Part shown: one piece after another, positions 1 through 64,000 of the stretch
Position numbering within the stretch: position 1 is the first letter of the stretch
Layout: the number at the start of each line of letters is the position of its first letter
From: an uncultured virus (IMG/VR IMGVR_UViG_3300022858_000986)
Lineage: Duplodnaviria > Heunggongvirae > Uroviricota > Caudoviricetes
DNA length: 64,000 nucleotides
Strand: one strand, 5' to 3'
Virus record (IMG/VR): IMGVR_UViG_3300022858_000986
Made by a program: the position numbers and the translations under genes
The notes under the pieces: model-generated
What the model was told of the DNA's origin: nothing
The model's input: the letters and a program-made list of their open reading frames with translations, nothing else
Databases searched by the model: none

Positions 1-260
1 TTTTATCCAGAATCATTATCAAAAATGTATGATGATTTGGTGAATGAAAAAAAATAAGAGAACCTATTGATAGTGTACTGCCTGATGATTGGGTTGAAAC
101 TAAAGTTGATATGACACAGATAACGGGGGGGAAACTTCAAGATTTTATTAATGTATTAGATGATGCAATTAGGTATCTTGAAAATCATCATTATAATACA
201 GCAAAATTAATAGAATCTACACAAAAAATATTAGGAACTTATGACAAAAAGGAATAAACT

Positions 261-629
261 ATGAATAAAAAATTAGACATAAAATATTTGGGTGTTCCGA
301 ATATATGTTTTTCATTGACAAAAAAAAATGATGATAGAGAAAAAGAATATTCTAAGCAAAGAATAAAAAGAGGATTTGATGATTCAGAAACTTGGTCAGT
401 TGGCGACACTATCATTAATTTTGCAATCCCAAGACTTGAAAGGTATGTAGAAATTACTAAAGATTGTCTTGATGAAAAAGAATTTACCATTAATTGTGAA
501 AAAGTTATTGAATCATTTAAACTTTTATCAAGAAATGAAGGGATTAGAATTTTCACAGACAAAGAAAGAATCATAGTTGATGAGGGATTAAAGTTATTTG
601 GTGAAATATTGGAAGGATTGTGGTGGTAA
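261..629 (+). CDS. hypothetical phage protein
   Basis: 122-aa ORF with AAGGA upstream; no recognised function. Confidence 0.6.
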   Translation: MNKKLDIKYLGVPNICFSLTKKNDDREKEYSKQRIKRGFDDSETWSVGDTIINFAIPRLERYVEITKDCLDEKEFTINCEKVIESFKLLSRNEGIRIFTDKERIIVDEGLKLFGEILEGLWW

Positions 630-910
630 GTTACCCATAATAAGCTGGAGCAACTAAAGGGAAAGTTAAACAATAAAATTATGAGGAGGAATTATGGAAG
701 AATACAATGTAGAATTAGTAGAATTTAAACTTAAACTATGGAACAATCTATTGAATAGCACAATAGATTTTATCAAAAGAGCAGATATCGATAATGAACA
801 AATTAAAACATCAATATATATGCTTATAGAATCATCTAAACTTTATAATAATATAATTGAAAAAAATTGTTAATAAACAATATATGGAGACAAAGTTAAA
901 CAATAAAATT

Positions 911-1132
911 ATGAGAAAAATTTCAGAATTAAAAAATGGCGAAATCGCAATAATAAAAGATATAATTGGTGGACAGCATTTTATTAATAAAATTGAATCT
1001 TTGGGAATAAGAGTTGGTGTCGAAATATCAAAAGTTTCATCTCAAATGATGTGCGGCCCCATTACTATTAATATTGGGCAAACTCAAATTGCAATTGGCT
1101 ATAAAATGGCAAAAAGAATTATTGTTGAGTAA
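911..1132 (+). CDS. feoA: FeoA-family SH3-like protein
   Basis: ISELKNGEIAII...LGIRVGVEI...GPITINIGQTQIAIGYKMAKRI; start taken at ATG 911. Confidence 0.8.
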   Translation: MRKISELKNGEIAIIKDIIGGQHFINKIESLGIRVGVEISKVSSQMMCGPITINIGQTQIAIGYKMAKRIIVE

Positions 1133-2179
1133 AAAATATTAAAGAGAGGCAATTTTATGGAAAAAGTAACAAAAGTAGAAGTTGTAATAAATAATATAAA
1201 TGAAGCATTAAAAGATAATGATGAAAAAGTATTAATTGTTGAAGTAAACATTGGAAACACACCATCTGATGAAGTTGATGAATATATTGGCAATGTTGCT
1301 TTAGCCGTAGAAGACATAGAAAAATTAAACGGCTATGAAAAATTATATATTCCGTTTAGAACTTATAAAGAAAGAACAAGAATAACTAAAATTAAAAAAT
1401 CAGCATTGAATAAAGCAGGGTGGTTTAATGAAAAGAAGTAGAATTGAACTTGAATATGACATCACACAAAGGTTTAAAATGAAAACTAAACCACGTGGCA
1501 AGAAAAAGAAATTGTTCGGAATTCACATTACAGAATATCATTGGTTTCATGGCAAGCAAGATACGCATATAAAAAAATATGATACAGCGAAAGGACGTGA
1601 TGAAGCAATGAAACATACTAAAAATTTTAGATGGCGATTAAAATGGCACAAAGTAAACTGGCAATATAGCGAAGAAGAAAATAAAAAATGTTGGTGTAAA
1701 GTTGGGAATGTTATTTATTCGCCATGAAAATCTAAGGAGTAAACGTATGAAAAAAATGCTTAAATATTTCGAACTAAAGTATAATTTAATCCAATTCAAA
1801 TTTGGAAGAAAATACTATGGTGGAGATTTTTTCTTAATTCACGCACAATTATGTATGGGTAATTTTTGGTCTGACACTAAGATTAAATCTTGTGGTTCTA
1901 TAATAATAAAGAAGGAAAGATATGAAAATAAATAATTGCCCACTTTGTGGGAAAGAATGTAAAATTACCGAAGAGGACGGTTGGATTGTAGGGCTGGACA
2001 AATATTCAGTAATACAATGTACATCTTGTCTTATAAGGTCGGGTCGATTTGAAGACGCCAATGATGCAATTAAATGGTGGAATAATTTACCACAAAAATC
2101 AAATTCAGAAGAATAAAATGAAAATAAATTTTAGAAAAAGTGCAATGTTCTAAATATTCTTAAAAAAGGAGATTTAGGT

Positions 2180-2422
2180 ATGAGTAGAAGTTTTAAAAAG
2201 TATCCACATTTTAGCGAAGGTAGAAAACATCTTAAGTTTGCTAAAAGACAGGCAAATAAAAAAGTAAGAAGAACTAAAAATATTATTTCTAATGGTAAAG
2301 CTTATAAAAAAATTTATGAGCAATGGGATATTAGAGATTTTATTTTTGTAGATTATAGTAACCCCAAAATTATAGACCAGGATTCTATTTGGGTTCCTCG
2401 TTATCAAGGGTTGGCAAAATAG
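2180..2422 (+). CDS. small basic conserved phage protein
   Basis: MSRSFKK...KRQANKKVRR...YKK...WDI.D pattern; AGGAG SD. Confidence 0.6.
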   Translation: MSRSFKKYPHFSEGRKHLKFAKRQANKKVRRTKNIISNGKAYKKIYEQWDIRDFIFVDYSNPKIIDQDSIWVPRYQGLAK

Positions 2423-2936
2423 AAATTGAAGTATATTTGAAATATAATTTCAACAAAGAAAAATGCTGAAGAATTTCTATTCAGAGCTGGGATTAACACC
2501 AATAGCAAAAGTCGTAAATAATATAAAGGAGACAATTATGTATAAACAAGTAGAGACAGACAAAATATCAATGTTTGAAAATGGGGCACTCTTCGATCCA
2601 ATTGCAACATTAGCTGATGAACATGGCGGACGATGTCAAATATCAATAGACGATCATTGCTATAACTTAAGTTTAAAACAAGAAGATGGAAAATATAAAA
2701 CCACACCATATATATTTTCAGAAGCTTTTGAAGTTTTAAAAACATTACCGTATCTTGCAATGCCTTAGTAAAGAATAATGAAACGCAAAGAAACATTAGC
2801 ATGATTCAAACATGGTGAGCGATATAGTAAAAAAAAATGGAATTAAATCTTATGGAATGTATAAATTTTACTATATACATAAAGTAGGAAGTAGAAACAA
2901 ATTATATAAAAAAATACATAAAGAAGGAGATTTATT

Positions 2937-3077
2937 ATGCCAAAAAGAGACGGAACAGGACCAAATGGAGACGGAGCAAAAACAGGAAATGAATGGGGTA
3001 AATGTGACGCAGACGGAATAAAAAAAATTAAACCAGGTGGACGTTTTGGTAAAGACTGGGCAGAGCCAAAGAAATAA
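2937..3077 (+). CDS. DUF5320-like small protein
   Basis: MPKRDGTGPNGDGAKTG..WGKC; AAGGAG SD; absent from ORF track. Confidence 0.6.
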   Translation: MPKRDGTGPNGDGAKTGNEWGKCDADGIKKIKPGGRFGKDWAEPKK

Positions 3078-3078
3078 A

Positions 3079-3426
3079 ATGTTTAAGTGAATTAAGACAA
3101 TAGTTAAATGAGCAAAGGTTGGTGTTGAAAATGTATCATCCTTACCAGAACATGCAAAAATAGGATTGCCATTCTCAATATTTTTTATAATTTTTGGTGT
3201 AGTAGCATCATTAATATTTAAGCAATGATGGTTATTTATATGCGCATCTATATTTTATATTGGTATCCTTATAGGTTTTGAAGTTAAGCAATGGAACTTA
3301 CAAGAAGGTAAAGAAAAAATTAAATTCTGATTACAATATAAATTTATTGATAGTTGTTGCGATGTAGTTGCGGGAAGTTGATTGACAATTATAGCAACAG
3401 GACTTGTAATAATATTTTCAATATAA
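3079..3426 (+). CDS. membrane protein (5 in-frame TGA read as Trp)
   Basis: 115-codon frame ending TAA, three hydrophobic segments, fills the intergenic gap exactly. Confidence 0.65.
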
Positions 3427-3436
3427 AGTTGCAAAT

Positions 3437-3471
3437 GCGGGTGTAGCTCAATCGGTAGAGCGTAACGTTGC
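3437..3471 (+). pseudogene. 5' half of interrupted tRNA-Gly
   Basis: GCGGGTG TA GCTC AATCGGTA GAGC GTAACG TTGC, broken inside the anticodon. Confidence 0.75.
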
Positions 3472-3543
3472 GGGTTTATTTTAATGGTAGAATAAATGAG
3501 TGCCACTCATTAGATGGGGATTCGATTTCCCCAATCCGCTCCA
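3470..3543 (+). tRNA. tRNA-Gly(GCC), divergent AT-rich
   Basis: Acceptor GCGGGTT/AATCCGC, U73+CCA, anticodon arm AATGA-GTGCCAC-TCATT, T arm GGGGA-TTCGATT-TCCCC; D-arm spacing slightly non-canonical. Confidence 0.8.
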
Positions 3544-3561
3544 AAAAAGTTTCGATTTTTT

Positions 3562-3594
3562 TTCTCCGCTATATATTTATAGTAGTAAGGAGAA
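3562..3594 (+). promoter_or_regulatory. SD-sequestering hairpin with candidate late promoter
   Basis: TTCTCC/GGAGAA and GCTATA/TATAGT pairings covering the SD of gene 3600; ATATTTATA at apex. Confidence 0.5.
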
Positions 3595-3599
3595 TAAAA

Positions 3600-4454
3600 A
3601 TGAAAAGAATATGTAAATGATGTAAAAAAGAAATTAAATTTAAAAATCTTCAACAATTTGGAGCCCATATTAGAAACTGCCCAAGCAATCCCGCAAAACA
3701 AAAAATAAATGAAAAAATAGCAAAAAAAAATACAAAAGAAAGAAAATTTTATAAGTTTAATTGTAAAAAATGCAATAAAGAATATATGGTTGAACTTACT
3801 AAAACCCAACTTAACAAAGGAAAATATAAAAAATTTTGTAGTAGAAAATGTGCAAACAGCAGACAACATTCAAAAGAGACAATACAAAAAATAACAAAAG
3901 CAAATACTGGCAAAAAATATTTAACAAAAGAAAATTATAAATTTACTAAAATAAAAATAAAACAATGTAAAGTATGTAATGCGCCATTTGTAGTCAAGAC
4001 ATCAAATTCCAAAAAAACATGTTGTTGTAAATTATGCTATGATATACAAAATAAATGGTCAAAAAACAAAGGCGAAAACAACCCAATGTATGGAAAGCCG
4101 CCACTAAATAAAAATTATGTAAGCGGTTATTTCTATAGTAATAAAAATAATAAAACATGGTATTACAAAAGTTCATACGAATTAAAGGCATTTAAAATTA
4201 TTGAAAATAATAAAAACATTCTTTCATACGAATATGAACCATTTAACATTCCATATGACAAGAATAACCATTCGACTATACCAGATTTTTTAGTAATATA
4301 TAAAAATAATAAAAAAAAATTAATAGAAATTAAGCCAAAAAGATTGTTAAATATATGAAACAATAACAAAAAAATAAATATAATGAAAGATTATTGTAAA
4401 AATAATAATATATTATTTGAAGTTTGGACAGAAAAGAAACTATTTACACAATAG
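3600..4454 (+). CDS. free-standing zinc-finger TnsA-like PD-(D/E)XK endonuclease (2 TGA=Trp)
   Basis: CK*C, FCSRKCAN, GENNPMYGK (NUMOD3-like), YEYEPFNIPY...PDFLV...LIEIKP...FEVWTE; 284 aa when TGA at 3618 and 4356 is read through. Confidence 0.8.
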
Positions 4455-4458
4455 AAGT

Positions 4459-4492
4459 GAGGTCGCCAGTTCGAACCTGGTCGTCCGCTCCA
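4459..4492 (+). pseudogene. 3' half of interrupted tRNA-Gly
   Basis: GAGGTC GCCAG TTCGAAC CTGGT CGTCCGC TCCA; acceptor strand pairs with 3437-3443. Confidence 0.75.
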
Positions 4493-4507
4493 AAACAAAC
4501 AAATAAC

Positions 4508-4745
4508 GGGGTAATTTGTAGGATACTCGTTGCGTTTCAAACAACAGAAAAAATAATATCGTTAATCTTGGATAGCGTTAGGAGAAACCTAACAAACAAT
4601 AGTGGATGAAATGCCACCCCAATGTAAGGCTGTCGCCAAGAACTGAAGGCCTAATATATTATTTTTCAACACTAATTTGTAAGATGAACGGCAAACTTGG
4701 TTACAAGAGGCTTTACAGGCCATCACTGAGTTTTCGCAATGCCCA
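4508..4745 (+). ncRNA. candidate structured RNA, unknown family
   Basis: GC-richer region without a convincing ORF, several helices, ends before a terminator. Confidence 0.4.
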
Positions 4746-4768
4746 ATAATCATTCAAAAGATTAGTAT

Positions 4769-4800
4769 AATGATGCACTCTTAAGTGCATCATTTTTTTT
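4769..4800 (+). terminator. intrinsic terminator
   Basis: AATGATGCACT-CTTA-AGTGCATCATT followed by T run. Confidence 0.85.
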
Positions 4801-4821
4801 ACCTAAGAATAAAAAATAAAC

Positions 4822-4870
4822 TTGACAAAACCACCAATAAGAATACTATAGTAATGTAAGTGAGAGAGAT
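4822..4870 (+). promoter_or_regulatory. repeated early promoter module, copy 1
   Basis: TTGACA-N16-TACTAT-AGTAATGTAAGTGAGAGAG; near-identical copies at 7627, 8293, 9426, 22965. Confidence 0.85.
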
Positions 4871-5087
4871 AAAAAAAAATAAAAGGGAGGCAAATTATGA
4901 AATGTAACCAATGCGAAGCCATGGTTGTTAATGGCATTTTTATCCATGAGGTTGGATGTCCAAATGATAGCAAAGAATTTATTGATGGCGAATGGGTTAG
5001 TATTACTGAATGTCCTATTTGCGGTTTTGACGTTATAGAAGGTGAAAGTTGTAGCTGTTATGGTGAAGAAATAGAGGGAGAATAATT

Positions 5088-5339
5088 ATGAAAATGTTAC
5101 AAGGAGAAGCGGTAGACAGATTAGAAGAAATAGCCGAAGAAATGCAAAACCTCGTTGACGAGGCACGTGAAATTGTTAGAGAGTTTAATCATAAAGGCGT
5201 AATGATTGGCAATGCAGACGCATATGTTTTTGAACATCTTAATGAGTCAATTGAAAATCAAAACCGATATAATCAATCTATAATGTCACTTGCAAACGCC
5301 ATTAGAGATTACGGCGAAGATGAAGAGGAGGAGGCATGA
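5088..5339 (+). CDS. hypothetical acidic protein ending at TGA
   Basis: 83 aa; TGA overlaps ATG (ATGA) of next gene at 5336, which has a GAGGAGG SD. Confidence 0.6.
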   Translation: MKMLQGEAVDRLEEIAEEMQNLVDEAREIVREFNHKGVMIGNADAYVFEHLNESIENQNRYNQSIMSLANAIRDYGEDEEEEA

Positions 5340-6123
5340 GTTTGAAGTTTTCAGACGGAATGGAATTTGATACCTCTGGTGAATATAGAACAGTAACCAA
5401 ATCAGACGGATTATATGTTGTTGGACATGGAATGTTAATACCCGTAAAAGATGAAGAAGAAGGAAAGAAATTCATTGACGATAAAAGGAGATAAAATGAA
5501 AAATTTTGTTATTGAACATTCAGATTGCTCAGGCTGGTATTTTAATAAAAAACTTAATTATGTAACAATAATCGATGCACATGTATTTAAAACTGAAAAA
5601 GAATTTTACGACGAAGCAGACACAATAAAAGGAAGATGCCAATACACGATAATGAAAAAAATGTATAAATTTGTTGCAATTGAAGAAATAGAAGCACGTA
5701 TGAAGGCTAATCAAACGAAGACGAGTAGCGAAAAATAAAGGATGGCAAATTATGGCGCAAATAATAGCAAAAAGTTGTATAAAATGTTCACGATGGGCAA
5801 AGTTCCCAATATTTATAAAAAATGTTTGCTTTTTGAATGACGTTGAAGTTATATTAGATATAGACAAAGGATTTTTAAGAGAGACGATTAGGGTCGAAAT
5901 AACTGGCGAGAAATTAAAAGTAAAAAAGGTAGCACGTATAATTGAGACATCAGTTAAAAAATATAATAAATATTAAGTTAGAAGATTATAGCGGATTGTA
6001 TTCCACCAAAATATCTTGACAGATAAAATAATAATTTGATAAAAGAATAAAAAGATAAAGCCCAACATTCGACACCAAAGAGTAAAAAGTGTCGAATGTT
6101 TGAAATAATAAAAGGAGAATAAA

Positions 6124-6492
6124 ATGAGCGAGAAAATTAAACAAGTATTAGACATTATCAAAACAATGTCAGTGTGGGAATTTAACGAAACGACTTCGGC
6201 ACTTGAAAAGGAGTTCGATATTGTAGCGAGGCCACCAGAAGCTATTATTGTTCAGAAAGTTGTAAAAGAAGAAGCACAAACAGAATTTGACGTTATAATG
6301 ACTGATTTTATACCAACAAAGAAAATCAGAGTTATTAAAGAAGCAAGAACTATATTAGGCACAATGCTTAAAGAAACAAAAGATTTAGTTGAAGCGAAAA
6401 ATCTTGCGTTATCAACAGGCTGTAATTTAGATGAAGCCAATAGACTAAAGAAAAGATTCGAAGAAATTGGTTGTACAATCATAGTTAAATAA
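6124..6492 (+). CDS. rplL: ribosomal protein L7/L12
   Basis: IKTMSVWEF...LEKEFDI, QTEFDVIM, KKIRVIKEAR...LKETKDLVE. Confidence 0.9.
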   Translation: MSEKIKQVLDIIKTMSVWEFNETTSALEKEFDIVARPPEAIIVQKVVKEEAQTEFDVIMTDFIPTKKIRVIKEARTILGTMLKETKDLVEAKNLALSTGCNLDEANRLKKRFEEIGCTIIVK

Positions 6493-6515
6493 AGGAAAAT
6501 ATAAGGAGACACAAG

Positions 6516-7061
6516 ATGAAATGGATTAAAGATATTGGAAATTGAGTCGTAAATCATTGGATAGAGATTGCACTTATTTGTATTGCTGTAGGAGTTACAT
6601 GATTATCTCCAGTAGCATCGGCAATAATGTTCACAATGTGGTATTGGGTAGGTGAAGGTGCAACTGAAGGATATACGTGGTCAACTAGCGAAAGGCGACA
6701 TGGCAATTATATTATAAGACCTGGAATTCACGACAGCCCATTATTCAAAACCGCTCAGGGCAGGTGGTGTTACCATACATGGCGAGTTATGGGCGAGAAT
6801 GTTGGAATGTTTGGTTCTGTTATAATGTATGTTTGGTTGGCACATCAGGGTTATGCATTACAAGGATTATTGTTTGATTATATGGGGGCAACGATGGCTG
6901 GAATATTCTTTTATGAAAGAGTATTTAATCATATATCTTATAATGATTTATGGCCACAGAAATCAAGTTGGGATGTTCTTAACGGTTGGATTATTGTTCC
7001 AAGGGCTGTTTGGCAAGATTTTGTTTTGTTAATAGTTGGAATAGCATTTGTTGTATTATAA
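6516..7061 (+). CDS. membrane protein (2 TGA=Trp)
   Basis: AAGGAG SD before ATG 6516, in frame with track ORF 6627; hydrophobic segments. Confidence 0.65.
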
Positions 7062-7077
7062 ATAAAGGAGACACAAG

Positions 7078-7335
7078 ATGAATAAAAATCAATATAAACC
7101 AGTTTGCATTGTCTGGCATGATGCAAGATTATACACTGGAACATATACAAAAGACGAATGCGAGAAAGTCAAAATGTGTTTATTTACAACATTAGGATAT
7201 TTACTTGAAAAAGATGATATAACCACAATTATTGCAGAAGAGTATAACGATGAGGGAGATTATAGAAATATCATGTTAATACCTACTGGGTCAATTATTA
7301 GCATTCAGAACATGAAATTAGTCACGGCTGTGTAA
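7078..7335 (+). CDS. hypothetical protein
   Basis: 85 aa, V.WHDA...TLGYLL...IP.GSI pattern; lies between the direct repeats. Confidence 0.65.
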   Translation: MNKNQYKPVCIVWHDARLYTGTYTKDECEKVKMCLFTTLGYLLEKDDITTIIAEEYNDEGDYRNIMLIPTGSIISIQNMKLVTAV

Positions 7336-7452
7336 ATCATCGTGTTCTTTTACTGTTAAAACTATAAGATTTTTTGGGTCATTATTGTTTGTGTTTCTGT
7401 CTTTATGATGTATTTCGAGAGAATCAATACGGCTTTTCTTTCCAGTTTTACC
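7318..7452 (-). pseudogene. 5'-truncated HNH endonuclease
   Basis: Minus strand reads EIHHKDRNTNNNDPKNLIVLTVKEHDDLHSRD*; cut at the repeat junction, no nearby start. Confidence 0.75.
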
Positions 7453-7626
7453 AGATTTTGCTTTGTTAGTAGTTGGAATAGCATTTGTTGTATTATAAAT
7501 AAAGGAGATTGGAATGAAATAAAAAACTTACAATACTTTAAGATTAGTTTATTTTAATACCTGAATGTTGTAAATAAGTAAAGTTTTGAATGCATTTGCA
7601 AACCATTCGCAATCAGATTAAAAAAC

Positions 7627-7684
7627 TTGACAAAACCACCAATAAGAATACTATAGTAATGTAAGTGAGAGAGTGAAAGAGATA
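7627..7684 (+). promoter_or_regulatory. repeated early promoter module, copy 2
   Basis: Identical TTGACA-N16-TACTAT core and leader. Confidence 0.85.
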
Positions 7685-7698
7685 ATAAGGAGAGCAAA

Positions 7699-8280
7699 AT
7701 GAAAACAATTAATGCAATTAAATTTAATGAAGATAATATTTATGCGTTTAGAGCAAATATTATTCCATCAAAGCAATATCATAAAAAGTATGGCTTCAAT
7801 TCAATAAGAACTGCTTTTATTCTAAATGCTGGTAGAACGGACATAAATGGTGATTATAATGATTTCAGAGCAATGTCAATAAGTCATGGCGAACAAAATA
7901 TATTCACCTTTACATCATTTAGTACTTTTTTAACAACTTTAAATACACACAATATTCAACTATTTGTTTTCGAAACAATTGCTGAATTTGCAGTATGGGT
8001 ATTGACCAACGCAATTGTAATGGAAGATGCATCCGCAAAAGAAGTACATAGTTATATGAAAAAGCAAATGCCATCAACTTTAGGGCAAATTGCTAAAATT
8101 CAAAGAGCAAAACATTACGATTATAAATCAGAAATAGATAATACAAAAAAATATGGTTGCGACGAATGTGGTTGGGTATATAATGATACAATACAAAGCA
8201 AATCATTTCACGTTCTTGGTAAGTTTTTTGTTTGCCCAGAATGTGGTGCAAACAAAGCTTACTTCACAAAATTGAATTAA
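7699..8280 (+). CDS. protein with C-terminal rubredoxin-like domain
   Basis: YGCDECGWVY...FVCPECGANKAYF. Confidence 0.65.
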   Translation: MKTINAIKFNEDNIYAFRANIIPSKQYHKKYGFNSIRTAFILNAGRTDINGDYNDFRAMSISHGEQNIFTFTSFSTFLTTLNTHNIQLFVFETIAEFAVWVLTNAIVMEDASAKEVHSYMKKQMPSTLGQIAKIQRAKHYDYKSEIDNTKKYGCDECGWVYNDTIQSKSFHVLGKFFVCPECGANKAYFTKLN

Positions 8281-8292
8281 AGATTAATAAAC

Positions 8293-8350
8293 TTGACAAA
8301 ACCACCAATAAGAATACTATAGTAATGTAAGTGAGAGAGTGAAAGAGATA
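8293..8350 (+). promoter_or_regulatory. repeated early promoter module, copy 3
   Basis: Identical core and leader. Confidence 0.85.
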
Positions 8351-8379
8351 AAAAATAAAGAAATAAAGAGGAGATTAAT

Positions 8380-9006
8380 ATGAGTTATTTTTGTGCAAAT
8401 GCTATTTCAATCAACAAGAAAGAGTTAACCTGTAAAGTTAAAGGCGGAGACAATAATGTTATGCCACGTTCAAATTATTGGTCAAGATATTTTCCAATTA
8501 GTGAAGTAATCAAAGAAATATTTGGCGGAAACATTCAATTCAAAACAAGAAGTGATAAAAATATTGCTATTGAAAATCTGGCGTATAAGTATGATAAACT
8601 GATGAAAGAATTAACTGGGTTGAGTGCCTATGACGCAAGTGATTTACCAAAGACTCCAAAAGAAACACTTGCAACTTATGAGGCTACACCAGAAACTCAT
8701 TGGAATTACAAAAATATTGTCAAAATAATCGAAGTTTTGAAAGATGAAAAAATGCTTGATGGTGTTGCAAAACTTAAAGAAGAGTTTGTGCAAGAAGTAA
8801 TTAATATGAAACTCGACAAGAAAAAATTTGTTATTTTCAATAAAGAGCATAACGCATATGTTTCAAAATCAACCAAAAGAAGTTTGCACATGAGCGCATT
8901 TGATAATTTTGCAAAAAAGTTTACTTTGCTTAAAGCAAAAGATATATTAAAATCATATGACAAAAACGCATATGCAATTCTTCCAGTCAAAATAAGAGAG
9001 ATATAA
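8380..9006 (+). CDS. hypothetical protein
   Basis: 208-aa ORF, GAGGAG SD, behind promoter repeat. Confidence 0.65.
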   Translation: MSYFCANAISINKKELTCKVKGGDNNVMPRSNYWSRYFPISEVIKEIFGGNIQFKTRSDKNIAIENLAYKYDKLMKELTGLSAYDASDLPKTPKETLATYEATPETHWNYKNIVKIIEVLKDEKMLDGVAKLKEEFVQEVINMKLDKKKFVIFNKEHNAYVSKSTKRSLHMSAFDNFAKKFTLLKAKDILKSYDKNAYAILPVKIREI

Positions 9007-9425
9007 TGAAAAAAATAAAAAGAGAAGATATTGAGAATCTATTAATTCTTGATAATTTAAATCCAAATCAAAAAAGATTTCTTAAGATAATGGCAAAATG
9101 GCCAAAAGTAAAAAAATCTCATAATGAAAAAGTAACCCAAGAAGAAATTGAGGTTGCAGAAATATTTCAAGAAATAAGTGACGAAATTGAGATTAATGAT
9201 TCCAAAAATAAGGAGAACAAGTAATGGAAAATAAAAAAGTAGTAGTTACAATCAAATTAGAAATGAGTCCAGAACAATTTTTATCAAGTAATTTCGACGA
9301 TGCATTTGGCTCATTAGGCGAAGTTGGAAATTTAGTATTGAAGAGTGTAGAAACAGAAGGGGCAGAATAAATAAAATGTATTTATGGTTGCATTTCAAGC
9401 GTGAAGAAAGAAGATTAAAATAAAC

Positions 9426-9483
9426 TTGACAAAACCATCAATAAGAATATTATAGTAATGTAAGTGAGAGAGTGAAAGAGATA
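9426..9483 (+). promoter_or_regulatory. repeated early promoter module, copy 4
   Basis: Two substitutions relative to the other copies. Confidence 0.85.
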
Positions 9484-9504
9484 AAAAAAATAAAGGGGGA
9501 TAAG

Positions 9505-10122
9505 ATGACATTAAAAGAATTTTTGAAAAAAGTAAATGGAGAAGAAAGTGGTATTATTGATTATGACGGCAAAGAGGCTTTGGAAGCTGTAAAACAAGAT
9601 GGAGATTTACTACAATATGTAAAAGACCAAACATCTGAGATTTGCTTGGAAGCTGTAAAACAAGATGGGTATTTACTACAATATGTAAAAGACCAAACAT
9701 CTGAGATTTGTCTGGAAGCTGTAAAACAAGATGGAGATTCATTACAATATGTAAAAGAACAAACATCTGAGATTTGCTTGGAAGCTGTAAAACGAAATGG
9801 AGACTCACTACAATATGTAAAAGAACAAACATCGGAGATTTGTCTGGAAGCCGTAAAACAAAATGGATACTCATTAAGGTATGTAAAAGAACAAACATCT
9901 GAGATTTGTTTAGAAGCTGTAAAACAAAATGGATATTCATTAAGATATGTAAAAGAACAAACATCTGAGATTTGTTTGGAAGCTGTAAAGCGAAATGAGT
10001 TGTCATTAAGATATGTGAATAAATCTATATTCACAAAAGCAAGAATTATCGTATTAGACAAAAAGGAGATTGAAATATCAGAAGAGTCTTACCAAAGTTT
10101 TAAAAAACAATTTACAAACTAA
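9505..10122 (+). CDS. DUF4116-type repeat protein
   Basis: About seven tandem 22-aa (66-bp) repeats EICLEAVKQDG..LQYVKEQTS. Confidence 0.8.
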   Translation: MTLKEFLKKVNGEESGIIDYDGKEALEAVKQDGDLLQYVKDQTSEICLEAVKQDGYLLQYVKDQTSEICLEAVKQDGDSLQYVKEQTSEICLEAVKRNGDSLQYVKEQTSEICLEAVKQNGYSLRYVKEQTSEICLEAVKQNGYSLRYVKEQTSEICLEAVKRNELSLRYVNKSIFTKARIIVLDKKEIEISEESYQSFKKQFTN

Positions 10123-10251
10123 GGCGCACATAATGTTAGGTACGCTATGCCAAAGGCAAAGGTATAGTGGCAAACCTTGGAAAGATGCAATTATCCAAAC
10201 TGCAAAAGAACTAGGCTTTGGATATAATAAAATAGACAAATAGGAGTCACA

Positions 10252-11292
10252 ATGTTAAGATTTATCAAGTATAGAAGTATAGAAAATAGTTATAGAGAAA
10301 AATTTATCAACATGGTAAGGGAACATGAATATGATGCGCCAGATATTAAATGGGTTGCAACTGAGAAAATTCATGGCGGAAATTTTTCTGTGTGGGTTGA
10401 TAAAGACGAAATTAAACCAGCAAAGAGAACCAGTTTTATCGAAAAAGATGAATTCTTTTTTAATTATGAACTAATAATGGAAAAATATTCCGAAGATGCT
10501 AGAAAGCTATATAAATACTTTAAAAATATACATCCCAATCTTAATCAAATCGCTATATTTGGTGAACTGTTTGGTGGAACTTATCCACATCCAGATGTAT
10601 CAAATGATAAGTGTGGAAAAAAAGTACAAAAAGGCATATATTATTGCCCTCATAATGAATTATATATTTATGATATACTTTTAATATTTGACGATAATAC
10701 AAAAAATAGGCACGTTACTTGGACAGAATTAATAGAAAGTTTAACATATACAAAATCTAAACTTAAAACTCCAAAAGTTTTATTTATTGGTACATTTGAT
10801 GAAATGATAGCTTTACCTAATGATGAGCTGAGTGAAGTATATAAGGATTTCGATCTTCCACCAATAGAAGATAATATTATGGAAGGTTATGTATTTATGC
10901 CAGTAGAAGATTTATACTTTAGAGATAAATCTAGAGTTGCATTTAAGAATAAAAATAAAAAATGGGAAGAAAAAACCAAAGCACCCAAAAAGCAATTAAA
11001 AGAAGTCAATGAAGCAATCAAACCTATCGTTGAAGAAATCAGCATGTATGTTACTGAAAATAGATTACGTAACGTTTTATCTCACATTGGAGAAATTACA
11101 AACAAAGATTTTGGTTTACTTAACAAAGAATTTATTGCTGATGTTATGAAAGATTACATTGAAGAAAATGGTAGTGATGCATTAAATGTACTTGTCAAGA
11201 AAGACAGAAAATTAATAAATAAGAATGTTGGAAAACAAACTGCTCAATTAATTGGGGCAAATTTCCTAAATATACTGGATAATGAGTATTAG
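10252..11292 (+). CDS. RNA ligase, Rnl2 family
   Basis: Y.SIEN, TEKIHGGNFS (motif I), FGELFGG.YPH, VQKGIYY, EGYV, FKNKN. Confidence 0.9.
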   Translation: MLRFIKYRSIENSYREKFINMVREHEYDAPDIKWVATEKIHGGNFSVWVDKDEIKPAKRTSFIEKDEFFFNYELIMEKYSEDARKLYKYFKNIHPNLNQIAIFGELFGGTYPHPDVSNDKCGKKVQKGIYYCPHNELYIYDILLIFDDNTKNRHVTWTELIESLTYTKSKLKTPKVLFIGTFDEMIALPNDELSEVYKDFDLPPIEDNIMEGYVFMPVEDLYFRDKSRVAFKNKNKKWEEKTKAPKKQLKEVNEAIKPIVEEISMYVTENRLRNVLSHIGEITNKDFGLLNKEFIADVMKDYIEENGSDALNVLVKKDRKLINKNVGKQTAQLIGANFLNILDNEY

Positions 11293-11871
11293 ATAATTGT
11301 TGACAAAAATCATAAGTAAGGTATTATAGTAATATGAAAAATAAATTATTTACTATCAAAATGAAATTATCTCATTGGATGCATGACAATTTAAGCAAAT
11401 ACAAACTTTGCTTTGTGAAAGATAATACTGCATATTTTACTACGCAAAAATTAAAAAGACAAGATGGGGACTTTTGGAGTTCAACCGCTTCATTTCATAA
11501 ATGTAGTCCGCCATTTGAACCGACCAAAGAACGAAGGAATCAATGGGGCGATTCTGCAAACCCAAAGTGGGGTATTTTATATTTAACTTGGACATCAGCA
11601 ATAAAATTTACTTATCCTGTTGCCAACTCCTGTTTGGGAAATACAGTTGAAGAAATTAACTGTAAAAAAAAATTGCCATGGATAACTGGCAAAGATTTCA
11701 AAATTTATTCTGGAGTAACGCCAAAAGATTTTGTAGATTTTTTATTGGTAAATGAAATTAAAAATATAAAAACAGATATTTCACATGAAAGGGGAAGAGT
11801 ATGAAACAAGTAAATATTACAGACCTAAAAAAAGAAAAAGATTATAAATTTATTCAATTAGTTGGTGCAAA

Positions 11872-12114
11872 ATGAAACAAAAAATGCCAATGCGTATTAA
11901 TATTAAACATACAGCTTTAGATCCACACCACGACGGATTGTGTGAGTTCGGCTGTAAGAATCAAGAATTTTATTGTAGGACAAATGGTGCGACGAGATGG
12001 ACTAAAATGAAGAAAATACATATCACACCAAAACGTATTGAACTTTTTTATAAATTATTATCACTTGATAAATCTGATGATAGATTTACAATATACGGAA
12101 ATAAAGTAAATTAA
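11872..12114 (+). CDS. hypothetical protein, paralog of 12124; C-terminal FTIYG motif
   Basis: Shares H.ALDP...GC..QEFY.R...W..MK...ITP.RI with next ORF. Confidence 0.7.
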   Translation: MKQKMPMRINIKHTALDPHHDGLCEFGCKNQEFYCRTNGATRWTKMKKIHITPKRIELFYKLLSLDKSDDRFTIYGNKVN

Positions 12115-12123
12115 AGAGGAAAC

Positions 12124-12336
12124 ATGAATAAAGAAATTAATATTATACATATGGCTTTGGACCCAAACGATTGTATAGGAAATGCTGAAATCGGATGTTT
12201 TGGTCAAGAGTTTTACTTTAGAGGCAAAAAAACCAATGAATGGGTTAGGATGAAAAGAATGACTATTACGCCAGAACGTATTATAGTGGCTCATGATTTG
12301 TTAGTACAAGATAAAGCTAAAACTCACAACGTTTGA
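12124..12336 (+). CDS. hypothetical protein, paralog of 11872
   Basis: Visible tandem similarity; lacks the FTIYG tail. Confidence 0.7.
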   Translation: MNKEINIIHMALDPNDCIGNAEIGCFGQEFYFRGKKTNEWVRMKRMTITPERIIVAHDLLVQDKAKTHNV

Positions 12337-12417
12337 TAAAAAAAATAAAACAAACTTGACAAGTTCGTCTAAAAGAATATTATAGTATAGTAAGTTAAAT
12401 AAAGGAGAGAAAAAAAA

Positions 12418-12777
12418 ATGGCAAAAATTTTTATATTGGAAGATAACGATGAAAGAATTGCTCAATTTCGTAAGAACTTTAGAAATGCAGATTTAACTAT
12501 TGCAAAAGAAAGTAAAAAAGCAATAAAAATATTACGAAAAGAGAATCCTTTTGACTATATATTCTTAGACCACGACTTAGGCGGATTAGAAATGGTAGAG
12601 TCTGATGGGGGTACTGGGTATGAAGTGGCACAATGGTTGGCAAAAAATGCTTTAAAAAAACCAAAGTTTGCACTTTATGTGCATTCGTTAAATTTTCCTG
12701 GCGCAACTAACATAATTAGTGAACTTGGATATGGAAGTCATATACCATTTGTTTGGACAAAATTAATAAGTTTTTAA
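12418..12777 (+). CDS. receiver-like domain, cyclic-phosphate-processing (cREC) type
   Basis: IFILEDN..R, IFLDHDLG, TGYEVAQWL, VHS.N..G. Confidence 0.7.
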   Translation: MAKIFILEDNDERIAQFRKNFRNADLTIAKESKKAIKILRKENPFDYIFLDHDLGGLEMVESDGGTGYEVAQWLAKNALKKPKFALYVHSLNFPGATNIISELGYGSHIPFVWTKLISF

Positions 12778-12784
12778 ATAATTA

Positions 12785-13337
12785 GGGGGTGACCGGTTTT
12801 GACATGGAGACCCGCCTTATATGATTCACACTATGATGGCAACGAGCATACGAACTATGTTGCAAAACAAAATTAAACGGCAACAGCCAATTAATGGCGG
12901 CGTAAGCCACCCTTCGTGCGGTGTCTATTCTTTCTACACTGCAAATCGAAGTCATAATGAAGGATAATTGGTGACTACTAACAATGATAAAAACATGTAG
13001 AAACGCAATGTACCTGGCGAAGAGGGCGATGTATGGTTTGTTTATTTTTGATGCATCTGAAATTGTAAAATAAACTAAGTGTGTAAGAAAATTATAGTAG
13101 GCGACTTCGTGGACGTGGGTTCGATAAGTATAATTGTCGACCTGTATTGAAAGGTATAGTGAATAAATCTCTTCTGATTGACTTGGAAGTCCTACCATAG
13201 GACGACAGGGCGCAAGGGTAGTGCCAGCGTGAACGACTAAGCGAAGAGACATCCTTATGGGATGATGCGATAGTCTCGTCTCTACTATAAATGGTTTGAG
13301 AAAGTAGAGTTAAGATAACGTCCCACCACCTCCACCA
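12785..13337 (+). ncRNA. ssrA: tmRNA interrupted by an intron
   Basis: GGGGGTG/CACCTCC-ACCA acceptor with G3-U70; tag frame 12879-12905 GNSQLMAA*; T arm GTGGG-TTCGAT/T-CCCAC after splicing. Confidence 0.92.
13126..13320 (+). mobile_element. ORF-less group I intron in tmRNA T-loop (195 nt)
   Basis: P1 TCGAT/GTCGA with U-G at the 5' splice site, P7-like GACTA/TAGTC, P3-like TCTCTTC/GAAGAGA, terminal G; removal restores a 7-nt T-loop. Confidence 0.85.
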
Positions 13338-13370
13338 TTTGTTTGTATAGGCAAAAATAGTCTATATAAC

Positions 13371-13404
13371 TTTCTGCCTCCATACTTATATATGGAGGCA
13401 GAAA
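13371..13404 (+). promoter_or_regulatory. SD-sequestering hairpin with candidate late promoter
   Basis: Perfect 14-bp TTTCTGCCTCCATA/TATGGAGGCAGAAA burying GGAGG; ATACTTATA at apex. Confidence 0.75.
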
Positions 13405-13407
13405 AAA

Positions 13408-14142
13408 ATGAAAAAATATGAATGCGAAATATGCGGAGAAGAGTTTGAAAAGTGACAACAAAAAGCAAATCATGTTAGATGAAAGCATAAAAAAATAAAG
13501 TATAGTGAAGATGGCAGAAAAAATTTTTTAAATAGTGTTGATGCCCGATTTGGTAAAAAAATTACAAAAGAAATAATTTGTCCGATATGTAATGGACCAT
13601 TCGAAGTAACCGTTAGAGAAAATCGTCAAGACAAACATAAAAAATTTTGTAGTCAAAAATGTGCCAATGGCAGAAAGTGAAGTGATAAACAAAAAAAGAA
13701 GATTTCGGAAACACTTGCGACCCTTTACAAAGAAAATCCCGAAAAATTTGAAAACTTCATTGCATCAAATCAAAATAATGATAGATTTTCTTCAAAAATA
13801 GAAAGAGGGTTGGCAAAAAAATTAGAGCAATATGGCTTCAAGAGACATTGTAGAATTAAAACCGATGTGATTAATTTCGATATAGATATTGTATCAGAAG
13901 ACAAAAACATTTGGATTGAAAGTGATGGCCCGTATCATTTTAGGAAAATACATAAAAACCATGATTTCGAAAAATCACAATTAAGAGATTATGTGGAAAA
14001 TAATGAAGCCATAAATCAAAATAAATTATTAATTAGAATTGATAACGAAAAATATAAAGATATTGACATCCAAGTTAAATTAATATTAAATGAAATAAAT
14101 AAATGAGACAAAAAGATTGGAGAGGTTATTAAATTTTTTTAG
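13408..14142 (+). CDS. free-standing zinc-finger Vsr/DUF559-like endonuclease (4 TGA=Trp)
   Basis: C2H2 finger CEICGEEFEK*QQKANHVR*KH, FCSQKCAN, IDI...IESDGPYHF...RD...LIRI; 244 aa to TAG. Confidence 0.8.
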
Positions 14143-14161
14143 ATTTTAATAGGCAGGATAT

Positions 14162-14540
14162 GCGAGTGTCTTGTTAGATTAATTAAATAGACGTGAAAGC
14201 TAAAGATGACTAACCATCAACCCTAACATCAAAGGGAGAAAACGGCTTCTATCCCTTGCTATGGTGGCAAGATAAATTGAAGTGGGATTTGATTCCCTTA
14301 AAATCGTTGATGTACGTCTACAAATTTTGATAGTTGAATAAATACATATATCGAAAAAGGGTTTGTATTAGATATAGTGTAGTAGATATGGTGATTCTGA
14401 AACCCCGAAAGACCCGAAGCCGAAAGGTGAGTGAAGCAGTAAATCGCCATTATATTCGCAGTTCATCATAGATGATCGATTAAATATAATTTGATAGGTT
14501 ATTATGAGTCATTGAGATTATACAATCTACGCTCGCTCCA
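14162..14540 (+). ncRNA. candidate large structured RNA with tRNA-Gly-like acceptor end
   Basis: GCGAGTGT/ACGCTCGC + TCCA closes the region; multiple nested helices; no ORF in track. Confidence 0.6.
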
Positions 14541-15240
14541 TTTTTTTAAATTTTAATAGGAAGGTTATACAAGTGAAGTTAGATGCTCGCACACCAAAAA
14601 TGAAAATAAAATTAAATCACATTGAAGGTGTACATTTTTCTTTGGAATTTGACTCACCAAGACTTCCGACCAACAAATTAACTCCCTTAAAAAAAGAATT
14701 CAAGGCATCAAATGGTATTACTATTATTGCAGATATGTCCCCAGAAGTATGCAAAACATTAAACGAAGTTTATATACATGCTGGTGGATTCGAAAATAAA
14801 TGTAAATTTCATGCAACAAAAGAATTTATTTTCAAAATGTTTAACGCTCTGGATGAGTTTGCCAATAATGACTTCGGGTGGGATTAATGGAAAGATAATG
14901 TTTGATATAGGGCTATTAAAGAAAAGATTGAAAAATTTACAAAATTTAAAACTTACAATGGCTTACGACATATATGGTAATGAATTAAGTATAGTTTATA
15001 TACTAAAGGAGAAATAATGGAAACAACTATAGGGATAAACACGGACAAAATTAGGGCAATGATTAAGGAGCTTGAAAATTTAAATAAAAAACCACGTAGA
15101 AAAAAAATGTATGATATATACGGAAATCTTATACAAATTAGCGAAATATATCCCGAAAGCACAGGAAGTATTGTTACGAAATATTCAATGAAAAGCGATG
15201 GTGTTTTAGATTATCTTGATGAACCAATGGAGGGGCTTTG

Positions 15241-15471
15241 ATGAGTAAATTTAGTTACAAATTTTTTGAAAATAAAAACTGCGAATTTTACCCATGCAAA
15301 AATGTAGACAAGATTAATTGTTTATTTTGTTTTTGTCCATTATATAATATGGATGATTGTGGTGGGAATTATACGAGACTAAAAGATAATATTAAAGATT
15401 GTTCCAAATGTACACTACCTCATAGCAAAGGTGGGTATAATTATATTATAAACAAAATAAATAGGAGATAG
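15241..15471 (+). CDS. cysteine-rich small domain (zf-like) protein
   Basis: FFEN..CEFYPC...NCLFCFCPLY...CGG...KDCSKC.LPH. Confidence 0.85.
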   Translation: MSKFSYKFFENKNCEFYPCKNVDKINCLFCFCPLYNMDDCGGNYTRLKDNIKDCSKCTLPHSKGGYNYIINKINRR

Positions 15472-15474
15472 ATA

Positions 15475-15960
15475 ATGAGAGTAATATTTTTAGATTTTGA
15501 TGGAGTATTAAATAATGGCAAGTTTTTGTTTCATAACATGAGTAATTATCCAGATTTAATAATGAAAGAAAAGGTAAAATTGCTAAATACCTTAATAGAA
15601 AGAACAAACGCCAATATTGTTTTTTCAACTTCGTGGAGAGAGCAATTCACTTTTGAAGGCTTAATAGAAATTCTTGAAAAAGTAGAATTCAAATACAGAG
15701 ACAAATGTGTTGGCGTTACACCAATTGCAGAAAATAACAAACGCATTTCAGAAATTAAAGAATATATAGATACAAATAATATTGACGAGTTTGTAATTCT
15801 TGATGATTGTGCTGAAGAACTTTCTGGATTTGGTAATAATTTAACAAAACTTATAATAGACCCGAATAATGGTCTTACATACGAAGATGTTTGTTTTGTA
15901 ATTGAATCATTTGAAGCACAAAAAATAGAAAAGGAGAAAAATAATGAAAACAAAAACTAA
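15475..15960 (+). CDS. HAD phosphatase, Swiss-army-knife RNA-repair type
   Basis: IFLDFDGVLN, IVFSTSWR, R..EI..Y, FVILDD, GLT. Confidence 0.8.
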   Translation: MRVIFLDFDGVLNNGKFLFHNMSNYPDLIMKEKVKLLNTLIERTNANIVFSTSWREQFTFEGLIEILEKVEFKYRDKCVGVTPIAENNKRISEIKEYIDTNNIDEFVILDDCAEELSGFGNNLTKLIIDPNNGLTYEDVCFVIESFEAQKIEKEKNNENKN

Positions 15961-16130
15961 AGTCGGATTTGCAATAATTGCAATAATAGTTGGAATAATT
16001 ACCTACACTGGTAGACAAATTAATAACATATTTAAGTACGAAGATATAGATTTTTAAAATAGTTATTGACAAAATTGGTTAAAATACTATTATAATAAAG
16101 CAAGTTAAATAAAGAATAAGGAAGGAAAAA

Positions 16131-16475
16131 ATGGGACATATTAGGCATCACGCAATAGTAATAACTGGGACTTATGGTGATTGGATAGATAAAGCACACA
16201 AAAAAGCATTGGAAATATTTGGCTATGTAAGCGAAATAAGTCCAGAGATGATAAATGGTACTAAATCATTTTATGTACCGCCAGATGGTAGCAAAGAAGG
16301 ATGGGAAGAATCTGCTGATGGAGACAATAAAAGAAATAAATTTATCGAATGGCTTGAAGAAAAAAATTACGATGATGACTCCTCGCCACTTGCATGGGCT
16401 GAAGTACAATATGGCGATGATAATTATGAAACAAAAATAACAAATGATTCAGATAAATGTGCGAGAGAAAAATAA
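16131..16475 (+). CDS. conserved hypothetical protein
   Basis: HHAIVITG...PDGSKEGW..S; flanked by duplicated promoter at 16066 and 16497. Confidence 0.65.
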   Translation: MGHIRHHAIVITGTYGDWIDKAHKKALEIFGYVSEISPEMINGTKSFYVPPDGSKEGWEESADGDNKRNKFIEWLEEKNYDDDSSPLAWAEVQYGDDNYETKITNDSDKCAREK

Positions 16476-16563
16476 AAATCAAATAAGATTTTTTTGTTGA
16501 CAAAATTGATTAAAATACTATTATAATAATGTAAGTAAAAAAAAAAGAAAGGAAGTATTAAAG

Positions 16564-17328
16564 ATGAAAAGTTATAAAGTAATAAATGATTTTGAAGAAA
16601 TGAAAAAAATGATTGACTTGCTAAACGATTTAGGACCAGCAGAAGTATATTTTGTTTCTCTATCAGCAAGGAAAAAGTATTTAACAAAAGCAGAAAGGCA
16701 AATATATAATCTTAACCGTGCTGAAATGTTTGCACGTAGTATTGTTAGAGAAAAATCATATGAGAAGTTTTTCAAAATTATGAGCAGAATGGAAGTAAAT
16801 GAAAATGGTTATACAACCAAAACTGGACAATCTTATCCGGCAAAAGCAATTGTAACGTACATTAATATTAATGCATCTAATATGCTTGTGGCGAATGCTG
16901 AATATCAACAAAAGGTAAACCAATATTCTTTTGAAATGACAAGAGCACTTTTGAATAGAAAAAAATGTGATTCAATTATGACAAAATTTAGCAAACTCGA
17001 TGTTGAACTTATGAATTGTGTTCAAAGAAGTCGTGGACAAAAGAAATTTATCGATATTGATTTTGATATTGATAAGGTAAAGGAGTATTATGTATTAGTA
17101 AAATACATTGATTTTCTAAAAAAGAATGACATTAAATATCATGTTATTGAAACAAAAAGTGGATATCATGTATTGATGGAAAGAGCAACAATTAATTGCA
17201 ACTTTCATAAAGTTGTAACTGAATTAGATAAATTAGTTGAAGACGAAGTTATCATTAATAAAAATGAGATGGTGCCATTATGCGGTACCCTCCAAGGTGG
17301 GTTTCCAGTTAAATTTCTGGAAATATAA
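16564..17328 (+). CDS. possible AEP (primase-polymerase) superfamily protein
   Basis: FIDIDFD and ETKSGYHV resemble AEP motifs I and II. Confidence 0.45.
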   Translation: MKSYKVINDFEEMKKMIDLLNDLGPAEVYFVSLSARKKYLTKAERQIYNLNRAEMFARSIVREKSYEKFFKIMSRMEVNENGYTTKTGQSYPAKAIVTYININASNMLVANAEYQQKVNQYSFEMTRALLNRKKCDSIMTKFSKLDVELMNCVQRSRGQKKFIDIDFDIDKVKEYYVLVKYIDFLKKNDIKYHVIETKSGYHVLMERATINCNFHKVVTELDKLVEDEVIINKNEMVPLCGTLQGGFPVKFLEI

Positions 17329-17740
17329 AAAAGATTTCCAATAAAATTTGTAATAAATGTAATAATCAAATATGACATATATGACAAAAGGTTAGCGAAA
17401 TGAAAGTAATATTAACGCAGAGTTCCAATTGGGAGCAATATATTAATAGTAGACACAAACTAAAAGTTATTTCTGGTGGCCCAGGTGCACTTGGGGCAAA
17501 TGGGAGTAAAGGTTATTTTGTACCCACTGATACAAAAGCAACTCAGGGCGGTAATGATGAGGATGAAGATTATCCAAAAGTTTCTATTAAGGGTAATATA
17601 TGGGGTTTATGTTTTAATTGGAAAATAGAATTAGATATATTGCTCTCTTACACAATTTATGGTAAGGAGATTTCATCTAATTTGAAGAATGAATTGTTGG
17701 TTATTGAAAGCAGAAAAATAGAACGTATATAGGAGAAACT

Positions 17741-18142
17741 ATGAAAATTGAATTGCAAAGTAAATTAGAGAAAAAATACCCAGAAATATTATCCAAAGCT
17801 TATATTTCTTGCGGTGATGGTTGGTATCATATTATTGATATATTATGCCACACAATACAAGGTCATCTGGAAAACATTAATCGCAATATAAAAGATGATG
17901 AAGAAATATTTGTTTGTGAAGCAATACAAATAAAAGAAAAATTTGGTGGTTTAAGATTTTATGTAGATAGTGGCGACGATCATATTTGGGGTGCAATTGA
18001 AATGGCAGAAAATTTATCAGAAATTACTTGCGAAGTTTGCGGAAGCACTGAATATGTTGGTAAGACAGACGGTTGGATAACAACTATATGTCACAAATGT
18101 TATGAAGAAATTGAAGACACACGCAAATGGAATGCGATATAG
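17741..18142 (+). CDS. conserved phage protein
   Basis: CGDGW...QIKEKFGGLRFY...CEVCG. Confidence 0.7.
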   Translation: MKIELQSKLEKKYPEILSKAYISCGDGWYHIIDILCHTIQGHLENINRNIKDDEEIFVCEAIQIKEKFGGLRFYVDSGDDHIWGAIEMAENLSEITCEVCGSTEYVGKTDGWITTICHKCYEEIEDTRKWNAI

Positions 18143-19206
18143 GAGAAGTAAGGTGATTATAGAAAAAACTGAATCAACAATCATTATTAGATGTAGCAAA
18201 GGTCAAACAGATGATTTCGTTGTATGGTTAAAAGCAATGGCAAAGAAACTTAATATTGATGTATTATATTTTATTAAAAAGAAATTGATTGGCAGTAATA
18301 AGATTAGAATTGTTAGTACTGGTTTGGATAACGATGTAACTAAATTTGAAAGTAAAATCGGCAGTAAATTGTTGCATGGTTAAATAAGTAATAGCAAAGC
18401 CAAGAATTTTTTAATAAAACTATCTTTTAATATATGATACAAAAGGTATAGATTTTAATATTTATATTAGAGAGAAATAAAAAAAGGTTATAACAAATAA
18501 AAAAAGGTGGAAAAGGAAGATGAACCAAAATACTTTTGGGAAAACGAAAGCCGCAAATGATTTAGTAAAGATTTTAGAAGAAGAAAGTGCAACAAAAAAA
18601 ACAATCAGAATAATTGGGAAAAAACTTACAAATTACAACCGTGGATTAAACGCAATCATTAAAATTAGTGACCATAAAGTTAGAGAACAATTACTAATAA
18701 TATGGAGAAAAAGAAACTTGGACGAAATATCTATGATAAATGTTTCTAAAAATGTTTATAACCACATTAGAAATGTAGAATTAGCATACTTAAAGAAAAA
18801 AGCATATAAAAATACAGCCGCATAGAGTCGGTTGTTATATAGGAGGTTACGTGTTATTTTTAGCAAAAAAAGGCACCAAAATAGTCGTTGCAAAAAACAT
18901 TAAGGACGAGAGTTTTACGAAAGATTCCTTAAGCAAAACAGAAGCAAAAACGGATATGGTGTTTTCGAGAGATTTGCTTATGATGGACCCATTCGCATTA
19001 AAGGATGATGCCACCAATAAAGTAACTACTCATAATGATGATATTGAAGAACTATTGTCAATGGGGTTTTATGGTTTCAAAAACAACAAAACTGACCACA
19101 TATTTTTAATTAATTGCAAAGATATAAAAATAATTTAATAAAAAGATAATTGGCAACAAAGATAGAAAGATTATTGTTGTTTCATAAATAAAAATTTGGA
19201 GAAAAT

Positions 19207-19626
19207 TTGAAAATAGCATTTGACGTACATGGGGTTATAGCTGATAGACCAGATTTGTTTAAGCCACTATTAAAGTTATTCAAAAGCAATAACATTGAAG
19301 TGATTATTTTATCAGGACCGCCAAAGGATGTAATAATTAAAGAACTTGCAGAGCTTGGCTATACAGACGAACATTATGATGAAACTTTATCAGTTGCAGA
19401 TTACTTAAAAACAACTGGTTGCAAAATGTGGATAGATGATAAGAATACTTGGTGGGCAGACGACGAAAGTTGGTGGAGTGCTAAAGGAAAGATTTGCGAA
19501 ATGTATGATATTGATGTATTGTTTGACGACAGCGAGCAATATAAAATTGGTATGCCAGCGGAAACATTGTTTGTATTATTTGAAGACAAAAAAAATAAAA
19601 ATAAGTTGACAGAAAAGACAAAATGA
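19207..19626 (+). CDS. HAD-superfamily protein
   Basis: IAFDVHGVI, ILSG, K..IC...IDVLFDDS. Confidence 0.65.
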   Translation: MKIAFDVHGVIADRPDLFKPLLKLFKSNNIEVIILSGPPKDVIIKELAELGYTDEHYDETLSVADYLKTTGCKMWIDDKNTWWADDESWWSAKGKICEMYDIDVLFDDSEQYKIGMPAETLFVLFEDKKNKNKLTEKTK

Positions 19627-19656
19627 TAAATATTAGAATTATGAAAGAAATAAAAT

Positions 19657-20388
19657 TTGGAGGACAAAGTGAATAACACAAAAAAGGGCGATTTGATTGA
19701 CGAACTATTAGAAGAAATTGTTGTAAAGATTTCGGACAAGGATAACATGTACTTCCCAACAAACTTTATATTAAAAGATGTTGTTTTGAAAAATAAAAGT
19801 TTTCGCCAAAAAGCAAGTAAGATTATTGACAAAATACTTGTCGAACGTCAATCTCAAGGCATCAAAAAATCAAAATTTGATAACAAACTTTACGATCAAT
19901 TATTAGATGGCGAAGTCATTGTATGGTCAGATGTTACGGGCGTTGTTAGCGAAAAAGAATATGATGGCCAAATTGTTAAACTCGAAAAACTTGAAAAAGA
20001 AATGGGCGATAAAATGAAGGAAAATCTTATCAGTTCAATCATTAAAGTGTTTGCAATTAAAAATGAAATGATTAATGGATACTATTTTGCAAAGAGTAAA
20101 ATTGCAACTCTTTTACTACCAAAACGTATAAAAGATTTACAATTTTATGAAACCGAAGATATATATGATTACATGGGTATTGAAATTATGGATGCTTTAG
20201 ATGACTTGTTTGTTTGCGAATCAAATGACGGAGCCAAAATTAAATCAGACAATCATAATAAAAGTTATCTTGGCACCTTGGTTGACGCAAATAACTTTGA
20301 TTTGCTTGGCATTAAGCAAATTAAAACTGGAGTCAATAAAACTTACATTGGTGAATTATTAATCCCAGAAACAAAAATTGGCGAATAA
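19657..20388 (+). CDS. hypothetical protein
   Basis: 243-aa ORF ending before a terminator; true start may be GTG 19669 after GGAGG. Confidence 0.6.
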   Translation: MEDKVNNTKKGDLIDELLEEIVVKISDKDNMYFPTNFILKDVVLKNKSFRQKASKIIDKILVERQSQGIKKSKFDNKLYDQLLDGEVIVWSDVTGVVSEKEYDGQIVKLEKLEKEMGDKMKENLISSIIKVFAIKNEMINGYYFAKSKIATLLLPKRIKDLQFYETEDIYDYMGIEIMDALDDLFVCESNDGAKIKSDNHNKSYLGTLVDANNFDLLGIKQIKTGVNKTYIGELLIPETKIGE

Positions 20389-20410
20389 AAAATAAAAAAA
20401 AGATTTTTTT

Positions 20411-20441
20411 AAACGGCAAAGTTTGCACTTTGCCGTTTTTT
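20411..20441 (+). terminator. intrinsic terminator
   Basis: AAACGGCAAAGT-TTGC-ACTTTGCCGTTT + T run. Confidence 0.85.
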
Positions 20442-20457
20442 ATATTAAGGAAATATT

Positions 20458-21123
20458 ATGAAAACTGATAAAAAAAATTACTTATCGCAAATACAAAAAA
20501 CATTAAAAGAAAAAGAAGTGCTAATAAAAGAAATACACCATAGAGTTAAAAATAATAATCAATTATTAATGAGCCTACTTCATTTACAAAGTATGAAAAC
20601 AAGATCAAAAGTAGGACGAAAAATCTTAAACGGCGCCATAACTAGAATAGGAGCAATATCATCAACATATGAAAAATTATACATTAATCAAAATTTATCA
20701 GAGATTAATTTATCAAAATATATGGAAGAAATCATTTCTGACATTTCGTTAGTTTCGTTGGCATCATATGGGATTACTATTGACAAAAAAATTGAAAAAA
20801 ATATAATGTTAAAAGATATAAGCAAGGCCACTCCAATAGCACTAATAGTCAATGAACTATTATCAAACATTGTTAAGCATGCTTTTCCCAAAATAACAAA
20901 GGGAAAGAAAGTAAAAATTAGTTTGACAAATAACGACGATACAATTACTCTTGTTATTGAAGATAACGGCGTTGGTCTACCTGCTAATTATAATATAAGA
21001 AAGCAAGGGACAATGGGTTCGATGTTAATTCAAACATTTGCATCTCAACTTCAGGGCAAGATAAAATATGAAAAAGCATCTAAACAAGGATTGAAGGCTA
21101 CATTAAAATTTAAAATTAAATAG
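20458..21123 (+). CDS. sensor-less histidine kinase (HisKA_2 + HATPase)
   Basis: KEIHHRVKNN.Q, NELLSN..KHAF, IEDNGVGLP, G.MG..LI. Confidence 0.9.
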   Translation: MKTDKKNYLSQIQKTLKEKEVLIKEIHHRVKNNNQLLMSLLHLQSMKTRSKVGRKILNGAITRIGAISSTYEKLYINQNLSEINLSKYMEEIISDISLVSLASYGITIDKKIEKNIMLKDISKATPIALIVNELLSNIVKHAFPKITKGKKVKISLTNNDDTITLVIEDNGVGLPANYNIRKQGTMGSMLIQTFASQLQGKIKYEKASKQGLKATLKFKIK

Positions 21124-21131
21124 GAGAACTC

Positions 21132-21614
21132 GTGTTAAACAAAATTAAAAAAGATTTAGTAAAAGCACAAAAAAACAAAGACAAACCAAAACGTGATGCG
21201 TTAAGAATTATTCTGAATGCAGTTAACGGTTATAAAAAATTAAAAGAGGTAAATAACGAAGCTATTACAGACGAATTAATTTATGATATGGTTGGTAAAG
21301 AAATTAGACAAACAAAAGGTTTACTTGACTATGCATTGAAGGGTCGTAGAATAGCAATGTTAGAAGAGTTAGGCGAAAGATTAAATATTTTAGACAACTA
21401 CATGCCGTCACAAATGACTGACGAAGATATTTATAGTGCATTACTTGTTATAGCAGATAGGTTCGGAATTAAAAAAGTTACAAATGCTGATAGAGGTCGA
21501 CTTATCAAAAAAGCAATTGTTTTAATGCAAGGCAAGACAGACGGCCCAAGAATCAATAGACAAATTACACAAATTATAAAAAATATAGAAGAAGAGGAGG
21601 CGCAAAATGAGTAA
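21132..21614 (+). CDS. YqeY/GatB-like protein
   Basis: IKKDL..A.K.KDK...ALR, IL..YMP.QMT.E, G..DG. Confidence 0.75.
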   Translation: MLNKIKKDLVKAQKNKDKPKRDALRIILNAVNGYKKLKEVNNEAITDELIYDMVGKEIRQTKGLLDYALKGRRIAMLEELGERLNILDNYMPSQMTDEDIYSALLVIADRFGIKKVTNADRGRLIKKAIVLMQGKTDGPRINRQITQIIKNIEEEEAQNE

Positions 21615-22964
21615 AACCTACACATTCCGTAATTTATCAGAATCAGAAATTGAAAGTTTATTAGCAACAGTAGCAACTCAAAAATTATATAGGAGAGCGG
21701 CAATTGAAACAAAAGTTAATTCCATCGAATCAATGGGGACATTTTTAGATGGGACGCCTAAATACTTTATCAAAATTGAAACAGACGATACAAAATTAAT
21801 TGAACGTTTTCAAAAAAATGAAAGAAAAATATAATGAGGTGAATAAAATGTTTGGAAGTAAAATTGAAATACTAGAAGATAAATATAACAAATTACAGGA
21901 GGTATAATGAAATTTGATGTTTTAAAATTAGCACCCGATTTTCCTGATGAATTTGCCTATAAGTATAACAAAACTGCTTTAGAGATTGTGCAAAAAAAAT
22001 TTGACATAGAGAAACTTGCAAACGATGTTTTCGCTATATCAAATAACGAAATGTCATTTTTTGTTATTTATGATGATATTGATAAATGTTGGAATTCAAG
22101 TATTGAAAATGAGCTTAATTTCAAGAAAGAAAAGCTTGAAGAAATTTCAACAAATAATTTTCATCAGTTTGTTGCTTTAAATTGTTTGCATACCGCACTT
22201 GCTGATAATGCAAGGTTATTTTTGAAAGACAATGTAAACGAAATCCTTGACAAAATAATGAAAAAAAGATAATTTTATCTTTAGTTAATAAGGGGGTGGA
22301 GTTGGGCGTAATAAATCAGGAATCATTAGGAAAATTAAAAGATAGATATTGGGAGATTGTAAATGAAAAATAATAAAGTATTTAGTGACTATAATGGTTA
22401 TGCAATTAAATGCCGCAATATTAATGAAAGAATAGAAATTTGCTCAAAAATTAAAACATATGGCTTTGATATCGCAAATGGACTTATCACCAATAATTTG
22501 CAAAACTATTTAACTTTAGTTATTTATAAATCAAGCGGACTTGATGCATATTCATCCTACCCAAAAGAATTAAAATACGTATCTAAAAAAATATTTTTAA
22601 GATTATTCTTAAATGGGAAAGGCAATAAGTTTACAATATACGGAGAAAAAATAAATTAGGAATGGAAAATGACCAAATATCAAAGGTATAAAAATTATGC
22701 GTATGAATGCAAAACTGATAGAGGAAGAATAGAATTATGTACTTACCTGAAAAATAGGGGTCTTAAAGTACCAAAGCAATTAATAAATAAAGAAACCACA
22801 GGTTGGAGAATATTGTATGTTGATCAGCAGGGAATAATAAATGCATACAATGAAATGGCACATAATAAGTTAAAATACATTTCGAAAACTCTTTTTCAAA
22901 GTTTGTTGTTATATCGTTTTTCAATCTATGGCGAAAAAAGAATGTTAGAAAGTTAAATAAAAGA

Positions 22965-23022
22965 TTGACAAAACCACCAATAAGAATACTATAGTAATGT
23001 AAGTGAGAGAGTGAAAGAGATA
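22965..23022 (+). promoter_or_regulatory. repeated early promoter module, copy 5
   Basis: Identical core and leader; upstream of a small ORF and rtcB. Confidence 0.85.
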
Positions 23023-23262
23023 AAAAATAAAGGAGATAAAATGAAATATATTATTTTAGATTGGATGGACGGAACAAGAACGGAAAAAGACACTAAGCAA
23101 GAAATCTTAGATGAATTTGATAAACAAGTTAGTAATGCAAAAAAAGATAATTCAGAACTTGATATAAGTTGTTTTGAAGAAGTTATTGGAGAATTTGATA
23201 TAAGTTGTTCCGAAGTTCTTGGAGAATTTAACAATATAGATGGTAAGGATAGGGAGTAAAAA

Positions 23263-24801
23263 ATGTTTGAAATTAAAGGGAAATACGGGAAAGCTTTTGT
23301 TCATATAGACCATATAGACGAAACAACTATGGCACAAATTCACAAATTTACGAACAATCCTTTCTTCACAGAAGACATGCATATAATGCCTGACACACAC
23401 GCTGGCAAGGGTGCTGTAATCGGTTTCACTATGCCTTTGCATGGATTGAGCATAATTCCCAACATAATTGGAGTTGACGTTAACTGCGGAATGATTTCTA
23501 TAAGATTAAAAGATTTGACCAGAAAACAAAGAAACAGACTCAGAGCAGAAAATGAAAAATATATGTCAAAAATTGATACAAAAATAAGAGAGTTAATTCC
23601 TATGGGATTTAACATACATACAAATAACGATTTGGATTCAACAATATCACCCGAACGTATATTAAAAGATGTTGCCAAAGAGTCGAAAGAAGAAGCAATC
23701 AAATTTGCTCATAAATTCTATAACAAATTTGGAATAAAGATTATAGATAAAATGCCTGATTATACATCTGATAAATTTCCTAAAGATATATTCAAACGTT
23801 CTGGAGTAGATAGCAACAGATTCTATCAATCAATTGGAACTTTGGGTGGCGGAAATCATTTCATAGAAATTGGAAGGGACGAAGAAGATTCGGTTTGGTT
23901 AACAATTCATACTGGTTCAAGAAACTTTGGAAATTTAGTTGCAAAATACTGGCAAGGAATTGCTGTTGATGAGGCGAAGGGAATCAATGGTTCTATCGAA
24001 GACGAAGTAAAAAAATTAATTGAGAAACTAAAAGCTAAAAAACAATTTGATAAAATTCAAAAAGAAGTTGCGAAGTTAAGAAAGGGATATGAGAACATAA
24101 AGGTAAAAGATGCAGATTTAGCCGTATTGACTGGAGATAACGCCGCAGGATATTTCTTTGATATGATATACGCTGGAAAATACGCTGAATATAACAGAAA
24201 AACTATTCTTGAATTAATTACTGAAACATATAACTGGAATTATGATTACATTGTTAGGTCAAATCATAACTTCATTGACTTTAATGATATGATAATTAGA
24301 AAAGGAGCAATCGCATCTTATAAAGGTACATTAATGGTTATTCCTTTTAATATGAGAGACGGTTTGTTAATTGTTTCAGGAAAATCTAATCCTGCATGGA
24401 ACTATAGTTGTGCTCATGGTGCTGGACGTATTATGTCGAGAACTGAAGCCAAAAGAACTTTAAGCCTCCAAGAAGCAGAAGATAGTATGAGGGCGGCTAA
24501 TATTTATACCAAAGGCGTTCCGCTTGACGAAGCCCCTAAGGCTTACAAAGACGCAAAAATAATTGAAGACGCTCTGAAAGACACGATGAGTGTTGTATAT
24601 AGAGTTAAACCCGTTTTAAATATAAAAGATCTTTCGTCAGGGAAGAAATGGAAAAAAATAAGGAAAAATAAAATGAGAAAATCAAAAAAAATAGATACAA
24701 TAGATATAAATCGAGGTGTTTCTTTAGTAGCATTAAGAGATTGGTGCAACAAACAAATTAAAGCGAGCGCCAAAGACAAAGTGCGTACAGATATTGAGTA
24801 G
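23263..24801 (+). CDS. rtcB: RtcB RNA ligase
   Basis: MPDTHAGKG, GVDVNCG, GTLGGGNHFIE, HTGSR, HN, RKGA, HGAGR, DEAP.AYK. Confidence 0.95.
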   Translation: MFEIKGKYGKAFVHIDHIDETTMAQIHKFTNNPFFTEDMHIMPDTHAGKGAVIGFTMPLHGLSIIPNIIGVDVNCGMISIRLKDLTRKQRNRLRAENEKYMSKIDTKIRELIPMGFNIHTNNDLDSTISPERILKDVAKESKEEAIKFAHKFYNKFGIKIIDKMPDYTSDKFPKDIFKRSGVDSNRFYQSIGTLGGGNHFIEIGRDEEDSVWLTIHTGSRNFGNLVAKYWQGIAVDEAKGINGSIEDEVKKLIEKLKAKKQFDKIQKEVAKLRKGYENIKVKDADLAVLTGDNAAGYFFDMIYAGKYAEYNRKTILELITETYNWNYDYIVRSNHNFIDFNDMIIRKGAIASYKGTLMVIPFNMRDGLLIVSGKSNPAWNYSCAHGAGRIMSRTEAKRTLSLQEAEDSMRAANIYTKGVPLDEAPKAYKDAKIIEDALKDTMSVVYRVKPVLNIKDLSSGKKWKKIRKNKMRKSKKIDTIDINRGVSLVALRDWCNKQIKASAKDKVRTDIE

Positions 24802-25953
24802 AACGAATGGTATGAAAATGATATAGATAGTATAGAGTTAATAGCAGAAAAATAAAAGTGGAGTTAAAATGGAAATTATATTATGTGCGGCAACTTGGTA
24901 TGAAGATTTGGAACCATTAGTTGATAGAATCCCACCAAGTATGTATCTTCCTAAAAACATTAATAAAGGTCTTGTATTTTGTGGACACAGGCACCACCAA
25001 TGCTTACTATTAAAAAGTGCAATGACTGGGAAAAAAGATGCAGAATGCGAAATGTTCACACAAGGATTCTTAACTAATAAGAATAGATTTGTAAATAGAA
25101 AAGAGGCGTATGATATTGCATACAAGGCAGACCAAATTGTTGGGCCTAATAGCAATCGTGCGAATAATGATATTGAGCTGACAAGTGAAGACTTGTATTA
25201 AAAAAAGGAGTGTAAGATGATTTTAGTAGGTTTATTTTTAGCGTTATTTAACGTAGTGGTTATTGCGAGAGTAAAAAAGGGCGGATTTTGGAACGAAGAC
25301 TTCCTCAATATTTCGGGATGGTTTTTGGTATTATTGGTTATTTGTAGTATTTTTATGATCTCAATTGCGGGAGAATCATGGCAAGACCACGTTAAGATGC
25401 ATGTAACGTATGATGGTACAATTAGGCAATATCGGAGTGCTGTAACAATGTACAAGGATAAGGCAATACTTAATGTTGATAAAGCATTTACTGATTTCAA
25501 ATATGAAGGCTACCAGGATAATATAGCAATGTTTATTCATGATTTACGTAGTGAGGTTGCTGAATATAATAATCTTTTAATAAGAAAGCGAATGGCGAAG
25601 AGAAATATTCTTATTAACGTTTTAACTTTTTATGATAGGAGTTTGCCGTTAATAACTTTAGAAACGGATAAATAAATTGAGAGGGAATATGCCAGCATTT
25701 ATGTATATATGGTTATTTTTATGTTTAGTATGTGTTTTAGGATTTGGATATAATTTATATCAATTTGATAGAAACGGTGAAATTCTTAGAATACAAATTA
25801 AATGGGTCAAAAATAAAGATAAAAGAGAAAAAAAATATTCTTATGGTTACATGTTTGACCCAAAATTACATAATTGGTTTGGACTTAAATATCCAAAAGA
25901 AGAAGATTATAAATAAGTATATAAATAAAAAGCAGTTTTTAGATAAAATGTGT

Positions 25954-26455
25954 ATATATTATAGTATATACGAAAAAGGAATAAGATTATGATCAAAACA
26001 AAAGGCATAGTAGAGTATGATTTCAATATTAACATTATAATATATGATGACAGGCATTGAGATCATAAAACTAATGCATGGAAAGTATATGAATAGAACA
26101 GAAGAATTTGACATACCCGAAATAGATATACAATTGGAATCAAAAACAATTGTAGCGAAAACGATAAAATTAAAAAGTTGGCATTTTTTAACTAAGAATG
26201 GGTGTATAATATTTGTAAAAAGTAAATTATTATATTGGATATATAAAATTTTGTGGAAAATAAAACCACCTAAAATAGATTTAGATAGTTATCATAATAG
26301 TGATATAGAAGGATAAAATTATTCGAAAAGAAATGTTTCGAATAATTAGAAGATAATAAAATAGTTTTTGTGAAAATTATAGATATATTATAGTATATAC
26401 GAAAAAGGAATAAGATTATGATTAAAACAAAAGACATAGTAGAATACGACTTCAA
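25954..26455 (+). repeat. 73-bp direct repeat pair (25954-26026, 26383-26455)
   Basis: Contains -10-like box, SD and first codons of gene 26418; 5 mismatches; flanks ORF 26044-26316. Confidence 0.9.
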
Positions 26456-26915
26456 GACAGGTACTGGAGAAATCATAGAAGATTTCGGTGAAGTTGTAAG
26501 AAGAGTTAAAGAGAAATTGGCAGAAGGAACAGATATAGTTGCTGTTGGTTGTGATAGTCAAAAAGTTAAAAGACGAACCGTTTTTGTTGTTGCAATCGGA
26601 ATCCTAAATCCAGATAATAGTGGTGGAATTTACTTCACCAAAAAAATAATCGAAAGAAAGAAATTTTCTCTTGTTGAAAAATTATATAAAGAAGCGGCAA
26701 TGATTGTTGAACTTTGTAATAAATTAATTGAAAATGGTATTGAGCCTGATACGGTCGAAGCCCACAGCGATGTTGGTTTTAATGGTAAATCTTCAATGTA
26801 CTTAAAAGGTATTGTGGGAATGATAACGGCATATGGTTTCAAAACAAAAATTAAACCACTTTGTTGGGCGTCAAATTCAATTGCAGATAAAGTTTCAAGA
26901 AAGAAGAGTAATTAA
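26418..26915 (+). CDS. RNase H-like YkuK/DUF458 family protein
   Basis: VGCDSQ, F..AI, KL..EA, H.DVG..GKS, G.....IKP..WAS..AD. Confidence 0.85.
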   Translation: MIKTKDIVEYDFKTGTGEIIEDFGEVVRRVKEKLAEGTDIVAVGCDSQKVKRRTVFVVAIGILNPDNSGGIYFTKKIIERKKFSLVEKLYKEAAMIVELCNKLIENGIEPDTVEAHSDVGFNGKSSMYLKGIVGMITAYGFKTKIKPLCWASNSIADKVSRKKSN

Positions 26916-27471
26916 TATGAGCTTTATAAGAAATATAAATTGCAAACATTTCAGCAAGAGAAACGGGTATTGCGAAAACAAAGAAGTTAAATATCCATGG
27001 TATTCTCTTGGTAGGGCTTGTAAAGTTTTATGCGACGAAGAGTGCGATAAGCAAGAAATGTTTTCGAAACCAAAATTTACTCCACCACCAGGAAAAAGTG
27101 GAGAAGTAAAGGCAAAACCCACACAAATTGAAATTACGATTAAGAAGGAAAAGTAATGGCAATATTTGACTTTCATTTACTCAAACTTGAACATGCATTA
27201 ATATTTCAAGTAATCGACCAACAAATTTTCACGCCAATTTTTGAGCAATTCAAGGCTACAAATGGCTGGCGTGTTGATTGTGATACTGATTTTTACCCAA
27301 ATATTGATAGAATAGCAAATATAATACATTTGCGAAGTTTGAGTTGTACTGAATTAGAAGACAAGTATCATACTCCCGTTCTTATGTTCGAAAATAACGA
27401 TATAAGAAATATAACATACAACGAAATAATGTTAGCTTTAGAAGAGTGGGCGTTAAAAGCTAGGAAATTAA

Positions 27472-29166
27472 ATGAAATATAAAGATTTAATAATTAAGAA
27501 ATTTAACAAATACAAATTAATACCAAGACCAGGACAGCTTAATACGGTTAATTCAATTTTATTACAATACGTAGATGAAAAAATAAACAACGTTGTTTTG
27601 AGTGGCTCGACAGGTTCGGGCAAATCAATTATTGCAGTAATAACATCGGAGTGCTTGTATGATTTGTTGGATAACGAACAAGACAAAAAAGATTATGCAA
27701 AGGCACTAACCTACATTTTGATGCATACAAACACATTAACCAAACAATATCATAGTTCATTTGAAAAATATCCTGACTTTTTAATGATTAAAGGTGCAAG
27801 AAATTACGAATGTCCAATTGTTAGAGATACAGCAGAAAGTTGTATGTTAAGAAATGTTAAGAAATCATTGAGCCCAAAAATAATGCCAAAAGCATGTCAA
27901 AATTGTGAGTATAGATTGACGAGACAAAAGATGGTATTCAAGCCACATTTAATTACAAATTATTCTTATTACTTTGTATCAGCATTATACGCAAAAGCAT
28001 TGCAACATAGATTGCTAACCATTTATGACGAATCGCATTTATTGAATGATATTTTTGCAGGGCATTTGGAGCTTAATATTACAACAAAAAGAATTAGTTT
28101 CTTAAGACGAATATTAAATGACTTACCAATTACAGATTACAAGAAAAAAATGGGTTTGTTGTTAGGATACAGAAGAAGAATCGAAACTGGCAAAGTAAAT
28201 GATTTTAATTACAAAAACTTCATGAAAGAATTTTTCGTTTTGCTAACACAAATTGGCGCCGAATATGACGGCAAGGCTTTGTCATTTTTCGGACTTGATA
28301 AAAAAGACGAATACACAAAACACTTAAAAGCATCAAAAGTATTTTTGGGGTTTGCAAGTAGATATAAAGTATTTACCGACCACAATTATGAAAGTGTAAT
28401 CGACATAGATAAAACCAAAATAAGTTTAAAACCAATTTTCATTAAAAAAATGTTTCAATTGTTAAATAAATCAAAATATAACCTTTTTATGTCGGCAACT
28501 ATTAATAAAGAATATATATCCCAAACACTGGATATACCTTTGAACGAACTTGCGTTTGTTAAACCACCACCAGCATTTGCGCCAGAAACAAAGGAAGTTG
28601 TTTTTATTAATCATCATCCTTATAATTATAAGAAGATGCAAGACCAAGCTGTTCTGGCGGACATAGGAAATATTATTAAAGATATTATTGTGAAGCATAA
28701 AGGCGAAAACGGTATAATTTTAACGCCATCATTTATGCTTAATGAATTTATTGCAAAGGCACTTAGAAATTATAGAGGATTGAGCGACATTAAAATTATT
28801 GAACAAATACGTGGACAACATTTGTCAATTCCGCTCGAAGCTCATAAAAATACAAGGAAAACGTCTGTACTAATTTCCCCATCATTATTTGAAGGAATCG
28901 ATTTACCAAATAAACAATCACAATGGCAAATATTTGTCAAAGCTCCATACGCAAGTTTGGGCGACAAAAGAATAAAGCAAATATTAAATAAATATCCTGA
29001 CATTTATAAAATTAATACTTTGTTTAAAATCATTCAAGGATTTGGCAGAAGTACACGCCACGCAAATGATCATAGTGTTACCTATTGTTTAGATAATCAC
29101 ATATACAATTTATATAAAGATAAAAATAATAAATGGAAAGATGAGTTCAAAATAGTAAAGTTATAA
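27472..29166 (+). CDS. DinG/XPD-like SF2 helicase
   Basis: R.GQ, GSTGSGKS, Cys cluster, DESH, MSAT, EGIDLP, QGFGRSTR. Confidence 0.9.
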   Translation: MKYKDLIIKKFNKYKLIPRPGQLNTVNSILLQYVDEKINNVVLSGSTGSGKSIIAVITSECLYDLLDNEQDKKDYAKALTYILMHTNTLTKQYHSSFEKYPDFLMIKGARNYECPIVRDTAESCMLRNVKKSLSPKIMPKACQNCEYRLTRQKMVFKPHLITNYSYYFVSALYAKALQHRLLTIYDESHLLNDIFAGHLELNITTKRISFLRRILNDLPITDYKKKMGLLLGYRRRIETGKVNDFNYKNFMKEFFVLLTQIGAEYDGKALSFFGLDKKDEYTKHLKASKVFLGFASRYKVFTDHNYESVIDIDKTKISLKPIFIKKMFQLLNKSKYNLFMSATINKEYISQTLDIPLNELAFVKPPPAFAPETKEVVFINHHPYNYKKMQDQAVLADIGNIIKDIIVKHKGENGIILTPSFMLNEFIAKALRNYRGLSDIKIIEQIRGQHLSIPLEAHKNTRKTSVLISPSLFEGIDLPNKQSQWQIFVKAPYASLGDKRIKQILNKYPDIYKINTLFKIIQGFGRSTRHANDHSVTYCLDNHIYNLYKDKNNKWKDEFKIVKL

Positions 29167-29223
29167 CTAAAAAAACTTTATTTCTACTATTTATACATAT
29201 ACTTATAATAATGGAGATAGAAT

Positions 29224-29598
29224 GTGAATAATAGAAAAAATATAAAGGTGCTTATAGTTGAAGATATGGGTATTGTTGCAAAAGATATGCAAGCAAGTTT
29301 GGAAATGCTTGGTTACTCAAACAGCGATATTGCTTTATCTGATAAAGAGGCATTGATACTTGCTAATGAAAACAAATATGATTTAATTTTAATGGACGTT
29401 AGATTGGAAGGTTCTGCACAAGATGGAATAGAAATTGCTAAAATTATTAACAATAATATTCCGATTATATTTTGCACGGCATATTCTGATGTTGAGACAA
29501 TTACACAAATATTAAACGCTCCGCACTTGTCTTACATTTTAAAGCCATTTGAAGTAACAAAAATTAAAGACGTAATAGACGCAATTTTATTAAAATAA
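29224..29598 (+). CDS. single-domain response regulator
   Basis: LIVED, DLILMD, DGIE, IIFCTAY, YILKPF. Confidence 0.9.
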   Translation: MNNRKNIKVLIVEDMGIVAKDMQASLEMLGYSNSDIALSDKEALILANENKYDLILMDVRLEGSAQDGIEIAKIINNNIPIIFCTAYSDVETITQILNAPHLSYILKPFEVTKIKDVIDAILLK

Positions 29599-29840
29599 CA
29601 AAAAAAAATTAAGGAGAAAGGTTATGAACATAATTAAAGAATCAGTAATTAGCTCAAGATTTCTACCAAAAAGAAAAGACATTGGTACATTTTTTATAGA
29701 AATCGTAATTCCATCTGGATACACTTATTTCGAATGGGATAACTTGGTATATAAAGCAAGTTTTGACGCAAACAATATGCCAAGATTTAACCCAACAGGT
29801 AAATTTTTCGACAAATTATAGTAAGACAAAATAGGTTACT

Positions 29841-30004
29841 ATGAGCAATGTACAAGAAGAAATTCAAAAGATAACAATAATGATGTATTTATAATTGATT
29901 TTTACGCTGACTTTTTACACTAATCGGCGTAAAAATCAATTATCGCCATACTTATAGGTGCTGTTGATAAGAAACTATCAGACGCAATAATAAAATTAAA
30001 TTAA
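29841..30004 (+). pseudogene. thioredoxin-like remnant with 20-bp inverted repeat
   Basis: DVFIIDFYAD then inverted copy 29891-29910/29924-29943 in place of WCxxC; LIGAVDK tail. Confidence 0.5.
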
Positions 30005-30248
30005 AGAGGTTGTATTATGGTAAAATATTCAGCAATTTTAAATAAACAAAGTGTTATAAGCCATTTGTCTCAATATTTTGATGACATTAACGATACAGAT
30101 TTGCCCGAAAGATTGGGCGAATTAAAATTATCTGCCGACGATTACTTAAAAATAAAATACACTGATAAGTTAGGATTGAAATTAACATGTATAGTTAAAC
30201 GAGCAGACAAAAAGAAATACGCACTAACAGAATCATTTGGGAGTTAAA

Positions 30249-30488
30249 ATGGCCGAAGAAAAAGACGAAATCAAAAGAGAAAATGATATATTAACATGTG
30301 AGAAATGCGGCGGATATGCCTGAGAAGTTTGTTCAATTATGGTTTATAAAACAAGATTGATGAACCCGCAAATGCAAAAGGACATGTTTGTTCCAGTTAA
30401 AACATTTAGATGTGCTGATTGTAAGAGTATTCCAGATGAATATAATTATTTGAAGCAACAAGAAAAAGGTAACGTAAATTTAATATAA
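30249..30488 (+). CDS. zinc-ribbon protein (1 TGA=Trp)
   Basis: CEKCGGYA*...FRCADC; both CxxC halves are joined only by read-through. Confidence 0.7.
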
Positions 30489-30546
30489 GATAGAAATATC
30501 TTATGATAAATCGTATAATTTTCTGATAGACGTATATATATTATAA

Positions 30547-31073
30547 GCTTCGGTTGGGGGCTTGTTTTCAAAAAATACACAAAATCTTACCCAGCTAGAA
30601 GTACGCTCAAAACCCAATCTGACAGCATCATAGCGTGAATTTTTTCTTTTATTTAATTTTCTTTTTATCAAAAGGATTTTTTAAAAGAAAGAGAATAAAA
30701 TTTAAGTTTCTGAAAGAAACTTAAAAATATACAGAAAAAATTTAATGTTTTAAGTTTCTAGATACTATATACTTTTAGAGTATGCATCCATTATAATGAT
30801 GCACTCGTTAGAGTATCAGTCGAGTACGGGAGACATCCAGCAAACCAAAAATTAATAACTAATGTTAAAATGGTAAGCTGTAGATAGTTTATCTGTAAAA
30901 AAACGACTTGTCTCCAGAATTAAAGTTTGTTTTTTTTTATTGAAGATGAATAATATACAGCGATGAGGTTAGAATCCTCATACAAACAGTTTTTACAGCT
31001 TTTCTAAAAGGCTGTACAGTAAGGACACACTCAGCAAAATAAAATTTCTCTACAAAGAAAAAAAATGCGTCCT
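30547..31073 (+). ncRNA. structured RNA cluster upstream of the TROVE-like gene (Y-RNA-like candidates)
   Basis: Two stem-closed units carrying CAGCAAA (30829-30915, 31022-31073) plus several hairpins; no ORF. Confidence 0.5.
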
Positions 31074-31100
31074 GTTAATTTTTAAGACTAATTTAGAATT

Positions 31101-31128
31101 AGCGGGATTTAATTATCCCGCTTTTTTT
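31101..31128 (+). terminator. intrinsic terminator or attenuator
   Basis: AGCGGGAT-TTAATT-ATCCCGCT + T run, just before the SD of gene 31151. Confidence 0.8.
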
Positions 31129-31150
31129 ATAACCAAAAAAGGAGAATGTT

Positions 31151-32650
31151 ATGAACAAATTAATGTCAGCAATTCAAACAAATGATAGTAGAACGGCAAA
31201 CGATATGGTAACCAATTCGACTACAGATAGCGGGCTAATCGACCTATTTTTTACAGTTGCGGCTATGAGAAACAGACCTGATTCGGAAGTTATTACTCAA
31301 TTCTCACACGCCTTTGATGAAGACAATGAACTTGCAGTAAGGATGTTATTTTGGGCAAGAGATATTCGTGGCGGACAAGGTGAAAGAAAAGTATTTAGAA
31401 TAATTGCAAAGTGGCTTGCAAAAAATCACCAAGATGTAATTGAAAAAGTATTACATTTTATTCCCGAATATGGCAGATGGGATGATTTATTTGTATTAAT
31501 AGGTATTAGCAAATCATTGGACAGTTTAATTGCCAAAATAGCACAAAAAGGACTTACAGATAAAAATGTAAAAATGTTATGTGCGAAATGGCTTCCAAGA
31601 GAAAAATCTGCTAAGAAAAAAACTGCTATAACATTGGCCAAACTTTTCGGAGTAAGTAGAAAAGATTATAGAAAACTTTGTTCGGGTAACTCCCTTACAA
31701 TTGAAACACTTATGTCTTCGGGAAAATGGAAAGATATTAAGTTCGCAGAGATTCCATCTATAGCAATTAAAAAGTATAGGAAATCTCTTAGTCTTCACTT
31801 ACCAGACGAATTCGTAAAATTCTTGGAAAATGTTAAAAAGGGAACTGAAAAAGTTAATGCATCAACTTTATATCCATATGATATTATCAGACCTGCATTT
31901 AATAGTTCAATGTGGGGCGGCGAAGGCCGTAGTAAAGTGTTCGATATGGGTAAGCTGTCGCAAACAGATAGAGACTTACTTGACGCTCAATGGAACGCAC
32001 TTCCAGATTACTTTAAGGGTAATGATATAAATATTCTTCCTGTTATTGATACTTCTGGTTCTATGTTTTCGACATATGATGGCAACGTTGCGCCACTTGT
32101 TATCTCGGTAGCTTTAGGTCTTTACCTTGGCGAAAGAAACAATGGCAAGTTTAAGAATTACTTCATGACATTCACAAACGAACCAAGTGTTGTAAAAATG
32201 ACTGGTTCTACAATTGAAGATAAACTTAATAGCATGGCAAGGGCAAAAGTCGGATATGGCACAGACCTTGAGGCAATGTTCATAAGTTTGTTAAATGCCG
32301 GTATAAAAAATAAGCTTTCAGAAGAAGACATGCCTAAGGCATTGTTAATCGTATCTGATATGGAATTCAATCAATGTGTTGAAGCACCTTCAGATAATGC
32401 TTTTGCAATGATTGAAAGAATGTATAAGGAAGCTGAGTACGAAGTACCTACAATAGTTTTCTGGAGAGTTAATGTTCTTGGTTCAAATAGCAACTACCCA
32501 GTTAAATTTGAAAAAAACAATGTTTGCTTGATTTCTGGAGCAAGTCCTTCTAACTTGAAATATATCTTCTCGGCTGGGCAAATGAACCCAAGAGCAATTA
32601 TGATGAACGTACTTGATGATGTAAGGTACTCAGTAATTACATTGAAATAA
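31151..32650 (+). CDS. DUF2828-type TROVE/Ro-like protein with vWA domain
   Basis: ARDIRGGQGER, EYGRWDDL, AKWLPRE, LYPYDII, DTSGSM (MIDAS), SDMEF, VFW.V, ISG.SP. Confidence 0.85.
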   Translation: MNKLMSAIQTNDSRTANDMVTNSTTDSGLIDLFFTVAAMRNRPDSEVITQFSHAFDEDNELAVRMLFWARDIRGGQGERKVFRIIAKWLAKNHQDVIEKVLHFIPEYGRWDDLFVLIGISKSLDSLIAKIAQKGLTDKNVKMLCAKWLPREKSAKKKTAITLAKLFGVSRKDYRKLCSGNSLTIETLMSSGKWKDIKFAEIPSIAIKKYRKSLSLHLPDEFVKFLENVKKGTEKVNASTLYPYDIIRPAFNSSMWGGEGRSKVFDMGKLSQTDRDLLDAQWNALPDYFKGNDINILPVIDTSGSMFSTYDGNVAPLVISVALGLYLGERNNGKFKNYFMTFTNEPSVVKMTGSTIEDKLNSMARAKVGYGTDLEAMFISLLNAGIKNKLSEEDMPKALLIVSDMEFNQCVEAPSDNAFAMIERMYKEAEYEVPTIVFWRVNVLGSNSNYPVKFEKNNVCLISGASPSNLKYIFSAGQMNPRAIMMNVLDDVRYSVITLK

Positions 32651-32658
32651 ATAATCTT

Positions 32659-32686
32659 GCGGACTTTAATTAGTCCGCTTTTTTTT
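32659..32686 (+). terminator. intrinsic terminator
   Basis: GCGGACT-TTAATT-AGTCCGC + T8. Confidence 0.85.
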
Positions 32687-33143
32687 GCGTTAAGAGGTTT
32701 TAGATTTATATATATAGAAAACGAGGGAATGGTTATGAGCAAAAAAATAAATATAATTGGAAAACATTAAAAAATGAGAATTAGAGGATTTGAAAACACA
32801 AATAGATTTTACAAAAGCGATGGATGAGATAGATATAAAATCGCAGAATTAATAACTCACAAATCAGACTTCGCAAACGTATTAAGAAAGATAGAGGAAA
32901 AATATGATGTCAATGTTAGCACTGATGATTTAGTATCAACAATGATGTTTCGTCAAACATATTACATTGTATTTGATAGACACGTAATATTTGATGGTGA
33001 GAAAATTAAGGAACACGAATATATTCCTTTTTCTGGTAATGAAGAAGATAAAGAATTTAGTAGTAGAAATGAATGTGAATAAAATAATTGATTGATGGAT
33101 TCCGATTTAATGAAATTGACTAACCAAAATAAAGGAGAAAAAG

Positions 33144-33392
33144 ATGGAATTTTTTACAGAGTTTACAAGTAGTAATGTTGAGAAAGTGGCATATAATGCT
33201 GATACAAAAAATATGTATGTACAATTTTTAAGAAAAAAAGATGATGGTAGACTTAAAACTGAATATGTATATAAAGACGTTGAGGAAGAAGAGTTCAAAC
33301 TAATTAAAGAGTCAGCATCAATTGGGTCAACATTAAGAAAGGTTGTCAAAGGCAAATTCTTTGATAAAACAGAAGTCCCAGAAATATTTTAG
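33144..33392 (+). CDS. KTSC-domain protein
   Basis: SSNV..VAY......VQF...Y.Y.DV....F......S.G. Confidence 0.8.
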   Translation: MEFFTEFTSSNVEKVAYNADTKNMYVQFLRKKDDGRLKTEYVYKDVEEEEFKLIKESASIGSTLRKVVKGKFFDKTEVPEIF

Positions 33393-33423
33393 CTCAAAGA
33401 ATATCCCCTTATATTCTTGGGCA

Positions 33424-33466
33424 GTCCCAACAAACTAATCCCTCCAGATTTGTTGGGGCGTTTTTT
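33424..33466 (+). terminator. intrinsic terminator
   Basis: GTCCCAACAAA...TTTGTTGGGGC + T run. Confidence 0.65.
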
Positions 33467-33532
33467 ATTTAATGTATTGACAAAGATACGCTGGTGTATA
33501 TTATTAGTATAAAATTAAAAAGGAAGTTATAA

Positions 33533-36500
33533 TTGGAAAAGTTATTAAATTTACATGCTCATAGTTGCCACTCTATATTTGATGGTATTGCAAAACCTTA
33601 TGAGTATGCAAGATACATATCTGAAAACCCAGATAAGTTTTATCAAGCGTTATCTATATCAGATCACGGAACATTAAATGGTATGGTCGAAACATTTTGG
33701 GCGGCAAAGAAATACAAGCTTAAATACATACCATCATGCGAGATATACATGGCACCAACACCGGAAGACATTAGTGGTGTTAGATATCATTTAGTTTTAT
33801 TCGGCGTCAACGAAAAGGGAATGAACCAACTCGTTCAAATTAACAATATGGCAATCAAACGTGGGCAGATATTTAAAAGTAGAATTGGAAGGCAATATAC
33901 AATTATTACACCAGATATAATGAAAGAAGTTATCGGTAGAGAAAAGGGATTTCTAAAATGTTCTGGGGCATGTATTGGTGGATATTTTAATAGTGAAATT
34001 CTACATGACAGAATGGATGTTGCCGAAGAAAGGGTTGAACAATTAATCGATATATTCGGCGAAAGAAATGTATATGGTGAGTACCAAACATTTTATGATG
34101 AAGACGAAATGCAAAAAAAAGTTAATATGGGCGTAAAGAAACTATCGGAAAAATACAACTTACAAACAATTATTACTTCAGACGCACATGCATTAAAAAA
34201 AGAAGACCTACAATACAGCATGGTTGTAAGGGCTATGTCAATGAAAATGACTTTGAATGATTATATGGCAAAATTTAGTAGCGATGTTGTAAATTCAATT
34301 TATTACAAATCTGCCGAAGATTTTACGAATGATTTGGCAAAACATGATTTTGGCATTACTCAAGAAGATTTGAAAAATAGTTTAGAAACAACTGGCAAAA
34401 TATTCAAGTTAATACAATCATTTGACTTACATAAAGGGCAAAGTTTTGTATTTGAAGATGGCGACAAAAAGAAAAATAATAAAATGTTTCTTCAGTATTT
34501 AAGTGAAGGCTGGAAAGAAAAGATTAAAAATAAAATAGATACCAAAAACCACCCAAAATATAAAGCGAGATTGAAGCATGAAATTGACATACTGATGCAA
34601 AAGGGGTTTGTTGATTACTTTTTGGCCGTACGTAAAATTGTATTGGTGGCAGAAGAGAAAGGTATTATCAGAGGTGTTGGAAGAGGTAGTGCGGCAGGTT
34701 CGCTCGTTTCATATTTATTAGACATTACAAACGTTGACCCTATTAAACATAATTTATTATTTGATAGATTTATTAATGTAAAAAGAATGGATTTTCCAGA
34801 TATTGACGTAGATATTTCTAATAGAAAAGCAGTTGTAAAAATTATTCAAGAATTGTATCCAAATAAAGATGTAGTTGTTGTATCAAATAAAGGTAAATTA
34901 TTATTAAAGAATACATTGCAATATTTATGTAAAGTATTGGATGTTAAATATCCTAAAACATATTATGTTGATAATGGATTACATTTTTCAAAATTAATTG
35001 TTGCACATGAAATTGGGAATGGTCAGATTGATAAATTTATGGAGTTAAAGGATGCTATAAAATTATCAAGATGGATACTTGCGGAACATAAACTTGATTT
35101 GGCCGAAATGTTAAAGATACTCGTTGGCAATATATCGACCACAGGCGTACATGCTGGCGGCGTATGTATCTTAGAACATAACCAGGGAGTTGTACCTTAT
35201 ACGCCAATTGCAAATGCTGATTACCCATATGGCTCTGGATTATCGGAATCAGGTAGTAGTCTTGAGCTTGAATATGTTGGAGAAATTAAATTTGACTTTT
35301 TGGGTATTAAAACATTAAGAATATTTAAAGATATGGTTGGTAATCTTGCAAAGTGGGATAAAGAAAAAATGAAAGAACTTAATCATAATTTAATACGATT
35401 TAATAAAATTGATATTAACGACCCACTTGTGTACAAGTTTCTTAACCAAGCAGTTACAGAAGGCATATTTCAATTTGGTTCGTCGGGAATGCGCCGAATG
35501 TTAAAGATATTAAAGCCCAAAAACATGGAAGACTTGTCGGCGTTAAATGCCTTGTATAGGCCAGGTCCATTGGGTGCTGGTATGCATAAAGAAATAGCAA
35601 AAGCAAAAAAGAATAAAAGTTATGGCAAATCATTATGGGATAAGAAGATACTTAATTTAGTTGAAGATATAATTACGGTCACAGACTATCAAATATTATA
35701 TGAGGAACAAACAATGCTTATAGGCAAAGTGATTGCTGATTATTCCGACGAAGACTTAAATGACTTTAGAAAGTTTTTGAAAAAACCCAAAAGAGATGCG
35801 ACTTTTTTTGCAAATCAAAAAAGATTTTATGATGCATTTATGACAAATGGAAAACTTAAAGACATAAGCGAAAAAGCATTACAGACCTTGTGGGATAAGT
35901 TGGTTAAGTTTTCAAAATATTCGTTTAATAAATGTTTGGGCGGAGATACGCTTATTCAAACTCAAAACGGAGCAAAAGAAATAAAATATATAAAATCAGG
36001 CGATAAAGTTTTGTCTTATGATATTGATAATGATGATATTATTGAGGCCGAAGTTAAAGAATTACATAGAAATGGAAGGAAAAAATTATATAGTATTGAG
36101 GCCGATACTGGTGAAATAATAAAATGTACCTTAGACCATAAATTTTTAACCGTTGATGGAGAAATGCATTCACTTAAAGAAATATTAGATAATGATTTAG
36201 AATTAAAAAGTTTAGAAAAAGATAATATGAAGTTCTTAAAAGAAACATTAAAAGAGATTGGTTATAGACAGACATATGATTTGGAAATAAATCACAAAGA
36301 CCACAATTTTTTAATTGGAAATGATTTAATTGTAACCAGCAATAGTCATTCCATGAGTTATGCGTATAATTCATTTTTATGTGCTTATTTTGCGACATAT
36401 CATCCGTTGGACTGGTATGCAACATTATTGAAACATGAAAACCCAATCGAATTCATTCCAGTAATTAAAGAGCATATACAGAAAAGAAGTTTAGATATTA

Positions 36501-37282
36501 AAGTTATGCCTCCAAGACTTAACGTATCAAGGACTTATCCAATACCAGACCATAAAAATAATGCAATTATTTTGGGGACATCATTGATTAAGGGTGTTGG
36601 GCCAAAAGCTGGCACTGAGCTTAGTAGAGTAAATAAAGTTGGTAAAGATTATTTCACATTAGAAGAATTCTTAACAAGCCCTGATATTGACCACAGAAGG
36701 ATTAATAAAGGAGTAGTTGAAAAGTTAATTCTAATAGGTTACTTCGATGGTTTTGGCGTAGATAGACTTGAGTTATTGTTGAAGCTTGAGAAGACAAAAA
36801 TTACAAAGAAAAAACTTTTAGAATGGAAAGAAAGTGAAGAAGAAAATGATAAAGCATTTCTTGACAATAAATATGGTGGTATCAGAAATAAAGAAATGTT
36901 CTTATATAAGAGAGAATTATTAAACTTAGGCACAGCAGTTATGGAGCATCCAATTAAAGATGAACTTCCTAAAATAATTGAATTGTTAAAGAGTGAAATC
37001 CCTATAAATAAAAGAGATAGTGCAATACCAGTCGTTGTTAATAACATTGAACAAGTACGTGTAAAAGAAACAAAGAATGGTAAAAAATTCTTAGCAACAT
37101 CATTTAGAGATATTGACGGTAATTTATATTGGATGAATATTTGGGATAATCAAATTGAAGAACTTAAAGAAGACCATGATTTTGATTTAGAGAACCCAAA
37201 AGATTATAATAGAACGTGTGTTATGTTAATTGCAGATAGTAATGGTTGGAAAAATTTATTGAATTTTATAGCAATAGAATAA
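33533..37282 (+). CDS. dnaE: DNA polymerase III alpha subunit with intein
   Basis: PHP LHAHS..S..DG, SDHG; GRGSAAGSLV; PDIDVD; HAGG; KFDFLG; LYRPGP; FNK/SH; TTG start behind a TTGACA-N16-TATTAT promoter. Confidence 0.95.
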   Translation: MEKLLNLHAHSCHSIFDGIAKPYEYARYISENPDKFYQALSISDHGTLNGMVETFWAAKKYKLKYIPSCEIYMAPTPEDISGVRYHLVLFGVNEKGMNQLVQINNMAIKRGQIFKSRIGRQYTIITPDIMKEVIGREKGFLKCSGACIGGYFNSEILHDRMDVAEERVEQLIDIFGERNVYGEYQTFYDEDEMQKKVNMGVKKLSEKYNLQTIITSDAHALKKEDLQYSMVVRAMSMKMTLNDYMAKFSSDVVNSIYYKSAEDFTNDLAKHDFGITQEDLKNSLETTGKIFKLIQSFDLHKGQSFVFEDGDKKKNNKMFLQYLSEGWKEKIKNKIDTKNHPKYKARLKHEIDILMQKGFVDYFLAVRKIVLVAEEKGIIRGVGRGSAAGSLVSYLLDITNVDPIKHNLLFDRFINVKRMDFPDIDVDISNRKAVVKIIQELYPNKDVVVVSNKGKLLLKNTLQYLCKVLDVKYPKTYYVDNGLHFSKLIVAHEIGNGQIDKFMELKDAIKLSRWILAEHKLDLAEMLKILVGNISTTGVHAGGVCILEHNQGVVPYTPIANADYPYGSGLSESGSSLELEYVGEIKFDFLGIKTLRIFKDMVGNLAKWDKEKMKELNHNLIRFNKIDINDPLVYKFLNQAVTEGIFQFGSSGMRRMLKILKPKNMEDLSALNALYRPGPLGAGMHKEIAKAKKNKSYGKSLWDKKILNLVEDIITVTDYQILYEEQTMLIGKVIADYSDEDLNDFRKFLKKPKRDATFFANQKRFYDAFMTNGKLKDISEKALQTLWDKLVKFSKYSFNKCLGGDTLIQTQNGAKEIKYIKSGDKVLSYDIDNDDIIEAEVKELHRNGRKKLYSIEADTGEIIKCTLDHKFLTVDGEMHSLKEILDNDLELKSLEKDNMKFLKETLKEIGYRQTYDLEINHKDHNFLIGNDLIVTSNSHSMSYAYNSFLCAYFATYHPLDWYATLLKHENPIEFIPVIKEHIQKRSLDIKVMPPRLNVSRTYPIPDHKNNAIILGTSLIKGVGPKAGTELSRVNKVGKDYFTLEEFLTSPDIDHRRINKGVVEKLILIGYFDGFGVDRLELLLKLEKTKITKKKLLEWKESEEENDKAFLDNKYGGIRNKEMFLYKRELLNLGTAVMEHPIKDELPKIIELLKSEIPINKRDSAIPVVVNNIEQVRVKETKNGKKFLATSFRDIDGNLYWMNIWDNQIEELKEDHDFDLENPKDYNRTCVMLIADSNGWKNLLNFIAIE
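35933..36343 (+). mobile_element. mini-intein (137 aa, no endonuclease)
   Basis: FNK|CLGGDT...TLDHKF...TYDLE...HNF...TSN|SHS. Confidence 0.9.
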
Positions 37283-38336
37283 AGAAAAATAAAATAGGAG
37301 ACAAGATGAAACTTATTGAAGAGACAAAACTTGAACAATTTGAAGGTGTAAGATATAGAATGAACGAAGAGGGATTTCATTATTGTTTTGTACATTATAG
37401 CGATTTTAAGGAAATAAATGATGAAAAATTTCACAAATTAAGAAAAGAATATATAGAAGTTGCAAAAAAGTTAAAAGAATATATAGATGTAATTATACAA
37501 GATGAATTAATATAAAGAATTATAACATTTTGCGACAATAGAATAGGCCATTTTGTCAATATATGTATTGACAAATAGAAGGTTATGTGAAAATAAATAA
37601 TAATAAAAATATTTTAAGGAGAATATTATGAAATTTGTAATTTGGCGTACAAGCGGTATTTATGTTGACAACATAAAAAATAAACCTTGCGGTGAAGCAA
37701 AATTATCTTTGGTTGAAAGTTGGAATACAAGAACGTGTGACGAAAAAACTTTTAATGAGAATTTTTCAGAACGAGAAGGCTTATGGAGGAGTAAAGGCAG
37801 AAATCATTCGATTGATAAAAATGGATATATAACTAGGCAAATGGAAGATTATGAAGAATGGACCGTTGAGTTTGCTACTTTGGAAGAACTAATTGCTTTT
37901 TCAAATAAATATGGCGAATTGGTAGTTCAAGCTTCGTGGTATGATAGTAAATATGGGAGTATTGAGATTTATGACGATTACAGAGAATAAGCGCATACAT
38001 ATATATAAGACTACAAGCAGGAGAAGGTTATGAAAATAATAGTTGAAGAAAAACTTAAACCCAAAATATTGGCCGCACTTTATAACAATTCAAAACCGCT
38101 TGGTATGGGCATAATGCATTTCGACCCAACATTAATGGTAGAAAAGGAAGCAGAAAGAATATTAAAATCACAAACTTATTTTGATTATCTCAAAGGACGT
38201 GTGATGAAATTAGATTTTGCTACAAATCAAATAGACACTTGCTTGTATGACCGTGATAATGGCGATGGCTCATGTGAACGAATTATAAACGGAATAATTA
38301 ACAAAACATATACAATATATGGTGAAAAGGTTAGCA

Positions 38337-38906
38337 ATGGTAAGTAAAAAAAAGTATAATGTAATTTACGCCGACCCACCTTGAAGATTTGGGTCAAAAG
38401 CATATCAAGATTCAAATAGAAAAATGTTAGTATTGGATGAAACTCAATACAATACGTTAAGTATAGATGATTTGAAAATGCTTAACATCAAAAATATAGC
38501 CAATAAGGATTGCATTTGTTTTATGTGAGTCACTGATTCCCATTTAAAAGAAGGTATTGAAGTTTTGGAAAGTTGGGGCTTCAAATATAAAACAATAGGG
38601 TTTAATTGAATAAAAAAATATAAATCTGGTTCTTTTTGCGTAAATTTTGCACCATGGACATTAAAATCTTGGGAAGTTTGTTTGATTGGTACAAAGGGAA
38701 CTATGGGAAAATATAAGGTTGTAAACAATATTCAAGGATTGGTAATTGAAGAAAGAACCAAACATAGTAAAAAGCCAATAGAAGTAAAAAAAAGAATTGA
38801 ACAATTGTTTGGCAATATTCCAAAAATAGAATTATTTGCAAGAGAAAAGTCTTATGGTTGGGATGTTTGGGGAAACGAAGTAGAAAGCGACATTATAATA
38901 AAATAA
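38337..38906 (+). CDS. MT-A70 family adenine methyltransferase (3 TGA=Trp)
   Basis: IYADPP*, FM*VT, WGFKYKT.GFN*IK, HSKKP, IELFAR, GWDVWGNE. Confidence 0.9.
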
Positions 38907-39046
38907 GAAGAATATTATGAAGAATACAGCAAAAGAAATTTTAATAACAATAATAACAACAACGCTCGTTATGAGTGCTAAATTACTTTCAGAGCATATA
39001 GCCAAAAGTTTACGCACACCAAAATAAAAATATTAAGGAAAGAGTA

Positions 39047-39598
39047 ATGACAAAAGAAATGAAGACACACTTTGATGATAGAACCAAAATGCATATTAAG
39101 CTTGTACAAAAGTATATGGGTAAAATTATCAATATAGACAAACAATTTCAAGCATTAAAGAAAAGAATGTCGAAACATGATGCGTCAAAATTTAGAGGAA
39201 CAGAATATATACCGTATGTGTCTATTACTTGAATGTATAAATGTCAACGTGACGGAGTTGAATGGGAAATTCCAGATGAAATGAAAGACAAAGCAACAAA
39301 GGCAACTATACATCATATGCTATCAAACAAACACCACCCAGAATATTGGGATGAAAACTTTGATGCAGATGAAATGTTTAACGCAAAAAATAGAGACGGA
39401 GTGCCAAGAAAAATGGTTGATGGCACAGAAATGGAGCCGCTATCAATTGCAGAAATGATAGCCGATTGGTGCGCTGTATCGGAAGAGCGTGGAACAAATC
39501 CTAATGATTGGTTAAATGCGAATGTAAATAAACGTTGGAAGTTTACTGATTTGCAAGTTAAATTTATGAAAACTTTATTAAAGAAGATATGGGAGTAA
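39047..39598 (+). CDS. DUF5662-like HD protein (1 TGA=Trp)
   Basis: HDASK...HH...NKHHPEYW...EMIADW; two abutting track ORFs in one frame. Confidence 0.75.
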
Positions 39599-39600
39599 AA

Positions 39601-40017
39601 ATGGGAACAATATTAAAAGACCAATTTATTTTTAAGTTAGATAGCCCATCCATACATGGGGAAGTTTTTCCTGAGGGTGCGATAGAAAAAGTTATAGAAG
39701 AATATAATGAAAATTTTGTCAAACAAGGAAAGGCTTATGGCGAACTTTGGCATCCAGATAGTATTCTCGATTTAGGTGCTGTTATTAATTTATCAAACGC
39801 TTCACATTTAATAACAAAACTTAAAGTAGAAGATAATAATTTACTTTGTGATGTAAAAGTTTTAGAAACTCCAAAGGGTAAAGAGTTGGAAAAGCTTTTG
39901 CCATATTGCGAAATTAAACCAAGAGCTATTGGATTGATTGGGATGGGCGAAGATGGGAATAATATAGTAGAAAATTATGAAATTATCAGTTTTGATATAG
40001 CAACGAAGAAGGAGTAA
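39601..40017 (+). CDS. prohead protease-like protein (T4 gp21 family)
   Basis: AYGELWHP, INLSNASHLIT, VLETPKGK. Confidence 0.7.
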   Translation: MGTILKDQFIFKLDSPSIHGEVFPEGAIEKVIEEYNENFVKQGKAYGELWHPDSILDLGAVINLSNASHLITKLKVEDNNLLCDVKVLETPKGKELEKLLPYCEIKPRAIGLIGMGEDGNNIVENYEIISFDIATKKE

Positions 40018-40201
40018 AATAAAATGAATGAACAATTATCAAGATTAATTCGCAAATATGTTAAAGCGGTTGCGTATAAAGATTTACGACCAAATGGAAC
40101 CGTAGATAAACCAGAGTATGTTATAAAGCAAAAACTTAAAGGAATGAATAAAACTGAAAGAAGTGAATTCATTGCAGACATGAAGGAAAGAGTAGCTTAT
40201 T

Positions 40202-41056
40202 ATGAATAGTGTTTCGTATTCACAATTTAAGAAATATTTAGGTTGTCCGAGAGCGTGAGCGAATAAATACATACGTGATATAAAACTATTTACCGATAGC
40301 ATTTATACGATATTCGGCTCTGCAATGCATACAACGGTTCAAGAGTGGGTTAGGGTTATTTACAATGAGTCCGCAAAAAAAGCAAATGAGTTAGATTTGA
40401 ATAAAATGCTTAAAGAAAATCTAAAACTTGAATATTCTACGGCAAAGAAAGATAACAACAATATTGACTTTTTAGATGCCAAAGAATTGTTTTCATTCTA
40501 TGAAGATGGTGTTGCGATATTAGATTATTTAAAGAAAAAACGTTCTAAATATTTTCAAAAAAAACATATCAAATTAATGGGTATTGAAGTTGAACTCGAT
40601 ACGCCTGTAAATGATAATATTAGATTCCATGGATTTATCGATATAGTTTTGAAAGACACGTTAAGAGATAAGATACTTGTTATTGACTTAAAAACTTCAA
40701 CTCATAGTTGGGGCAAATTCAAAAAGAAAGACGATTTGGTACGTATGCAATTATTATTTTACAAACATTATTATGCAGAGCAATTTAAGGTTGATGTAAA
40801 TGATGTTGAAATATTATTTTTAATACTTAAGCGTAAGTTGTATGAGAAGAGTGATTTCCCGCAACCGAGAACGCAAACTTTTATACCGCCGAATAGCACA
40901 CGAACAATAAATAAATATTTGAAAACATTGGATGAATTTATTAATGAGTGTTTTGATGAAAAAGGCGACTATATAGATAAAGATTATGAGGCATCAGGAA
41001 ATGCAAACGCATGCAAATGGTGTGAATATAAAAATACAGAGCATTGCCCAAAATAG
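40202..41056 (+). CDS. PD-(D/E)XK nuclease, RecB/Cas4-like (1 TGA=Trp)
   Basis: SYSQF..Y..CPRA*, G.AMH, GFIDIV, IDLKTS, QL.FY, CKWCEY...C. Confidence 0.85.
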
Positions 41057-41907
41057 AAGTAGGTTATGAAAAATAAAAGAAATTTTAATTGACGCTATAG
41101 GAGCGGTTGTATGACTCCAATGGGTGGTGAAAAAATTGGCTTAACTTCATATACTGGAGACGGACATAATGACGATTGGCGTTGGGTTGGAGATAAATTA
41201 AGAGAGATGTCTATAAGTGAATTATATAAAAAGCATCACTATAAATATTTATAGGAAAAAATAGGAGGGGAATAATGAAAATAAAAAGATTTATTGTTGG
41301 GCGTTTTCGTTACAAATATGAATATGTTAGTCCATTTGGAGAGGCATGAATTATTTATCGACTATGGTTTGGATTTATTCCAATAAAATATATTGAAAAA
41401 GGAAATTTTGATATGTGTGATACAACAGAAATAGAAGAGTATGTAAGCGAACTTAACTTTACATATCAATAATACTTTAAATAAGGAGGAAATAATGGCA
41501 AAGAAAGAAACACAAAAAGTAAAAGCAGAAAAACTTGATAAGTTAAGAGAGATTTTTGGCGAAGCATATTTCATTCAGCTCGACGACAGCAAATTTGAAG
41601 AATTTAATGAATTTGTTTATACAACATTAATGAGTGGAGTCGATATTTCAAACGCAAGCGAACATGATGAAGAAGTTGCTCTTGTATTTTCTGGTGAAGA
41701 TATTCGTGATGTGCTAAAAATATTAGCCTTGGAGGAATAATGAATTTGTCTTACTTCAAAAAGTATCCAAATAAAGGTTATCTATTGGAAGTTATTGTAG
41801 AATTTCCTGATGGCGACGATGGGCAAGTTAATGTGATAGACGCCATACCGCACTCATTGAACTATAAGCCAACTGGCAAAATAATATACGAAAAGGAAGA
41901 GTAAAAA

Positions 41908-42927
41908 ATGATTAGAACAGCAGAATGTGTAACGCCAAAGCACCCAGATAAAATTTGTGATAGAATCGCTGATGCAATTTTAGATAAGTGTTTAGAACAA
42001 GATAAAAATTCAAGATGTGCGATTGAAGTAATGGGCGGACATGGTATCATTACTATTACTGGAGAGATAACCACAAATGCGTGGGTTGATATACCAAATA
42101 CCGTTAGAGCCATTGCCGGTGACAAATATGGAGTACAAATAAATGTAGCAAAACAAAGCCCAGAAATCTCAAATGGGGTTGATACAGGTGGTGCTGGTGA
42201 CCAAGGAATTATGGTTGGGTATGCTTGTACAGAAAACGCAGGGCTTATACCAAATGAACATTATTTGGCAAAAGATTTATGTAAAAATCTTTATGATAAA
42301 TTTTCAACTGATGGTAAAACACAAATTACAATTAATGATGGGCTTATAACGCATGTAGTCGCAAGCTTTCAAGGTGTTAAACAAAGCATATTACAAAGTT
42401 ATGCCGAGCGTTGGTTGCAAAACATAGACACAGCAAAGGGTGTAAAGGTTCTTTGTAACCCAGCGGGTGACTGGCATGTTGGCGGATTTGACGCTGACAC
42501 GGGCGTTACAGGTAGAAAATTAATTGTTGATAATTATGGACCAAGAGTGCCAATTGGCGGTGGAAGTTTCAGCGGAAAATGCGGAAGTAAAACTGATAGA
42601 AGTGGTGCTTATATGGCAAGATATATTGCACTTGACATATTAAGACAAGAAACAGAAAAAAATAAGAAACATAGAGAAGTAATTGTTAAACTTGCATATG
42701 CGATTGGAGTTTCGAAACCAGTTCAGGCTTATGCGATTGTTAGAGAAGAGTTTGAAGATGGCATCATTAAAGAGCGTCAAATTGATTTAATTGATAAATA
42801 TGATTTACGTCCAAAAGCGATTATTGAAAAATTAGAATTACAAAATCCTATCTTTTTAGAAACAGCGGAATGGGGTGCGTTTGGTAATATTGAAACTAAC
42901 TTCCCATGGGAAAAGACAGAGGTATAG
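41908..42927 (+). CDS. metK: S-adenosylmethionine synthetase
   Basis: HPDKICD, GAGDQG, DGKTQ, D.G.TGRK, GGGSFSGK, DRSGAY. Confidence 0.95.
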   Translation: MIRTAECVTPKHPDKICDRIADAILDKCLEQDKNSRCAIEVMGGHGIITITGEITTNAWVDIPNTVRAIAGDKYGVQINVAKQSPEISNGVDTGGAGDQGIMVGYACTENAGLIPNEHYLAKDLCKNLYDKFSTDGKTQITINDGLITHVVASFQGVKQSILQSYAERWLQNIDTAKGVKVLCNPAGDWHVGGFDADTGVTGRKLIVDNYGPRVPIGGGSFSGKCGSKTDRSGAYMARYIALDILRQETEKNKKHREVIVKLAYAIGVSKPVQAYAIVREEFEDGIIKERQIDLIDKYDLRPKAIIEKLELQNPIFLETAEWGAFGNIETNFPWEKTEV

Positions 42928-42967
42928 ATGAAGATATGGTTATTAGAAAATAAAGGTGGATATTAAA

Positions 42968-43507
42968 ATGAAAAATGATATTTTAGAAGTTATAATAAGT
43001 GAAGACGAAATTCAAGAAAAAGTAAGGGAATTGGGACAAAAAATTTCTTTGGATTATAAAGATAAATTCCCAGTAATTGTTTGCATATTAAAAGGCGGTG
43101 TATTTTTTCTAACTGACTTAATGAAAAATATTTCGATACCAGTTGAAATGGATTTCCTAGCACTTGCGAGTTATGGCGCTGGTTCTAAATCATCTGGTGT
43201 TGTTAAAATTAAAAAAGATATTGATGTCAATATTTCTGGCAGACATGTAATTATTGTCGAGGACATTGTAGATACAGGATTGACCTTAAAATATATTAAA
43301 GAATACCTTTCTCGTCACGACCCAAAATCAGTTAAAATTTGTACATTTCTTGATAAACCATCCGCTCATAAAACAGACATTGATGTTGATTATATTGCAT
43401 TTGAAGTTGGCGAAGGATTTTTCGTTGGATACGGATTGGATTACGCACAGAAGTACCGTAATTTTCCATTTATTGGAACATTAAAGGAGGAAATTTACAA
43501 TGGATAG
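42968..43507 (+). CDS. hpt: hypoxanthine phosphoribosyltransferase
   Basis: ILKGG, IIVEDIVDTGLTL, LDKP, FVGYGLD...YRN. Confidence 0.95.
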   Translation: MKNDILEVIISEDEIQEKVRELGQKISLDYKDKFPVIVCILKGGVFFLTDLMKNISIPVEMDFLALASYGAGSKSSGVVKIKKDIDVNISGRHVIIVEDIVDTGLTLKYIKEYLSRHDPKSVKICTFLDKPSAHKTDIDVDYIAFEVGEGFFVGYGLDYAQKYRNFPFIGTLKEEIYNG

Positions 43508-43961
43508 AATAGACGATTTTTTTGGTGAATATTACTTTATGAGTAATTTTTATAATAGTGAAATATTTTTGGATGGTTATAGTTGGTCTACGGTCGAACA
43601 TTATTTCCAAGCACAAAAGGCATTTGATATTGATAAAGATCAATATGATGCAATTAGAACCGCAAAAACGCCTAGGTGGGCAAAGACGTTAGGCAAAACT
43701 GGCGTAATGAGAGATGATTGGGATAAGATTAAATACTTTGTTATGAAGAAAGCATTAAACGAGAAATTTGCCGAAGATTCTAAATTATGTAAAATGTTAT
43801 TAGATACAGGAAATGCTGAACTAATTGAAGGCAATAGTTGGCACGATAATATTTGGGGCGATTGTGGTTGTAGCAAGTGTAAAGACATTGTTGGTCAGAA
43901 TACGTTGGGGCTTCAATTAATGGAAATAAGGAAAATAAGAAGAGAGCAGAGGAAGAAATAA
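43500..43961 (+). CDS. NADAR family protein
   Basis: SNFY, VEHYFQAQK, R.DW, KF, LL.TG..ELIE, D..WG, G.N.LG..LM.IR. Confidence 0.9.
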   Translation: MDRIDDFFGEYYFMSNFYNSEIFLDGYSWSTVEHYFQAQKAFDIDKDQYDAIRTAKTPRWAKTLGKTGVMRDDWDKIKYFVMKKALNEKFAEDSKLCKMLLDTGNAELIEGNSWHDNIWGDCGCSKCKDIVGQNTLGLQLMEIRKIRREQRKK

Positions 43962-44930
43962 TGAAATTTTATATTCTATTTGAAGGGCAGACATTTGACG
44001 AAGCTCTTGAGTTAGGCGATTTATCATTCAAAACATTTTATGGCGAAGCTGGCCTTGATGCATTGAATGAAATTTTAGCAAGACCGAACGCTGATGAACT
44101 ACTTGACGATATGATTATTAAAGATGAAAAAAGTAAAACATATACAATTAAAGAATTTCTTGACGTTATAGAAAGTTCATATGTATTTACACAGAAGAGG
44201 GAATAATGATAGAAGATATTAAAGATGTGTGGAAGAAAAAAATGAACAAAGAAGGGCTTAAATTTTTTGTACTAAATGCCGATGATTTATTTAAGCTCTC
44301 TCCTGAAATGATTAGAGATTTTAATACTATTTTATATAAAATTGAAGAAGATCGCATAGCACAGGGCAAAACTGCGTTTAATACTTATTTTATTGTTAAT
44401 AGGGACGAGGAGTATGCCGATGAAGTCGCAAAAATAATTGAAAAAAATGAAAACGTAAAGTTGCAGGATTAATGAGATGGCACGTAAACAAAAATATTTG
44501 AAAATTTTAATGCTTGGCGATGATATGTACCAAGATAAGTTAAAGATTAAGAATATTATTTTCTCACTACGTGAGAAGTTCGGGCAAGATAAAATAAAAA
44601 TTGCGACACTTGGGAGCGAAGATGGGGTTGGTAGATTTGTTAAGAATGACTGTATGAGATTTGAAGTAAAGTATGGTGAGTTTCCACCATATCACGACCA
44701 CCATAATTTAGATTGTATAATGCCAGAACAAAGATTTGATAAAATGTATGACCCAAGATATTATTTTTGGAGAGAGAACGATGCAATAAAATGGTCAAAC
44801 ATTATTATGATTTTTACAAATAAGAAAAACATAAAAGGCTTTTTGGGAAACATTAAACGAGCTAAGAAATTAGATAAAAAGATAAAATTATTTTATGATA
44901 AAATAGGATAGAAGAAGCTCAAGAATAGAT

Positions 44931-45248
44931 ATGATTAAAATAATGAATATGAAAGTTACAAAGCCGACCAAACCATACGATGTAAGAGTTGACAGGGCTT
45001 CAATATTAGGCAATCCATTTGTATTAGAAAACGAAACTAACCGTGATGATGTATGCGACAAATACGACATGTATTTTCAGGAAAAAATTATTGATAATAA
45101 TAATTTTATTTCAGAGTTAAACAGAATTATTAATATGTATATGTATTATGGACAAGTTAGATTGTTTTGTTGGTGTAAGCCAAAACGATGCCATGCGCTG
45201 ACTATCAAAAGATGGTTGGAAAATAAAATAAAAAAAGAAAAGGAGTAG
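44931..45248 (+). CDS. DUF4326 family protein
   Basis: R.S.LGNPF, L.CWCKP..CHA. Confidence 0.8.
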   Translation: MIKIMNMKVTKPTKPYDVRVDRASILGNPFVLENETNRDDVCDKYDMYFQEKIIDNNNFISELNRIINMYMYYGQVRLFCWCKPKRCHALTIKRWLENKIKKEKE

Positions 45249-45250
45249 TT

Positions 45251-45460
45251 ATGTATTACGAAATCGGAATTAGTTACATTGAGACGTATGAGGATGCCAA
45301 AGGTAATCCAAAAGAAAGAAAGCGTACCGAAAAGTTTTTAGTAAGAGAAAATTCAATCAGTGACGCAGAAGCAAAAGTCAAAGAAAAGATTAAAAATATT
45401 TATAGCGATTACAGCGTAAAATATGTCAAAGAATCGCCAATACTTTCTGTATTTGAATAA
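45251..45460 (+). CDS. DUF4494-like protein
   Basis: G..K...E.FLV...S.SDAEAKV...I..VF. Confidence 0.55.
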   Translation: MYYEIGISYIETYEDAKGNPKERKRTEKFLVRENSISDAEAKVKEKIKNIYSDYSVKYVKESPILSVFE

Positions 45461-45488
45461 AAAATTTTACAACTAAGGAGGCCGAAAA

Positions 45489-46148
45489 ATGCCAGACAAT
45501 AAATTTCCAGAAGAAGTTGAGATACTTGATTCAAAGTATAAGATGTTATATTTCGACGATGCATCAGATGTATGTATAATGAAGAGATATAATAAGTTAA
45601 AAGAGGTTGACTTTTGAACGAGCGAAATAAGGATTTTTAGAGGAGACTCTACAGAATTTGAGATTTGAAATAGAATTTGAGAATCGTTAATAGAGATATT
45701 TGTTGAAAAGCTTCATATAGATGATGTTGTAAAGGACGACCTAAAAGAGCGACATATGTTATTATTGTCTGCCGGAATAAGTTGTGCTTTAATGAATAAT
45801 GATTTATTAAGCGACAGAAAAGATTTCCCGAAATCATTGCAAATATTTAATAGTGTATATGAAGTTATGTATTACGACAAAGCATCGCAGGTTGATCATG
45901 TCCAGAGAAATTCATTATTTGGACAGGTTGATTTATGAGATTCAAAAATAAGAATATATAAGGGAAGGCATAGTGAGTCTAGTATTTGGCAAACAATTTG
46001 GCATGAAGTAATTCATACGATATTAGATAAACTATATTTGAAATTATCAGAAGATGAAGTGTTCGTTGATTTAATGGCGACAGCAATCAATGGAGTATTG
46101 GAGTATAACGAAATTTTTAGAAAAAGATTCGAAAAGATGAGCAAATAA
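45489..46148 (+). CDS. tandem two-domain zincin-like protein (4 TGA=Trp)
   Basis: Internal duplication; second domain has HEVIH, first has lost it. Confidence 0.75.
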
Positions 46149-46169
46149 CAAGGCTGGGTCTAAGCGCGC

Positions 46170-46202
46170 AAAAAGGTGTTAGCTTTATGTTGACACCTTT
46201 TT
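46170..46202 (+). terminator. intrinsic terminator
   Basis: AAAAAGGTGTTAGC-TTTAT-GTTGACACCTTTTT. Confidence 0.75.
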
Positions 46203-46608
46203 GTATATATGTATAGTTGTATCATAAAAAGAATAAGGGGGCGAAGATATGGTACCAAGAGGGTATAATGCATGGATAGGGCCAAATGGTGTGATTCATT
46301 ATTGTGGTTGCCATGTTACGTGGGCACAAGAATATCTTGAAGACAAATATGGATTTGAAAAAGCATTTAACCTAACAAAAAATCATGCGTCTAATTCATC
46401 CTATCTTCATAGTATAGGATGGGTGCGACTTTTGACTTGGGTATTTGGAAAGACAAGGGCTTGTGGCGATTGTTGGAATCCACGTATACTTGATGATACA
46501 GTTGACCCAAGCCTAAGCAAACAGCAAAAGGCAACATTAAAAGAATGGTGTTTTGATCACAATTATGATTATGATAATTTGTTTCTATAAAATAAAAGGA
46601 GAATTAAA

Positions 46609-46779
46609 ATGGCAGTAGAAGGAAGAACAACTATGGGTCCACATGGATGGGCATATGGGCACAAGAAGAAAAGAACACGTCAAGGAGCAGGAAGACATAC
46701 AAAATATGGTAGCGGTGCTGGTTCGATTATAAAATATCGTGGTCAGGGTGGCGGGAAAAAATCTCATAAAAGACAATAA
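46609..46779 (+). CDS. small basic RGQG-motif phage protein
   Basis: KRTRQG.G.HTKY...KYRGQG; AAGGAG SD. Confidence 0.6.
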   Translation: MAVEGRTTMGPHGWAYGHKKKRTRQGAGRHTKYGSGAGSIIKYRGQGGGKKSHKRQ

Positions 46780-47061
46780 AAAAAGAAGAAAAAGTAAACT
46801 CTTTGATATTTATTATTGTAATACAATATTATGTTATTATTGTAATATATAAATATTAGGGAGTTTTTTTGATGGAGAAAGATAATAAAGGATGCGTATT
46901 GCAAATTAAAGTTACGCAAGAAGAGAGAGCGTTTATAGAGAAATTTCTATTACGCAAATCTTTGTTAGATGCCAAACGGCATTCAATGTCAGCATTTTTG
47001 TCTATGTCATTAATGGACAAATTGAACGATGATTATGAAAAGTTAATTAAAGGAATGAAAG

Positions 47062-47469
47062 ATGGATAGTGTAAGAAAGCCAAGCTATACACTTACGATT
47101 GACGGCATAACTGTTGACGTTCAAGACAATAATTGAAAAATGGGGAGCGAAGCGCCATATCATGGTGACTCAAAGTTTACGGCGACAATATATCTTGATA
47201 TGCCCGAAGCCAGACTCCTAATTGATAAGCTTCGAAGTGATTCCATTTACGACAAAGGGTTTAAGCTTATTGCCTGTTCAGGTCCCAAAGAAACAATATT
47301 TTTAGGCAAGATACGTTATGTAGCGGATTTAAATGTTGAGGTTGAATATAACACTCCCACAGCGACGTTTACAATTTTTACCAATGAAGCAGAGATATTG
47401 CACCGAGATATAAGATTTCGAAATGAAAAAAGATATGATATATTTGGCAAAAGAGTAAGAACAATATAA
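47062..47469 (+). CDS. hypothetical protein (1 TGA=Trp), C-terminal YDIFG motif
   Basis: ATG 47062 overlaps previous gene end and is in frame with track ORF 47140. Confidence 0.6.
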
Positions 47470-47490
47470 AATTAATATAAGGAGTAGCAA

Positions 47491-49023
47491 ATGAAGCAAT
47501 GAAAAATAGGAGAGATTAGAAATGGATTCGAGGTCCTTCCCAAAGACAAGAGAAAAAAAATGTTATTATTATGTGATGATGTGCGAAGTCACTCAGGCAT
47601 TGCAACAATGGGAAGGGAGATAATATTTCAAACTTGTCATTATATTAATTGAGTTAACCTTGCCGCATTAATTAATCATCCAGAACATGGAAAAGCAATT
47701 GATTTAAGCGAATCAACATCAAAAGAAACTGGTGTCCCAGATGCAAGTGCATTTGCTTTTCCACATAATGGATACGGAAATCCAGACGTACTTAGGGCTC
47801 TTCTTGCAAAAGAGAATCCTGTGGCAATATTACATTACACCGACCCAAGATTTTGAGGTTGGTTGTATTCAATGGAACACGAAATAAGACAAAACATTCC
47901 AATTTTTTACTACAATATATGAGACGACCTGCCATACCCACACTATAATAAAAAGTTCTATGCGAGTTCAGATTTAATCATGAACATATCAAAGCAGACC
48001 GTTAACATTGTTAAAAATGTTTTAGGTGAAAAGAACTATGTTGAAATTAATAGAGACGGTACGACAAGTAAAAAGAAAGTAAGTGATTACGTTGATCATC
48101 CAGTACATGTTTCGTATGTGCCACATGGAATTAATACAGACATATTTAAATCAATTGACAAAAGTGATTCCGAATATGTTGCGTTTTCCGATACCATTTT
48201 GAAAAATAAAAAATATGATTTCATTGTATTATTTAACAATAGAAATATTAGAAGAAAAATGCCTTCAGATTTAATGGCCGCATATAAATTTTTCTGTCAA
48301 GAAATAGGGCCAGAGAAAGCAAAAAAATGTTTGCTATTATATAAAACCACACCAGTAGATAATAATGGAACAGATTTACCTGTCGTACATAAAGACATAA
48401 TTGGCGAAGAGTATAACGTACAATTCTTACACCAGGCTTTAACACCAAAGATAATGAATATATTATATAATATGGTAGATGTAACAATGGGAATTAGTTC
48501 CGCAGAGGGATTCGGATTAGCAACGGCAGAAAGTGTTATGGCAGGAACTCCAATTATTCTTACTTCAATTGGCGGATTGCAAGACCAATGTAAATTTGAA
48601 GATGAAAAAGGAAACTGAATTGATATGAGCACAAGCCATCCAACGAATTCAGACAAACGATATACAAAACACGGCTCTTGAGCATTTCCGGTATGACCAC
48701 AACTTAATCTTGTTGGTTCGCCACCAACGCCTTATATTTATGATAGTAGGGCAAGTATCAAAGATATTGCCGAAAGATTATTAGAAGTATATAATATGGA
48801 TTGAATTGACAGAAAAAGTGTTGCACTTAAAGGGAGAGAGTGGATGAGTTCTCCTGAATGCGGTATGTCAGCCGGAGAAATGGGGCATAGATTTATGTAT
48901 GATATGAATTTTGTTTTAGATGGATGAAAGCCAAGAAATAAAATAAATATATATAAAGCGGTTACAAAAAAACAAAAAATAAAGTCAGGATTATATAATC
49001 CGATTAAAGAACAGTGACAATAA
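47491..49023 (+). CDS. GT4-family glycosyltransferase (10 TGA=Trp)
   Basis: DD.R.HSG.ATM, YVPHGI, NNRNIRRK, EGFGL...ES...GTPII...GGLQDQ; 510 aa to TAA. Confidence 0.85.
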
Positions 49024-49036
49024 AAGGAGAAAGCAA

Positions 49037-49813
49037 ATGTTATATTACACAATTGGAATGATTGTTGCATTTTTCGTTATAATATATTTCGTATCATATT
49101 TTATAAAGAAAGCAATGATTGAAAGAGCAAAGATATTATTCAGTATTTCACACTTAGGCGATAGAAGTATTGAAGAAGACAAATTACGTAAAATGGGACT
49201 AAAGCCCGCAAATATGCGTAAAAAATATGGGCACGATGCAACGCTTGGAACGGTATCAACTGAACTATTGAACAAGACAAGAAGGGATATTTTAAAGATA
49301 AAGAATATTTTTAATTGGAAAAAAGATTTTATATTTGGCAATGCATTTATATACAAAAAATATTGTGCAATGATAGGAACGATCGAAGTGAATAAAATAG
49401 AAGAGCAAATTTACGCACTTCAGGAAAAACAGGCAAAAATACAAATAAGCCAAGTAATGCAAGGATATGGTCTTCATGATAATGAAAGAAATAAAATCTT
49501 GGCTGGTTTAATTGAGCCAGATGGAATTGAAGATAAAGTTTATTCAAGAAAATCAAGAAGAGATTTTTGAGAAGAATGTCATGAGCCTAATAAAGAAGCT
49601 GATTGTGTGTGCGGAGCAGGTGCAAAGCCAGAACCAACTTTGCCTGCGCCCAAAATGGGCGACAAAACTTTAGACAACATAAATATTTTAACAGAAGGGG
49701 CATTCGAAGATATTCAAAGTGTTGGCAAGCAAATGAGAGAAGAATTATTAGAGCAAGATGATATTGATGTTAATGAAGAGTTAAAAGAAAAAGGGATAAC
49801 GGTGGAGGATTAA
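49037..49813 (+). CDS. membrane-anchored hypothetical protein (1 TGA=Trp)
   Basis: N-terminal TM segment; track ORFs 49037 and 49607 are in one frame. Confidence 0.55.
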
Positions 49814-49970
49814 TTATGGGAAAAAGTAGACAAAATTGGTTAATACTATTGGCAAAAACAAAAAGTCAACTTGATTTGCTAATTGAAGCCGGAATGATAC
49901 GAATAAAAATTCCAGGAGTGCTTAAAAGTAAAACTGAACAAAACAATTTTTTAAATAGTGGAGGCGATAT

Positions 49971-51260
49971 ATGTTATGTGTAATACAAGCGTGTGTTTCG
50001 TCTTTTTCTGGATATGGAGCGCATTCTCGGGACATAGTAAGAGCCGTAATTAAAAAATATCCTAATTGAGATATTAAAATTAATGATACACGTTGAGGTA
50101 ATACGCCCAAAAATGCATTAATAAAAGGTAAGGATGATGAAATAATAAATAGAATATTAAAAGGCCCACTTAATAGACAGCCAGATATTTTTATTCAAAT
50201 TACTGTTCCTAACGAGTTTAATCCAGTTGGTAAATATAATATAGGAATTACTGCTGGAATTGAAACAACCAAATGTGCGCCAGTATGGTTAGAGGGGTGT
50301 AATAGAATGGATTTAATTATTACAACTTCCGTACATTCTAAATCAGTTTTAGAACAAACCGAATGGGAAATGAAAAATGAAAAAACTGGTCAACCTATGG
50401 GTAAATTACAATTAAAATCAAAAATTGATATTTTGTTTGAAGGTATTGACAAAAACATTTATCATAAAACTGATAAAAGCTATGAAGTTGTGGATAAATT
50501 AATGGATAGAATTCCTGAACAATTTGCATTTCTTTTCGTTGGGCATTGATTGGCAGGCGATCTTGGACATGACAGAAAAGATGTTGGTATGATGATTAAA
50601 ACATTTTGTGATACATTCAAAGGTAAGTCAAAAAAGCCAGCATTAATTTTAAAAACAAGTGGCGCTTCTTATTCAATTATTGATAGAGAAGAAATATTAA
50701 AAAAAATAAATGATATACGCACAAATGATAATTTGCCGAATGTATATTTGTTACATGGTGGCATAACGGATGACGAAATGAATGGGTTATATAATCACAA
50801 GAAAGTAAAAGCAATGGTGTCATTTACACACGGAGAAGGTTACGGTCGTCCGTTTGCCGAATTTGCAGTTTCAGAAAAACCAATCATTGCTTCAAATTGA
50901 TCAGGCCATGTTGACTTTTTAAATCAAAGTTATTCAATCTTATTGCCTGGCGAATTAAAGCAAGTTGATAAGTCTGTAGTTTGAAAGGATATTGTAATTC
51001 AAGATTCAAGTTGATTTTACATTAACTATTTTTATGCATCGCAGGCAATCAAAGATGTATTTGAAAATTATGACAATTATAAGATTAGAGCAAAGAAGCA
51101 AGCAGATTTAATAAATGAAAAGTTTACGAGAGAAAAGATGGAAGATAAATTATATGAAATATTTGAAGAAAATATTCCTGAATTTCCTGCTGAAGTTCAA
51201 ATAAAATTACCATCAATTAAAAAATTAAAAAAACCTACAATGATTAAAAAAGGAGAATAG
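49971..51260 (+). CDS. GT4-family glycosyltransferase (6 TGA=Trp)
   Basis: SGYG..SRD, GH*L.G..G.DRKD.G, GEGYGRPFAE, ASN*SGHVDFL; GGAGG SD. Confidence 0.85.
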
Positions 51261-51414
51261 AAATGGAAACAATTACAGATGTTGAAAAATTAGAAAATAT
51301 AGCAAAATGCGCATTAGATAAGGCGGGAGATTGCGAAGACCCAGATTTAGTATACGAATGGCTTAATTCTTATGTATATGTTAGAGAACTTTTACGTGAA
51401 TTGGATGGCGAGTA

Positions 51415-51906
51415 ATGGGAAAAGAACAAAAAAAAGAAATGGAAAAAATTATTTGCCCTGTATGTAAAGTTAATTTCTGTTACAAAGATGATTATCCAGA
51501 TGGTTCAGCAGGATATCTTTGTTACAATTGTGGAATGACAAGCCATAGCAAACTTATCCCAGATACAGAATATCTTGAAAAAGCAATAATTTCAACTCCA
51601 GAATTTATTAATGATAATATGTTCCTTGATGAAAAAAGAAATATATATTGGTTCTTATCAACTATAAGAACGGTTACTGGAATAGTGTTTCCAGAGCCAG
51701 ACGACTCATTTGATGGATGGAATTGGGCGGTTGCAAAGATTGTTAGTATATCCGAAGAAGAGCAAAAAGATTATCCAATACCTGGAAAAGATGGCGAGTT
51801 CTACACAAATCGATTGGCAATTGATGATGCAACACATTTTAGAAAGAATAAATTTTATGACGCCTGTCAAGAACTAGGCGGAATACTAAAGACTCATCAG
51901 GAGTAA
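51415..51906 (+). CDS. zinc-ribbon-containing conserved phage protein
   Basis: CPVC...C, CYNCG. Confidence 0.6.
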   Translation: MGKEQKKEMEKIICPVCKVNFCYKDDYPDGSAGYLCYNCGMTSHSKLIPDTEYLEKAIISTPEFINDNMFLDEKRNIYWFLSTIRTVTGIVFPEPDDSFDGWNWAVAKIVSISEEEQKDYPIPGKDGEFYTNRLAIDDATHFRKNKFYDACQELGGILKTHQE

Positions 51907-51908
51907 TT

Positions 51909-52334
51909 ATGGCAATTGTAGGGTCGAAATATGGGAACATCAATCAGACGTTTAATGCAAATTTTTATAACAAGGGCAATCTTGATTTAACAAAACATCT
52001 TTTCGAGGCACTCGATTCTGCTGGCATTGAATATCTCAAAACTACACTCCCATGTGGCCCAATTGGCAATTCAAAATTAGACAGGTTTTGTGTGAAGTCA
52101 ATCAAACTTAAAACGATATGGAAGGACAATGGCCGACCAATTCCATGAGATTATATTATTGACGAAGTAAGGCACAGATGTTGTTCTAAACATAAAACCC
52201 CAATATTCCTCAGCCTTACGAGTGTCGTGATGTATGATCCAAAAGATTTTTCGTCAATGGGTGGTTTAATCATTAGGTTTCACGAAGGGTTTGGGGATAA
52301 ACCATCATACACGATTTATGGAAAACGATGTTAA
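51909..52334 (+). CDS. hypothetical protein (1 TGA=Trp), C-terminal YTIYG motif
   Basis: Read-through of TGA 52146 gives 62 further codons ending PSYTIYGKRC-TAA. Confidence 0.6.
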
Positions 52335-52366
52335 AAACTTATACAATATACGGAAAGGAGTTATAA

Positions 52367-52834
52367 GTGGGGGTTTCTTCTGTATTATTTAATATATTGG
52401 CCGATTATCAAAAGGAATATTCGTATACCTTATTGCCTGTTGCCGATGATATACCTACCACATACACAATGCCGAACGTAGGTAAAGAAATTAGTAAAGA
52501 AACATACAAGTTAAAACGAATACGATATAATTTTTCAATTTCCAATGATACTAAATGATGAAGATTTAAGTATATAATTAATAATAATATAACCAAACTC
52601 TTATTTGAATTTGCCGAGAAAGTTATACTTATACAAAAGACAAAAGTTTTAATGGATGTGGGCCATGATAGTATGAGTTTTACATTTGAAATTATGGCGT
52701 ATCCAACAAATTCACAAAATGCAATAAAATTTGCAAAACAAAATGAAATTGTAAAAGCACCAAAAGTTCCGATACAAAAAGGTTACACAATCTTTGGACA
52801 GATTATTGATATTAAACAAGGAGAAAAAAGATGA
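52367..52834 (+). CDS. hypothetical protein (tandem TGA-TGA internal), YTIFG motif
   Basis: Track ORFs 52367 and 52652 in one frame; 3' end uncertain. Confidence 0.5.
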
Positions 52835-53898
52835 TTAGAGAATTTATCAGAAACGTTGTGGAGGAAAAAAACGGATTTAGTTTTGACCGACCACACCGTC
52901 TTGGAGAAAAGTCGTTATCAGTTTTAGTTCCTGTAATTAGAAAAGCAGATTGAAAAAGAGACTACATTACGCTTTCAGAGACGAAAAATGTAAGTATTAA
53001 AGATACTGGAAATATTGAGTTTGTAAATGTACAAAACAATGAAGATGTACCACTATATATTAGTAGAGGTTCTATTTTTAAAGGTGATACGCAAGAGAGA
53101 GCCGTAATTCATGGGCATATCATAAAACCTAATAGCAATTTAAATGTTGCTGTTAGATGTATACACCTAACAAAGAGTATTAATTGCGACGCAGACATGG
53201 AATATGTTGGAAGTTTACCTTATTCAATTGACCTATCAAAACAAACAAACACATGAAATACAATCCAAATGTATGTAACAGATTGTGTTGGTACTAATTT
53301 TAATTGCTGTACGGATGACGATGCTGTAGCAACTGACGCATGTAACGTAACGGCATCACACGATTGTTACACAACTATAGCGCCTGACGTACAAATAGAC
53401 GAATATAGTAGTAATATGTCATCTGATTGAGTTGCATATAGTTCAACAGGTGGCAACTATGCAAATACAGATTTTGGAACACTTAATCAAGATAATTCTG
53501 ACGATTTAGTTGGAACTCTTGACGAACTTTCCGAAAATATCAAAGAAGCCATGAAAAACATACCTTATATAGAAAATCAAGTTGGTGGCGTTTTCATGAA
53601 CGGTAGTGGAGAGATTATTGGTCTCGATATTTACGATGTATCAAAATCATGGCAAAGTATGAAGAATGATACAATAAAAAAAGAAGGTGCCTCGTTTATT
53701 GATGATGATGATGATTTGTTTGTAATGCGTCCAGAAAAAGCAAGCAAGCTAATAAGCAAAAAGTTGAGTAATGATTTCACTGAGAAGATTATTTACAGCA
53801 AAGATTATTCAATAATAGAAGTTAGATATGAAGATTTGGTTGGAGAGGTAGTTGTATTCAATAATCAAGTTATTCATTTAACTCTTTGGAGAAAGTAA
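52831..53898 (+). CDS. ARPP-1/DUF6569-like protein (3 TGA=Trp)
   Basis: V.N....PLYI..G.I.KG.TQER......I.P.....V.V.C; AAGGAG SD; in frame with track ORF 53551. Confidence 0.65.
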
Positions 53899-54318
53899 TG
53901 GAAAATAGAACAACAACTTCGGTGCCATCTATATTTTGCCACAAGTGTGGTGTAAATTTAAGTAAGGCGACGCAAATTATATACATTGATGAGCTTCCTA
54001 CGTGCCAATGATGTGTGCAAAAATTAAATAATGAAATTTTAAAGAAATAATAAGAAAATATTATAATTTGTCCAATAATTATATAATAGTAGTATAGGAG
54101 TAAAATATGAACATAAACGAAAGATTTAATAAAGAGAGAGCAAAGAAATTATTTGTCGATAATTTGCCCGACAATTCATTTGTTGAGTATTGCCCAAAAT
54201 GTAATTTTCAAATGCATCCCGAAGTTCATTCTTTAAAATTTTGTCCGGCGTGTAAAAGTGGATTGGTTGGAATTGTATTAACGAAAGAAATGAGAATATT
54301 AATTAGCGGAGAATAAGT

Positions 54319-54936
54319 ATGGCCATGACCAAAAGAAAGCCAGTAAGACGTGGTGCCAAACGATTGGCAACCAAACGATGAAACAAAGTTAGAGAGAGTG
54401 CGCATCAAAGAAAAAAAGCACGTGTTCCTGATTATGAATTTATTCACAAAAGAAATATTATTACTGAGGCAAAAGTTGCAAAGACAAAAATTGAAGCTGG
54501 GACAATTGTTAGATTTAATTATAGAGGTATAGATGTACACGAGCCAAGACCTTTAGTTTTAGTTCTTAATCCGAAATGAGAAAGGCATTTGCATGGATTG
54601 GCATTGAGAGTTTTAACAGAAAATGAATTAAACAAATTAGCGAAAATGGTTAAATTAACCTTAGCCAAAAAAGCGTCAAAGTTTTTAAAATTACGATTGA
54701 ACAAATTAAATGTTGATATTAATAAACCATATGACTTTTATCATAAAAAATTAAAACCATTTATAAAGAAGATGGATGATAGCCCATATCGGACATTTTC
54801 GCTCAAAGGGATATCAGCAATTTCCGTGATTGACTATCGCTTCAAGGATATGGACACTAAAGTTTCTAAAAAACTTGCCAAGGGGCACAAACCTGTGAAA
54901 AAATACGAATTTCCAAAAAAGAGTAGGAAGAGGTAG
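54319..54936 (+). CDS. DNA end protector-like protein (T4 gp2-like; 2 TGA=Trp)
   Basis: G.IV.F.Y...PLVLV...HGL.L...YRTF...I. Confidence 0.45.
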
Positions 54937-55146
54937 GAAATATGAAAACATTTTATGATAAGAATGGCAGACATATTCCCAAAGAGTGAAATGAATTTGG
55001 AAAAGAAACACTTGACATTTTAAGGAATATACACGATAAATGAATTGACAAGGGATATAGTCCGGAAGAAATTGCCAAGGAAATTGGCAGACTTAATGCC
55101 TTAGTAAGGTATGAGCTTCCGTGACGAATAAAAAATAAGGATATAT

Positions 55147-55623
55147 ATGAAGGATAAATTAAAGATACATGTTAGTAATAAAAGTAGCGAATGGGAAACG
55201 CCAAAAGAATTTTTTGACAAATACAATAATAAATTCAATTTTGACATTGATGTGGCCGCTACTGATGAAAATCATTTAGTTGAAACATATTGGACTGCTA
55301 AAGATGATGCCTTGACAAAAGATTGGAAAGGTAAAGTGTGCTGGATGAATCCACCATACGGTAGAGGAATAGGTAAATTTATCAAAAAGGCGTACGAAGA
55401 AAGTTTAAGGGGAGCAACCGTTGTATGCTTAATACCAAGTAGAACTGACACATCGTGGTGGCATGATTATGTAATGAAAGGTGATATTGAATTTATTCGT
55501 GGAAGATTAAAATTTATAAACAGAACATTCCCAAGTTGGAGAGCTGATGGCAATTTCAAGATAAGTTCGGCACCGTTTCCAAGCGCAGTAGTAATTTTTA
55601 ATAGTAATATTAATGTTGCATAA
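55147..55623 (+). CDS. phage N6-adenine DNA methyltransferase
   Basis: WETP, DVAA, DAL..DW, WMNPPY, LIPSRTDT.WW, GRLKF, APFPS. Confidence 0.9.
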   Translation: MKDKLKIHVSNKSSEWETPKEFFDKYNNKFNFDIDVAATDENHLVETYWTAKDDALTKDWKGKVCWMNPPYGRGIGKFIKKAYEESLRGATVVCLIPSRTDTSWWHDYVMKGDIEFIRGRLKFINRTFPSWRADGNFKISSAPFPSAVVIFNSNINVA

Positions 55624-56185
55624 TAAGGATATATATGAAGGATAATTTTAAGATTTTTAATACATCACCGAAAATTATTGCAAAAATAGAAATGGAAAGT
55701 GATAAATTATTTAATATTGAAATGAGTGTGAAGGATGAGTTATCTCATATTGCAATCATGAAATTAAGAGAATTCTTAAAAGACACAAATAAGTTTGTTG
55801 GAACATCACATGTTGTTACCGTTTATAACATGACTGGCAAGAAGATTGACCAAACAACATTATATATTATATAGAGGTATATTATGAAAGAAAATAAGTG
55901 TGGAGTTTTTATTCGTAAAATTAAATTTGTACGAGCAGAACAGGTTGCTGTTGATTGAGAGGAATACATAGACAGACATGATGAAAAATTTATTGGTTTA
56001 AGAAATGATTTTAAGCTTTACGATGAAGACGGCAATATATACTATATAAATAAACATGAGTTTTTAATTAATTATGCACCATTTGACGAACTTGCCTGAA
56101 AGATTGTAAATGATTGAAAAGACAAGCAATCAAAAGAAAAAGAAAAAATTTTAGAAACAAAATAAATAAAAATTAGGAAGGTTAT

Positions 56186-56860
56186 ATGGTTACGGTATCT
56201 TACGCTATACTTGTAAATGACGAATATGAAGAAATACAAAAATTAGTGCAATTTCTATTTGGAAATTGGAAGGCTGGTGATGAAATTGTTATTGTCCAAG
56301 ATTACAAAGGTTCGGCAGATGAACAAACCGAAAATGGACAATTGGTATCGGAATACTTACGTCGCCTTACAATTCGTAATAATTTTACATTTTTTCAGCA
56401 CCCACTCGACCACGACTTTTCCCAACAAAAAAATTACCTAAACTCAAAATGTACAAAAGATTACATATTTAATATTGATGCAGATGAAATGCTTACAGAA
56501 GATTTAATGGCAAATTTACATGCGATTATAGAAATGAATCCTGATTCAGATATATTTGGCGTGCCGAGAGTTAATGGAGTCGAAGATATTACCCAAGAAC
56601 ACATTGATAAATGGGGATGGAGAGTTGATGAAAATGGAAAAATTAATTGGCCAGATTTTCAATTTCGTATATATAAAAATAATAATATAATTAAATGGGA
56701 ACGTCCCGTACATGAATATTTGACTGGATATAAAAAGTTTGGAACATTGCCTGAGGATGTTGGTTTAGCTTTACAGCATTATAAAAAAATCGCAAAACAA
56801 GAAAAACAGAATGAATTATATCAAAACATTATTAAAGAAAAAAATGTTGATAAAAAATAA
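56186..56860 (+). CDS. GT2-family glycosyltransferase
   Basis: DFS.QKN, IFNIDADE, PRVN, WPD.Q.R, W...VHE. Confidence 0.85.
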   Translation: MVTVSYAILVNDEYEEIQKLVQFLFGNWKAGDEIVIVQDYKGSADEQTENGQLVSEYLRRLTIRNNFTFFQHPLDHDFSQQKNYLNSKCTKDYIFNIDADEMLTEDLMANLHAIIEMNPDSDIFGVPRVNGVEDITQEHIDKWGWRVDENGKINWPDFQFRIYKNNNIIKWERPVHEYLTGYKKFGTLPEDVGLALQHYKKIAKQEKQNELYQNIIKEKNVDKK

Positions 56861-56875
56861 AAAATAGGAGATTTT

Positions 56876-57271
56876 ATGACCGAAGCAGTAGAAAATGAAT
56901 GCAGAGAGATTGTTAGACCAACAACAATTTTTTGCGACGTTGACGGAACATTACTTAAACATGAGGGCCCAATGATGGGGATTGCAACAAAAGACGCAAA
57001 GACAATAATTTTACCAGGCGTAAGAGCAAAACTTGAAGAATGGGACTTAAAGGGCTATAATTTAATTTTAACAACAGGAAGGCGAGAAAGTGCGAGAGTA
57101 GCAACTGAAAGACAATTGGCAAGAATTGGAATAGCATATGATCAATTGGTTATGGGCATTAGTGGCGGCGAGCGTTACGTAATTAATGATACAAAACCAG
57201 ACTCCGACGATCCAACATGTTTTGGAATAACAGTAAAAAGAAATAAGGGAATAGAAGGCGTAAGCGTATAG
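56876..57271 (+). CDS. HAD-superfamily phosphatase
   Basis: FCDVDGTL, LTTGR, YDQLVMG, IND. Confidence 0.8.
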   Translation: MTEAVENECREIVRPTTIFCDVDGTLLKHEGPMMGIATKDAKTIILPGVRAKLEEWDLKGYNLILTTGRRESARVATERQLARIGIAYDQLVMGISGGERYVINDTKPDSDDPTCFGITVKRNKGIEGVSV

Positions 57272-57280
57272 GTTATAATA

Positions 57281-58162
57281 ATGAGTTTTTATATAAATGC
57301 ACGATTTATGGGAACAAAGGATTTTTATTTAGATATAAATAATAAAGAAACAGAATGACCATTTGGTGATGAAAAATTAAATGACTACCCAATTTCATTA
57401 TTTGTTGATTACATTCCAAGCCCAGAAGAACTTGCGACAAACCCGCACAATATATTAATGATTATGGAGCCAAATGAATATTTCGGATTACATACTTTTG
57501 CTGAAAATAATGCGTCATATTTTACATGTATTTTGACATGAGGCCAACATATTTTGGATAATTGTGAAAATGCAGTTTTTATGCCTCATGGACTGAGTTG
57601 ATTAAAAATGCCATACATAGATAATTTCCAAAATATTAAGAAAAAATATGAAGTATCTTTTTTGTGCGGTGCTTTAAAAAAAATAGAAGGTCATTTTATT
57701 AGACATAAATTATATAAACGTGGTGATGAAATAACAATGCCTAAAAAATGATTTTATACATTGCCTGATTACAAAGAAGTAAATGGCAAATATAGAAGGA
57801 CAGAACTGAATGCAAAAAAAGTTTGTTGAGACGAGAGTATGTTCCATATTGCTATTGAGAATATAAAACGTGACAATTTTTATACAGAAAAAATCTTAGA
57901 TGCCTTCCTAACAAAAACAATACCAATATATTACGGCTGTCCCAATATCGGTGAATTTTTCAATTCTGATGGCATAATAACATTTGATAATGAAACTCAA
58001 GCAATTGACATTTGCAACTCACTTACAGAGGATGATTATTATAAAAGAGTGAATGCGATTAATGAAAACTATAAAATTGCAAAAAGTAAATTTTATTGAA
58101 GAGGTATGGTTCAAGATTGACTTTGAGATTTTATAAAAATAAACGAAATAGGGAGTAAATAA
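57281..58162 (+). CDS. GT10 fucosyltransferase-like protein (multiple TGA=Trp)
   Basis: MFHIAIEN....FYTEKI.D.F...TIPIYYG; read-through ends at TAATG coupled to fcl. Confidence 0.8.
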
Positions 58163-59097
58163 TGATAAGTTTTTATTACGATAGCATCCTTTGCACTGGC
58201 GGGTCTGGTTTAGTAGGACAATATTTACAACAAAGATTAAAGCCACAATTTTTACCAAACATACATTACATTTCAAGTAAAGATTATGATTTATGTAATA
58301 TGGACGACGTTAAAAAAATGATGGATAAGTACAAACCAAAAGTCGTAATTCATCTGGCGGCGAGGGTTGGTGGCATTGTTGAGAACATTAAATATCCAGT
58401 AGATTTTTACGAACAAAATATTTTAATGAATACGAATGTATTGCAACAATGTCACGAGCATAACGTTGAAAAAGTTATTGGAATAATTAGCACATGTGCT
58501 TATCCAGATGTAGTAGAAAAATATCCAATGGTTGAAGATGACCTTTTTAACGGCAGACCACCTGAAACAAATTTTTCTTATGCGTTTGCGAAGCGAGCAA
58601 TGGCGGCACAAATTGACGCTTATGTAAAACAATATAATAAAAAATGGTGTTATCTAATACCGTGCAATTTATATGGCGAATTTGACAAATTCGATCCAGA
58701 AAGAAGTCATTTTGTTTCTGCATTACTTCAGAAAATTATGGATGCTGATGATAAGATACAACTATTTGGAACTGGGAAACCATTAAGGCAATTTATGTAT
58801 GCTGATGATTTGGCGAAGTTAATTGTATTAATGCTAAATGCAGATATAGTCCAAAACTTTAACGTAGCAACAGACGAAATATATAGTATTAAAGAAATAG
58901 CCGAGATTGCTTTGAACGCCTTAGACGAAGATTTGAAAATTGAATTTGATGAAACAAAACCTAATGGGCAATATAGAAAAGACGTGAGTTGTAAAAAATT
59001 ATTAAGCCATTTCCCACACTTTGGATTTACGCCTTTAAGTGCCGGAATAGAAAAGGTGTACAACGCAATGATGATACAGAAAAATAACGGACAGTAG
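58162..59097 (+). CDS. fcl: GDP-L-fucose synthase-like epimerase/reductase
   Basis: TGGSGLVG, HLAARVGGI, STCAYP, YAFAKR, PCNLYG, GTGKPLRQF. Confidence 0.9.
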   Translation: MISFYYDSILCTGGSGLVGQYLQQRLKPQFLPNIHYISSKDYDLCNMDDVKKMMDKYKPKVVIHLAARVGGIVENIKYPVDFYEQNILMNTNVLQQCHEHNVEKVIGIISTCAYPDVVEKYPMVEDDLFNGRPPETNFSYAFAKRAMAAQIDAYVKQYNKKWCYLIPCNLYGEFDKFDPERSHFVSALLQKIMDADDKIQLFGTGKPLRQFMYADDLAKLIVLMLNADIVQNFNVATDEIYSIKEIAEIALNALDEDLKIEFDETKPNGQYRKDVSCKKLLSHFPHFGFTPLSAGIEKVYNAMMIQKNNGQ

Positions 59098-60493
59098 AAA
59101 GATAGAAAGATAGAAAAGGAGATACAAAATGTATTTGAAAATTAGGCAAAGAGAGAAAGACGACAATAATGGGAAAGTGGAGTCCTGATACATTATTGGA
59201 GACGTAAAGGAAGTATCATATAAATGAGTTAAATTTGAAAAGTTTCCTCATAAAATGTATGAAGGGTGTAGATTAATATTAACGGGAAGTGAAAATGATT
59301 TAAAGTATGTTAGACGATTACTTATTTTTCATGATATAGGTAAGATGTCAGGAGACCATTGTGAAGAAATTTATTGCGATGATGATGTTTATCTTTGTAA
59401 TGAAAATGGTAAAACAATAGAACATATATAGGAAATAGATTATCTACTGTCTGTTATTATATAAAAGGAAAATATTAAAATGAGCTGTAAATGCCAAGAA
59501 TGTGGAAAGCAATACAAAGTAGATATTATTGTTCCTGATGAAATATGGGAAAAAATAAAACCAAAAAATAAACCAGAAGGTGTCGGACTACTTTGCGGTA
59601 AATGTATAATGTTGAAAATAGAAGAAATGAATAAATATGATTATTGATATTTAACCAAAAAGGAGAATTAAAATGAAAAATAAGTTTAAATTAAGTGCAG
59701 GCAGTATGGTAAAGATAAGCGGAATACCATTTGCATTAACGAGCGATGTAATAGTAGAGACGGCAACACCTGGCGAAATGTATCGTTATCATAACGACGG
59801 CCGTTGCCTGTATAATGTTGGGTTTGCATCGCCTGATGAAGACGGTACGTTTATACAAGTTAAAAATATACAAGATATAGACGATAAATAAGGAGAATTA
59901 AAATGAGTGATGTAACGGCATTTAGGGGTGGTCACATCAATAAAGGTGGAACAAATGATGTTTCAAAAACCGATAAACAAAAAATTAAACCACCGGCACA
60001 AAAAGCAAAAGAAGCCAAAATTATTATTGGCGAAGATAGATGTTGCAAGGCATCACACGAAGAAATATGCGATGGAGCGTTAGAACATTATGAAGAACTA
60101 TCTGCAAAATGCCATGATTGGTTAAGTACTATTCCACAAGCAATTAAGTTTTATAAGAAATATGGTGGGCCAATAAGAGACGAGGAAAAATTGTCTGATG
60201 GCAATCCTATTAAGATGGTGGAGGTCACAACAAAAGATGGCTTGAAATTTGATTTAGGTGAGGTCGCACAGAAATATCCGGAAATCATACGTGACGAAAT
60301 CGATAGAGAGATAGTAATGGATATTAAAAATTCAGTCCATTCAAATGATGAAAACCATATGACGTGGAATGGTCGTAATTATGATGATTGTAGAAAGTTT
60401 ATTGGAAAATGTGGATATTTTTATGGCTATGTTGGTAGGGGTTTTGAAAAAATTTTTGGTTGGTTAATACATCACAAATGCAAGGAGTAAATT

Positions 60494-62632
60494 ATGAAGA
60501 AGAAGGCACTTTTGACAGGAATATCAGGACAAGATGGAAGTTTTTTGGCAGAATTCTTATTAGAAAAAGATTACGAAGTTTACGGAATTGTAAGACGTAG
60601 TTCTGTAGCGGAAAATCAAACGTCAAGGCTTATAAATATTTGAGATAAGATTAAAGATAATTTATTCTATGCAGACATTACAGATTTCGCATCTTTGCTT
60701 AGAGTTATAAACATTGTAAAGCCAGATGAAATTTATAATTTGGCGGCCCAATCACATGTGAGAATATCATTTGATGAACCAATTTATACAACTGAAACAA
60801 TTGTTCAAGGAACTCTTAATCTATTAGAAATAATACGATTAGAACACCCGCACATAAAACTATATAATGCCTCTAGTTGTTTGCCAGCAGGAACTACAAT
60901 TATAGTCAAAAAAGAAATTCAAAGAACAAGAGACAACAAAAAACAAAGCTTTTTGCAAGGCGGAAGTGTAAATAAAATAGAAAACATAATTGTTGGAGAT
61001 GAAATATTATCTTTTAATGAAAAAACTTCGAAAAAAGAATATAAAAAAGTTAAAGCAATTGGCAATAGAATTGCGAATAATATGTTTACTTTAAAGTTGT
61101 CTAATAGAAATGAATTGCGGCTTTCTGGGAATCATCCAGTTTTTGTTGTAGATAAAGGATGAGTTAGAACAGATAGTTTAAAAATAGAAGACAAGGTACT
61201 TCAGTATATATATCCCGGACTTAGAGGCAGGATTACAAAGGGGCTAACTAATATTGAATTATATGGGGAAAAAAGAGCCAAGGAAATACATAAAAAAAAT
61301 TCTGAATCACAAAAAAATAGAACCTTTGTCCACCCATGAAAAGGGAAAACATTAAATGAAGTATATAAAAATAATAAGAAAAAATTAAAACAAATACGTC
61401 ACATTTTTAGCGTAAGTAAAATAGGAATCGCCCCCTGAAATAGTGATATTAAAAATAGCAAAAATAAAAAACATATTATGGCTTGAGAAAAAGCTAAAAA
61501 AAATATTGGCAAGAGCAATAAAAAATTATGAGAAAATAAAGAATGGGCAGAAAAACAATTTAATAAGCTTATGATTAGAACGAGAAAGAACACTTGGTTG
61601 CCTAATAAAAGTGAGATTAAATTTCAAGAATTTTTAGAAGAAATATGTCCAGGCGAATTTAAATATAATAGTTTTGAAAATGAAGACTTTTTGACTATAG
61701 AGAGAAAAATACCTGATTTCATTAATATTAATAATAAGAAAAAACTTATTGAATATAATGGAGATTATTGGCACAATTTAGATGGCAGAAGAGAAAATGA
61801 TAAAAAAAGAATACAATTATTTAAAAGTATAGGATATGATGTATTAGAAATATTTGAGTCTGAATTTAAAAAAGATAAAAATAAAGTTGAAAATAAAGTA
61901 AAAACATTTTTATATAATCCACAAGTAGAAATAATAGAAATAATTGAAATTTTAAAACACGATTATTCGGAAAAAGTCTACGATATTCAAGTTGAAGATA
62001 ATCATAATTTTTTCGCTTATGGAGTATTAGTTCATAATAGTGAAATGTTTGGCAACAATATTGATGCTGATGGATTCCAAAGAGAAACAACGCCAATGAA
62101 CCCAGTAAGTCCTTACGGGTGCGCCAAAACTTATTCGTACAATATAGTTAGGAATTATAGACATTCTTATGGTTTATTTTTAAGTAACGGAATATTATTC
62201 AACCATGAATCGACAAGGCGTGGCTTAAATTTTGTTACAAATAAAGTAGTTAAAGCGGCAGTAGAAATTATATTAAATAAACGTGATACTTTGCCGTTAG
62301 GCAATTTAGATGCGGCAAGAGATTGGGGCCATGCCAAAGATTATGTCAAAGCAATGTGAATGATGTTGCAACACGACAAGCCAGATGATTTTGTTTGTGC
62401 AACGGGAACTTCTCATACAGTTAGAGAATTAGTTGAATATGTATTTAAGAGTCTTGGCACAGATTATAAAAAATATGTTACAATAGATGAAAGATATTAC
62501 AGACCAGAAGAACTTAACGTATTGAAAGGTGATTCAACAAAAATACAGAGAGAGCTTGGTTGGAAACGAGATTATAATTTTACAACAATGCTAGATGAAA
62601 TGGTGAGATATTGGCTAGAAAAATTAGGATAG
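60494..62632 (+). CDS. gmd: GDP-mannose 4,6-dehydratase with intein (7 TGA=Trp)
   Basis: [56 protein letters not shown]. Confidence 0.92.
60878..62038 (+). mobile_element. intein (387 aa) with Vsr/DUF559-like endonuclease
   Basis: ASS|CLPAGT...SGNHP...PDF...IEYNGDYWH...[22 protein letters not shown]. Confidence 0.9.
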
Positions 62633-62641
62633 GAGAATAGG

Positions 62642-64000
62642 ATGGGTTTTAATAATGAAAAAGAACAACAAAAAATATTAAAGATGATACAAAAATATTT
62701 TGATAAAAAAGAAAAAACAAAGACATGAGAGGCAGGCAAAGATTGAGTACATTATGCTGGGCCTAAATTTGATGCTGGTGAATATAAAGCGGCGATACAA
62801 GTATTACTTGATGAATGGTTAATTTTAGGCAAAAAAGGAAGAGAGTTCGAAGCGAATTTTGCAGAGAAACTTGGCTGTAAATACGGAATTATGACAAATA
62901 GTGGTTCAAGTGCTAATTTACTTATGATGGCATCCTTAGCATTAGGCAAAAATAGACTGCCCAAAGGTTCAAAAATAATTACGCCAGTATCAGGGTTTTC
63001 AACAACAGTGGCGCCAATAATACAAATGGGCTTTAGACCAGTTTTTGTTGATGTTGAACTTAAGACAATGAATATTGACTTAGACAAATTAGAAGATTTT
63101 CTAATCCAAGAACGCAAAACGGCACCTCAGCACGAATGGAGCAAAGCATTAGTATTCGCACATGTATTGGGAAATCCACCTGATATGAGTAGGGTTATGA
63201 AGATTGTTAAGGATTATGATTTAATGTTACTTGAAGATTGTTGTGACGCACTTGGTTCAATTTATAAAAATAAGAAATTAGGTTCGCTTGGCAAAATGGC
63301 AACATGTTCATTTTTCCCTGCTCATCATATGACTTGTGGCGAGGGCGGTTTCGTTGCAACAAATGATAAAAAATTATATGACAAATTAAGAAGCCTAAGA
63401 GATTGAGGTCGAGGTTGTAGTTGTGTCGGCAAAGAAGAAAATGTTTCAAGTAATGGTGCGTGCGGCAAAAGATTTAGTAATTGATTGCCAAATATGCCAG
63501 ATCTTGTATTTGATCACAAATATATATTTAGTAATATTGGGTTCAACTTACGCCCAACAGAAATGCAAGCCGCAATGGCGAATGAGCAAATGAAAAAATT
63601 AAGTAGTTTTCATGCTGATAGGAGATTAAGGTATTCGGTACTTAAACAAAAGTTTGAAAAATATTCTGACAAGTTCCATGTTGTTACAGCAACGAAACAT
63701 GCGTGAGTATCTTGGTTTGCCTTTCCAGTAATTATTAAAGATGATGCTGGATTTAGTAGAGAAGATTTGATTAATTTCTTTGAAAAAAAGAAGATACAAA
63801 CGAGACCTTATTTCGCAGGTAATATTTTACACCAACCAGGATATACATTTTTGACTAAGCAAGAAAAAAATAAGGTTGAGAACTTTCCGAATGCAAACAA
63901 AATATTAAGGGATGCATTCTTTCTTGGCGTAAGCCCTGTAATAAGTTTTGAACAGATTGAATACATTGGCAAAATACTTGATAACTTTATGGAAAAAAGA
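62642..64000 (+). CDS. RfbH/E1-like PLP-dependent sugar 3-dehydrase (DegT family), runs off window (TGA=Trp)
   Basis: NSGSSANL, HVLGNP, EDCCDALGS, FFPAHHMTCGEGG, LRD*GRGCSC...CGKRF, HKY. Confidence 0.85.

Follow-up and report, generated by a model that had tools for sequence, protein, structure and literature searches.

How does a free-standing endonuclease gene come to lie inside a tRNA gene, and what becomes of the tRNA that it breaks? Homing endonucleases usually spare their host, residing within self-splicing introns or inteins or between genes. The locus considered here belongs to a large salt-lake phage, of which a stretch of 64,000 nucleotides (the window) was analysed, and consists of a cassette lying within the phage's own tRNA-Gly(GCC) gene, in the anticodon region. 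The initial annotation had described a 5' tRNA half, a complete inner tRNA, a nuclease and a 3' tRNA half, and all four are present at the positions given. The features are as follows:

3437..3471, + strand: relic 5' part of the ancestral tRNA-Gly(GCC), nucleotides 1-35, identical at 35/35 nucleotides to the intact tRNA of metagenome contig L050 (see below)

3470..3543, + strand: complete inner replacement tRNA-Gly(GCC) of 74 nt (ARAGORN; Rfam RF00005)

3472..4457, + strand: inserted cassette of 986 bp, in place of 6 bp (CAACGT) of the empty allele (BLAST, L050 against the window)

3544..3599, + strand: spacer of 56 nt, whose ribosome-binding site, AAGGAG (3587-3592), precedes the ATG by 7 nt (sequence reading)

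3600..4454, + strand: free-standing homing-endonuclease-like ORF of 284 aa, with TGA read as Trp (translation, Pfam, homologues, AlphaFold, Foldseek)

4116..4451, + strand: nuclease domain, approximately residues 173-284 (Pfam, residue conservation, PDB profiles, Foldseek)

4179-4181, 4284-4286, 4326-4328 and 4332-4334, + strand: catalytic codons for E194, D229, E243 and K245, respectively (homologue alignment)

4458..4492, + strand: relic 3' part, tRNA nucleotides 42-76, inside a block 99.3% identical to L050

4493..4800, + strand: noncoding stretch past the tRNA locus, present in both alleles (terminator scan; RNA fold)

The 35-nt relic 5' part comprises the acceptor strand, the D arm and the 5' strand of the anticodon stem, followed by TTGC, whose final GC represents both the first two anticodon bases and the first two nucleotides of the inner tRNA. 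The relic 3' part retains the last two bases of the stem, the variable loop, the T arm, the acceptor strand, U73 and CCA. Besides the inner tRNA, the noncoding DNA of the insert amounts to just 56 nt and 3 nt. The stretch at 4493..4800 matched no Rfam family and ends with a terminator hairpin (4769-4794) and a T run, according to the terminator scan (RNA fold z -2.84); it is probably where the transcription unit ends. The promoter/terminator scan called no promoter directly upstream of the tRNA. A candidate promoter, TTGACA-17-TGTAAT, was read there by eye alone at about 3384-3412.

Whether the two outer pieces had ever been one gene was answered by an empty site. A pattern search for the uninterrupted form led to one metagenome contig, L050, which carries an intact tRNA-Gly(GCC) of 76 nt (ARAGORN; 63.4 bits in Rfam). 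To the left, L050rc 1-145 corresponds to positions 3327-3471 of the window with 145/145 identical nucleotides, tRNA nucleotides 1-35 included, and to the right L050rc 152-587 corresponds to 4458-4894 with 99.3% identity over 437 nt (BLAST). The relic 3' part shows 0 differences from L050 in the alignment, and the first difference on this side lies 345 nt past the tRNA. Between the two blocks, exactly 6 nt of L050 (CAACGT, tRNA nucleotides 36-41) are absent at the insertion, and 986 bp are present instead. Since the outer pieces are joined as an intact tRNA in L050, within the same flanking DNA, they are the halves of one gene, as the initial annotation had proposed; the uninterrupted relative that it called for is this contig, with near-identical flanks. 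It had also noted that the anticodon-stem strands of the halves do not pair, and indeed the 3' strand, CAACGT, is missing from the window. As these 6 nt belonged to the anticodon loop and stem, the old tRNA gene is dead. The window and L050 carry an occupied and an empty allele of a single site between conserved flanks, a presence/absence polymorphism, and the comparison establishes the insertion as the derived state. Past position 4894 the gene content is unrelated, none of the three downstream ORFs of L050 having a homologue in the window (0/3), which indicates that L050 is a distinct, related phage, of the recipient type that homing needs. The gapped pattern for the uninterrupted form had no match in viral contigs. 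A loose end at 3471 in two contigs of run X21 leads into another intact tRNA-Gly, one whose T arm differs, and was taken as a gene of another organism rather than an empty site.

The inner tRNA is a credible gene in its own right. It scored 55.8 bits with Rfam RF00005 (E 8.9e-11, gathering score 29), was called Gly(gcc) by ARAGORN, has 43% GC and an encoded CCA, and contains G1-C72, C2-G71, G3-C70 and U73 (sequence reading), which we take to be the glycine identity set; its D stem has one U-U mismatch. Compared with the intact outer tRNA, only 43/74 aligned nucleotides are identical (58%), and 10/17 positions of the anticodon arm differ. No donor context was found for the inner tRNA together with the nuclease, and in the annotated phage collection there was generic tRNA-Gly likeness alone, in six Streptomyces phage records (about 80% over 78 nt).

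The ORF lies outside any intron or intein and has its own ribosome-binding site and start codon. It encodes Cys/His zinc fingers, NUMOD3 motifs (Pfam, E 6.9e-7), which are modules typical of homing endonucleases, and a C-terminal TnsA-like PD-(D/E)xK nuclease (Pfam Tn7_TnsA-like_N, PF08722, at residues 204-278: E 1.5e-12, 48.3 bits, cutoff 26.5). A FlhC match in Pfam (E 0.91) was at chance level. No GIY-YIG family matched the ORF at E<=1 in Pfam, indicating that it is not a member of the SegB-type endonucleases, although its mode of action may be similar to theirs. The product was modelled by AlphaFold with a pLDDT of 82.5, and the best Foldseek match of this predicted structure was TnsA (1f1z_A, E 1.6e-6, probability 1.00); in PDB profile searches, TnsA chains were found at E 2.5e-6 to 5.7e-4 and T7 endonuclease I at 6.9e-5. 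Among 14 aligned sequences E194, P228 and E243 do not vary at all and D229 and K245 hardly vary, and the active site E...PD...ExK is intact in the ORF. The zinc-finger TnsA-like nuclease recognised by the initial annotation was thereby confirmed in both active site and fold.

Reading this ORF depends on the genetic code. It contains two in-frame TGA codons, at 3618 and 4356, and is intact only if TGA encodes Trp; under table 11 it is broken, with a fragment of 190 aa. Both codons line up with W/F/Y in homologues, and in a DegT-family enzyme elsewhere in the phage a TGA occupies the conserved W of RDWGR. TGA is Trp in the rest of the phage too.

The homologue set comprises 56 sequences, the query itself included, many of them with NUMOD3, and homologues are common in viral metagenomes and in genomes of candidate-phyla (CPR) bacteria. 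The closest relatives, P0002-P0005, share 43-47% identity, and distant nuclease-domain matches in the annotated phage collection are labelled 'head completion protein'. As the 14-sequence alignment was too divergent for a locus search, a 5-sequence alignment was used instead. Counted without P0002-P0005, distant relatives of the nuclease lay beside tRNAs in 0/44 viral loci and near one in 1/19 genome loci, where a tRNA-Ser stands at a distance of about 2.5 kb. The loci of the relatives being mostly devoid of tRNAs, tRNA targeting is not a trait of the family.

Taken together, these data suggest that the locus is probably a free-standing homing-endonuclease cassette whose insertion inactivates the targeted tRNA gene and which brings a cleavage-immune rescue copy, a reading in which we have fairly good confidence. 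Upon co-infection, the nuclease would cut the intact allele within or close to the anticodon arm, which as DNA forms a pseudo-palindrome, AACGTT-GCC-AACGTT. The occupied allele would then serve as template for repair of the break, the two tRNA relics and their flanks acting as homology arms, and the cassette would be copied in. The carrier would be immune through destruction of the site by the insertion and the 6-nt deletion, and through the 10 altered positions in the inner anticodon arm. A search of the 64-kb window for the 20-nt sequence across the insertion point of the empty allele, allowing up to 3 mismatches, found no copy, as would be expected of a carrier without a cleavable target; we infer that this sequence is the target of the nuclease solely from the position of the cassette. 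The inner tRNA would take over glycine decoding, RNase P trimming the old 5' half as a leader. A nuclease gene with neither intron nor intein could thereby occupy a functional gene at no cost to the carrier. Intron-less homing had been put forward in the initial annotation, and all of its computationally testable predictions held, which lends the interpretation support at the level of sequence. Two points qualify the scheme. The left boundary falls exactly at base 1 of the inner tRNA, with 2-3 nt of microhomology, which is unexplained by simple homing and points either to a single illegitimate event at the origin or to selection having shaped the cassette. Moreover, given the single active site of TnsA-like nucleases, cutting both strands would need dimerisation or a partner.

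The same boundary is relevant to the alternative that survives best, namely that the location is incidental: a single illegitimate recombination placed the cassette here, the nuclease having its target elsewhere or being inactive, and the split tRNA is merely a scar. The microhomology of 2-3 nt at the junctions and the 6-nt deletion resemble end joining, relatives of the nuclease have no tRNA association, and the arrangement is known from one lineage only. However, the ORF has remained intact over 284 codons with every catalytic residue present, and the flanks are near-identical yet the neighbouring genes differ, as expected from co-conversion or recent spread. Insertion into an anticodon-arm palindrome together with a replacement tRNA of the same anticodon would also be a large coincidence. 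We therefore regard an incidental location as unlikely, at roughly one chance in five.

Much less probable is continued production of the outer tRNA by RNA processing, in which the 986 nt would be excised and the halves ligated in archaeal style, for example by phage enzymes. The phage does encode RtcB (23263-24798), an Rnl2-like ligase (10252-11289) and further RNA-repair domains, and an RNase P cut at the inner tRNA would presumably release a 5' half ending at U33. Nevertheless, the 6 nt needed for the anticodon loop and stem are not in the window, so splicing cannot rebuild the outer tRNA. Rfam at E<=1 over 3000-5200 detected no group I or II intron or other ribozyme, the inner tRNA being the sole match, which bears out the earlier remark that no group I core is present. 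ARAGORN in intron mode made no call at the locus, and 0/1692 in-silico joins gave a tRNA-Gly, in line with the earlier judgement that splicing is improbable. With 38 of the 1692 joins ARAGORN made borderline calls (Arg, Cys, Tyr, Ile, 'Stop' or undetermined), which we attributed to the leniency of the program, as three arms are perfect. A group I or II intron in the anticodon loop was accordingly rejected, there being no ribozyme core and tRNA nucleotides 36-41 being missing. An archaeal-type split or intron-containing tRNA with a bulge-helix-bulge was also rejected, the 3' strand of the anticodon stem being gone but for nucleotides 42-43. No splicing-endonuclease domain was found among the 97 ORFs scanned, and the listed sequencing runs with the locus include none of RNA.

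A Tn7-like or other transposon, mobilised by the TnsA-like protein, is just as improbable. Pfam, profile and fold comparisons all relate the nuclease domain to TnsA, but the insert has neither terminal inverted repeats nor a target-site duplication and shows a 6-bp deletion instead. The cassette also has a single ORF, with no TnsB-type transposase, and the NUMOD3 DNA-binding modules of this ORF and its homologues speak against transposition as well.

Finally, that the arrangement is an assembly chimera is hardly conceivable, even though the window derives from a metagenome, given that an independent IMG/VR contig has the identical arrangement at 99.85% identity over 6.85 kb, that 24/24 listed runs (24 coded studies) contain at least 70% of the sampled words, and that in one run a 3957-nt contig spans 2900-4842 with 0 differences. 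No contig joining across the insertion was found in the 4 of the 24 listed runs that were covered; the joints listed in runs had short sides of 21-51 letters with 85% likeness, and were taken as spurious. Scans of viral contigs with the 5' half, the 3' half, the nuclease, the L7/L12 neighbour and the inner tRNA all led to one and the same IMG/VR contig only, and the cassette appears restricted to one lineage.

Returning to intron-less homing with a rescue tRNA, a more specific formulation is that the cassette is a natural 'home-and-rescue' drive, in which a protein-guided nuclease hits the DNA of a tRNA anticodon arm, inserts there, and carries a re-spelled, immune tRNA of the same anticodon. 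This is a tentative reading, whose chances we put slightly below even. An additional escape of the re-spelled tRNA from a host anticodon nuclease, raised in passing in the initial annotation, is speculation of low probability, beside which the RNA-repair genes of the phage (RtcB, Rnl2-like and others) may be cited; if true, the cassette would benefit its carrier, like the SegB-linked tRNA amplification in T6.

The locus makes visible in sequence a third solution to the problem of sparing the host, beyond residence in introns or inteins or between genes: to break the gene and bring a resistant spare. If this is true, a selfish gene lacking both intron and intein can colonise a functional RNA gene without cost, and the nuclease would be the first characterisable member of a class of homing endonucleases with a TnsA-like domain and zinc-finger/NUMOD3 modules. 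The combination of TnsA-like nuclease, NUMOD3 and zinc fingers is a candidate new homing-endonuclease scaffold. Both alleles are known, their flanks are identical and there is a candidate target of 20 bp, so that a cleavage or homing test can be designed directly.

Among known systems, Tn7 TnsA provides the closest solved fold and the profile match of the nuclease domain. In contrast to Tn7, the cassette has no TnsB or TnsC partner, transposon ends or 5-bp duplication, and its protein carries an N-terminal zinc-finger/NUMOD3 region that TnsA lacks. A literature search for TnsA together with a free-standing phage homing endonuclease found no paper.

Group I introns with homing endonucleases occur in the anticodon loops of bacterial tRNAs, for example the tRNA-fMet intron with the PD-(D/E)xK enzyme I-Ssp6803I. 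The cassette resembles these in having an endonuclease gene of the PD-(D/E)xK superfamily in an anticodon loop and a putative palindromic anticodon-arm target, although I-Ssp6803I is absent among the Foldseek matches listed. It differs in that there is no ribozyme, the exons are non-contiguous (6 nt are missing), and rescue comes from a second gene rather than from splicing.

Two other systems share the logic of breaking and restoring. In 'fractured genes', a free-standing endonuclease gene reportedly divides a protein gene, whose function is recovered through split inteins (PMC2677866). There too an endonuclease gene breaks a host gene in two and a built-in device restores function; the products of the halves are reunited by protein trans-splicing, whereas here the halves are left unused and a complete second gene takes their place. 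The same home-and-rescue logic has been designed by synthetic biologists for gene drives, HomeR and cleave-and-rescue drives being engineered examples (PMC7968924). In these, a nuclease targets a needed gene and the element sits there with a recoded, uncuttable copy, as would be the case here if the cassette drives. The engineered drives are synthetic Cas9 constructs in insects, whereas the present element is natural, protein-guided and from a phage.

Like T4 SegB and other Seg/Mob enzymes of intron-less homing, the cassette has a nuclease gene with neither intron nor intein in a phage tRNA locus. SegB is a free-standing endonuclease of a tRNA cluster; the DNA motif that it recognises encodes a tRNA stem-loop, and it promotes the transfer of its own gene and of the tRNA genes beside it to related phages lacking it (PMC2330249). 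SegB genes are reported to be often associated with tRNAs (PMC13096335). SegB is a GIY-YIG enzyme, lies between tRNA genes and targets a T-psi-C motif, whereas the present nuclease is TnsA-like PD-(D/E)xK. Unlike SegB, the cassette sits inside a tRNA gene at the anticodon, with both halves left as relics and a replacement of the same anticodon that is 58% identical. T4 SegB is the closest known system, and the cassette would be a variant of intron-less homing not previously known.

The sequence itself, together with ARAGORN, Rfam and Pfam, bears out the arrangement proposed in the initial annotation, in which a tRNA-Gly gene is split at its anticodon by an element carrying a replacement tRNA-Gly and an endonuclease. 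The locus comprises the following features.

3437-3471, + strand: 5' part of the outer tRNA-Gly (acceptor strand, D arm, 5' strand of the anticodon stem, then TTGC), read from the sequence
3470-3543, + strand: inner tRNA-Gly(GCC), complete, 74 nt (ARAGORN; Rfam tRNA, 55.8 bits, E 8.9e-11)
between the inner tRNA and the ORF, + strand: 56-nt spacer with AAGGAG, read from the sequence
3600-4454, + strand: nuclease ORF, 284 aa with TGA read as Trp, a 190-aa fragment under table 11
ending at 4492, + strand: 3' part of the outer tRNA-Gly (variable loop, T arm, acceptor strand, U73, CCA)

The acceptor strand of the 3' part is complementary to the 5' part. The insert starts at base 1 of the inner tRNA, where only GC (or TGC) is common to both, and stops 3 nt past the nuclease stop codon. 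Inner and outer tRNA-Gly are identical at 43 of 74 aligned bases and differ at 10 of the 17 positions of the anticodon arm. The inner tRNA retains the GCC anticodon, G1-C72, C2-G71, G3-C70 and U73, and should therefore take over the lost tRNA-Gly function. A terminator scan placed a terminator at 4769-4794, where the tRNA locus, probably a single transcription unit, would end. Directly 3' of the locus, 4493-4800 (+ strand) is a noncoding stretch of about 300 nt with higher GC and a strong terminator at its end. It matches no Rfam family, is identical in the relative described below (L050 reverse strand 187-494) and, with a predicted fold z of -2.84, may be transcribed together with the tRNA as a structured RNA.

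Metagenome contigs were searched with the 5' part lengthened by one base, which restricted matches to an uninterrupted GCC anticodon. The uninterrupted relative sought in this way was found once, in contig L050 (1279 bp), which carries an intact 76-nt tRNA-Gly(GCC) (ARAGORN; Rfam 63.4 bits). Its reverse strand matches the window at 100% identity on the left (1-145 against 3327-3471) and at 99.3% on the right (152-587 against 4458-4894, the first difference lying 345 nt beyond the tRNA), and six bases of L050, CAACGT (tRNA nt 36-41), are exchanged for 986 bp (3472-4457) in the window. This empty allele folds into a perfect cloverleaf, whose 5-bp anticodon stem cannot form from the occupied allele; judged from the two alleles, the insertion must be the derived state. 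Beyond 4894 the two sequences are unrelated, and none of the three downstream ORFs of L050 has a homologue anywhere in the window. Because near-identical blocks at the tRNA locus give way to unrelated sequence, L050 is a different, mosaic relative with an unbroken gene. The break-point of similarity falls in a promoter-like element, TTGACA-16-TACTAT (4822-4849). Promoter-like repeats of about 70-90 bp occur at 4813-4900, 7620-7705, 8286-8353, 9417-9498, 12339-12417 and 22955-23025; since it is at the 4813-4900 copy that window and L050 pass from near-identical sequence to unrelated genes, the repeats may be recombination boundaries of gene modules.

Other readings of the insert fared poorly. 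Were it an intron, splicing would restore the outer tRNA; the initial annotation considered this unlikely and saw no group I core. Indeed, Rfam at E<=1 over 3000-5200 returned no group I or II intron, nor any family besides the inner tRNA, and the room for a ribozyme outside tRNA and ORF is only 56 nt and 3 nt. ARAGORN in intron mode made no call for the outer tRNA, and when applied to all 1692 in-silico joins of 5' ends 3450-3485 with 3' starts 4425-4471 it gave 38 marginal calls, none of them Gly, which rules out repair by splicing. A transposon of the Tn7 kind is at odds with a single ORF and a deletion in place of terminal inverted repeats or target duplication. An assembly artefact is dismissed by a matching independent IMG/VR contig and by a 3957-nt run contig that covers 2900-4842 with zero differences. 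The only recovery from scans of viral contigs was a copy of the same phage, 99.85% identical and with the arrangement unchanged.

On the cassette ORF, Pfam matched Tn7_TnsA-like_N (E 1.5e-12, over the cutoff) and NUMOD3 (E 6.9e-7). At E<=0.001 a protein database search yielded 56 proteins, the query included, many of which combine NUMOD3 with a TnsA-like domain; one, from a viral metagenome, is named 'Nuclease associated modular domain-containing protein', and the nearest (P0002-P0005) share 43-47% identity. In a 14-sequence alignment S191, E194, P228 and E243 are invariant and D229 and K245 nearly so, a pattern that reads as the E...PD...ExK signature of restriction-endonuclease-like enzymes. 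The AlphaFold model (mean pLDDT 82.5) has TnsA as its best solved structural match (1f1z_A, E 1.6e-6, probability 1.00), and a profile search also matches TnsA and T7 endonuclease I. Three Cys/His clusters, along with NUMOD3 motifs, lie in the N-terminal two thirds; such modules typically bind DNA in free-standing homing endonucleases. None of 44 viral loci with distant relatives has a tRNA beside the gene, and one of 19 genome loci has one near it (tRNA-Ser, about 2.5 kb off). The putative targeting of a tRNA thus seems particular to the cassette nuclease among its relatives; diverse targets within one homing-endonuclease family are usual. Eleven of the 19 genome loci (L054, L056, L058-L063, L067, L068, L070) belong, by record title, to Patescibacteria/CPR metagenome-assembled genomes, among them Saccharibacteria, Paceibacterota and Falkowbacteria.

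Several points are established at the level of sequence: how the locus is built, which of the two states came first, that the old gene is dead, that the new tRNA and nuclease are intact, and that a related phage with the empty site exists. The interpretation as a homing cassette with a rescue tRNA is supported wherever sequence can test it, and cleavage and homing are its predictions. The nuclease would recognise the intact tRNA-Gly gene around the insertion point, where the outer anticodon arm, as DNA, is a near-perfect palindrome (AACGTT-GCC-AACGTT) that would suit a dimer of a single-active-site nuclease. The 20-nt site has no copy, at up to 3 mismatches, in the carrier's 64-kb window. During mixed infection the occupied allele would be the template for repairing the cut one, and the tRNA relics and flanks, identical over 145 nt or more on the left (the contig limit) and about 380 nt on the right, would serve as homology arms; the old 5' half would be trimmed off by RNase P as a leader of the inner tRNA. 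Homing leaves unexplained the compact boundaries, at inner-tRNA base 1 and 3 nt past the stop, and because they are so compact they suggest that the cassette was founded by an illegitimate event and then shaped by selection, or that it has passed through other tRNA-Gly genes. Contig scans found no donor context for inner tRNA and nuclease. Direct experiment on the cassette is unusually accessible.

The window (30.9% GC, predicted genes nearly all on the + strand) appears to be a segment of a large phage genome, with Pfam matches to Pol III alpha with an intein-like insert, a helicase, SAM synthetase, methyltransferases and a sugar-modification cluster. The 24 public runs listed as containing this stretch all carry the label salt lake metagenome. 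In many genes the reading frame stays open only with TGA read as an amino acid, for example in these ORFs.

47491-49020: 10 TGA
57281-58159: 8 TGA
60494-62629: 7 TGA

The last, a GDP-mannose dehydratase, has seven in-frame TGA codons and a full-length Pfam match. TGA is most likely Trp, since in a DegT-family enzyme one TGA falls opposite the conserved W of RDWGR of a solved homologue (another opposite F) and the two of the cassette nuclease align with W, F or Y in its homologues. In-frame TGA is dense in the sugar-modification region (45-64 kb) and absent from most genes at about 5-45 kb, and ARAGORN found no suppressor tRNA within the 64-kb window. TGA-recoded phages have been described (10.1101/2021.08.26.457843).

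Further genes in the window are as follows.

13408-14139, + strand: second free-standing endonuclease-like ORF, 244 aa, 4 TGA codons
60494-62629, + strand: GDP-mannose 4,6-dehydratase interrupted by an intein with nuclease-like insert (Intein_splicing E 4.3e-22; MTES_1575/DUF559 matches)
33533-37282, + strand: Pol III alpha, weaker intein/Hint matches under curated cutoffs
10252-11289, 12418-12774, 15475-15957, 23263-24798, 56876-57268: RNA-repair set (Pfam)
6124-6489, + strand: ribosomal protein L7/L12 homologue (Pfam)
41908-42924, + strand: S-adenosylmethionine synthetase homologue (Pfam)

The second endonuclease-like ORF, flanked by noncoding gaps, has an N-terminal zinc-finger/KFCSxKCAN module resembling that of the cassette nuclease (BLASTP E 6e-7) and an unlike C-terminal part, which looks DUF559/Vsr-like; Pfam gave nothing at E<=0.001. 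Counting the two free-standing nucleases, the phage has several selfish nuclease elements. The RNA-repair set comprises a T4 Rnl2-like ligase, a cyclic-phosphate-processing receiver domain, HAD_SAK_2, RtcB and a weak PNKP-like HAD match, and its presence suggests that tRNAs or other RNAs come under attack from the host during infection.

In a literature of limited coverage we found no paper on a TnsA-type free-standing phage homing endonuclease, nor, by title and abstract, a description of such a homing-endonuclease cassette in an interrupted or split phage tRNA. Among known systems, the nearest is the intron-less homing of free-standing phage endonucleases, first and foremost T4 SegB, which is described as lying in a tRNA cluster, recognising a tRNA stem-loop motif in DNA and spreading, along with the tRNA genes next to it, into T2-like phages (PMC2330249), and as amplifying a tRNA gene that offsets a defence based on tRNA cleavage (PMC13096335, a recent report). 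The cassette differs from SegB in that its nuclease is of another family, sits inside the target gene and brings a complete, re-spelled substitute. 'Fractured genes' are likewise broken by an endonuclease gene, but are described as rescued by split inteins (PMC2677866). Engineered home-and-rescue drives, as presented in PMC7968924, follow the same logic as the cassette.

Follow-up and report, generated by a model that had tools for sequence, protein, structure and literature searches.

A selected Tyr-x-Ile-Tyr-Gly end-tag on otherwise unrelated small proteins of a large phage, a putative docking handle

Why should small proteins of one phage that otherwise have little in common carry the same short peptide, usually close to the C-terminus? 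This question is raised by a window of 64,000 nucleotides (one strand) from the uncultured Caudoviricetes virus IMGVR_UViG_3300022858_000986, a large, AT-rich and partly TGA-recoded phage, in which a first-pass annotation had listed eleven such peptides on small ORFs. In full, the motif reads [YF]-[TSDN]-I-[YF]-G-[NEKQ]-x-[ILVC] and is about eight residues long. The residue following Gly is N, E, K or Q in every copy, and the third position after Gly is hydrophobic in 9 of the 11 copies. For counting we used the strict pattern [YF][TSD]I[YF]G on the code-4 six-frame translation of the window, and a gene set of 132 code-4 ORFs (19,648 aa). All eleven listed peptides were recovered, position for position, on the + strand (Table 1).

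Enrichment, reading frame and position of the motif

The strict pattern gave 12 matches on the + strand of the window and one on the - strand, where FDIFG (53544) lies in an antisense frame. Among the + strand matches, the twelfth, YTIFG at 40304, falls at residue 35 of an exonuclease of 284 aa and is probably due to chance. In the 132 ORFs 11 strict matches were counted, whereas 20,000 per-protein shuffles averaged 0.118 and reached at most 3; looser patterns of the motif were 6 to 15 times above shuffles, and no exact 5-mer of the proteome was more enriched than YTIYG, found in 3 ORFs where 0.009 were expected. The long-ORF frame holds 11 of the 12 + strand matches, and the other two frames of the consensus are free of stop codons. 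Distant jumbo-phage loci totalling 77.7 kb gave no match in any of their six frames. A further 22 kb from the same phage contained no good copy, and therefore the tag is not genome-wide.

Most copies had been described as lying near the stop codon, and this holds for 7 of the 10 in-ORF copies, which are no more than 12 residues from it (1.28 expected, P=6.5e-5). Three copies, at 15110, 17649 and perhaps 52784, are non-terminal and lie 60, 22 and 42 residues from the code-4 stop, respectively; if TGA terminates, the distance drops to 38 residues for 15110 and 11 for 52784. The TGA at 52832 overlaps ATG 52831, and a possible end of ORF 15017-15307 is seen at TGA TGA (15239-15244). The copy at 52340 lies on a stump between genes rather than on a real ORF, so the placement of all eleven on small ORFs needed correction. 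VYNMTGKK in ORF 55635, once regarded as a looser copy, is a different motif, and its ortholog in a metagenome relative (L005) reads VFNVKGKK. The decayed copy at 874 has TAA in place of the first Tyr codon, and the near-copy at 14519 would be N-terminal given ATG 14504 and TGA read as W. ORF 38030-38347, which carries the tag at 38309..38332, overlaps the 5' end of an MT-A70-type methyltransferase ORF.

Table 1. Copies of the tag and related features in the window.
Feature	Coordinates	Strand	Position and context
Tag FTIYGNKV	12085..12108	+	4 residues before stop, ORF 11872-12114 (80 aa)
Tag YDIYGNEL	14964..14987	+	12 residues before stop of small ORF
ORF of tag 14964	14778-15017 (longest frame)	+	Probable start ATG 14898, 39 aa
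Tag YDIYGNLI	15110..15133	+	Residues 32-39 of ORF 15017-15307
Tag YTIYGKEI	17649..17672	+	22 residues before stop, ORF 17400-17732 (110 aa)
Tag FTIYGEKI	22630..22653	+	4 residues before stop, ORF 22363-22659 (98 aa)
Tag FSIYGEKR	22918..22941	+	7 residues before stop, ORF 22669-22956 (95 aa)
Tag YTIYGEKV	38309..38332	+	7 residues before stop, ORF 38030-38347 (105 aa)
Tag YDIFGKRV	47434..47457	+	6 residues before stop, ORF 47062-47469 (135 aa)
Tag YTIYGKRC	52308..52331	+	Final 8 residues, ORF 51909-52334 (141 aa)
12-codon stump MLKTYTIYGKEL-stop	52328..52366	+	Tag at 52340; ATG overlaps 51909 stop
Tag YTIFGQII	52784..52807	+	ORF 52367-52927; 11 residues before TGA 52832
Decayed copy stop-TIYGDKV	874..897	+	In frame, directly past stop of ORF 694-873
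Near-copy YTIYA	14519..14533	+	Upstream of probable real start GTG 14573, ORF 14504-14887

Conservation and kinship of the tagged proteins

Conservation at the protein level, which the first-pass annotation had proposed, was borne out by eight pairs of orthologous tags from metagenome relatives (L005 and L007) and protein databases. The tags had 17 synonymous and 2 non-synonymous differences in 40 codons, and the 8 codons upstream of them had 3 synonymous and 43 non-synonymous differences in 64. Differences between the paired tags at codon positions 1, 2 and 3 numbered 1, 1 and 17, and information content tracks codon phase, being high at positions 1 and 2 and low at 3. Nine tag residues are exactly kept in an ortholog of 47062 with 47% identity (P0002), and an ortholog with only 17% identity, at 4691-5182 of L005, carries the tag YNIFGKKI. 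In a relative's protein of 77 aa with a tag at both ends (P0016), orthologs that are 38% identical agree at all 10 N-terminal tag residues and at 7 of the 8 C-terminal ones. These comparisons show that the module is kept constant by amino-acid selection while the protein bodies diverge almost freely. The DNA cores of the tags differ among unrelated proteins, with a mean of 10.4 of 15 bases in common; identical residues in spite of differing DNA favour sequence-specific recognition over a generic fold element.

The proposed test, whether homologs in other phages lack the tail, had a negative outcome in the 51909 family, the one family for which distant homologs were found: each of its 8 full-length members retains the motif, in strict form in 6 and as FTIEG and YTIDG in the other two. 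Since it is ancestral there and found in every full-length member, the motif of this family is possibly integral to the fold and not an appended tag.

The tag is present on about nine otherwise unrelated families of small orphan proteins, usually at the C-terminus and sometimes at the N-terminus. The description of its carriers as mostly unrelated stands overall, except that 22363 and 22669 are paralogs and that sharing is partial for 14898/15017, which have a common 36-residue helix-plus-tag module, and for 11872/22363, whose families are aligned by hhalign over the last 21 columns only. For the 51909 and 22363 families hhalign covers only 10 columns. The proposed portability agrees with this, as unrelated families have only the last 10-21 residues or so in common and P0016 has an N-terminal copy. 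The other tagged proteins have one copy each, and ORF 12124-12339, a tandem paralog of 11872, has none. Seven tagged proteins are of similar size (80-141 aa). Tagged genes are located both in the early-promoter region and in the sugar-enzyme region, six of them among early host-type promoters.

Gene gain and loss at tagged junctions

The stump in Table 1 is the remnant of the gene for P0016, which is intact in three relatives (L005, L006 and L007), and its GGAAAGGAG is the ribosome site for GTG 52367. As read from the sequence, the stump is the product expected from recombination between the two tags of P0016. In repeat D10, the DNA running from the 22630 tag to the ATG that follows matches the 12085 junction at 75% identity. 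Three relatives keep a tandem copy of 32 nt, and in L007 the two tags of one gene agree at 31 of 36 bases. In L005 and L007 the 52784 stretch also persists, in no long ORF but upstream of the orthologous gene. Gene gain and loss at junctions appears to have left the tandem copies, stumps and decayed copies as its marks, and in part this has been shown. The module may be spread and lost there through short duplications in tandem and through recombination and gene conversion among its DNA copies, a step that is likewise partly shown.

In T4-type phages, promoter-stem-loop cassettes shuffle small early genes through repeats. The likeness to our case is that short junction repeats drive gain and loss of small cassettes: window positions 7686-8280 are missing from a 99.9%-identical record (L008), a cassette change driven by promoter repeats, and the tag copies appear to act in the same manner. 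The repeats of T4-type shuffling are, however, non-coding regulatory DNA, whereas the tag is selected as protein.

Possible functions of the tag

No family match for the tag was found in Pfam or PHROG. The suggested likeness to T9SS C-terminal sorting domains was not upheld, because neither Por_Secre_tail nor any other Pfam entry matched 13 tagged or neighbouring ORFs even at E<=5, and the shared part here is only about 8-21 residues. The T9SS domain is a C-terminal beta-sandwich of roughly 70-100 residues in Bacteroidota hosts; the strong AGGAG ribosome sites of the window genes and their TTGACA-N17-TATAGT promoters argue against such a host. YD/RHS repeats, which come as several units in tandem that match the RHS_repeat profile, were rejected because of the occurrence of one copy per protein (two in P0016) and the lack of a Pfam match at E<=5, and homing-endonuclease repeats (NUMOD1/IENR1), in which a helix-turn-helix comes after a hairpin, gave no Pfam match in tagged ORFs at the same threshold, NUMOD3 being detected by the Pfam scan only in endonuclease ORF 3468-4454.

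Other known peptides resemble the tag in features other than sequence. Clamp-binding motifs of polymerases and repair proteins and the acidic tails of T7 replication proteins are terminal hub-docking peptides, with which the tag shares being a short terminal motif, conserved above its surroundings, on unrelated proteins that in those systems have one reader; the sequence differs, the carriers here are orphan proteins, and neither a clamp nor another hub was found. The sliding-clamp-binding consensus is of the QL[SD]LF type at the protein end, and neither Gln nor a Leu-Phe pair occurs in that of the tag, [YF][TSDN]I[YF]G. The capsid targeting sequence (CTS) of internal proteins in T4-type phages is N-terminal, is cut by the prohead protease and occurs on head-packaged proteins; like the tag, it is one short conserved peptide on diverse small fast-evolving phage proteins. 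The tag, however, is mostly C-terminal (7 of 10 copies within 12 residues of the stop), has no conserved cleavage motif following it and is unrelated in sequence, and six tagged genes are among early host-type promoters; it was therefore rejected as a T4-type CTS. Encapsulin cargo peptides, which direct unrelated proteins to a phage-capsid-like shell, are also C-terminal peptides of about ten residues, but their sequences have no likeness to the tag. No shell or capsid gene was found in the window.

Two readings place the signal outside the finished protein. A DNA or RNA signal that is translated only incidentally (phage promoter, operator, processing site or recombination linker) would be consistent with the occurrence of the consensus, at up to 3 mismatches, 15 times against 4.1 expected, with copies that lie in no long ORF (874, 14519, 52340 and those in the leaders of L005 and L007), with recombination between tags and with TAC in 8 of 17 tag Tyr codons against 23% genome-wide. 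We consider it highly improbable, because third codon positions hold 17 of the 19 orthologous tag differences, information follows codon phase, 11 of 12 + strand copies are in the long-ORF frame, the 24 bases before the motif, in which a -35 element should lie, are not conserved, and no RNA structure is found at ten junctions; recent gene loss beside a conserved ribosome site accounts for the out-of-ORF copies. A nascent-peptide signal, which from within the ribosome tunnel would slow or arrest the ribosome near the stop and so tune translation of the gene directly downstream, is improbable. C-terminal arrest peptides act upstream of secA or yidC2, and in favour of a similar action here selection acts on the translated sequence, 7 of 10 copies are 3-12 codons from the stop, the ribosome site of the next gene is within 27-93 nt and the motif ends in Gly. 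The N-terminal copy of P0016 and the mid-protein copies at 15110 and 17649 do not fit this reading, nor do the variable stop distance and the unrelated genes downstream; RNA structure that could be opened by a stalled ribosome was found at none of the ten junctions (z-scores -1.13 to +1.29).

Timed destruction or cleavage, in which a host or phage protease would read the terminal peptide and limit the lifetime of the protein or clip it, is a special case of docking to a shared partner, from which it is inseparable here. Terminal position and the many tagged genes among host-type early promoters agree with it, and a phage-borne tmRNA together with a weak S77-protease-like ORF (39589-40017) suggests that proteolysis tagging may matter to the phage. 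It is nevertheless quite improbable, since the motif is 3-13 residues from the end and not at the very C-terminus, is unlike the tmRNA tag (frame 12789-12905, ending in LMAA) and has no conserved cleavage motif after it. A more serious alternative, though in our view still unlikely, is a shared structural remnant: the tagged ORFs would come from, or borrow the 3' ends of, one fast-evolving gene pool without a common partner, and only the terminal strand-turn-strand would be recognisable, since it would be a folding nucleus or sheet cap. The ancestral motif in 8 of 8 full-length 51909-family members, the tandem paralog pairs 22363/22669, 11872/12124 and 14898/15017, the similar protein sizes (80-141 aa for seven) and the similar hairpin GWDVWGNEV at the end of the MT-A70 methyltransferase (38337-38906) itself argue for such an origin. 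Between the 51909 and 47062 families hhalign gave a weak colinear match (45 columns), which points the same way but has only 7% probability, and in profile comparison other family pairs are without similarity past 10-21 terminal columns. Furthermore, a generic capping hairpin need not hold the same five residues across unrelated folds and at either terminus, and paralog 12124 manages without the tag.

We tentatively prefer, at somewhat less than an even chance, a lineage-specific terminal strand-turn-strand docking handle with a putative partner, spread by short duplication and recombination. The motif pattern fits two short strands joined by a Gly turn, and we infer that the most likely role of the tag is that of a shared docking handle: through an exposed strand or hairpin at the terminus, varied small proteins would bind one partner or each other by strand addition to a beta-sheet. 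The tag is short and terminal, more conserved than its flanks and carried by unrelated proteins, as is generally the case for short linear docking motifs. PDZ or other peptide-binding domains were found in none of 54 further window proteins by a Pfam scan, and the analysis found no partner for the tag and no role in sorting, capsid loading or protease targeting, as put forward in the first-pass annotation. AlphaFold2 gave poor models for two tagged families (pLDDT 48.7 and 41.5), with the tag as a strand in one and a helix in the other, and the hairpin shape is thus only putative. A wider form of the docking handle, which is possible but doubtful, is a protein address code of this jumbo-phage lineage's own, in which a dedicated phage or host reader would recognise the eight-residue Tyr-x-Ile-Tyr-Gly hairpin at either end. 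The reader would thereby collect, localise or package a varying group of small accessory proteins or time their destruction, and new genes would join by recombining with a tag copy at a junction.

Much of any large phage genome consists of small orphan genes, which are nearly impossible to study singly. Here a strongly selected end-tag ties about ten of them to one putative partner, for which the tag could be used as bait. The case also illustrates how a functional peptide may move between genes by means of its own short DNA repeat, which would be a simple route for new accessory genes into an existing system.

Occurrence and position of the peptide

All 11 peptides reported by the first-pass annotation are present in the window, each at its reported place, and conform to the pattern [YF][TSD]I[YF]G. 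In a six-frame translation under code 4, in which TGA is read as Trp, this strict pattern had 12 hits on the plus strand and one on the minus strand. The 132-ORF gene set (19,648 residues) contained 11 matches, whereas 20,000 per-protein shuffles of the same set averaged 0.118 and never exceeded 3; looser patterns were likewise far above shuffles, and YTIYG was the most enriched exact 5-mer. With the sites aligned, the consensus grows to [YF]-[TSDN]-I-[YF]-G-[NEKQ]-x-[ILVC], and basic residues often stand before it. A clear C-terminal bias was found, seven of the ten in-ORF copies ending at most 12 residues from the stop (1.28 expected, P = 6.5e-5); the earlier statement that most copies lie near the stop holds for these, but not for three copies, which are not near a stop under code 4. 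The copy at 52340 had been placed on an ORF but sits in a 12-codon stump (52328-52366) rather than in a gene, and VYNMTGKK of ORF 55635, proposed as a looser relative, is probably unrelated to the tag, as is a match at 40304 in an exonuclease. The further 22 kb of the same phage genome contained no good tag copy (64 + 22 kb read). In distant jumbo-phage loci obtained via RtcB for comparison (77.7 kb in total), the strict motif had no match in six frames and a relaxed pattern had one. A profile of ten tags gives unseen true tags just 10-19 bits.

No PHROG family was found for any tagged ORF, and Pfam gave nothing above noise for them at E<=5. The suggested likeness to T9SS sorting domains thus found no Pfam match, and RHS and NUMOD repeats were rejected on the same search. 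The nearest published idea is the capsid targeting sequence of T4 (PMC3012670), from which the tag differs in position and context. In agreement with the first-pass remark that the peptide was not recognized as a described phage tag, a full-text literature search with the six pentapeptides led to papers on epitopes, proteases and similar topics and, as judged by titles and the starts of abstracts, to none on phage tags. Several other explanations were discarded: a glycosylation sequon, because 3 of 11 copies carry Asp at position 2 and one ortholog has Asn there; Tyr modification, as both aromatic positions accept Phe; translational bypass between the GGA codons 52320 and 52352, by which just three residues would change; and a connection with the tmRNA tag, which has an unrelated sequence. 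The end of an MT-A70-type methyltransferase (38337-38906; ...FAREKSYGWDVWGNEV...) resembles the tag and lead-in of ORF 47062 (FRNEKRYDIFGKRV); an origin of the tag from this C-terminus was considered and dropped as nothing more than a likeness, which may be chance or may mark a source of the tag.

Carriers, relatives and gene junctions

The tagged ORFs, named here by their start coordinates, had been called mostly unrelated. About nine groups can be recognized, in line with this, but 22363 and 22669 are paralogs, and 14898 and 15017 have a 36-residue helix-plus-tag module in common. ORF 12124, a paralog of 11872, has no tag. Profile comparison supports the proposed portability: the alignment between the 11872 and 22363 families is confined to the last 21 columns. 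Just 10 columns align between the 51909 and 22363 families, and the 51909 and 47062 families gave a 45-column match with 7% probability.

Close relatives were not found in the named-phage collection. Viral-contig scans with 22363, with the 47062, 51909 and glycosyltransferase alignments and with two DNA patterns had no matches, nor had a first metagenome scan and one genome-contig pattern scan. From protein collections came an ortholog of ORF 47062 with 47% identity, in which nine C-terminal tag residues are exact. A word-and-profile search provided P0016, a 77-residue protein of another phage in which one copy of the motif occupies residues 5-9 and a second lies 13 residues before the end. 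Through P0016, three metagenome loci (L005, L006 and L007) were reached. L005 is syntenic with 42.6-56.8 kb of the window, and 18 of the 26 ORFs on it have counterparts among the window proteins with 33-81% identity. In all three loci, the ortholog of 51909 has a terminal YTIYG-x-x-C, and the P0016 gene, whose product starts with MLNTYTIYGK, has its ATG overlapping the stop of that ortholog; the second tag is thus a 32-nt tandem copy in another frame. Two P0016 orthologs are 38% identical overall and keep 10/10 and 7/8 of the tag residues. The L005 gene upstream of the glycosyltransferase has just 17% identity to 47062, yet it has a terminal YNIFGKKI. A search of 1.84 billion representatives with the 51909-family profile found 12 proteins, nine of which were taken as true members (of the other three, two are long repeat proteins and one is a weak hit). 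On the proposed check of whether homologs in other phages lack the tail, the motif is present in 8/8 full-length members, 3-13 residues from the end, as six strict motifs plus FTIEG and YTIDG. L005 additionally has tandem small paralogs (1106-1306 and 1310-1519) with a different common terminal peptide, K-[IV]-[IV]-Y-E-A-E-[GR], without window counterpart. An ESM Atlas features search with P0016 was uninformative, with scores up to 0.77, and the AlphaFold2 pLDDT values of P0016 (48.7) and the 51909 family (41.5) are too low to inform on the shape of the tag.

Transfer, duplication and loss of the tag at gene junctions are partly shown. The junctions at 12085 and 22630 have 75% identity over 53 nt that take in the tag, the stop and the ribosome site and extend into the next gene. 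The two tags of one L007 gene have 31/36 bases in common, which indicates gene conversion, and orthologous tags across genomes have synonymous-site differences. The window's remnant of P0016 is the stump MLKTYTIYGKEL-stop, and its sequence is exactly what recombination between the two tags of a P0016 gene would leave. In L005 and L007, the gene of ORF 52367 is missing, and its end, starting with the tag and reaching the ribosome site that serves gene 52831, is kept outside any long ORF; because the two loci are very similar downstream of this point, we consider these copies recent remnants that the neighbouring ribosome site has kept in place. Another decayed copy, after ORF 694-873, has its first Tyr codon replaced by a stop. 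Around 900-975 of L007, a decayed tag frame (KKKYIIFGQIIKIKQGEKHD-stop) lies at +1 relative to an upstream ORF ending ...ATT TAA A, an offset that may stem from a frameshift mutation or mark a +1 shift site at the stop codon.

Genomic setting of the tagged genes

The window has a G+C content of 28-33%, and its plus strand carries all long ORFs. Greedy ORF coverage is 83% (153 ORFs) with TGA as a stop and reaches 90% (133 ORFs) once TGA is read as Trp; genes with internal TGA lie mostly beyond 47 kb, and the large replication genes have none. TGA apparently serves both as Trp and as stop: it is frequent within late sugar-enzyme genes and aligns (47134) with a Trp of an ortholog, and stop overlaps are found at gene starts, one of them next to a zf-like gene at 15241 with a strong ribosome site. 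This dual use may reflect stage-dependent decoding. According to PHROG and Pfam scans, this is a large-phage replication and accessory region with genes for DNA polymerase, helicase, RtcB, RNA ligase, methyltransferases, several glycosyltransferases and sugar-nucleotide enzymes. A 42.2-kb IMG/VR record (L008), 99.9%-identical to the window, has a CheckV completeness of 13%, which suggests a genome near 300 kb.

Ribosome sites of window genes are AGGAG, and the promoter repeat TTGACA-N17-TATAGT occurs at least nine times within the first 23 kb. A 193-aa gene (7686-8280), exactly flanked by two promoter repeats, is missing in L008; the repeats therefore mediate cassette loss. The window appears to encode a phage tmRNA, whose inner frame (12789-12905) ends in ...NSQLMAA-stop and looks like the tmRNA's own tag reading frame. 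Two endonuclease-like ORFs are probably free-standing homing endonucleases. PHROG 21587 gives an extra match common to the DNA polymerase (33533-37282, residues ~775-878) and a 712-aa sugar dehydratase/epimerase (60494-62632), whose insert at ~130-515 includes an endonuclease-like part; these inserts look like inteins. The phage further encodes a histidine kinase, ribosomal protein L7/L12 and two receiver domains, of which one belongs to the cyclic-phosphate-processing type. Its RNA-repair set comprises RNA ligase, RtcB and a HAD domain as known from "Swiss army knife" repair proteins.

Coordinates of features in the window and related loci
Feature	Position	Strand	Details
TGA-TGA tandem or ATGA stop-start overlap	15239-15244, 52556-52561, 52831-52834, 12334-12339; L005 ~5164; L007 ~739		at starts of well-supported next genes
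Repeat family with TTGACA-N17-TATAGT promoters	4805, 7610, 8276, 9409, 11297, 12339, 16063, 16494, 22948		50-130 nt
tmRNA	12792-13127	+	Rfam, full-length, 47.9 bits (gathering score 47), E=7e-16; no ARAGORN call
tRNA-Gly(GCC)	3470-3543		directly followed by ORF 3468-4454 with NUMOD3 and TnsA-like endonuclease domains
Endonuclease-like gene	13408-14142		paralog of ORF 3468-4454; 47-nt repeat D12 in common; weak HNH PHROG hits
DUF4116 repeats	9514-10041		six tandem 66-nt units within ORF 9472-10122
L7/L12, histidine kinase, receiver-domain and RNA-repair genes	6124-6492, 20458-21123, 29224-29598, 12418-12777, 10252-11292, 15475-15960, 23263-24801

Selection on the peptide and its possible role

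Selection on the amino-acid sequence of this short terminal peptide is strong, and its carriers are unrelated, fast-evolving small proteins. As had been proposed, conservation is at the protein level: information per base tracks codon phase, and in the Thr, Ile and Gly codons it is high at the first two positions but low at the third. Eleven of the 12 plus-strand copies are in frame of a long ORF, and the other two frames of the tag consensus are without stop. Codon choice approximates genomic usage, save some excess of TAC. When four orthologous tag sets from the window, L005 and L007 were compared (8 pairs), differences at codon positions 1, 2 and 3 numbered 1, 1 and 17. Of the 40 codons compared, 17 differed synonymously and 2 non-synonymously; for the eight codons directly upstream, the counts were 3 synonymous and 43 non-synonymous in 64. 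The 24 bases upstream of the tags have no conservation, and RNA folding of ten tag-to-start regions was no better than shuffles (z-scores -1.13 to +1.29). From these results together, we conclude that the element is selected as a peptide; a nucleic-acid signal fits less well and is very improbable. A second recurrent "peptide", GDKMK, found in upstream-extended ORFs (5451, 9472, 19657, 23011 and 37246), was rejected as an artefact, being a translated ribosome site, spacer and ATG (GGAGATAAAATGAAA), and is a reminder that peptide motifs can be mimicked by DNA signals.

Unrelated proteins retain identical tag residues, whether the tag stands at the N- or the C-terminus. The simplest reading, which we hold tentatively, is therefore that one partner would recognize the tag sequence-specifically, or that tags would pair mutually, probably via a strand-turn-strand; this is close to the docking or sorting beta-hairpin proposed at first. 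Its main rival, which we consider unlikely, is a structural end-piece that was inherited and has no reader; the ancestral presence of the motif in the 51909 family speaks for this alternative. A nascent-peptide pause signal fits the selected peptide less well and is improbable, and a degradation signal, also fitting less well, is slightly more so. The tag sequence, its carriers and its spread via its own DNA repeat are, as far as the PHROG, Pfam and literature searches show, undescribed, and they belong to a kind already known, in which diverse proteins have a common terminal peptide.

Follow-up and report, generated by a model that had tools for sequence, protein, structure and literature searches.

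The stretch at positions 14162-14540 of the window, as we call the whole 64,000-nt DNA analysed here, is a non-coding plus-strand module in a large, TGA-recoded salt-lake phage, and its core (14347-14462; Table 1) appears to be a divergent copy of M, a conserved RNA of ~90-100 nt that is predicted from its covarying helices to fold as an H-type pseudoknot. In the reading that we prefer, with a probability of roughly 0.55, this core is accompanied by a left domain and an A+U-rich hairpin that are specific to the lineage of this phage, and the G+C-rich closure around the whole is not a feature of the family. Because neither the left domain nor the closure has homologues, nothing supports treating 14162-14540 as one single molecule. 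Phage tRNA islands are known for the large RNAs GOLLD and ROOL; M is a much smaller RNA in the same niche, strongly covarying, present once in each of the large phage records searched and without a family in Rfam.

Table 1. Features of the module and of its immediate surroundings, in window coordinates
Feature	Position	Strand	Remarks
Upstream endonuclease-like ORF	13408..14142	+	244 aa with 4 in-frame TGA as Trp
Direct repeat R1	14133..14168	+	Diverged copy of the downstream gene's T-run, RBS and start
Closing stem, 5' strand	14162..14169	+	GCGAGTGT; partner 14529-14536
Left structured domain	14186..14322	+	Closed by the 7-bp TAGACGT/ACGTCTA; hairpins CTTGC/GCAAG and GGGA/TCCC
Divergent M copy	14347..14462	+	Covariance models R1 and R2
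M 5' box	14352-14358	+	CGAAAAA
P1	14359-14364 / 14400-14405	+	
Pa	14388-14396 / 14442-14450	+	
CUG / CAG	14397-14399 / 14437-14439	+	
Variant insertion site	14405..14411	+	L009 has ~790 nt replacing CGAAA
Extra hairpin	14419-14428	+	GCC-GAAA-GGU
Long A+U-rich hairpin	14450..14490	+	AUUAUAUU...AAUAUAAU around GUUCAUC-AUA-GAUGAUC; in MFE and centroid structures
Closing stem, 3' strand with TCCA	14529..14540	+	ACGCTCGC; variant allele has C at 14533
Direct repeat R2	14540..14575	+	Begins at the A of CCA; RBS-like AGGAAGG, GTG start at 14573
Downstream 104-aa gene	14573..14887	+	Start region duplicated as R1

The plus strand of the module folds to -91.4 kcal/mol (z -2.51), a value equalled by none of 100 shuffles, against a z of -0.58 for the minus strand, and this strand-specific signal, together with the silence of Rfam, bears out the original prediction of an unrecognised structured RNA at this place. 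Sliding 150-nt fold z-scores were insensitive, the real tmRNA and its intron ranging from +0.97 to -2.5. The Rfam scan that had been proposed at the outset (GOLLD, ROOL, tmRNA, group I), run with Rfam 15, returned no family at gathering score and none at E<=10 for the element, and ARAGORN called neither a tRNA nor a tmRNA there. A search for tmRNA features (RF00023, tRNA-like domain, tag frame) found RF00023 matches solely at 12792-13127 and none in 14140-14560 at E<=10. Neither RF02032 (GOLLD) nor RF03087 (ROOL) matched the element; the RF02032 model works in such a setting, given that it finds GOLLD in one of the M-bearing loci (L074). RNase P RNA, 6S, SRP and Y RNA were also considered, with no Rfam match and with resemblances that failed inspection.

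Folded alone, the left domain has an MFE of -35.9 kcal/mol (z -3.67; 0 of 200 shuffles), and between 14216 and 14320 a single base differs between the window and L009, a co-occurring strain described below. No homologues of the left domain were found outside the phage's own lineage, the other loci being dissimilar here, and a left-domain 25-mer had no other homologue among GTDB genomes. Searches by blastn against GenBank phages and with exact 22-27-mers matched only the phage itself, as did searches of IMG/VR through the downstream protein, Rnl2 and the upstream ORF. The A+U-rich hairpin sits between M and the 3' end of the module.

Every pairing that had originally been listed could be located in the sequence. 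In the fold, CTTGC/GCAAG has a pair probability of 0.91-1.0, ATGGTGATT/AATCGCCAT (14388/14442) of 0.4-0.6, and TAGACGT/ACGTCTA (14188/14314) of ~0.35 with 14162-14540 folded alone, while CATCAAC/GTTGATG falls to 0.01 owing to a preferred alternative register with CATCAAA; the GCC-GAAA-GGT hairpin is found at 14419-14428. GGGTTT/AAACCC (14359/14400) has a probability of 0.13 under a model that forbids knots. A pseudoknot between GATGACT (14205) and AGTCATT (14507) had been suggested as well, and the two strands are complementary in the sequence, but their pairing has a probability of 0.02, costs 1.9 kcal/mol when forced, is nested in the closing stem and crosses TAGACGT/ACGTCTA only. The pairs ATGGTGATT/AATCGCCAT and GGGTTT/AAACCC turned out to be the two crossing helices of M, with strong covariation.

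The consensus of M consists of a 5' GAAAAA box, the helix P1 (GGGUUU/AAACCC), the crossing helix Pa, a 3-bp CUG/CAG helix and an invariant loop, AAUACCCAUUAAGAUCGNCAGU. Retrieval through two sequence islands common to the window and L009 gave 25 viral and 37 bacterial or archaeal loci, in which P1 identity is a matter of construction, since the first pattern was drawn from the window. Covariance model R1 matches 23 of the 24 non-self viral loci, 9 of the 18 genome loci scanned and none of 50 unrelated endonuclease loci. A second pattern, based on the loop box, brought in 27 viral loci, and all 15 that were scanned match the M model. In an alignment of 15 sequences, double changes occur in all eight pairs of Pa and all four of an optional hairpin, and the covariation score is 0.375 as against 0.108 for shuffled alignments (0/500) and at most 0.122 for slid ones. 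With 33 rows the overall score is 0.370 versus 0.112 shuffled (0/500), and P1, which was not included in the structure of the covariance model, has double changes in 4 of its 6 pairs and is 98.4% paired; one P1 pair is GC in 20 rows and AU in 9, and P1 of Vibrio phage KVP40 reads AGCAUU/AAUGCU. The search for homologues and covariation that had been recommended for the whole element is thus positive for the core helices of M, but not for the left domain and the closure, which have no homologues. An outer closing stem, P0, was considered as a family feature and dropped, a stem of at least 4 bp being present in 64% of members versus 51% of mismatched controls.

Rfam gave no match over the M of L009 at E<=10 and none over M in 18 loci at gathering score, and blastn with a canonical M as the query returned a single weak match among GenBank phages. 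Our literature search, which was word-based and not sequence-based, found no description of M; the RNA may already be described outside Rfam, and supplements of candidate-RNA catalogues (e.g. PMC10690425) may list it.

The window copy has the helices of M in their proper order, with P1, the crossing Pa, CUG/CAG and the 5' box all in place. Model R1 scores it at 25.2 bits (E 0.0047 over the window) and model R2, whose 27 training sequences come from other loci and include neither the window nor L009, at 34.1 bits (E 3.5e-5 over 92 kb), these E-values being rough because calibration was shortened. Canonical members score 52-103 bits, as against 25-34 here. The loop box is mostly lost in the window, where it reads AAAGACCC-GAAG-[hairpin]-UGAGUGAAGCAGU and keeps only AA.ACCC, AAG and CAGU; loci L081 and L106 show a similar partial loss. 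The window copy could be a decayed copy of M. It is not flanked by tRNAs either, there being none within 9 kb, and the nearest RNA gene is the tmRNA (12785-13337), which lies 835 nt upstream of the element and has its T loop split by a group I intron. Between the two, for which co-transcription had originally been suggested, are a 14-bp hairpin and a 735-nt endonuclease-like ORF (13408-14142), which matches phrog_1271 and phrog_559 'HNH endonuclease' (E 1e-6 and 7e-5) and has a KKFCSxKCAN region in common with the NUMOD3/TnsA-like endonuclease ORF at 3600-4454. The phage as a whole is rich in mobile elements, with inteins and endonuclease ORFs besides the tmRNA intron.

Other copies of M keep closer company with tRNAs. 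In L062, L071, L074, L081, L068, L070, L067 and L085, M is flanked by tRNA genes, co-oriented with them and only a few bases from tRNA ends; in KVP40 it fills an unannotated 103-nt gap between tRNA-His and tRNA-Cys, and in L074 it shares a tRNA array with a GOLLD RNA (193 bits) located ~390 nt upstream. Each of the five large viral records has a single M, as have four of five bacterial genomes; among bacteria M is sporadic and occurs in prophage-like regions. The idea that M belongs to the core RNAs of one bacterial family, that of a host genome (Tenacibaculum, G007), was rejected, with a match in 1 of 151 genomes sampled from that family.

The co-occurring strain L009 carries a canonical M (91.8 bits with model R1, 80.8 with R2) and, at 14405/14411, an inserted HNH/EndoVII-type endonuclease gene. 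Besides structured hairpins and the endonuclease ORF (phrog_1035 endonuclease VII, E 6.7e-19; phrog_2255 HNH), the insert supplies the 3' part that makes this M canonical and intact, while the former 3' half has been moved downstream. The same arrangement recurs at the tRNA-Gly locus (3436-4493), with an old 5' half, an intact tRNA-Gly, an endonuclease and the old 3' half. No intron signature is present in the L009 insertion, nor was a group I intron found at gathering score in the 20 loci scanned out of 50 with relatives of the L009 endonuclease; none of these 50 loci resembles the element or carries M. We infer that the window holds the endonuclease-free allele and that M is an important conserved RNA gene targeted by homing endonucleases. 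An endonuclease that enters M and at the same time supplies an intact substitute for it speaks for an RNA of importance to the phage. Together, the two salt-lake phage alleles point to a homing endonuclease invading a structured RNA gene other than a tRNA in this manner.

An unlikely alternative in this setting is that the module is a non-functional scar, made up of the remains of a homing-endonuclease cassette and a decayed M and still kept because it is recent. The loop box is indeed largely gone, the last nine codons of the L009 endonuclease ORF (DPKPKGE plus TGA) are found in frame in the window, a duplicated gene start flanks the element, and mobile elements abound in this phage as noted above. 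However, the window is not simply L009 with a deletion, since 14320-14405 is strongly diverged with the P1, Pa and CUG-CAG skeleton intact; a similar loop variant without AUCG occurs in L081, a 356-kb phage record with a CheckV completeness of 100%; the strand-specific fold signal persists; and the sequence is identical among the 17 runs listed, none of them an RNA run, many of which may be the source samples.

Alleles with and without an ORF could also belong to an unrecognised self-splicing intron in the 5' part of the downstream gene, and GNRA loops and G+C-rich hairpins within an A+T-rich genome, as well as a frame that is open from 14498 into the downstream gene with three substitutions at its third positions, would suit such an intron. 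We consider this highly improbable. Intron_gpI (RF00028) gave nothing at E<=10 in the 421-nt search or in L009, whereas the phage's own tmRNA intron was detected likewise at 28.5 bits (E 1.1e-5); the S-like box GAUAUAGU is missing from L009; no P1/IGS pairing was found; the open frame requires a TGA codon while the downstream gene uses TGG; and M elsewhere sits between intact tRNAs and not within genes.

Turning to the ends, the closure is as originally described: GCGAGTGT pairs with ACGCTCGC (14529-14536), TCCA and a run of seven T follow, and the first five pairs have a probability of 1.00 when 14162-14540 is folded alone. A 7-bp stem (GCGAGTG/CGCTCGC), a discriminator U and CCA thus form an acceptor-like end, and this G+C-rich closure may close the whole module. 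The original prediction went further and saw a ~380-nt RNA with a tRNA-Gly-like acceptor, cut by RNase P at G14162, ending in U-CCA and glycylated or otherwise mimicking tRNA, which we now regard as very unlikely. In its favour, the closure extends over 8 bp with five pairs at a probability of ~1.0; the phage's own tRNA-Gly and the 3' fragment of it have the same ends, with G1-C72, C2-G71, G3-C70, U73 and CCA; the two repeat copies bound the module almost exactly; and both substitutions of the endonuclease-bearing allele lie in 3' strands that would be redundant there. However, a D arm and a canonical T loop are absent, as was recognised from the start, and in a search for D arm, T arm and T loop ARAGORN reported only the tRNA-Gly at 3470 and Rfam none in 14140-14560 at E<=10. 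The class of closure is also common: 7-bp closures with at most one G-U pair and N-CCA at a distance of 250-500 nt number 198 in the window (61 on the plus strand, 137 on the minus strand), versus a mean of 110 in 20 block shuffles, and the closure at 14162 is atypical of its class solely by its G+C richness. The heptamer CGCTCCA occurs three times on the plus strand (3537, 4486 and 14534) and five times in total versus 2.06 expected, a count of five being reached in 6 of 100 shuffles.

Comparison lends no support to a tRNA-Gly mimic either. A T>C change at 14533, shared by L009 and runs X21 and X24, stands opposite A14165 and would yield an A.C mismatch, the covered parts of the 5' strand showing no compensating change (the L009 contig being without that strand); a second T>C in the variant allele, at 14509, lies opposite the A at 14209 in GATGACT/AGTCATT. 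Derivation of the ends from tRNA-Gly was considered and rejected, the full ends giving p of 0.043 and 0.074 but the same comparison without the acceptor ends 0.45 and 0.29, and the interior resembles tRNA-Gly at chance level, with 25% of genomic windows scoring equally high. A tRNA-like closure with CCA can arise by chance, and comparative data should decide. Apart from the window copy, the M members examined lack both an acceptor-like closure and a CCA belonging to them. A glycine link through TGA read as Gly (code 25) was likewise dropped, as the TGA stands where GDP-mannose dehydratase has a conserved Trp.

The 5' strand of the closure belongs, moreover, to a direct repeat. Copies R1 and R2 of this repeat are 36 nt long, longer than first reported, with 86% identity and a spacing of 407; the 20-mer TTTTTTTARATTTTAATAGG and the 10-mer TTTTAATAGG are confined to the two copies within the 64 kb. 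Since the repeat reaches 14168, GCGAGTG, the 5' acceptor strand, lies inside R1 as its last 7 nt, aligned to ACAAGTG of the downstream gene start. The 104-aa product of that gene found only itself among 5.8 billion proteins, and no family was assigned to it; the element showed no similarity that would make it a decayed duplicate of this gene.

As to function, we propose that M in tRNA arrays would be transcribed together with the tRNAs and that tRNA-processing cuts at its borders would free it as a small stable RNA. The freed RNA would then bind a conserved partner through its invariant loop, a last step to which we give somewhat less than an even chance, with a cis-acting attenuator as its chief rival. 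In several loci Pa is followed by U-rich tracts and M by nearby ORFs, which suits an attenuator as well as a free small RNA. As an attenuator, M would be a ligand- or factor-sensing pseudoknot, with Pa and the U-rich tract attenuating or permitting transcription into the tRNA or gene that follows (in this phage the 104-aa gene at 14573). This seems distinctly unlikely, although the model R2 consensus is U-rich 3' of Pa (CCCGCCC-AUUUUUU in L064; also L071 and L081), RBS-bearing ORFs begin 10-60 nt past M in L064, L074, L085 and L061, and an H-type pseudoknot with an invariant loop is a typical form of small riboswitch. The majority of copies are placed between tRNAs, with 0-20 nt to the next one and no expression platform, the downstream genes are mutually unrelated, and L098 has a separate canonical terminator behind M, of the kind expected for a small RNA gene. 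A wider and quite improbable proposal would make M a new functional RNA class of large phages that either targets a universal host machine (the ribosome, RNA polymerase or an enzyme of tRNA processing or repair) or serves as self-cleaving punctuation of tRNA operons; its importance would make it a homing target, and in this phage it would have grown into a ~380-nt RNA able to enter tRNA-end pathways (RNase P, CCA enzyme, RtcB/Rnl2 repair) by means of its closing stem and U-CCA. KVP40 can be cultivated, which makes the function of M testable.

Several known systems invite comparison. The preQ1, SAM-II and fluoride riboswitches and the put antiterminator RNAs of HK022 are comparable to M in size, crossing helices and an invariant loop; M, however, matches no Rfam riboswitch and lies mid-array, not in a 5' UTR or behind a promoter. 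In T4, the genes rnaC and rnaD (small stable RNA species 1 and 2) are annotated in a tRNA cluster with the free-standing homing endonuclease gene segB; M shares with them the setting of a phage tRNA cluster. The T4 RNAs have tRNA-like ends and are excised by tRNA-processing enzymes, whereas M has no acceptor-like ends of its own, and models R1 (filters off) and R2 found nothing significant in T4 68500-74500, the best score being 11 bits (E 0.48). Passages in two sources describe GOLLD (RF02032) and ROOL (RF03087) as structured, pseudoknot-rich RNAs of phages and prophages, often near tRNA islands (10.1101/2024.12.08.627333; PMC5737381). M is likewise a structured phage RNA of that niche, but with ~95 nt as against 600-800 nt, without a sequence or model match to either and with nothing to suggest cage formation. 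As a conserved RNA gene that would serve as a homing site, M is comparable to the genes of tRNA and tmRNA. For intron-form tmRNA genes, PMC11915505 gives 883 unique sequences, all split in the T loop; in contrast to the tmRNA intron, the insertion in the M of L009 has no intron signature, and its endonuclease brings a replacement copy, as at tRNA-Gly.

The flagged RNA is best classed as a divergent member of a new family of small RNAs from phage tRNA islands; it is embedded in a module rich in mobile elements, next to a tmRNA gene that carries an intron. We call the RNA of this family M; it spans about 90-100 nt and has two helices, P1 and Pa. A variant allele of the locus, from a co-occurring strain, is carried by contig L009, and two islands are kept between the diverged alleles, AAGGGTTTGTA and CTGAAACCC. 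A gapped pattern of these islands, for which about three chance matches had been estimated beforehand in the viral set, matched 25 viral and 37 bacterial or archaeal loci, most of which have the motif CGAAA-AAGGGUUUGUAGUA-[Pa 5']-AANC-CUG-AAACCC-YG-[optional hairpin]-AAUACCCAUUAAGAUCGNCAGU-AA-[Pa 3'] in common. Among 15 sequences, double changes occur at 8/8 pairs of Pa and 4/4 of the optional hairpin, and the covariation score is 0.375 versus 0.108 for shuffles (0/500) and no more than 0.122 with partners slid. Among the 24 non-self viral loci, the first covariance model, R1, matches 23; it also matches 9 of 18 scanned genome loci and has no match in 50 unrelated endonuclease loci. P1 was fixed in the first pattern, so a second search used the loop box; it found 27 viral loci, and all 15 that were scanned match. 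Over 33 aligned rows, P1, left out of the model's structure, is 98.4% paired and has double changes in 4 of its 6 pairs, with the variants GGGUUU/AAACCC, AGGUUU/AAACCU, GGAUU/AAUCC, GGGUUC/GAACCC and, in Vibrio phage KVP40, AGCAUU/AAUGCU. Since P1 crosses Pa, the fold is an H-type pseudoknot. The Acidobacteriota matches (L089-L092, L095, L101, L119, L121) are chance pattern matches to a different repeated element. With GGGTTTG(T/C)AAGTACAACTTGTTT in front of it, this element, AAGGGTTTGTAAAACAAACCCTTAAACCCTGAAACCC, has several copies per contig and looks like an interspersed palindromic repeat.

On 14347-14462 of the window, R1 scores 25.2 bits (E 0.0047) and R2, a second model trained on 27 sequences with none from this locus, 34.1 bits (E 3.5e-5); R2 scores 80.8 bits on L009. 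The skeleton of the window copy is intact, with CGAAAAA, P1 (14359/14400), Pa (14388/14442), CUG/CAG and the UAA ahead of the Pa 3' strand, so that two helices of the original prediction can be identified: ATGGTGATT/AATCGCCAT is Pa, and the "possible pseudoknot" GGGTTT/AAACCC is P1, both now backed by covariation in the family. The invariant loop is mostly replaced and bears the GCC-GAAA-GGU hairpin, and a similar variant is found in a 356-kb record (L081).

The original prediction had treated 14162-14540 as one glycine-tRNA-mimicking RNA closed by an 8-bp stem (14162-14169/14529-14536) followed by TCCA. All of its listed pairings are present, and the + strand folded alone reaches -91.4 kcal/mol (z -2.51, as good in 0/100 shuffles; - strand, z -0.58). 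Pair probability is about 1.0 at five pairs of the closing stem and 0.01 to 1.0 in the other helices, and the best-folded piece is the left part, 14186-14322 (z -3.67, 0/200). Even so, 7-bp closures with a following N-CCA at 250-500 nt are common in the window (198 versus 110 in shuffles), and the closure alone is thus no evidence; CGCTCCA itself occurs 5 times versus 2.06 expected. The original observation is thus confirmed in part, and its interpretation is supported in part. The description as an unrecognised structured RNA is supported; neither ARAGORN nor Rfam (gathering score or E<=10) matched the region. For a glycine-tRNA mimic no evidence was found; the likeness to tRNA-Gly is limited to the ends. 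No homologues were found of the left domain, the A+U hairpin or the closure, and we found no support for 14162-14540 as one molecule. A 36-nt direct repeat flanks it (14133-14168 and 14540-14575, 86%). The repeat includes GCGAGTG, which reads ACAAGTG in the second copy and there includes the GTG start of the downstream gene; its words occur nowhere else in the 64 kb, which indicates a local duplication rather than a general promoter.

L009, a single metagenome contig of 1580 nt, is 99.5% identical to the window over 14411-15061, differs by a single base over 14216-14320 and has diverged strongly between 14320 and 14405. About 790 nt replace 14406-14410 in L009, with G+C-rich hairpins and a 213-aa ORF matching phage endonuclease VII/HNH families (phrog_1035, E 6.7e-19); the ORF terminates inside sequence common to both alleles (..KFDPKPKGE-TGA at window 14431-33). 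Upstream of the endonuclease L009 has a full canonical M, and the old M 3' half (loop, CAG, AAUCGCCAU) is stranded downstream with no Pa partner. T>C changes at 14509 and 14533, in L009 and two runs, lie opposite A14209 and A14165 in the predicted long-range helices, L009 itself covering the locus from 14216 only. The closest relative of this endonuclease (43% identity) is in a tRNA cluster of a 210-kb phage record, where its neighbours are an unusual tRNA-like gene containing a long insert and a CUA-anticodon tRNA, a TAG suppressor (2296-2373 and 1558-1632).

The arrangement of M in L009 recurs at the tRNA-Gly locus of this phage (3436-4493), where a cassette comprising an intact tRNA-Gly and an endonuclease ORF splits the gene at position 33. 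These endonucleases may thus home into conserved RNA genes, bringing a replacement copy; M would be one such gene, and the window the endonuclease-free allele. Such homing would explain the two substitutions in L009, as they fall in 3' strands redundant in that allele. Directly after the tRNA-Gly 3' fragment lies a well-folding non-coding stretch of about 300 nt (4494-4800; z -3.00, 0/100), which terminates in a strong terminator hairpin and T run and gave no Rfam match at E<=5 in a 1.4-kb, possibly filtered search.

M is co-oriented with tRNA genes, a few bases past one and 0-20 nt ahead of the next. In Vibrio phage KVP40 it fills the 103-nt tRNA-His/tRNA-Cys gap, which bears no RefSeq annotation (NC_005083.2 174012-174114; 55.8 bits; P1 AGCAUU/AAUGCU). 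The same stretch recurs in conserved form in 51 Vibrio phage records, of which 16 cover at least 80% of the 201-nt query, tRNA ends included. M is single-copy in all 5 large viral records (161-356 kb). In bacteria it is sporadic, with one copy in 4 of 5 genomes with a pattern match and presence in 1 of the 151 genomes sampled within the family to which one bacterial host (G007) belongs, and its surroundings are prophage-like. No family in Rfam 15 covers M. GOLLD is a separate RNA, found about 390 nt upstream of M in the same array at one locus, and the T4 tRNA cluster (rnaC, rnaD, segB) has no M match. We tentatively read M as a small stable RNA freed by tRNA-processing cuts at its borders (probability about 0.4). 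The main alternative, a cis-acting attenuator, is suggested by the U-rich tracts after Pa and by the ORFs that lie a short way downstream in some loci.

A group I intron of 195 nt (13126-13320; -1 U, terminal G) interrupts the tmRNA gene within the T loop. With the 3' exon of the gene, TCCCACCACCTCCACCA, the T stem and a G3-U70 acceptor are re-formed; the Rfam tmRNA match spans only 12792-13127 (47.9 bits), and the end of a sigma-70-like promoter (10/12) is at 12782. The intron form of tmRNA genes is already known (PMC11915505). The candidate itself is unlikely to be a group I intron, as RF00028 gave no match there in a 421-nt search while the tmRNA intron scores 28.5 bits (E 1.1e-5, with 13100-13345, 246 nt, searched alone).

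Features of the window around the tRNA-Gly, tmRNA and M loci
Feature	Position	Remark
tRNA-Gly 5' half	3436-3468	ends at position 33
Intact tRNA-Gly(GCC)	3470-3543	
NUMOD3/TnsA-like endonuclease ORF	3600-4454	2 TGA codons
Old tRNA-Gly 3' half	~4459-4493	T arm, CGTCCGC-T-CCA; ends ..CGTCCGCTCCA
Rnl2-type RNA ligase	10252-11292	
cREC_REC protein (cyclic-phosphate-processing receiver domain)	12418-12777	
tmRNA gene	12785-13337	
Endonuclease-like ORF	13408-14142	4 TGA codons
Candidate	14162-14540	between endonuclease-like ORF and 104-aa orphan gene
104-aa orphan gene	14573-14887	
RtcB and DUF2828/DUF7788 protein	23263-24801, 31151-32650	beyond orphan gene

The window represents phage DNA; over 12700-14700 it has the same sequence as a 42-kb viral record (G001), and runs from salt-lake and marine metagenomes contain near-identical sequence. 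In-frame TGA is abundant in the genes at 47-64 kb, and in an alignment TGA stands opposite Trp at a conserved position of GDP-mannose dehydratase. Compared with 1-45000, it is mainly the glycosyltransferase and sugar genes (47491-64000) and the endonuclease ORFs that contain TGA codons; most other genes lack in-frame TGA, and two terminate at it. This distribution suggests stage-dependent recoding; no suppressor tRNA was found within the 64-kb window. The ligase, receiver protein, RtcB and DUF2828/DUF7788 protein form an RNA-repair gene set around the tmRNA and M loci. Inteins are present in the DnaE-type polymerase and GDP-mannose 4,6-dehydratase (33533-37282 and 60494-62632), the latter with a DUF559/MTES_1575-like endonuclease domain. 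The gap separating the tmRNA 3' end from the following ORF holds a perfect 14-bp hairpin (TTTCTGCCTCCATA/TATGGAGGCAGAAA, 13371-13404); this hairpin, with an A run and no T run after it on the + strand, dominates the local fold scores (z -6.9).
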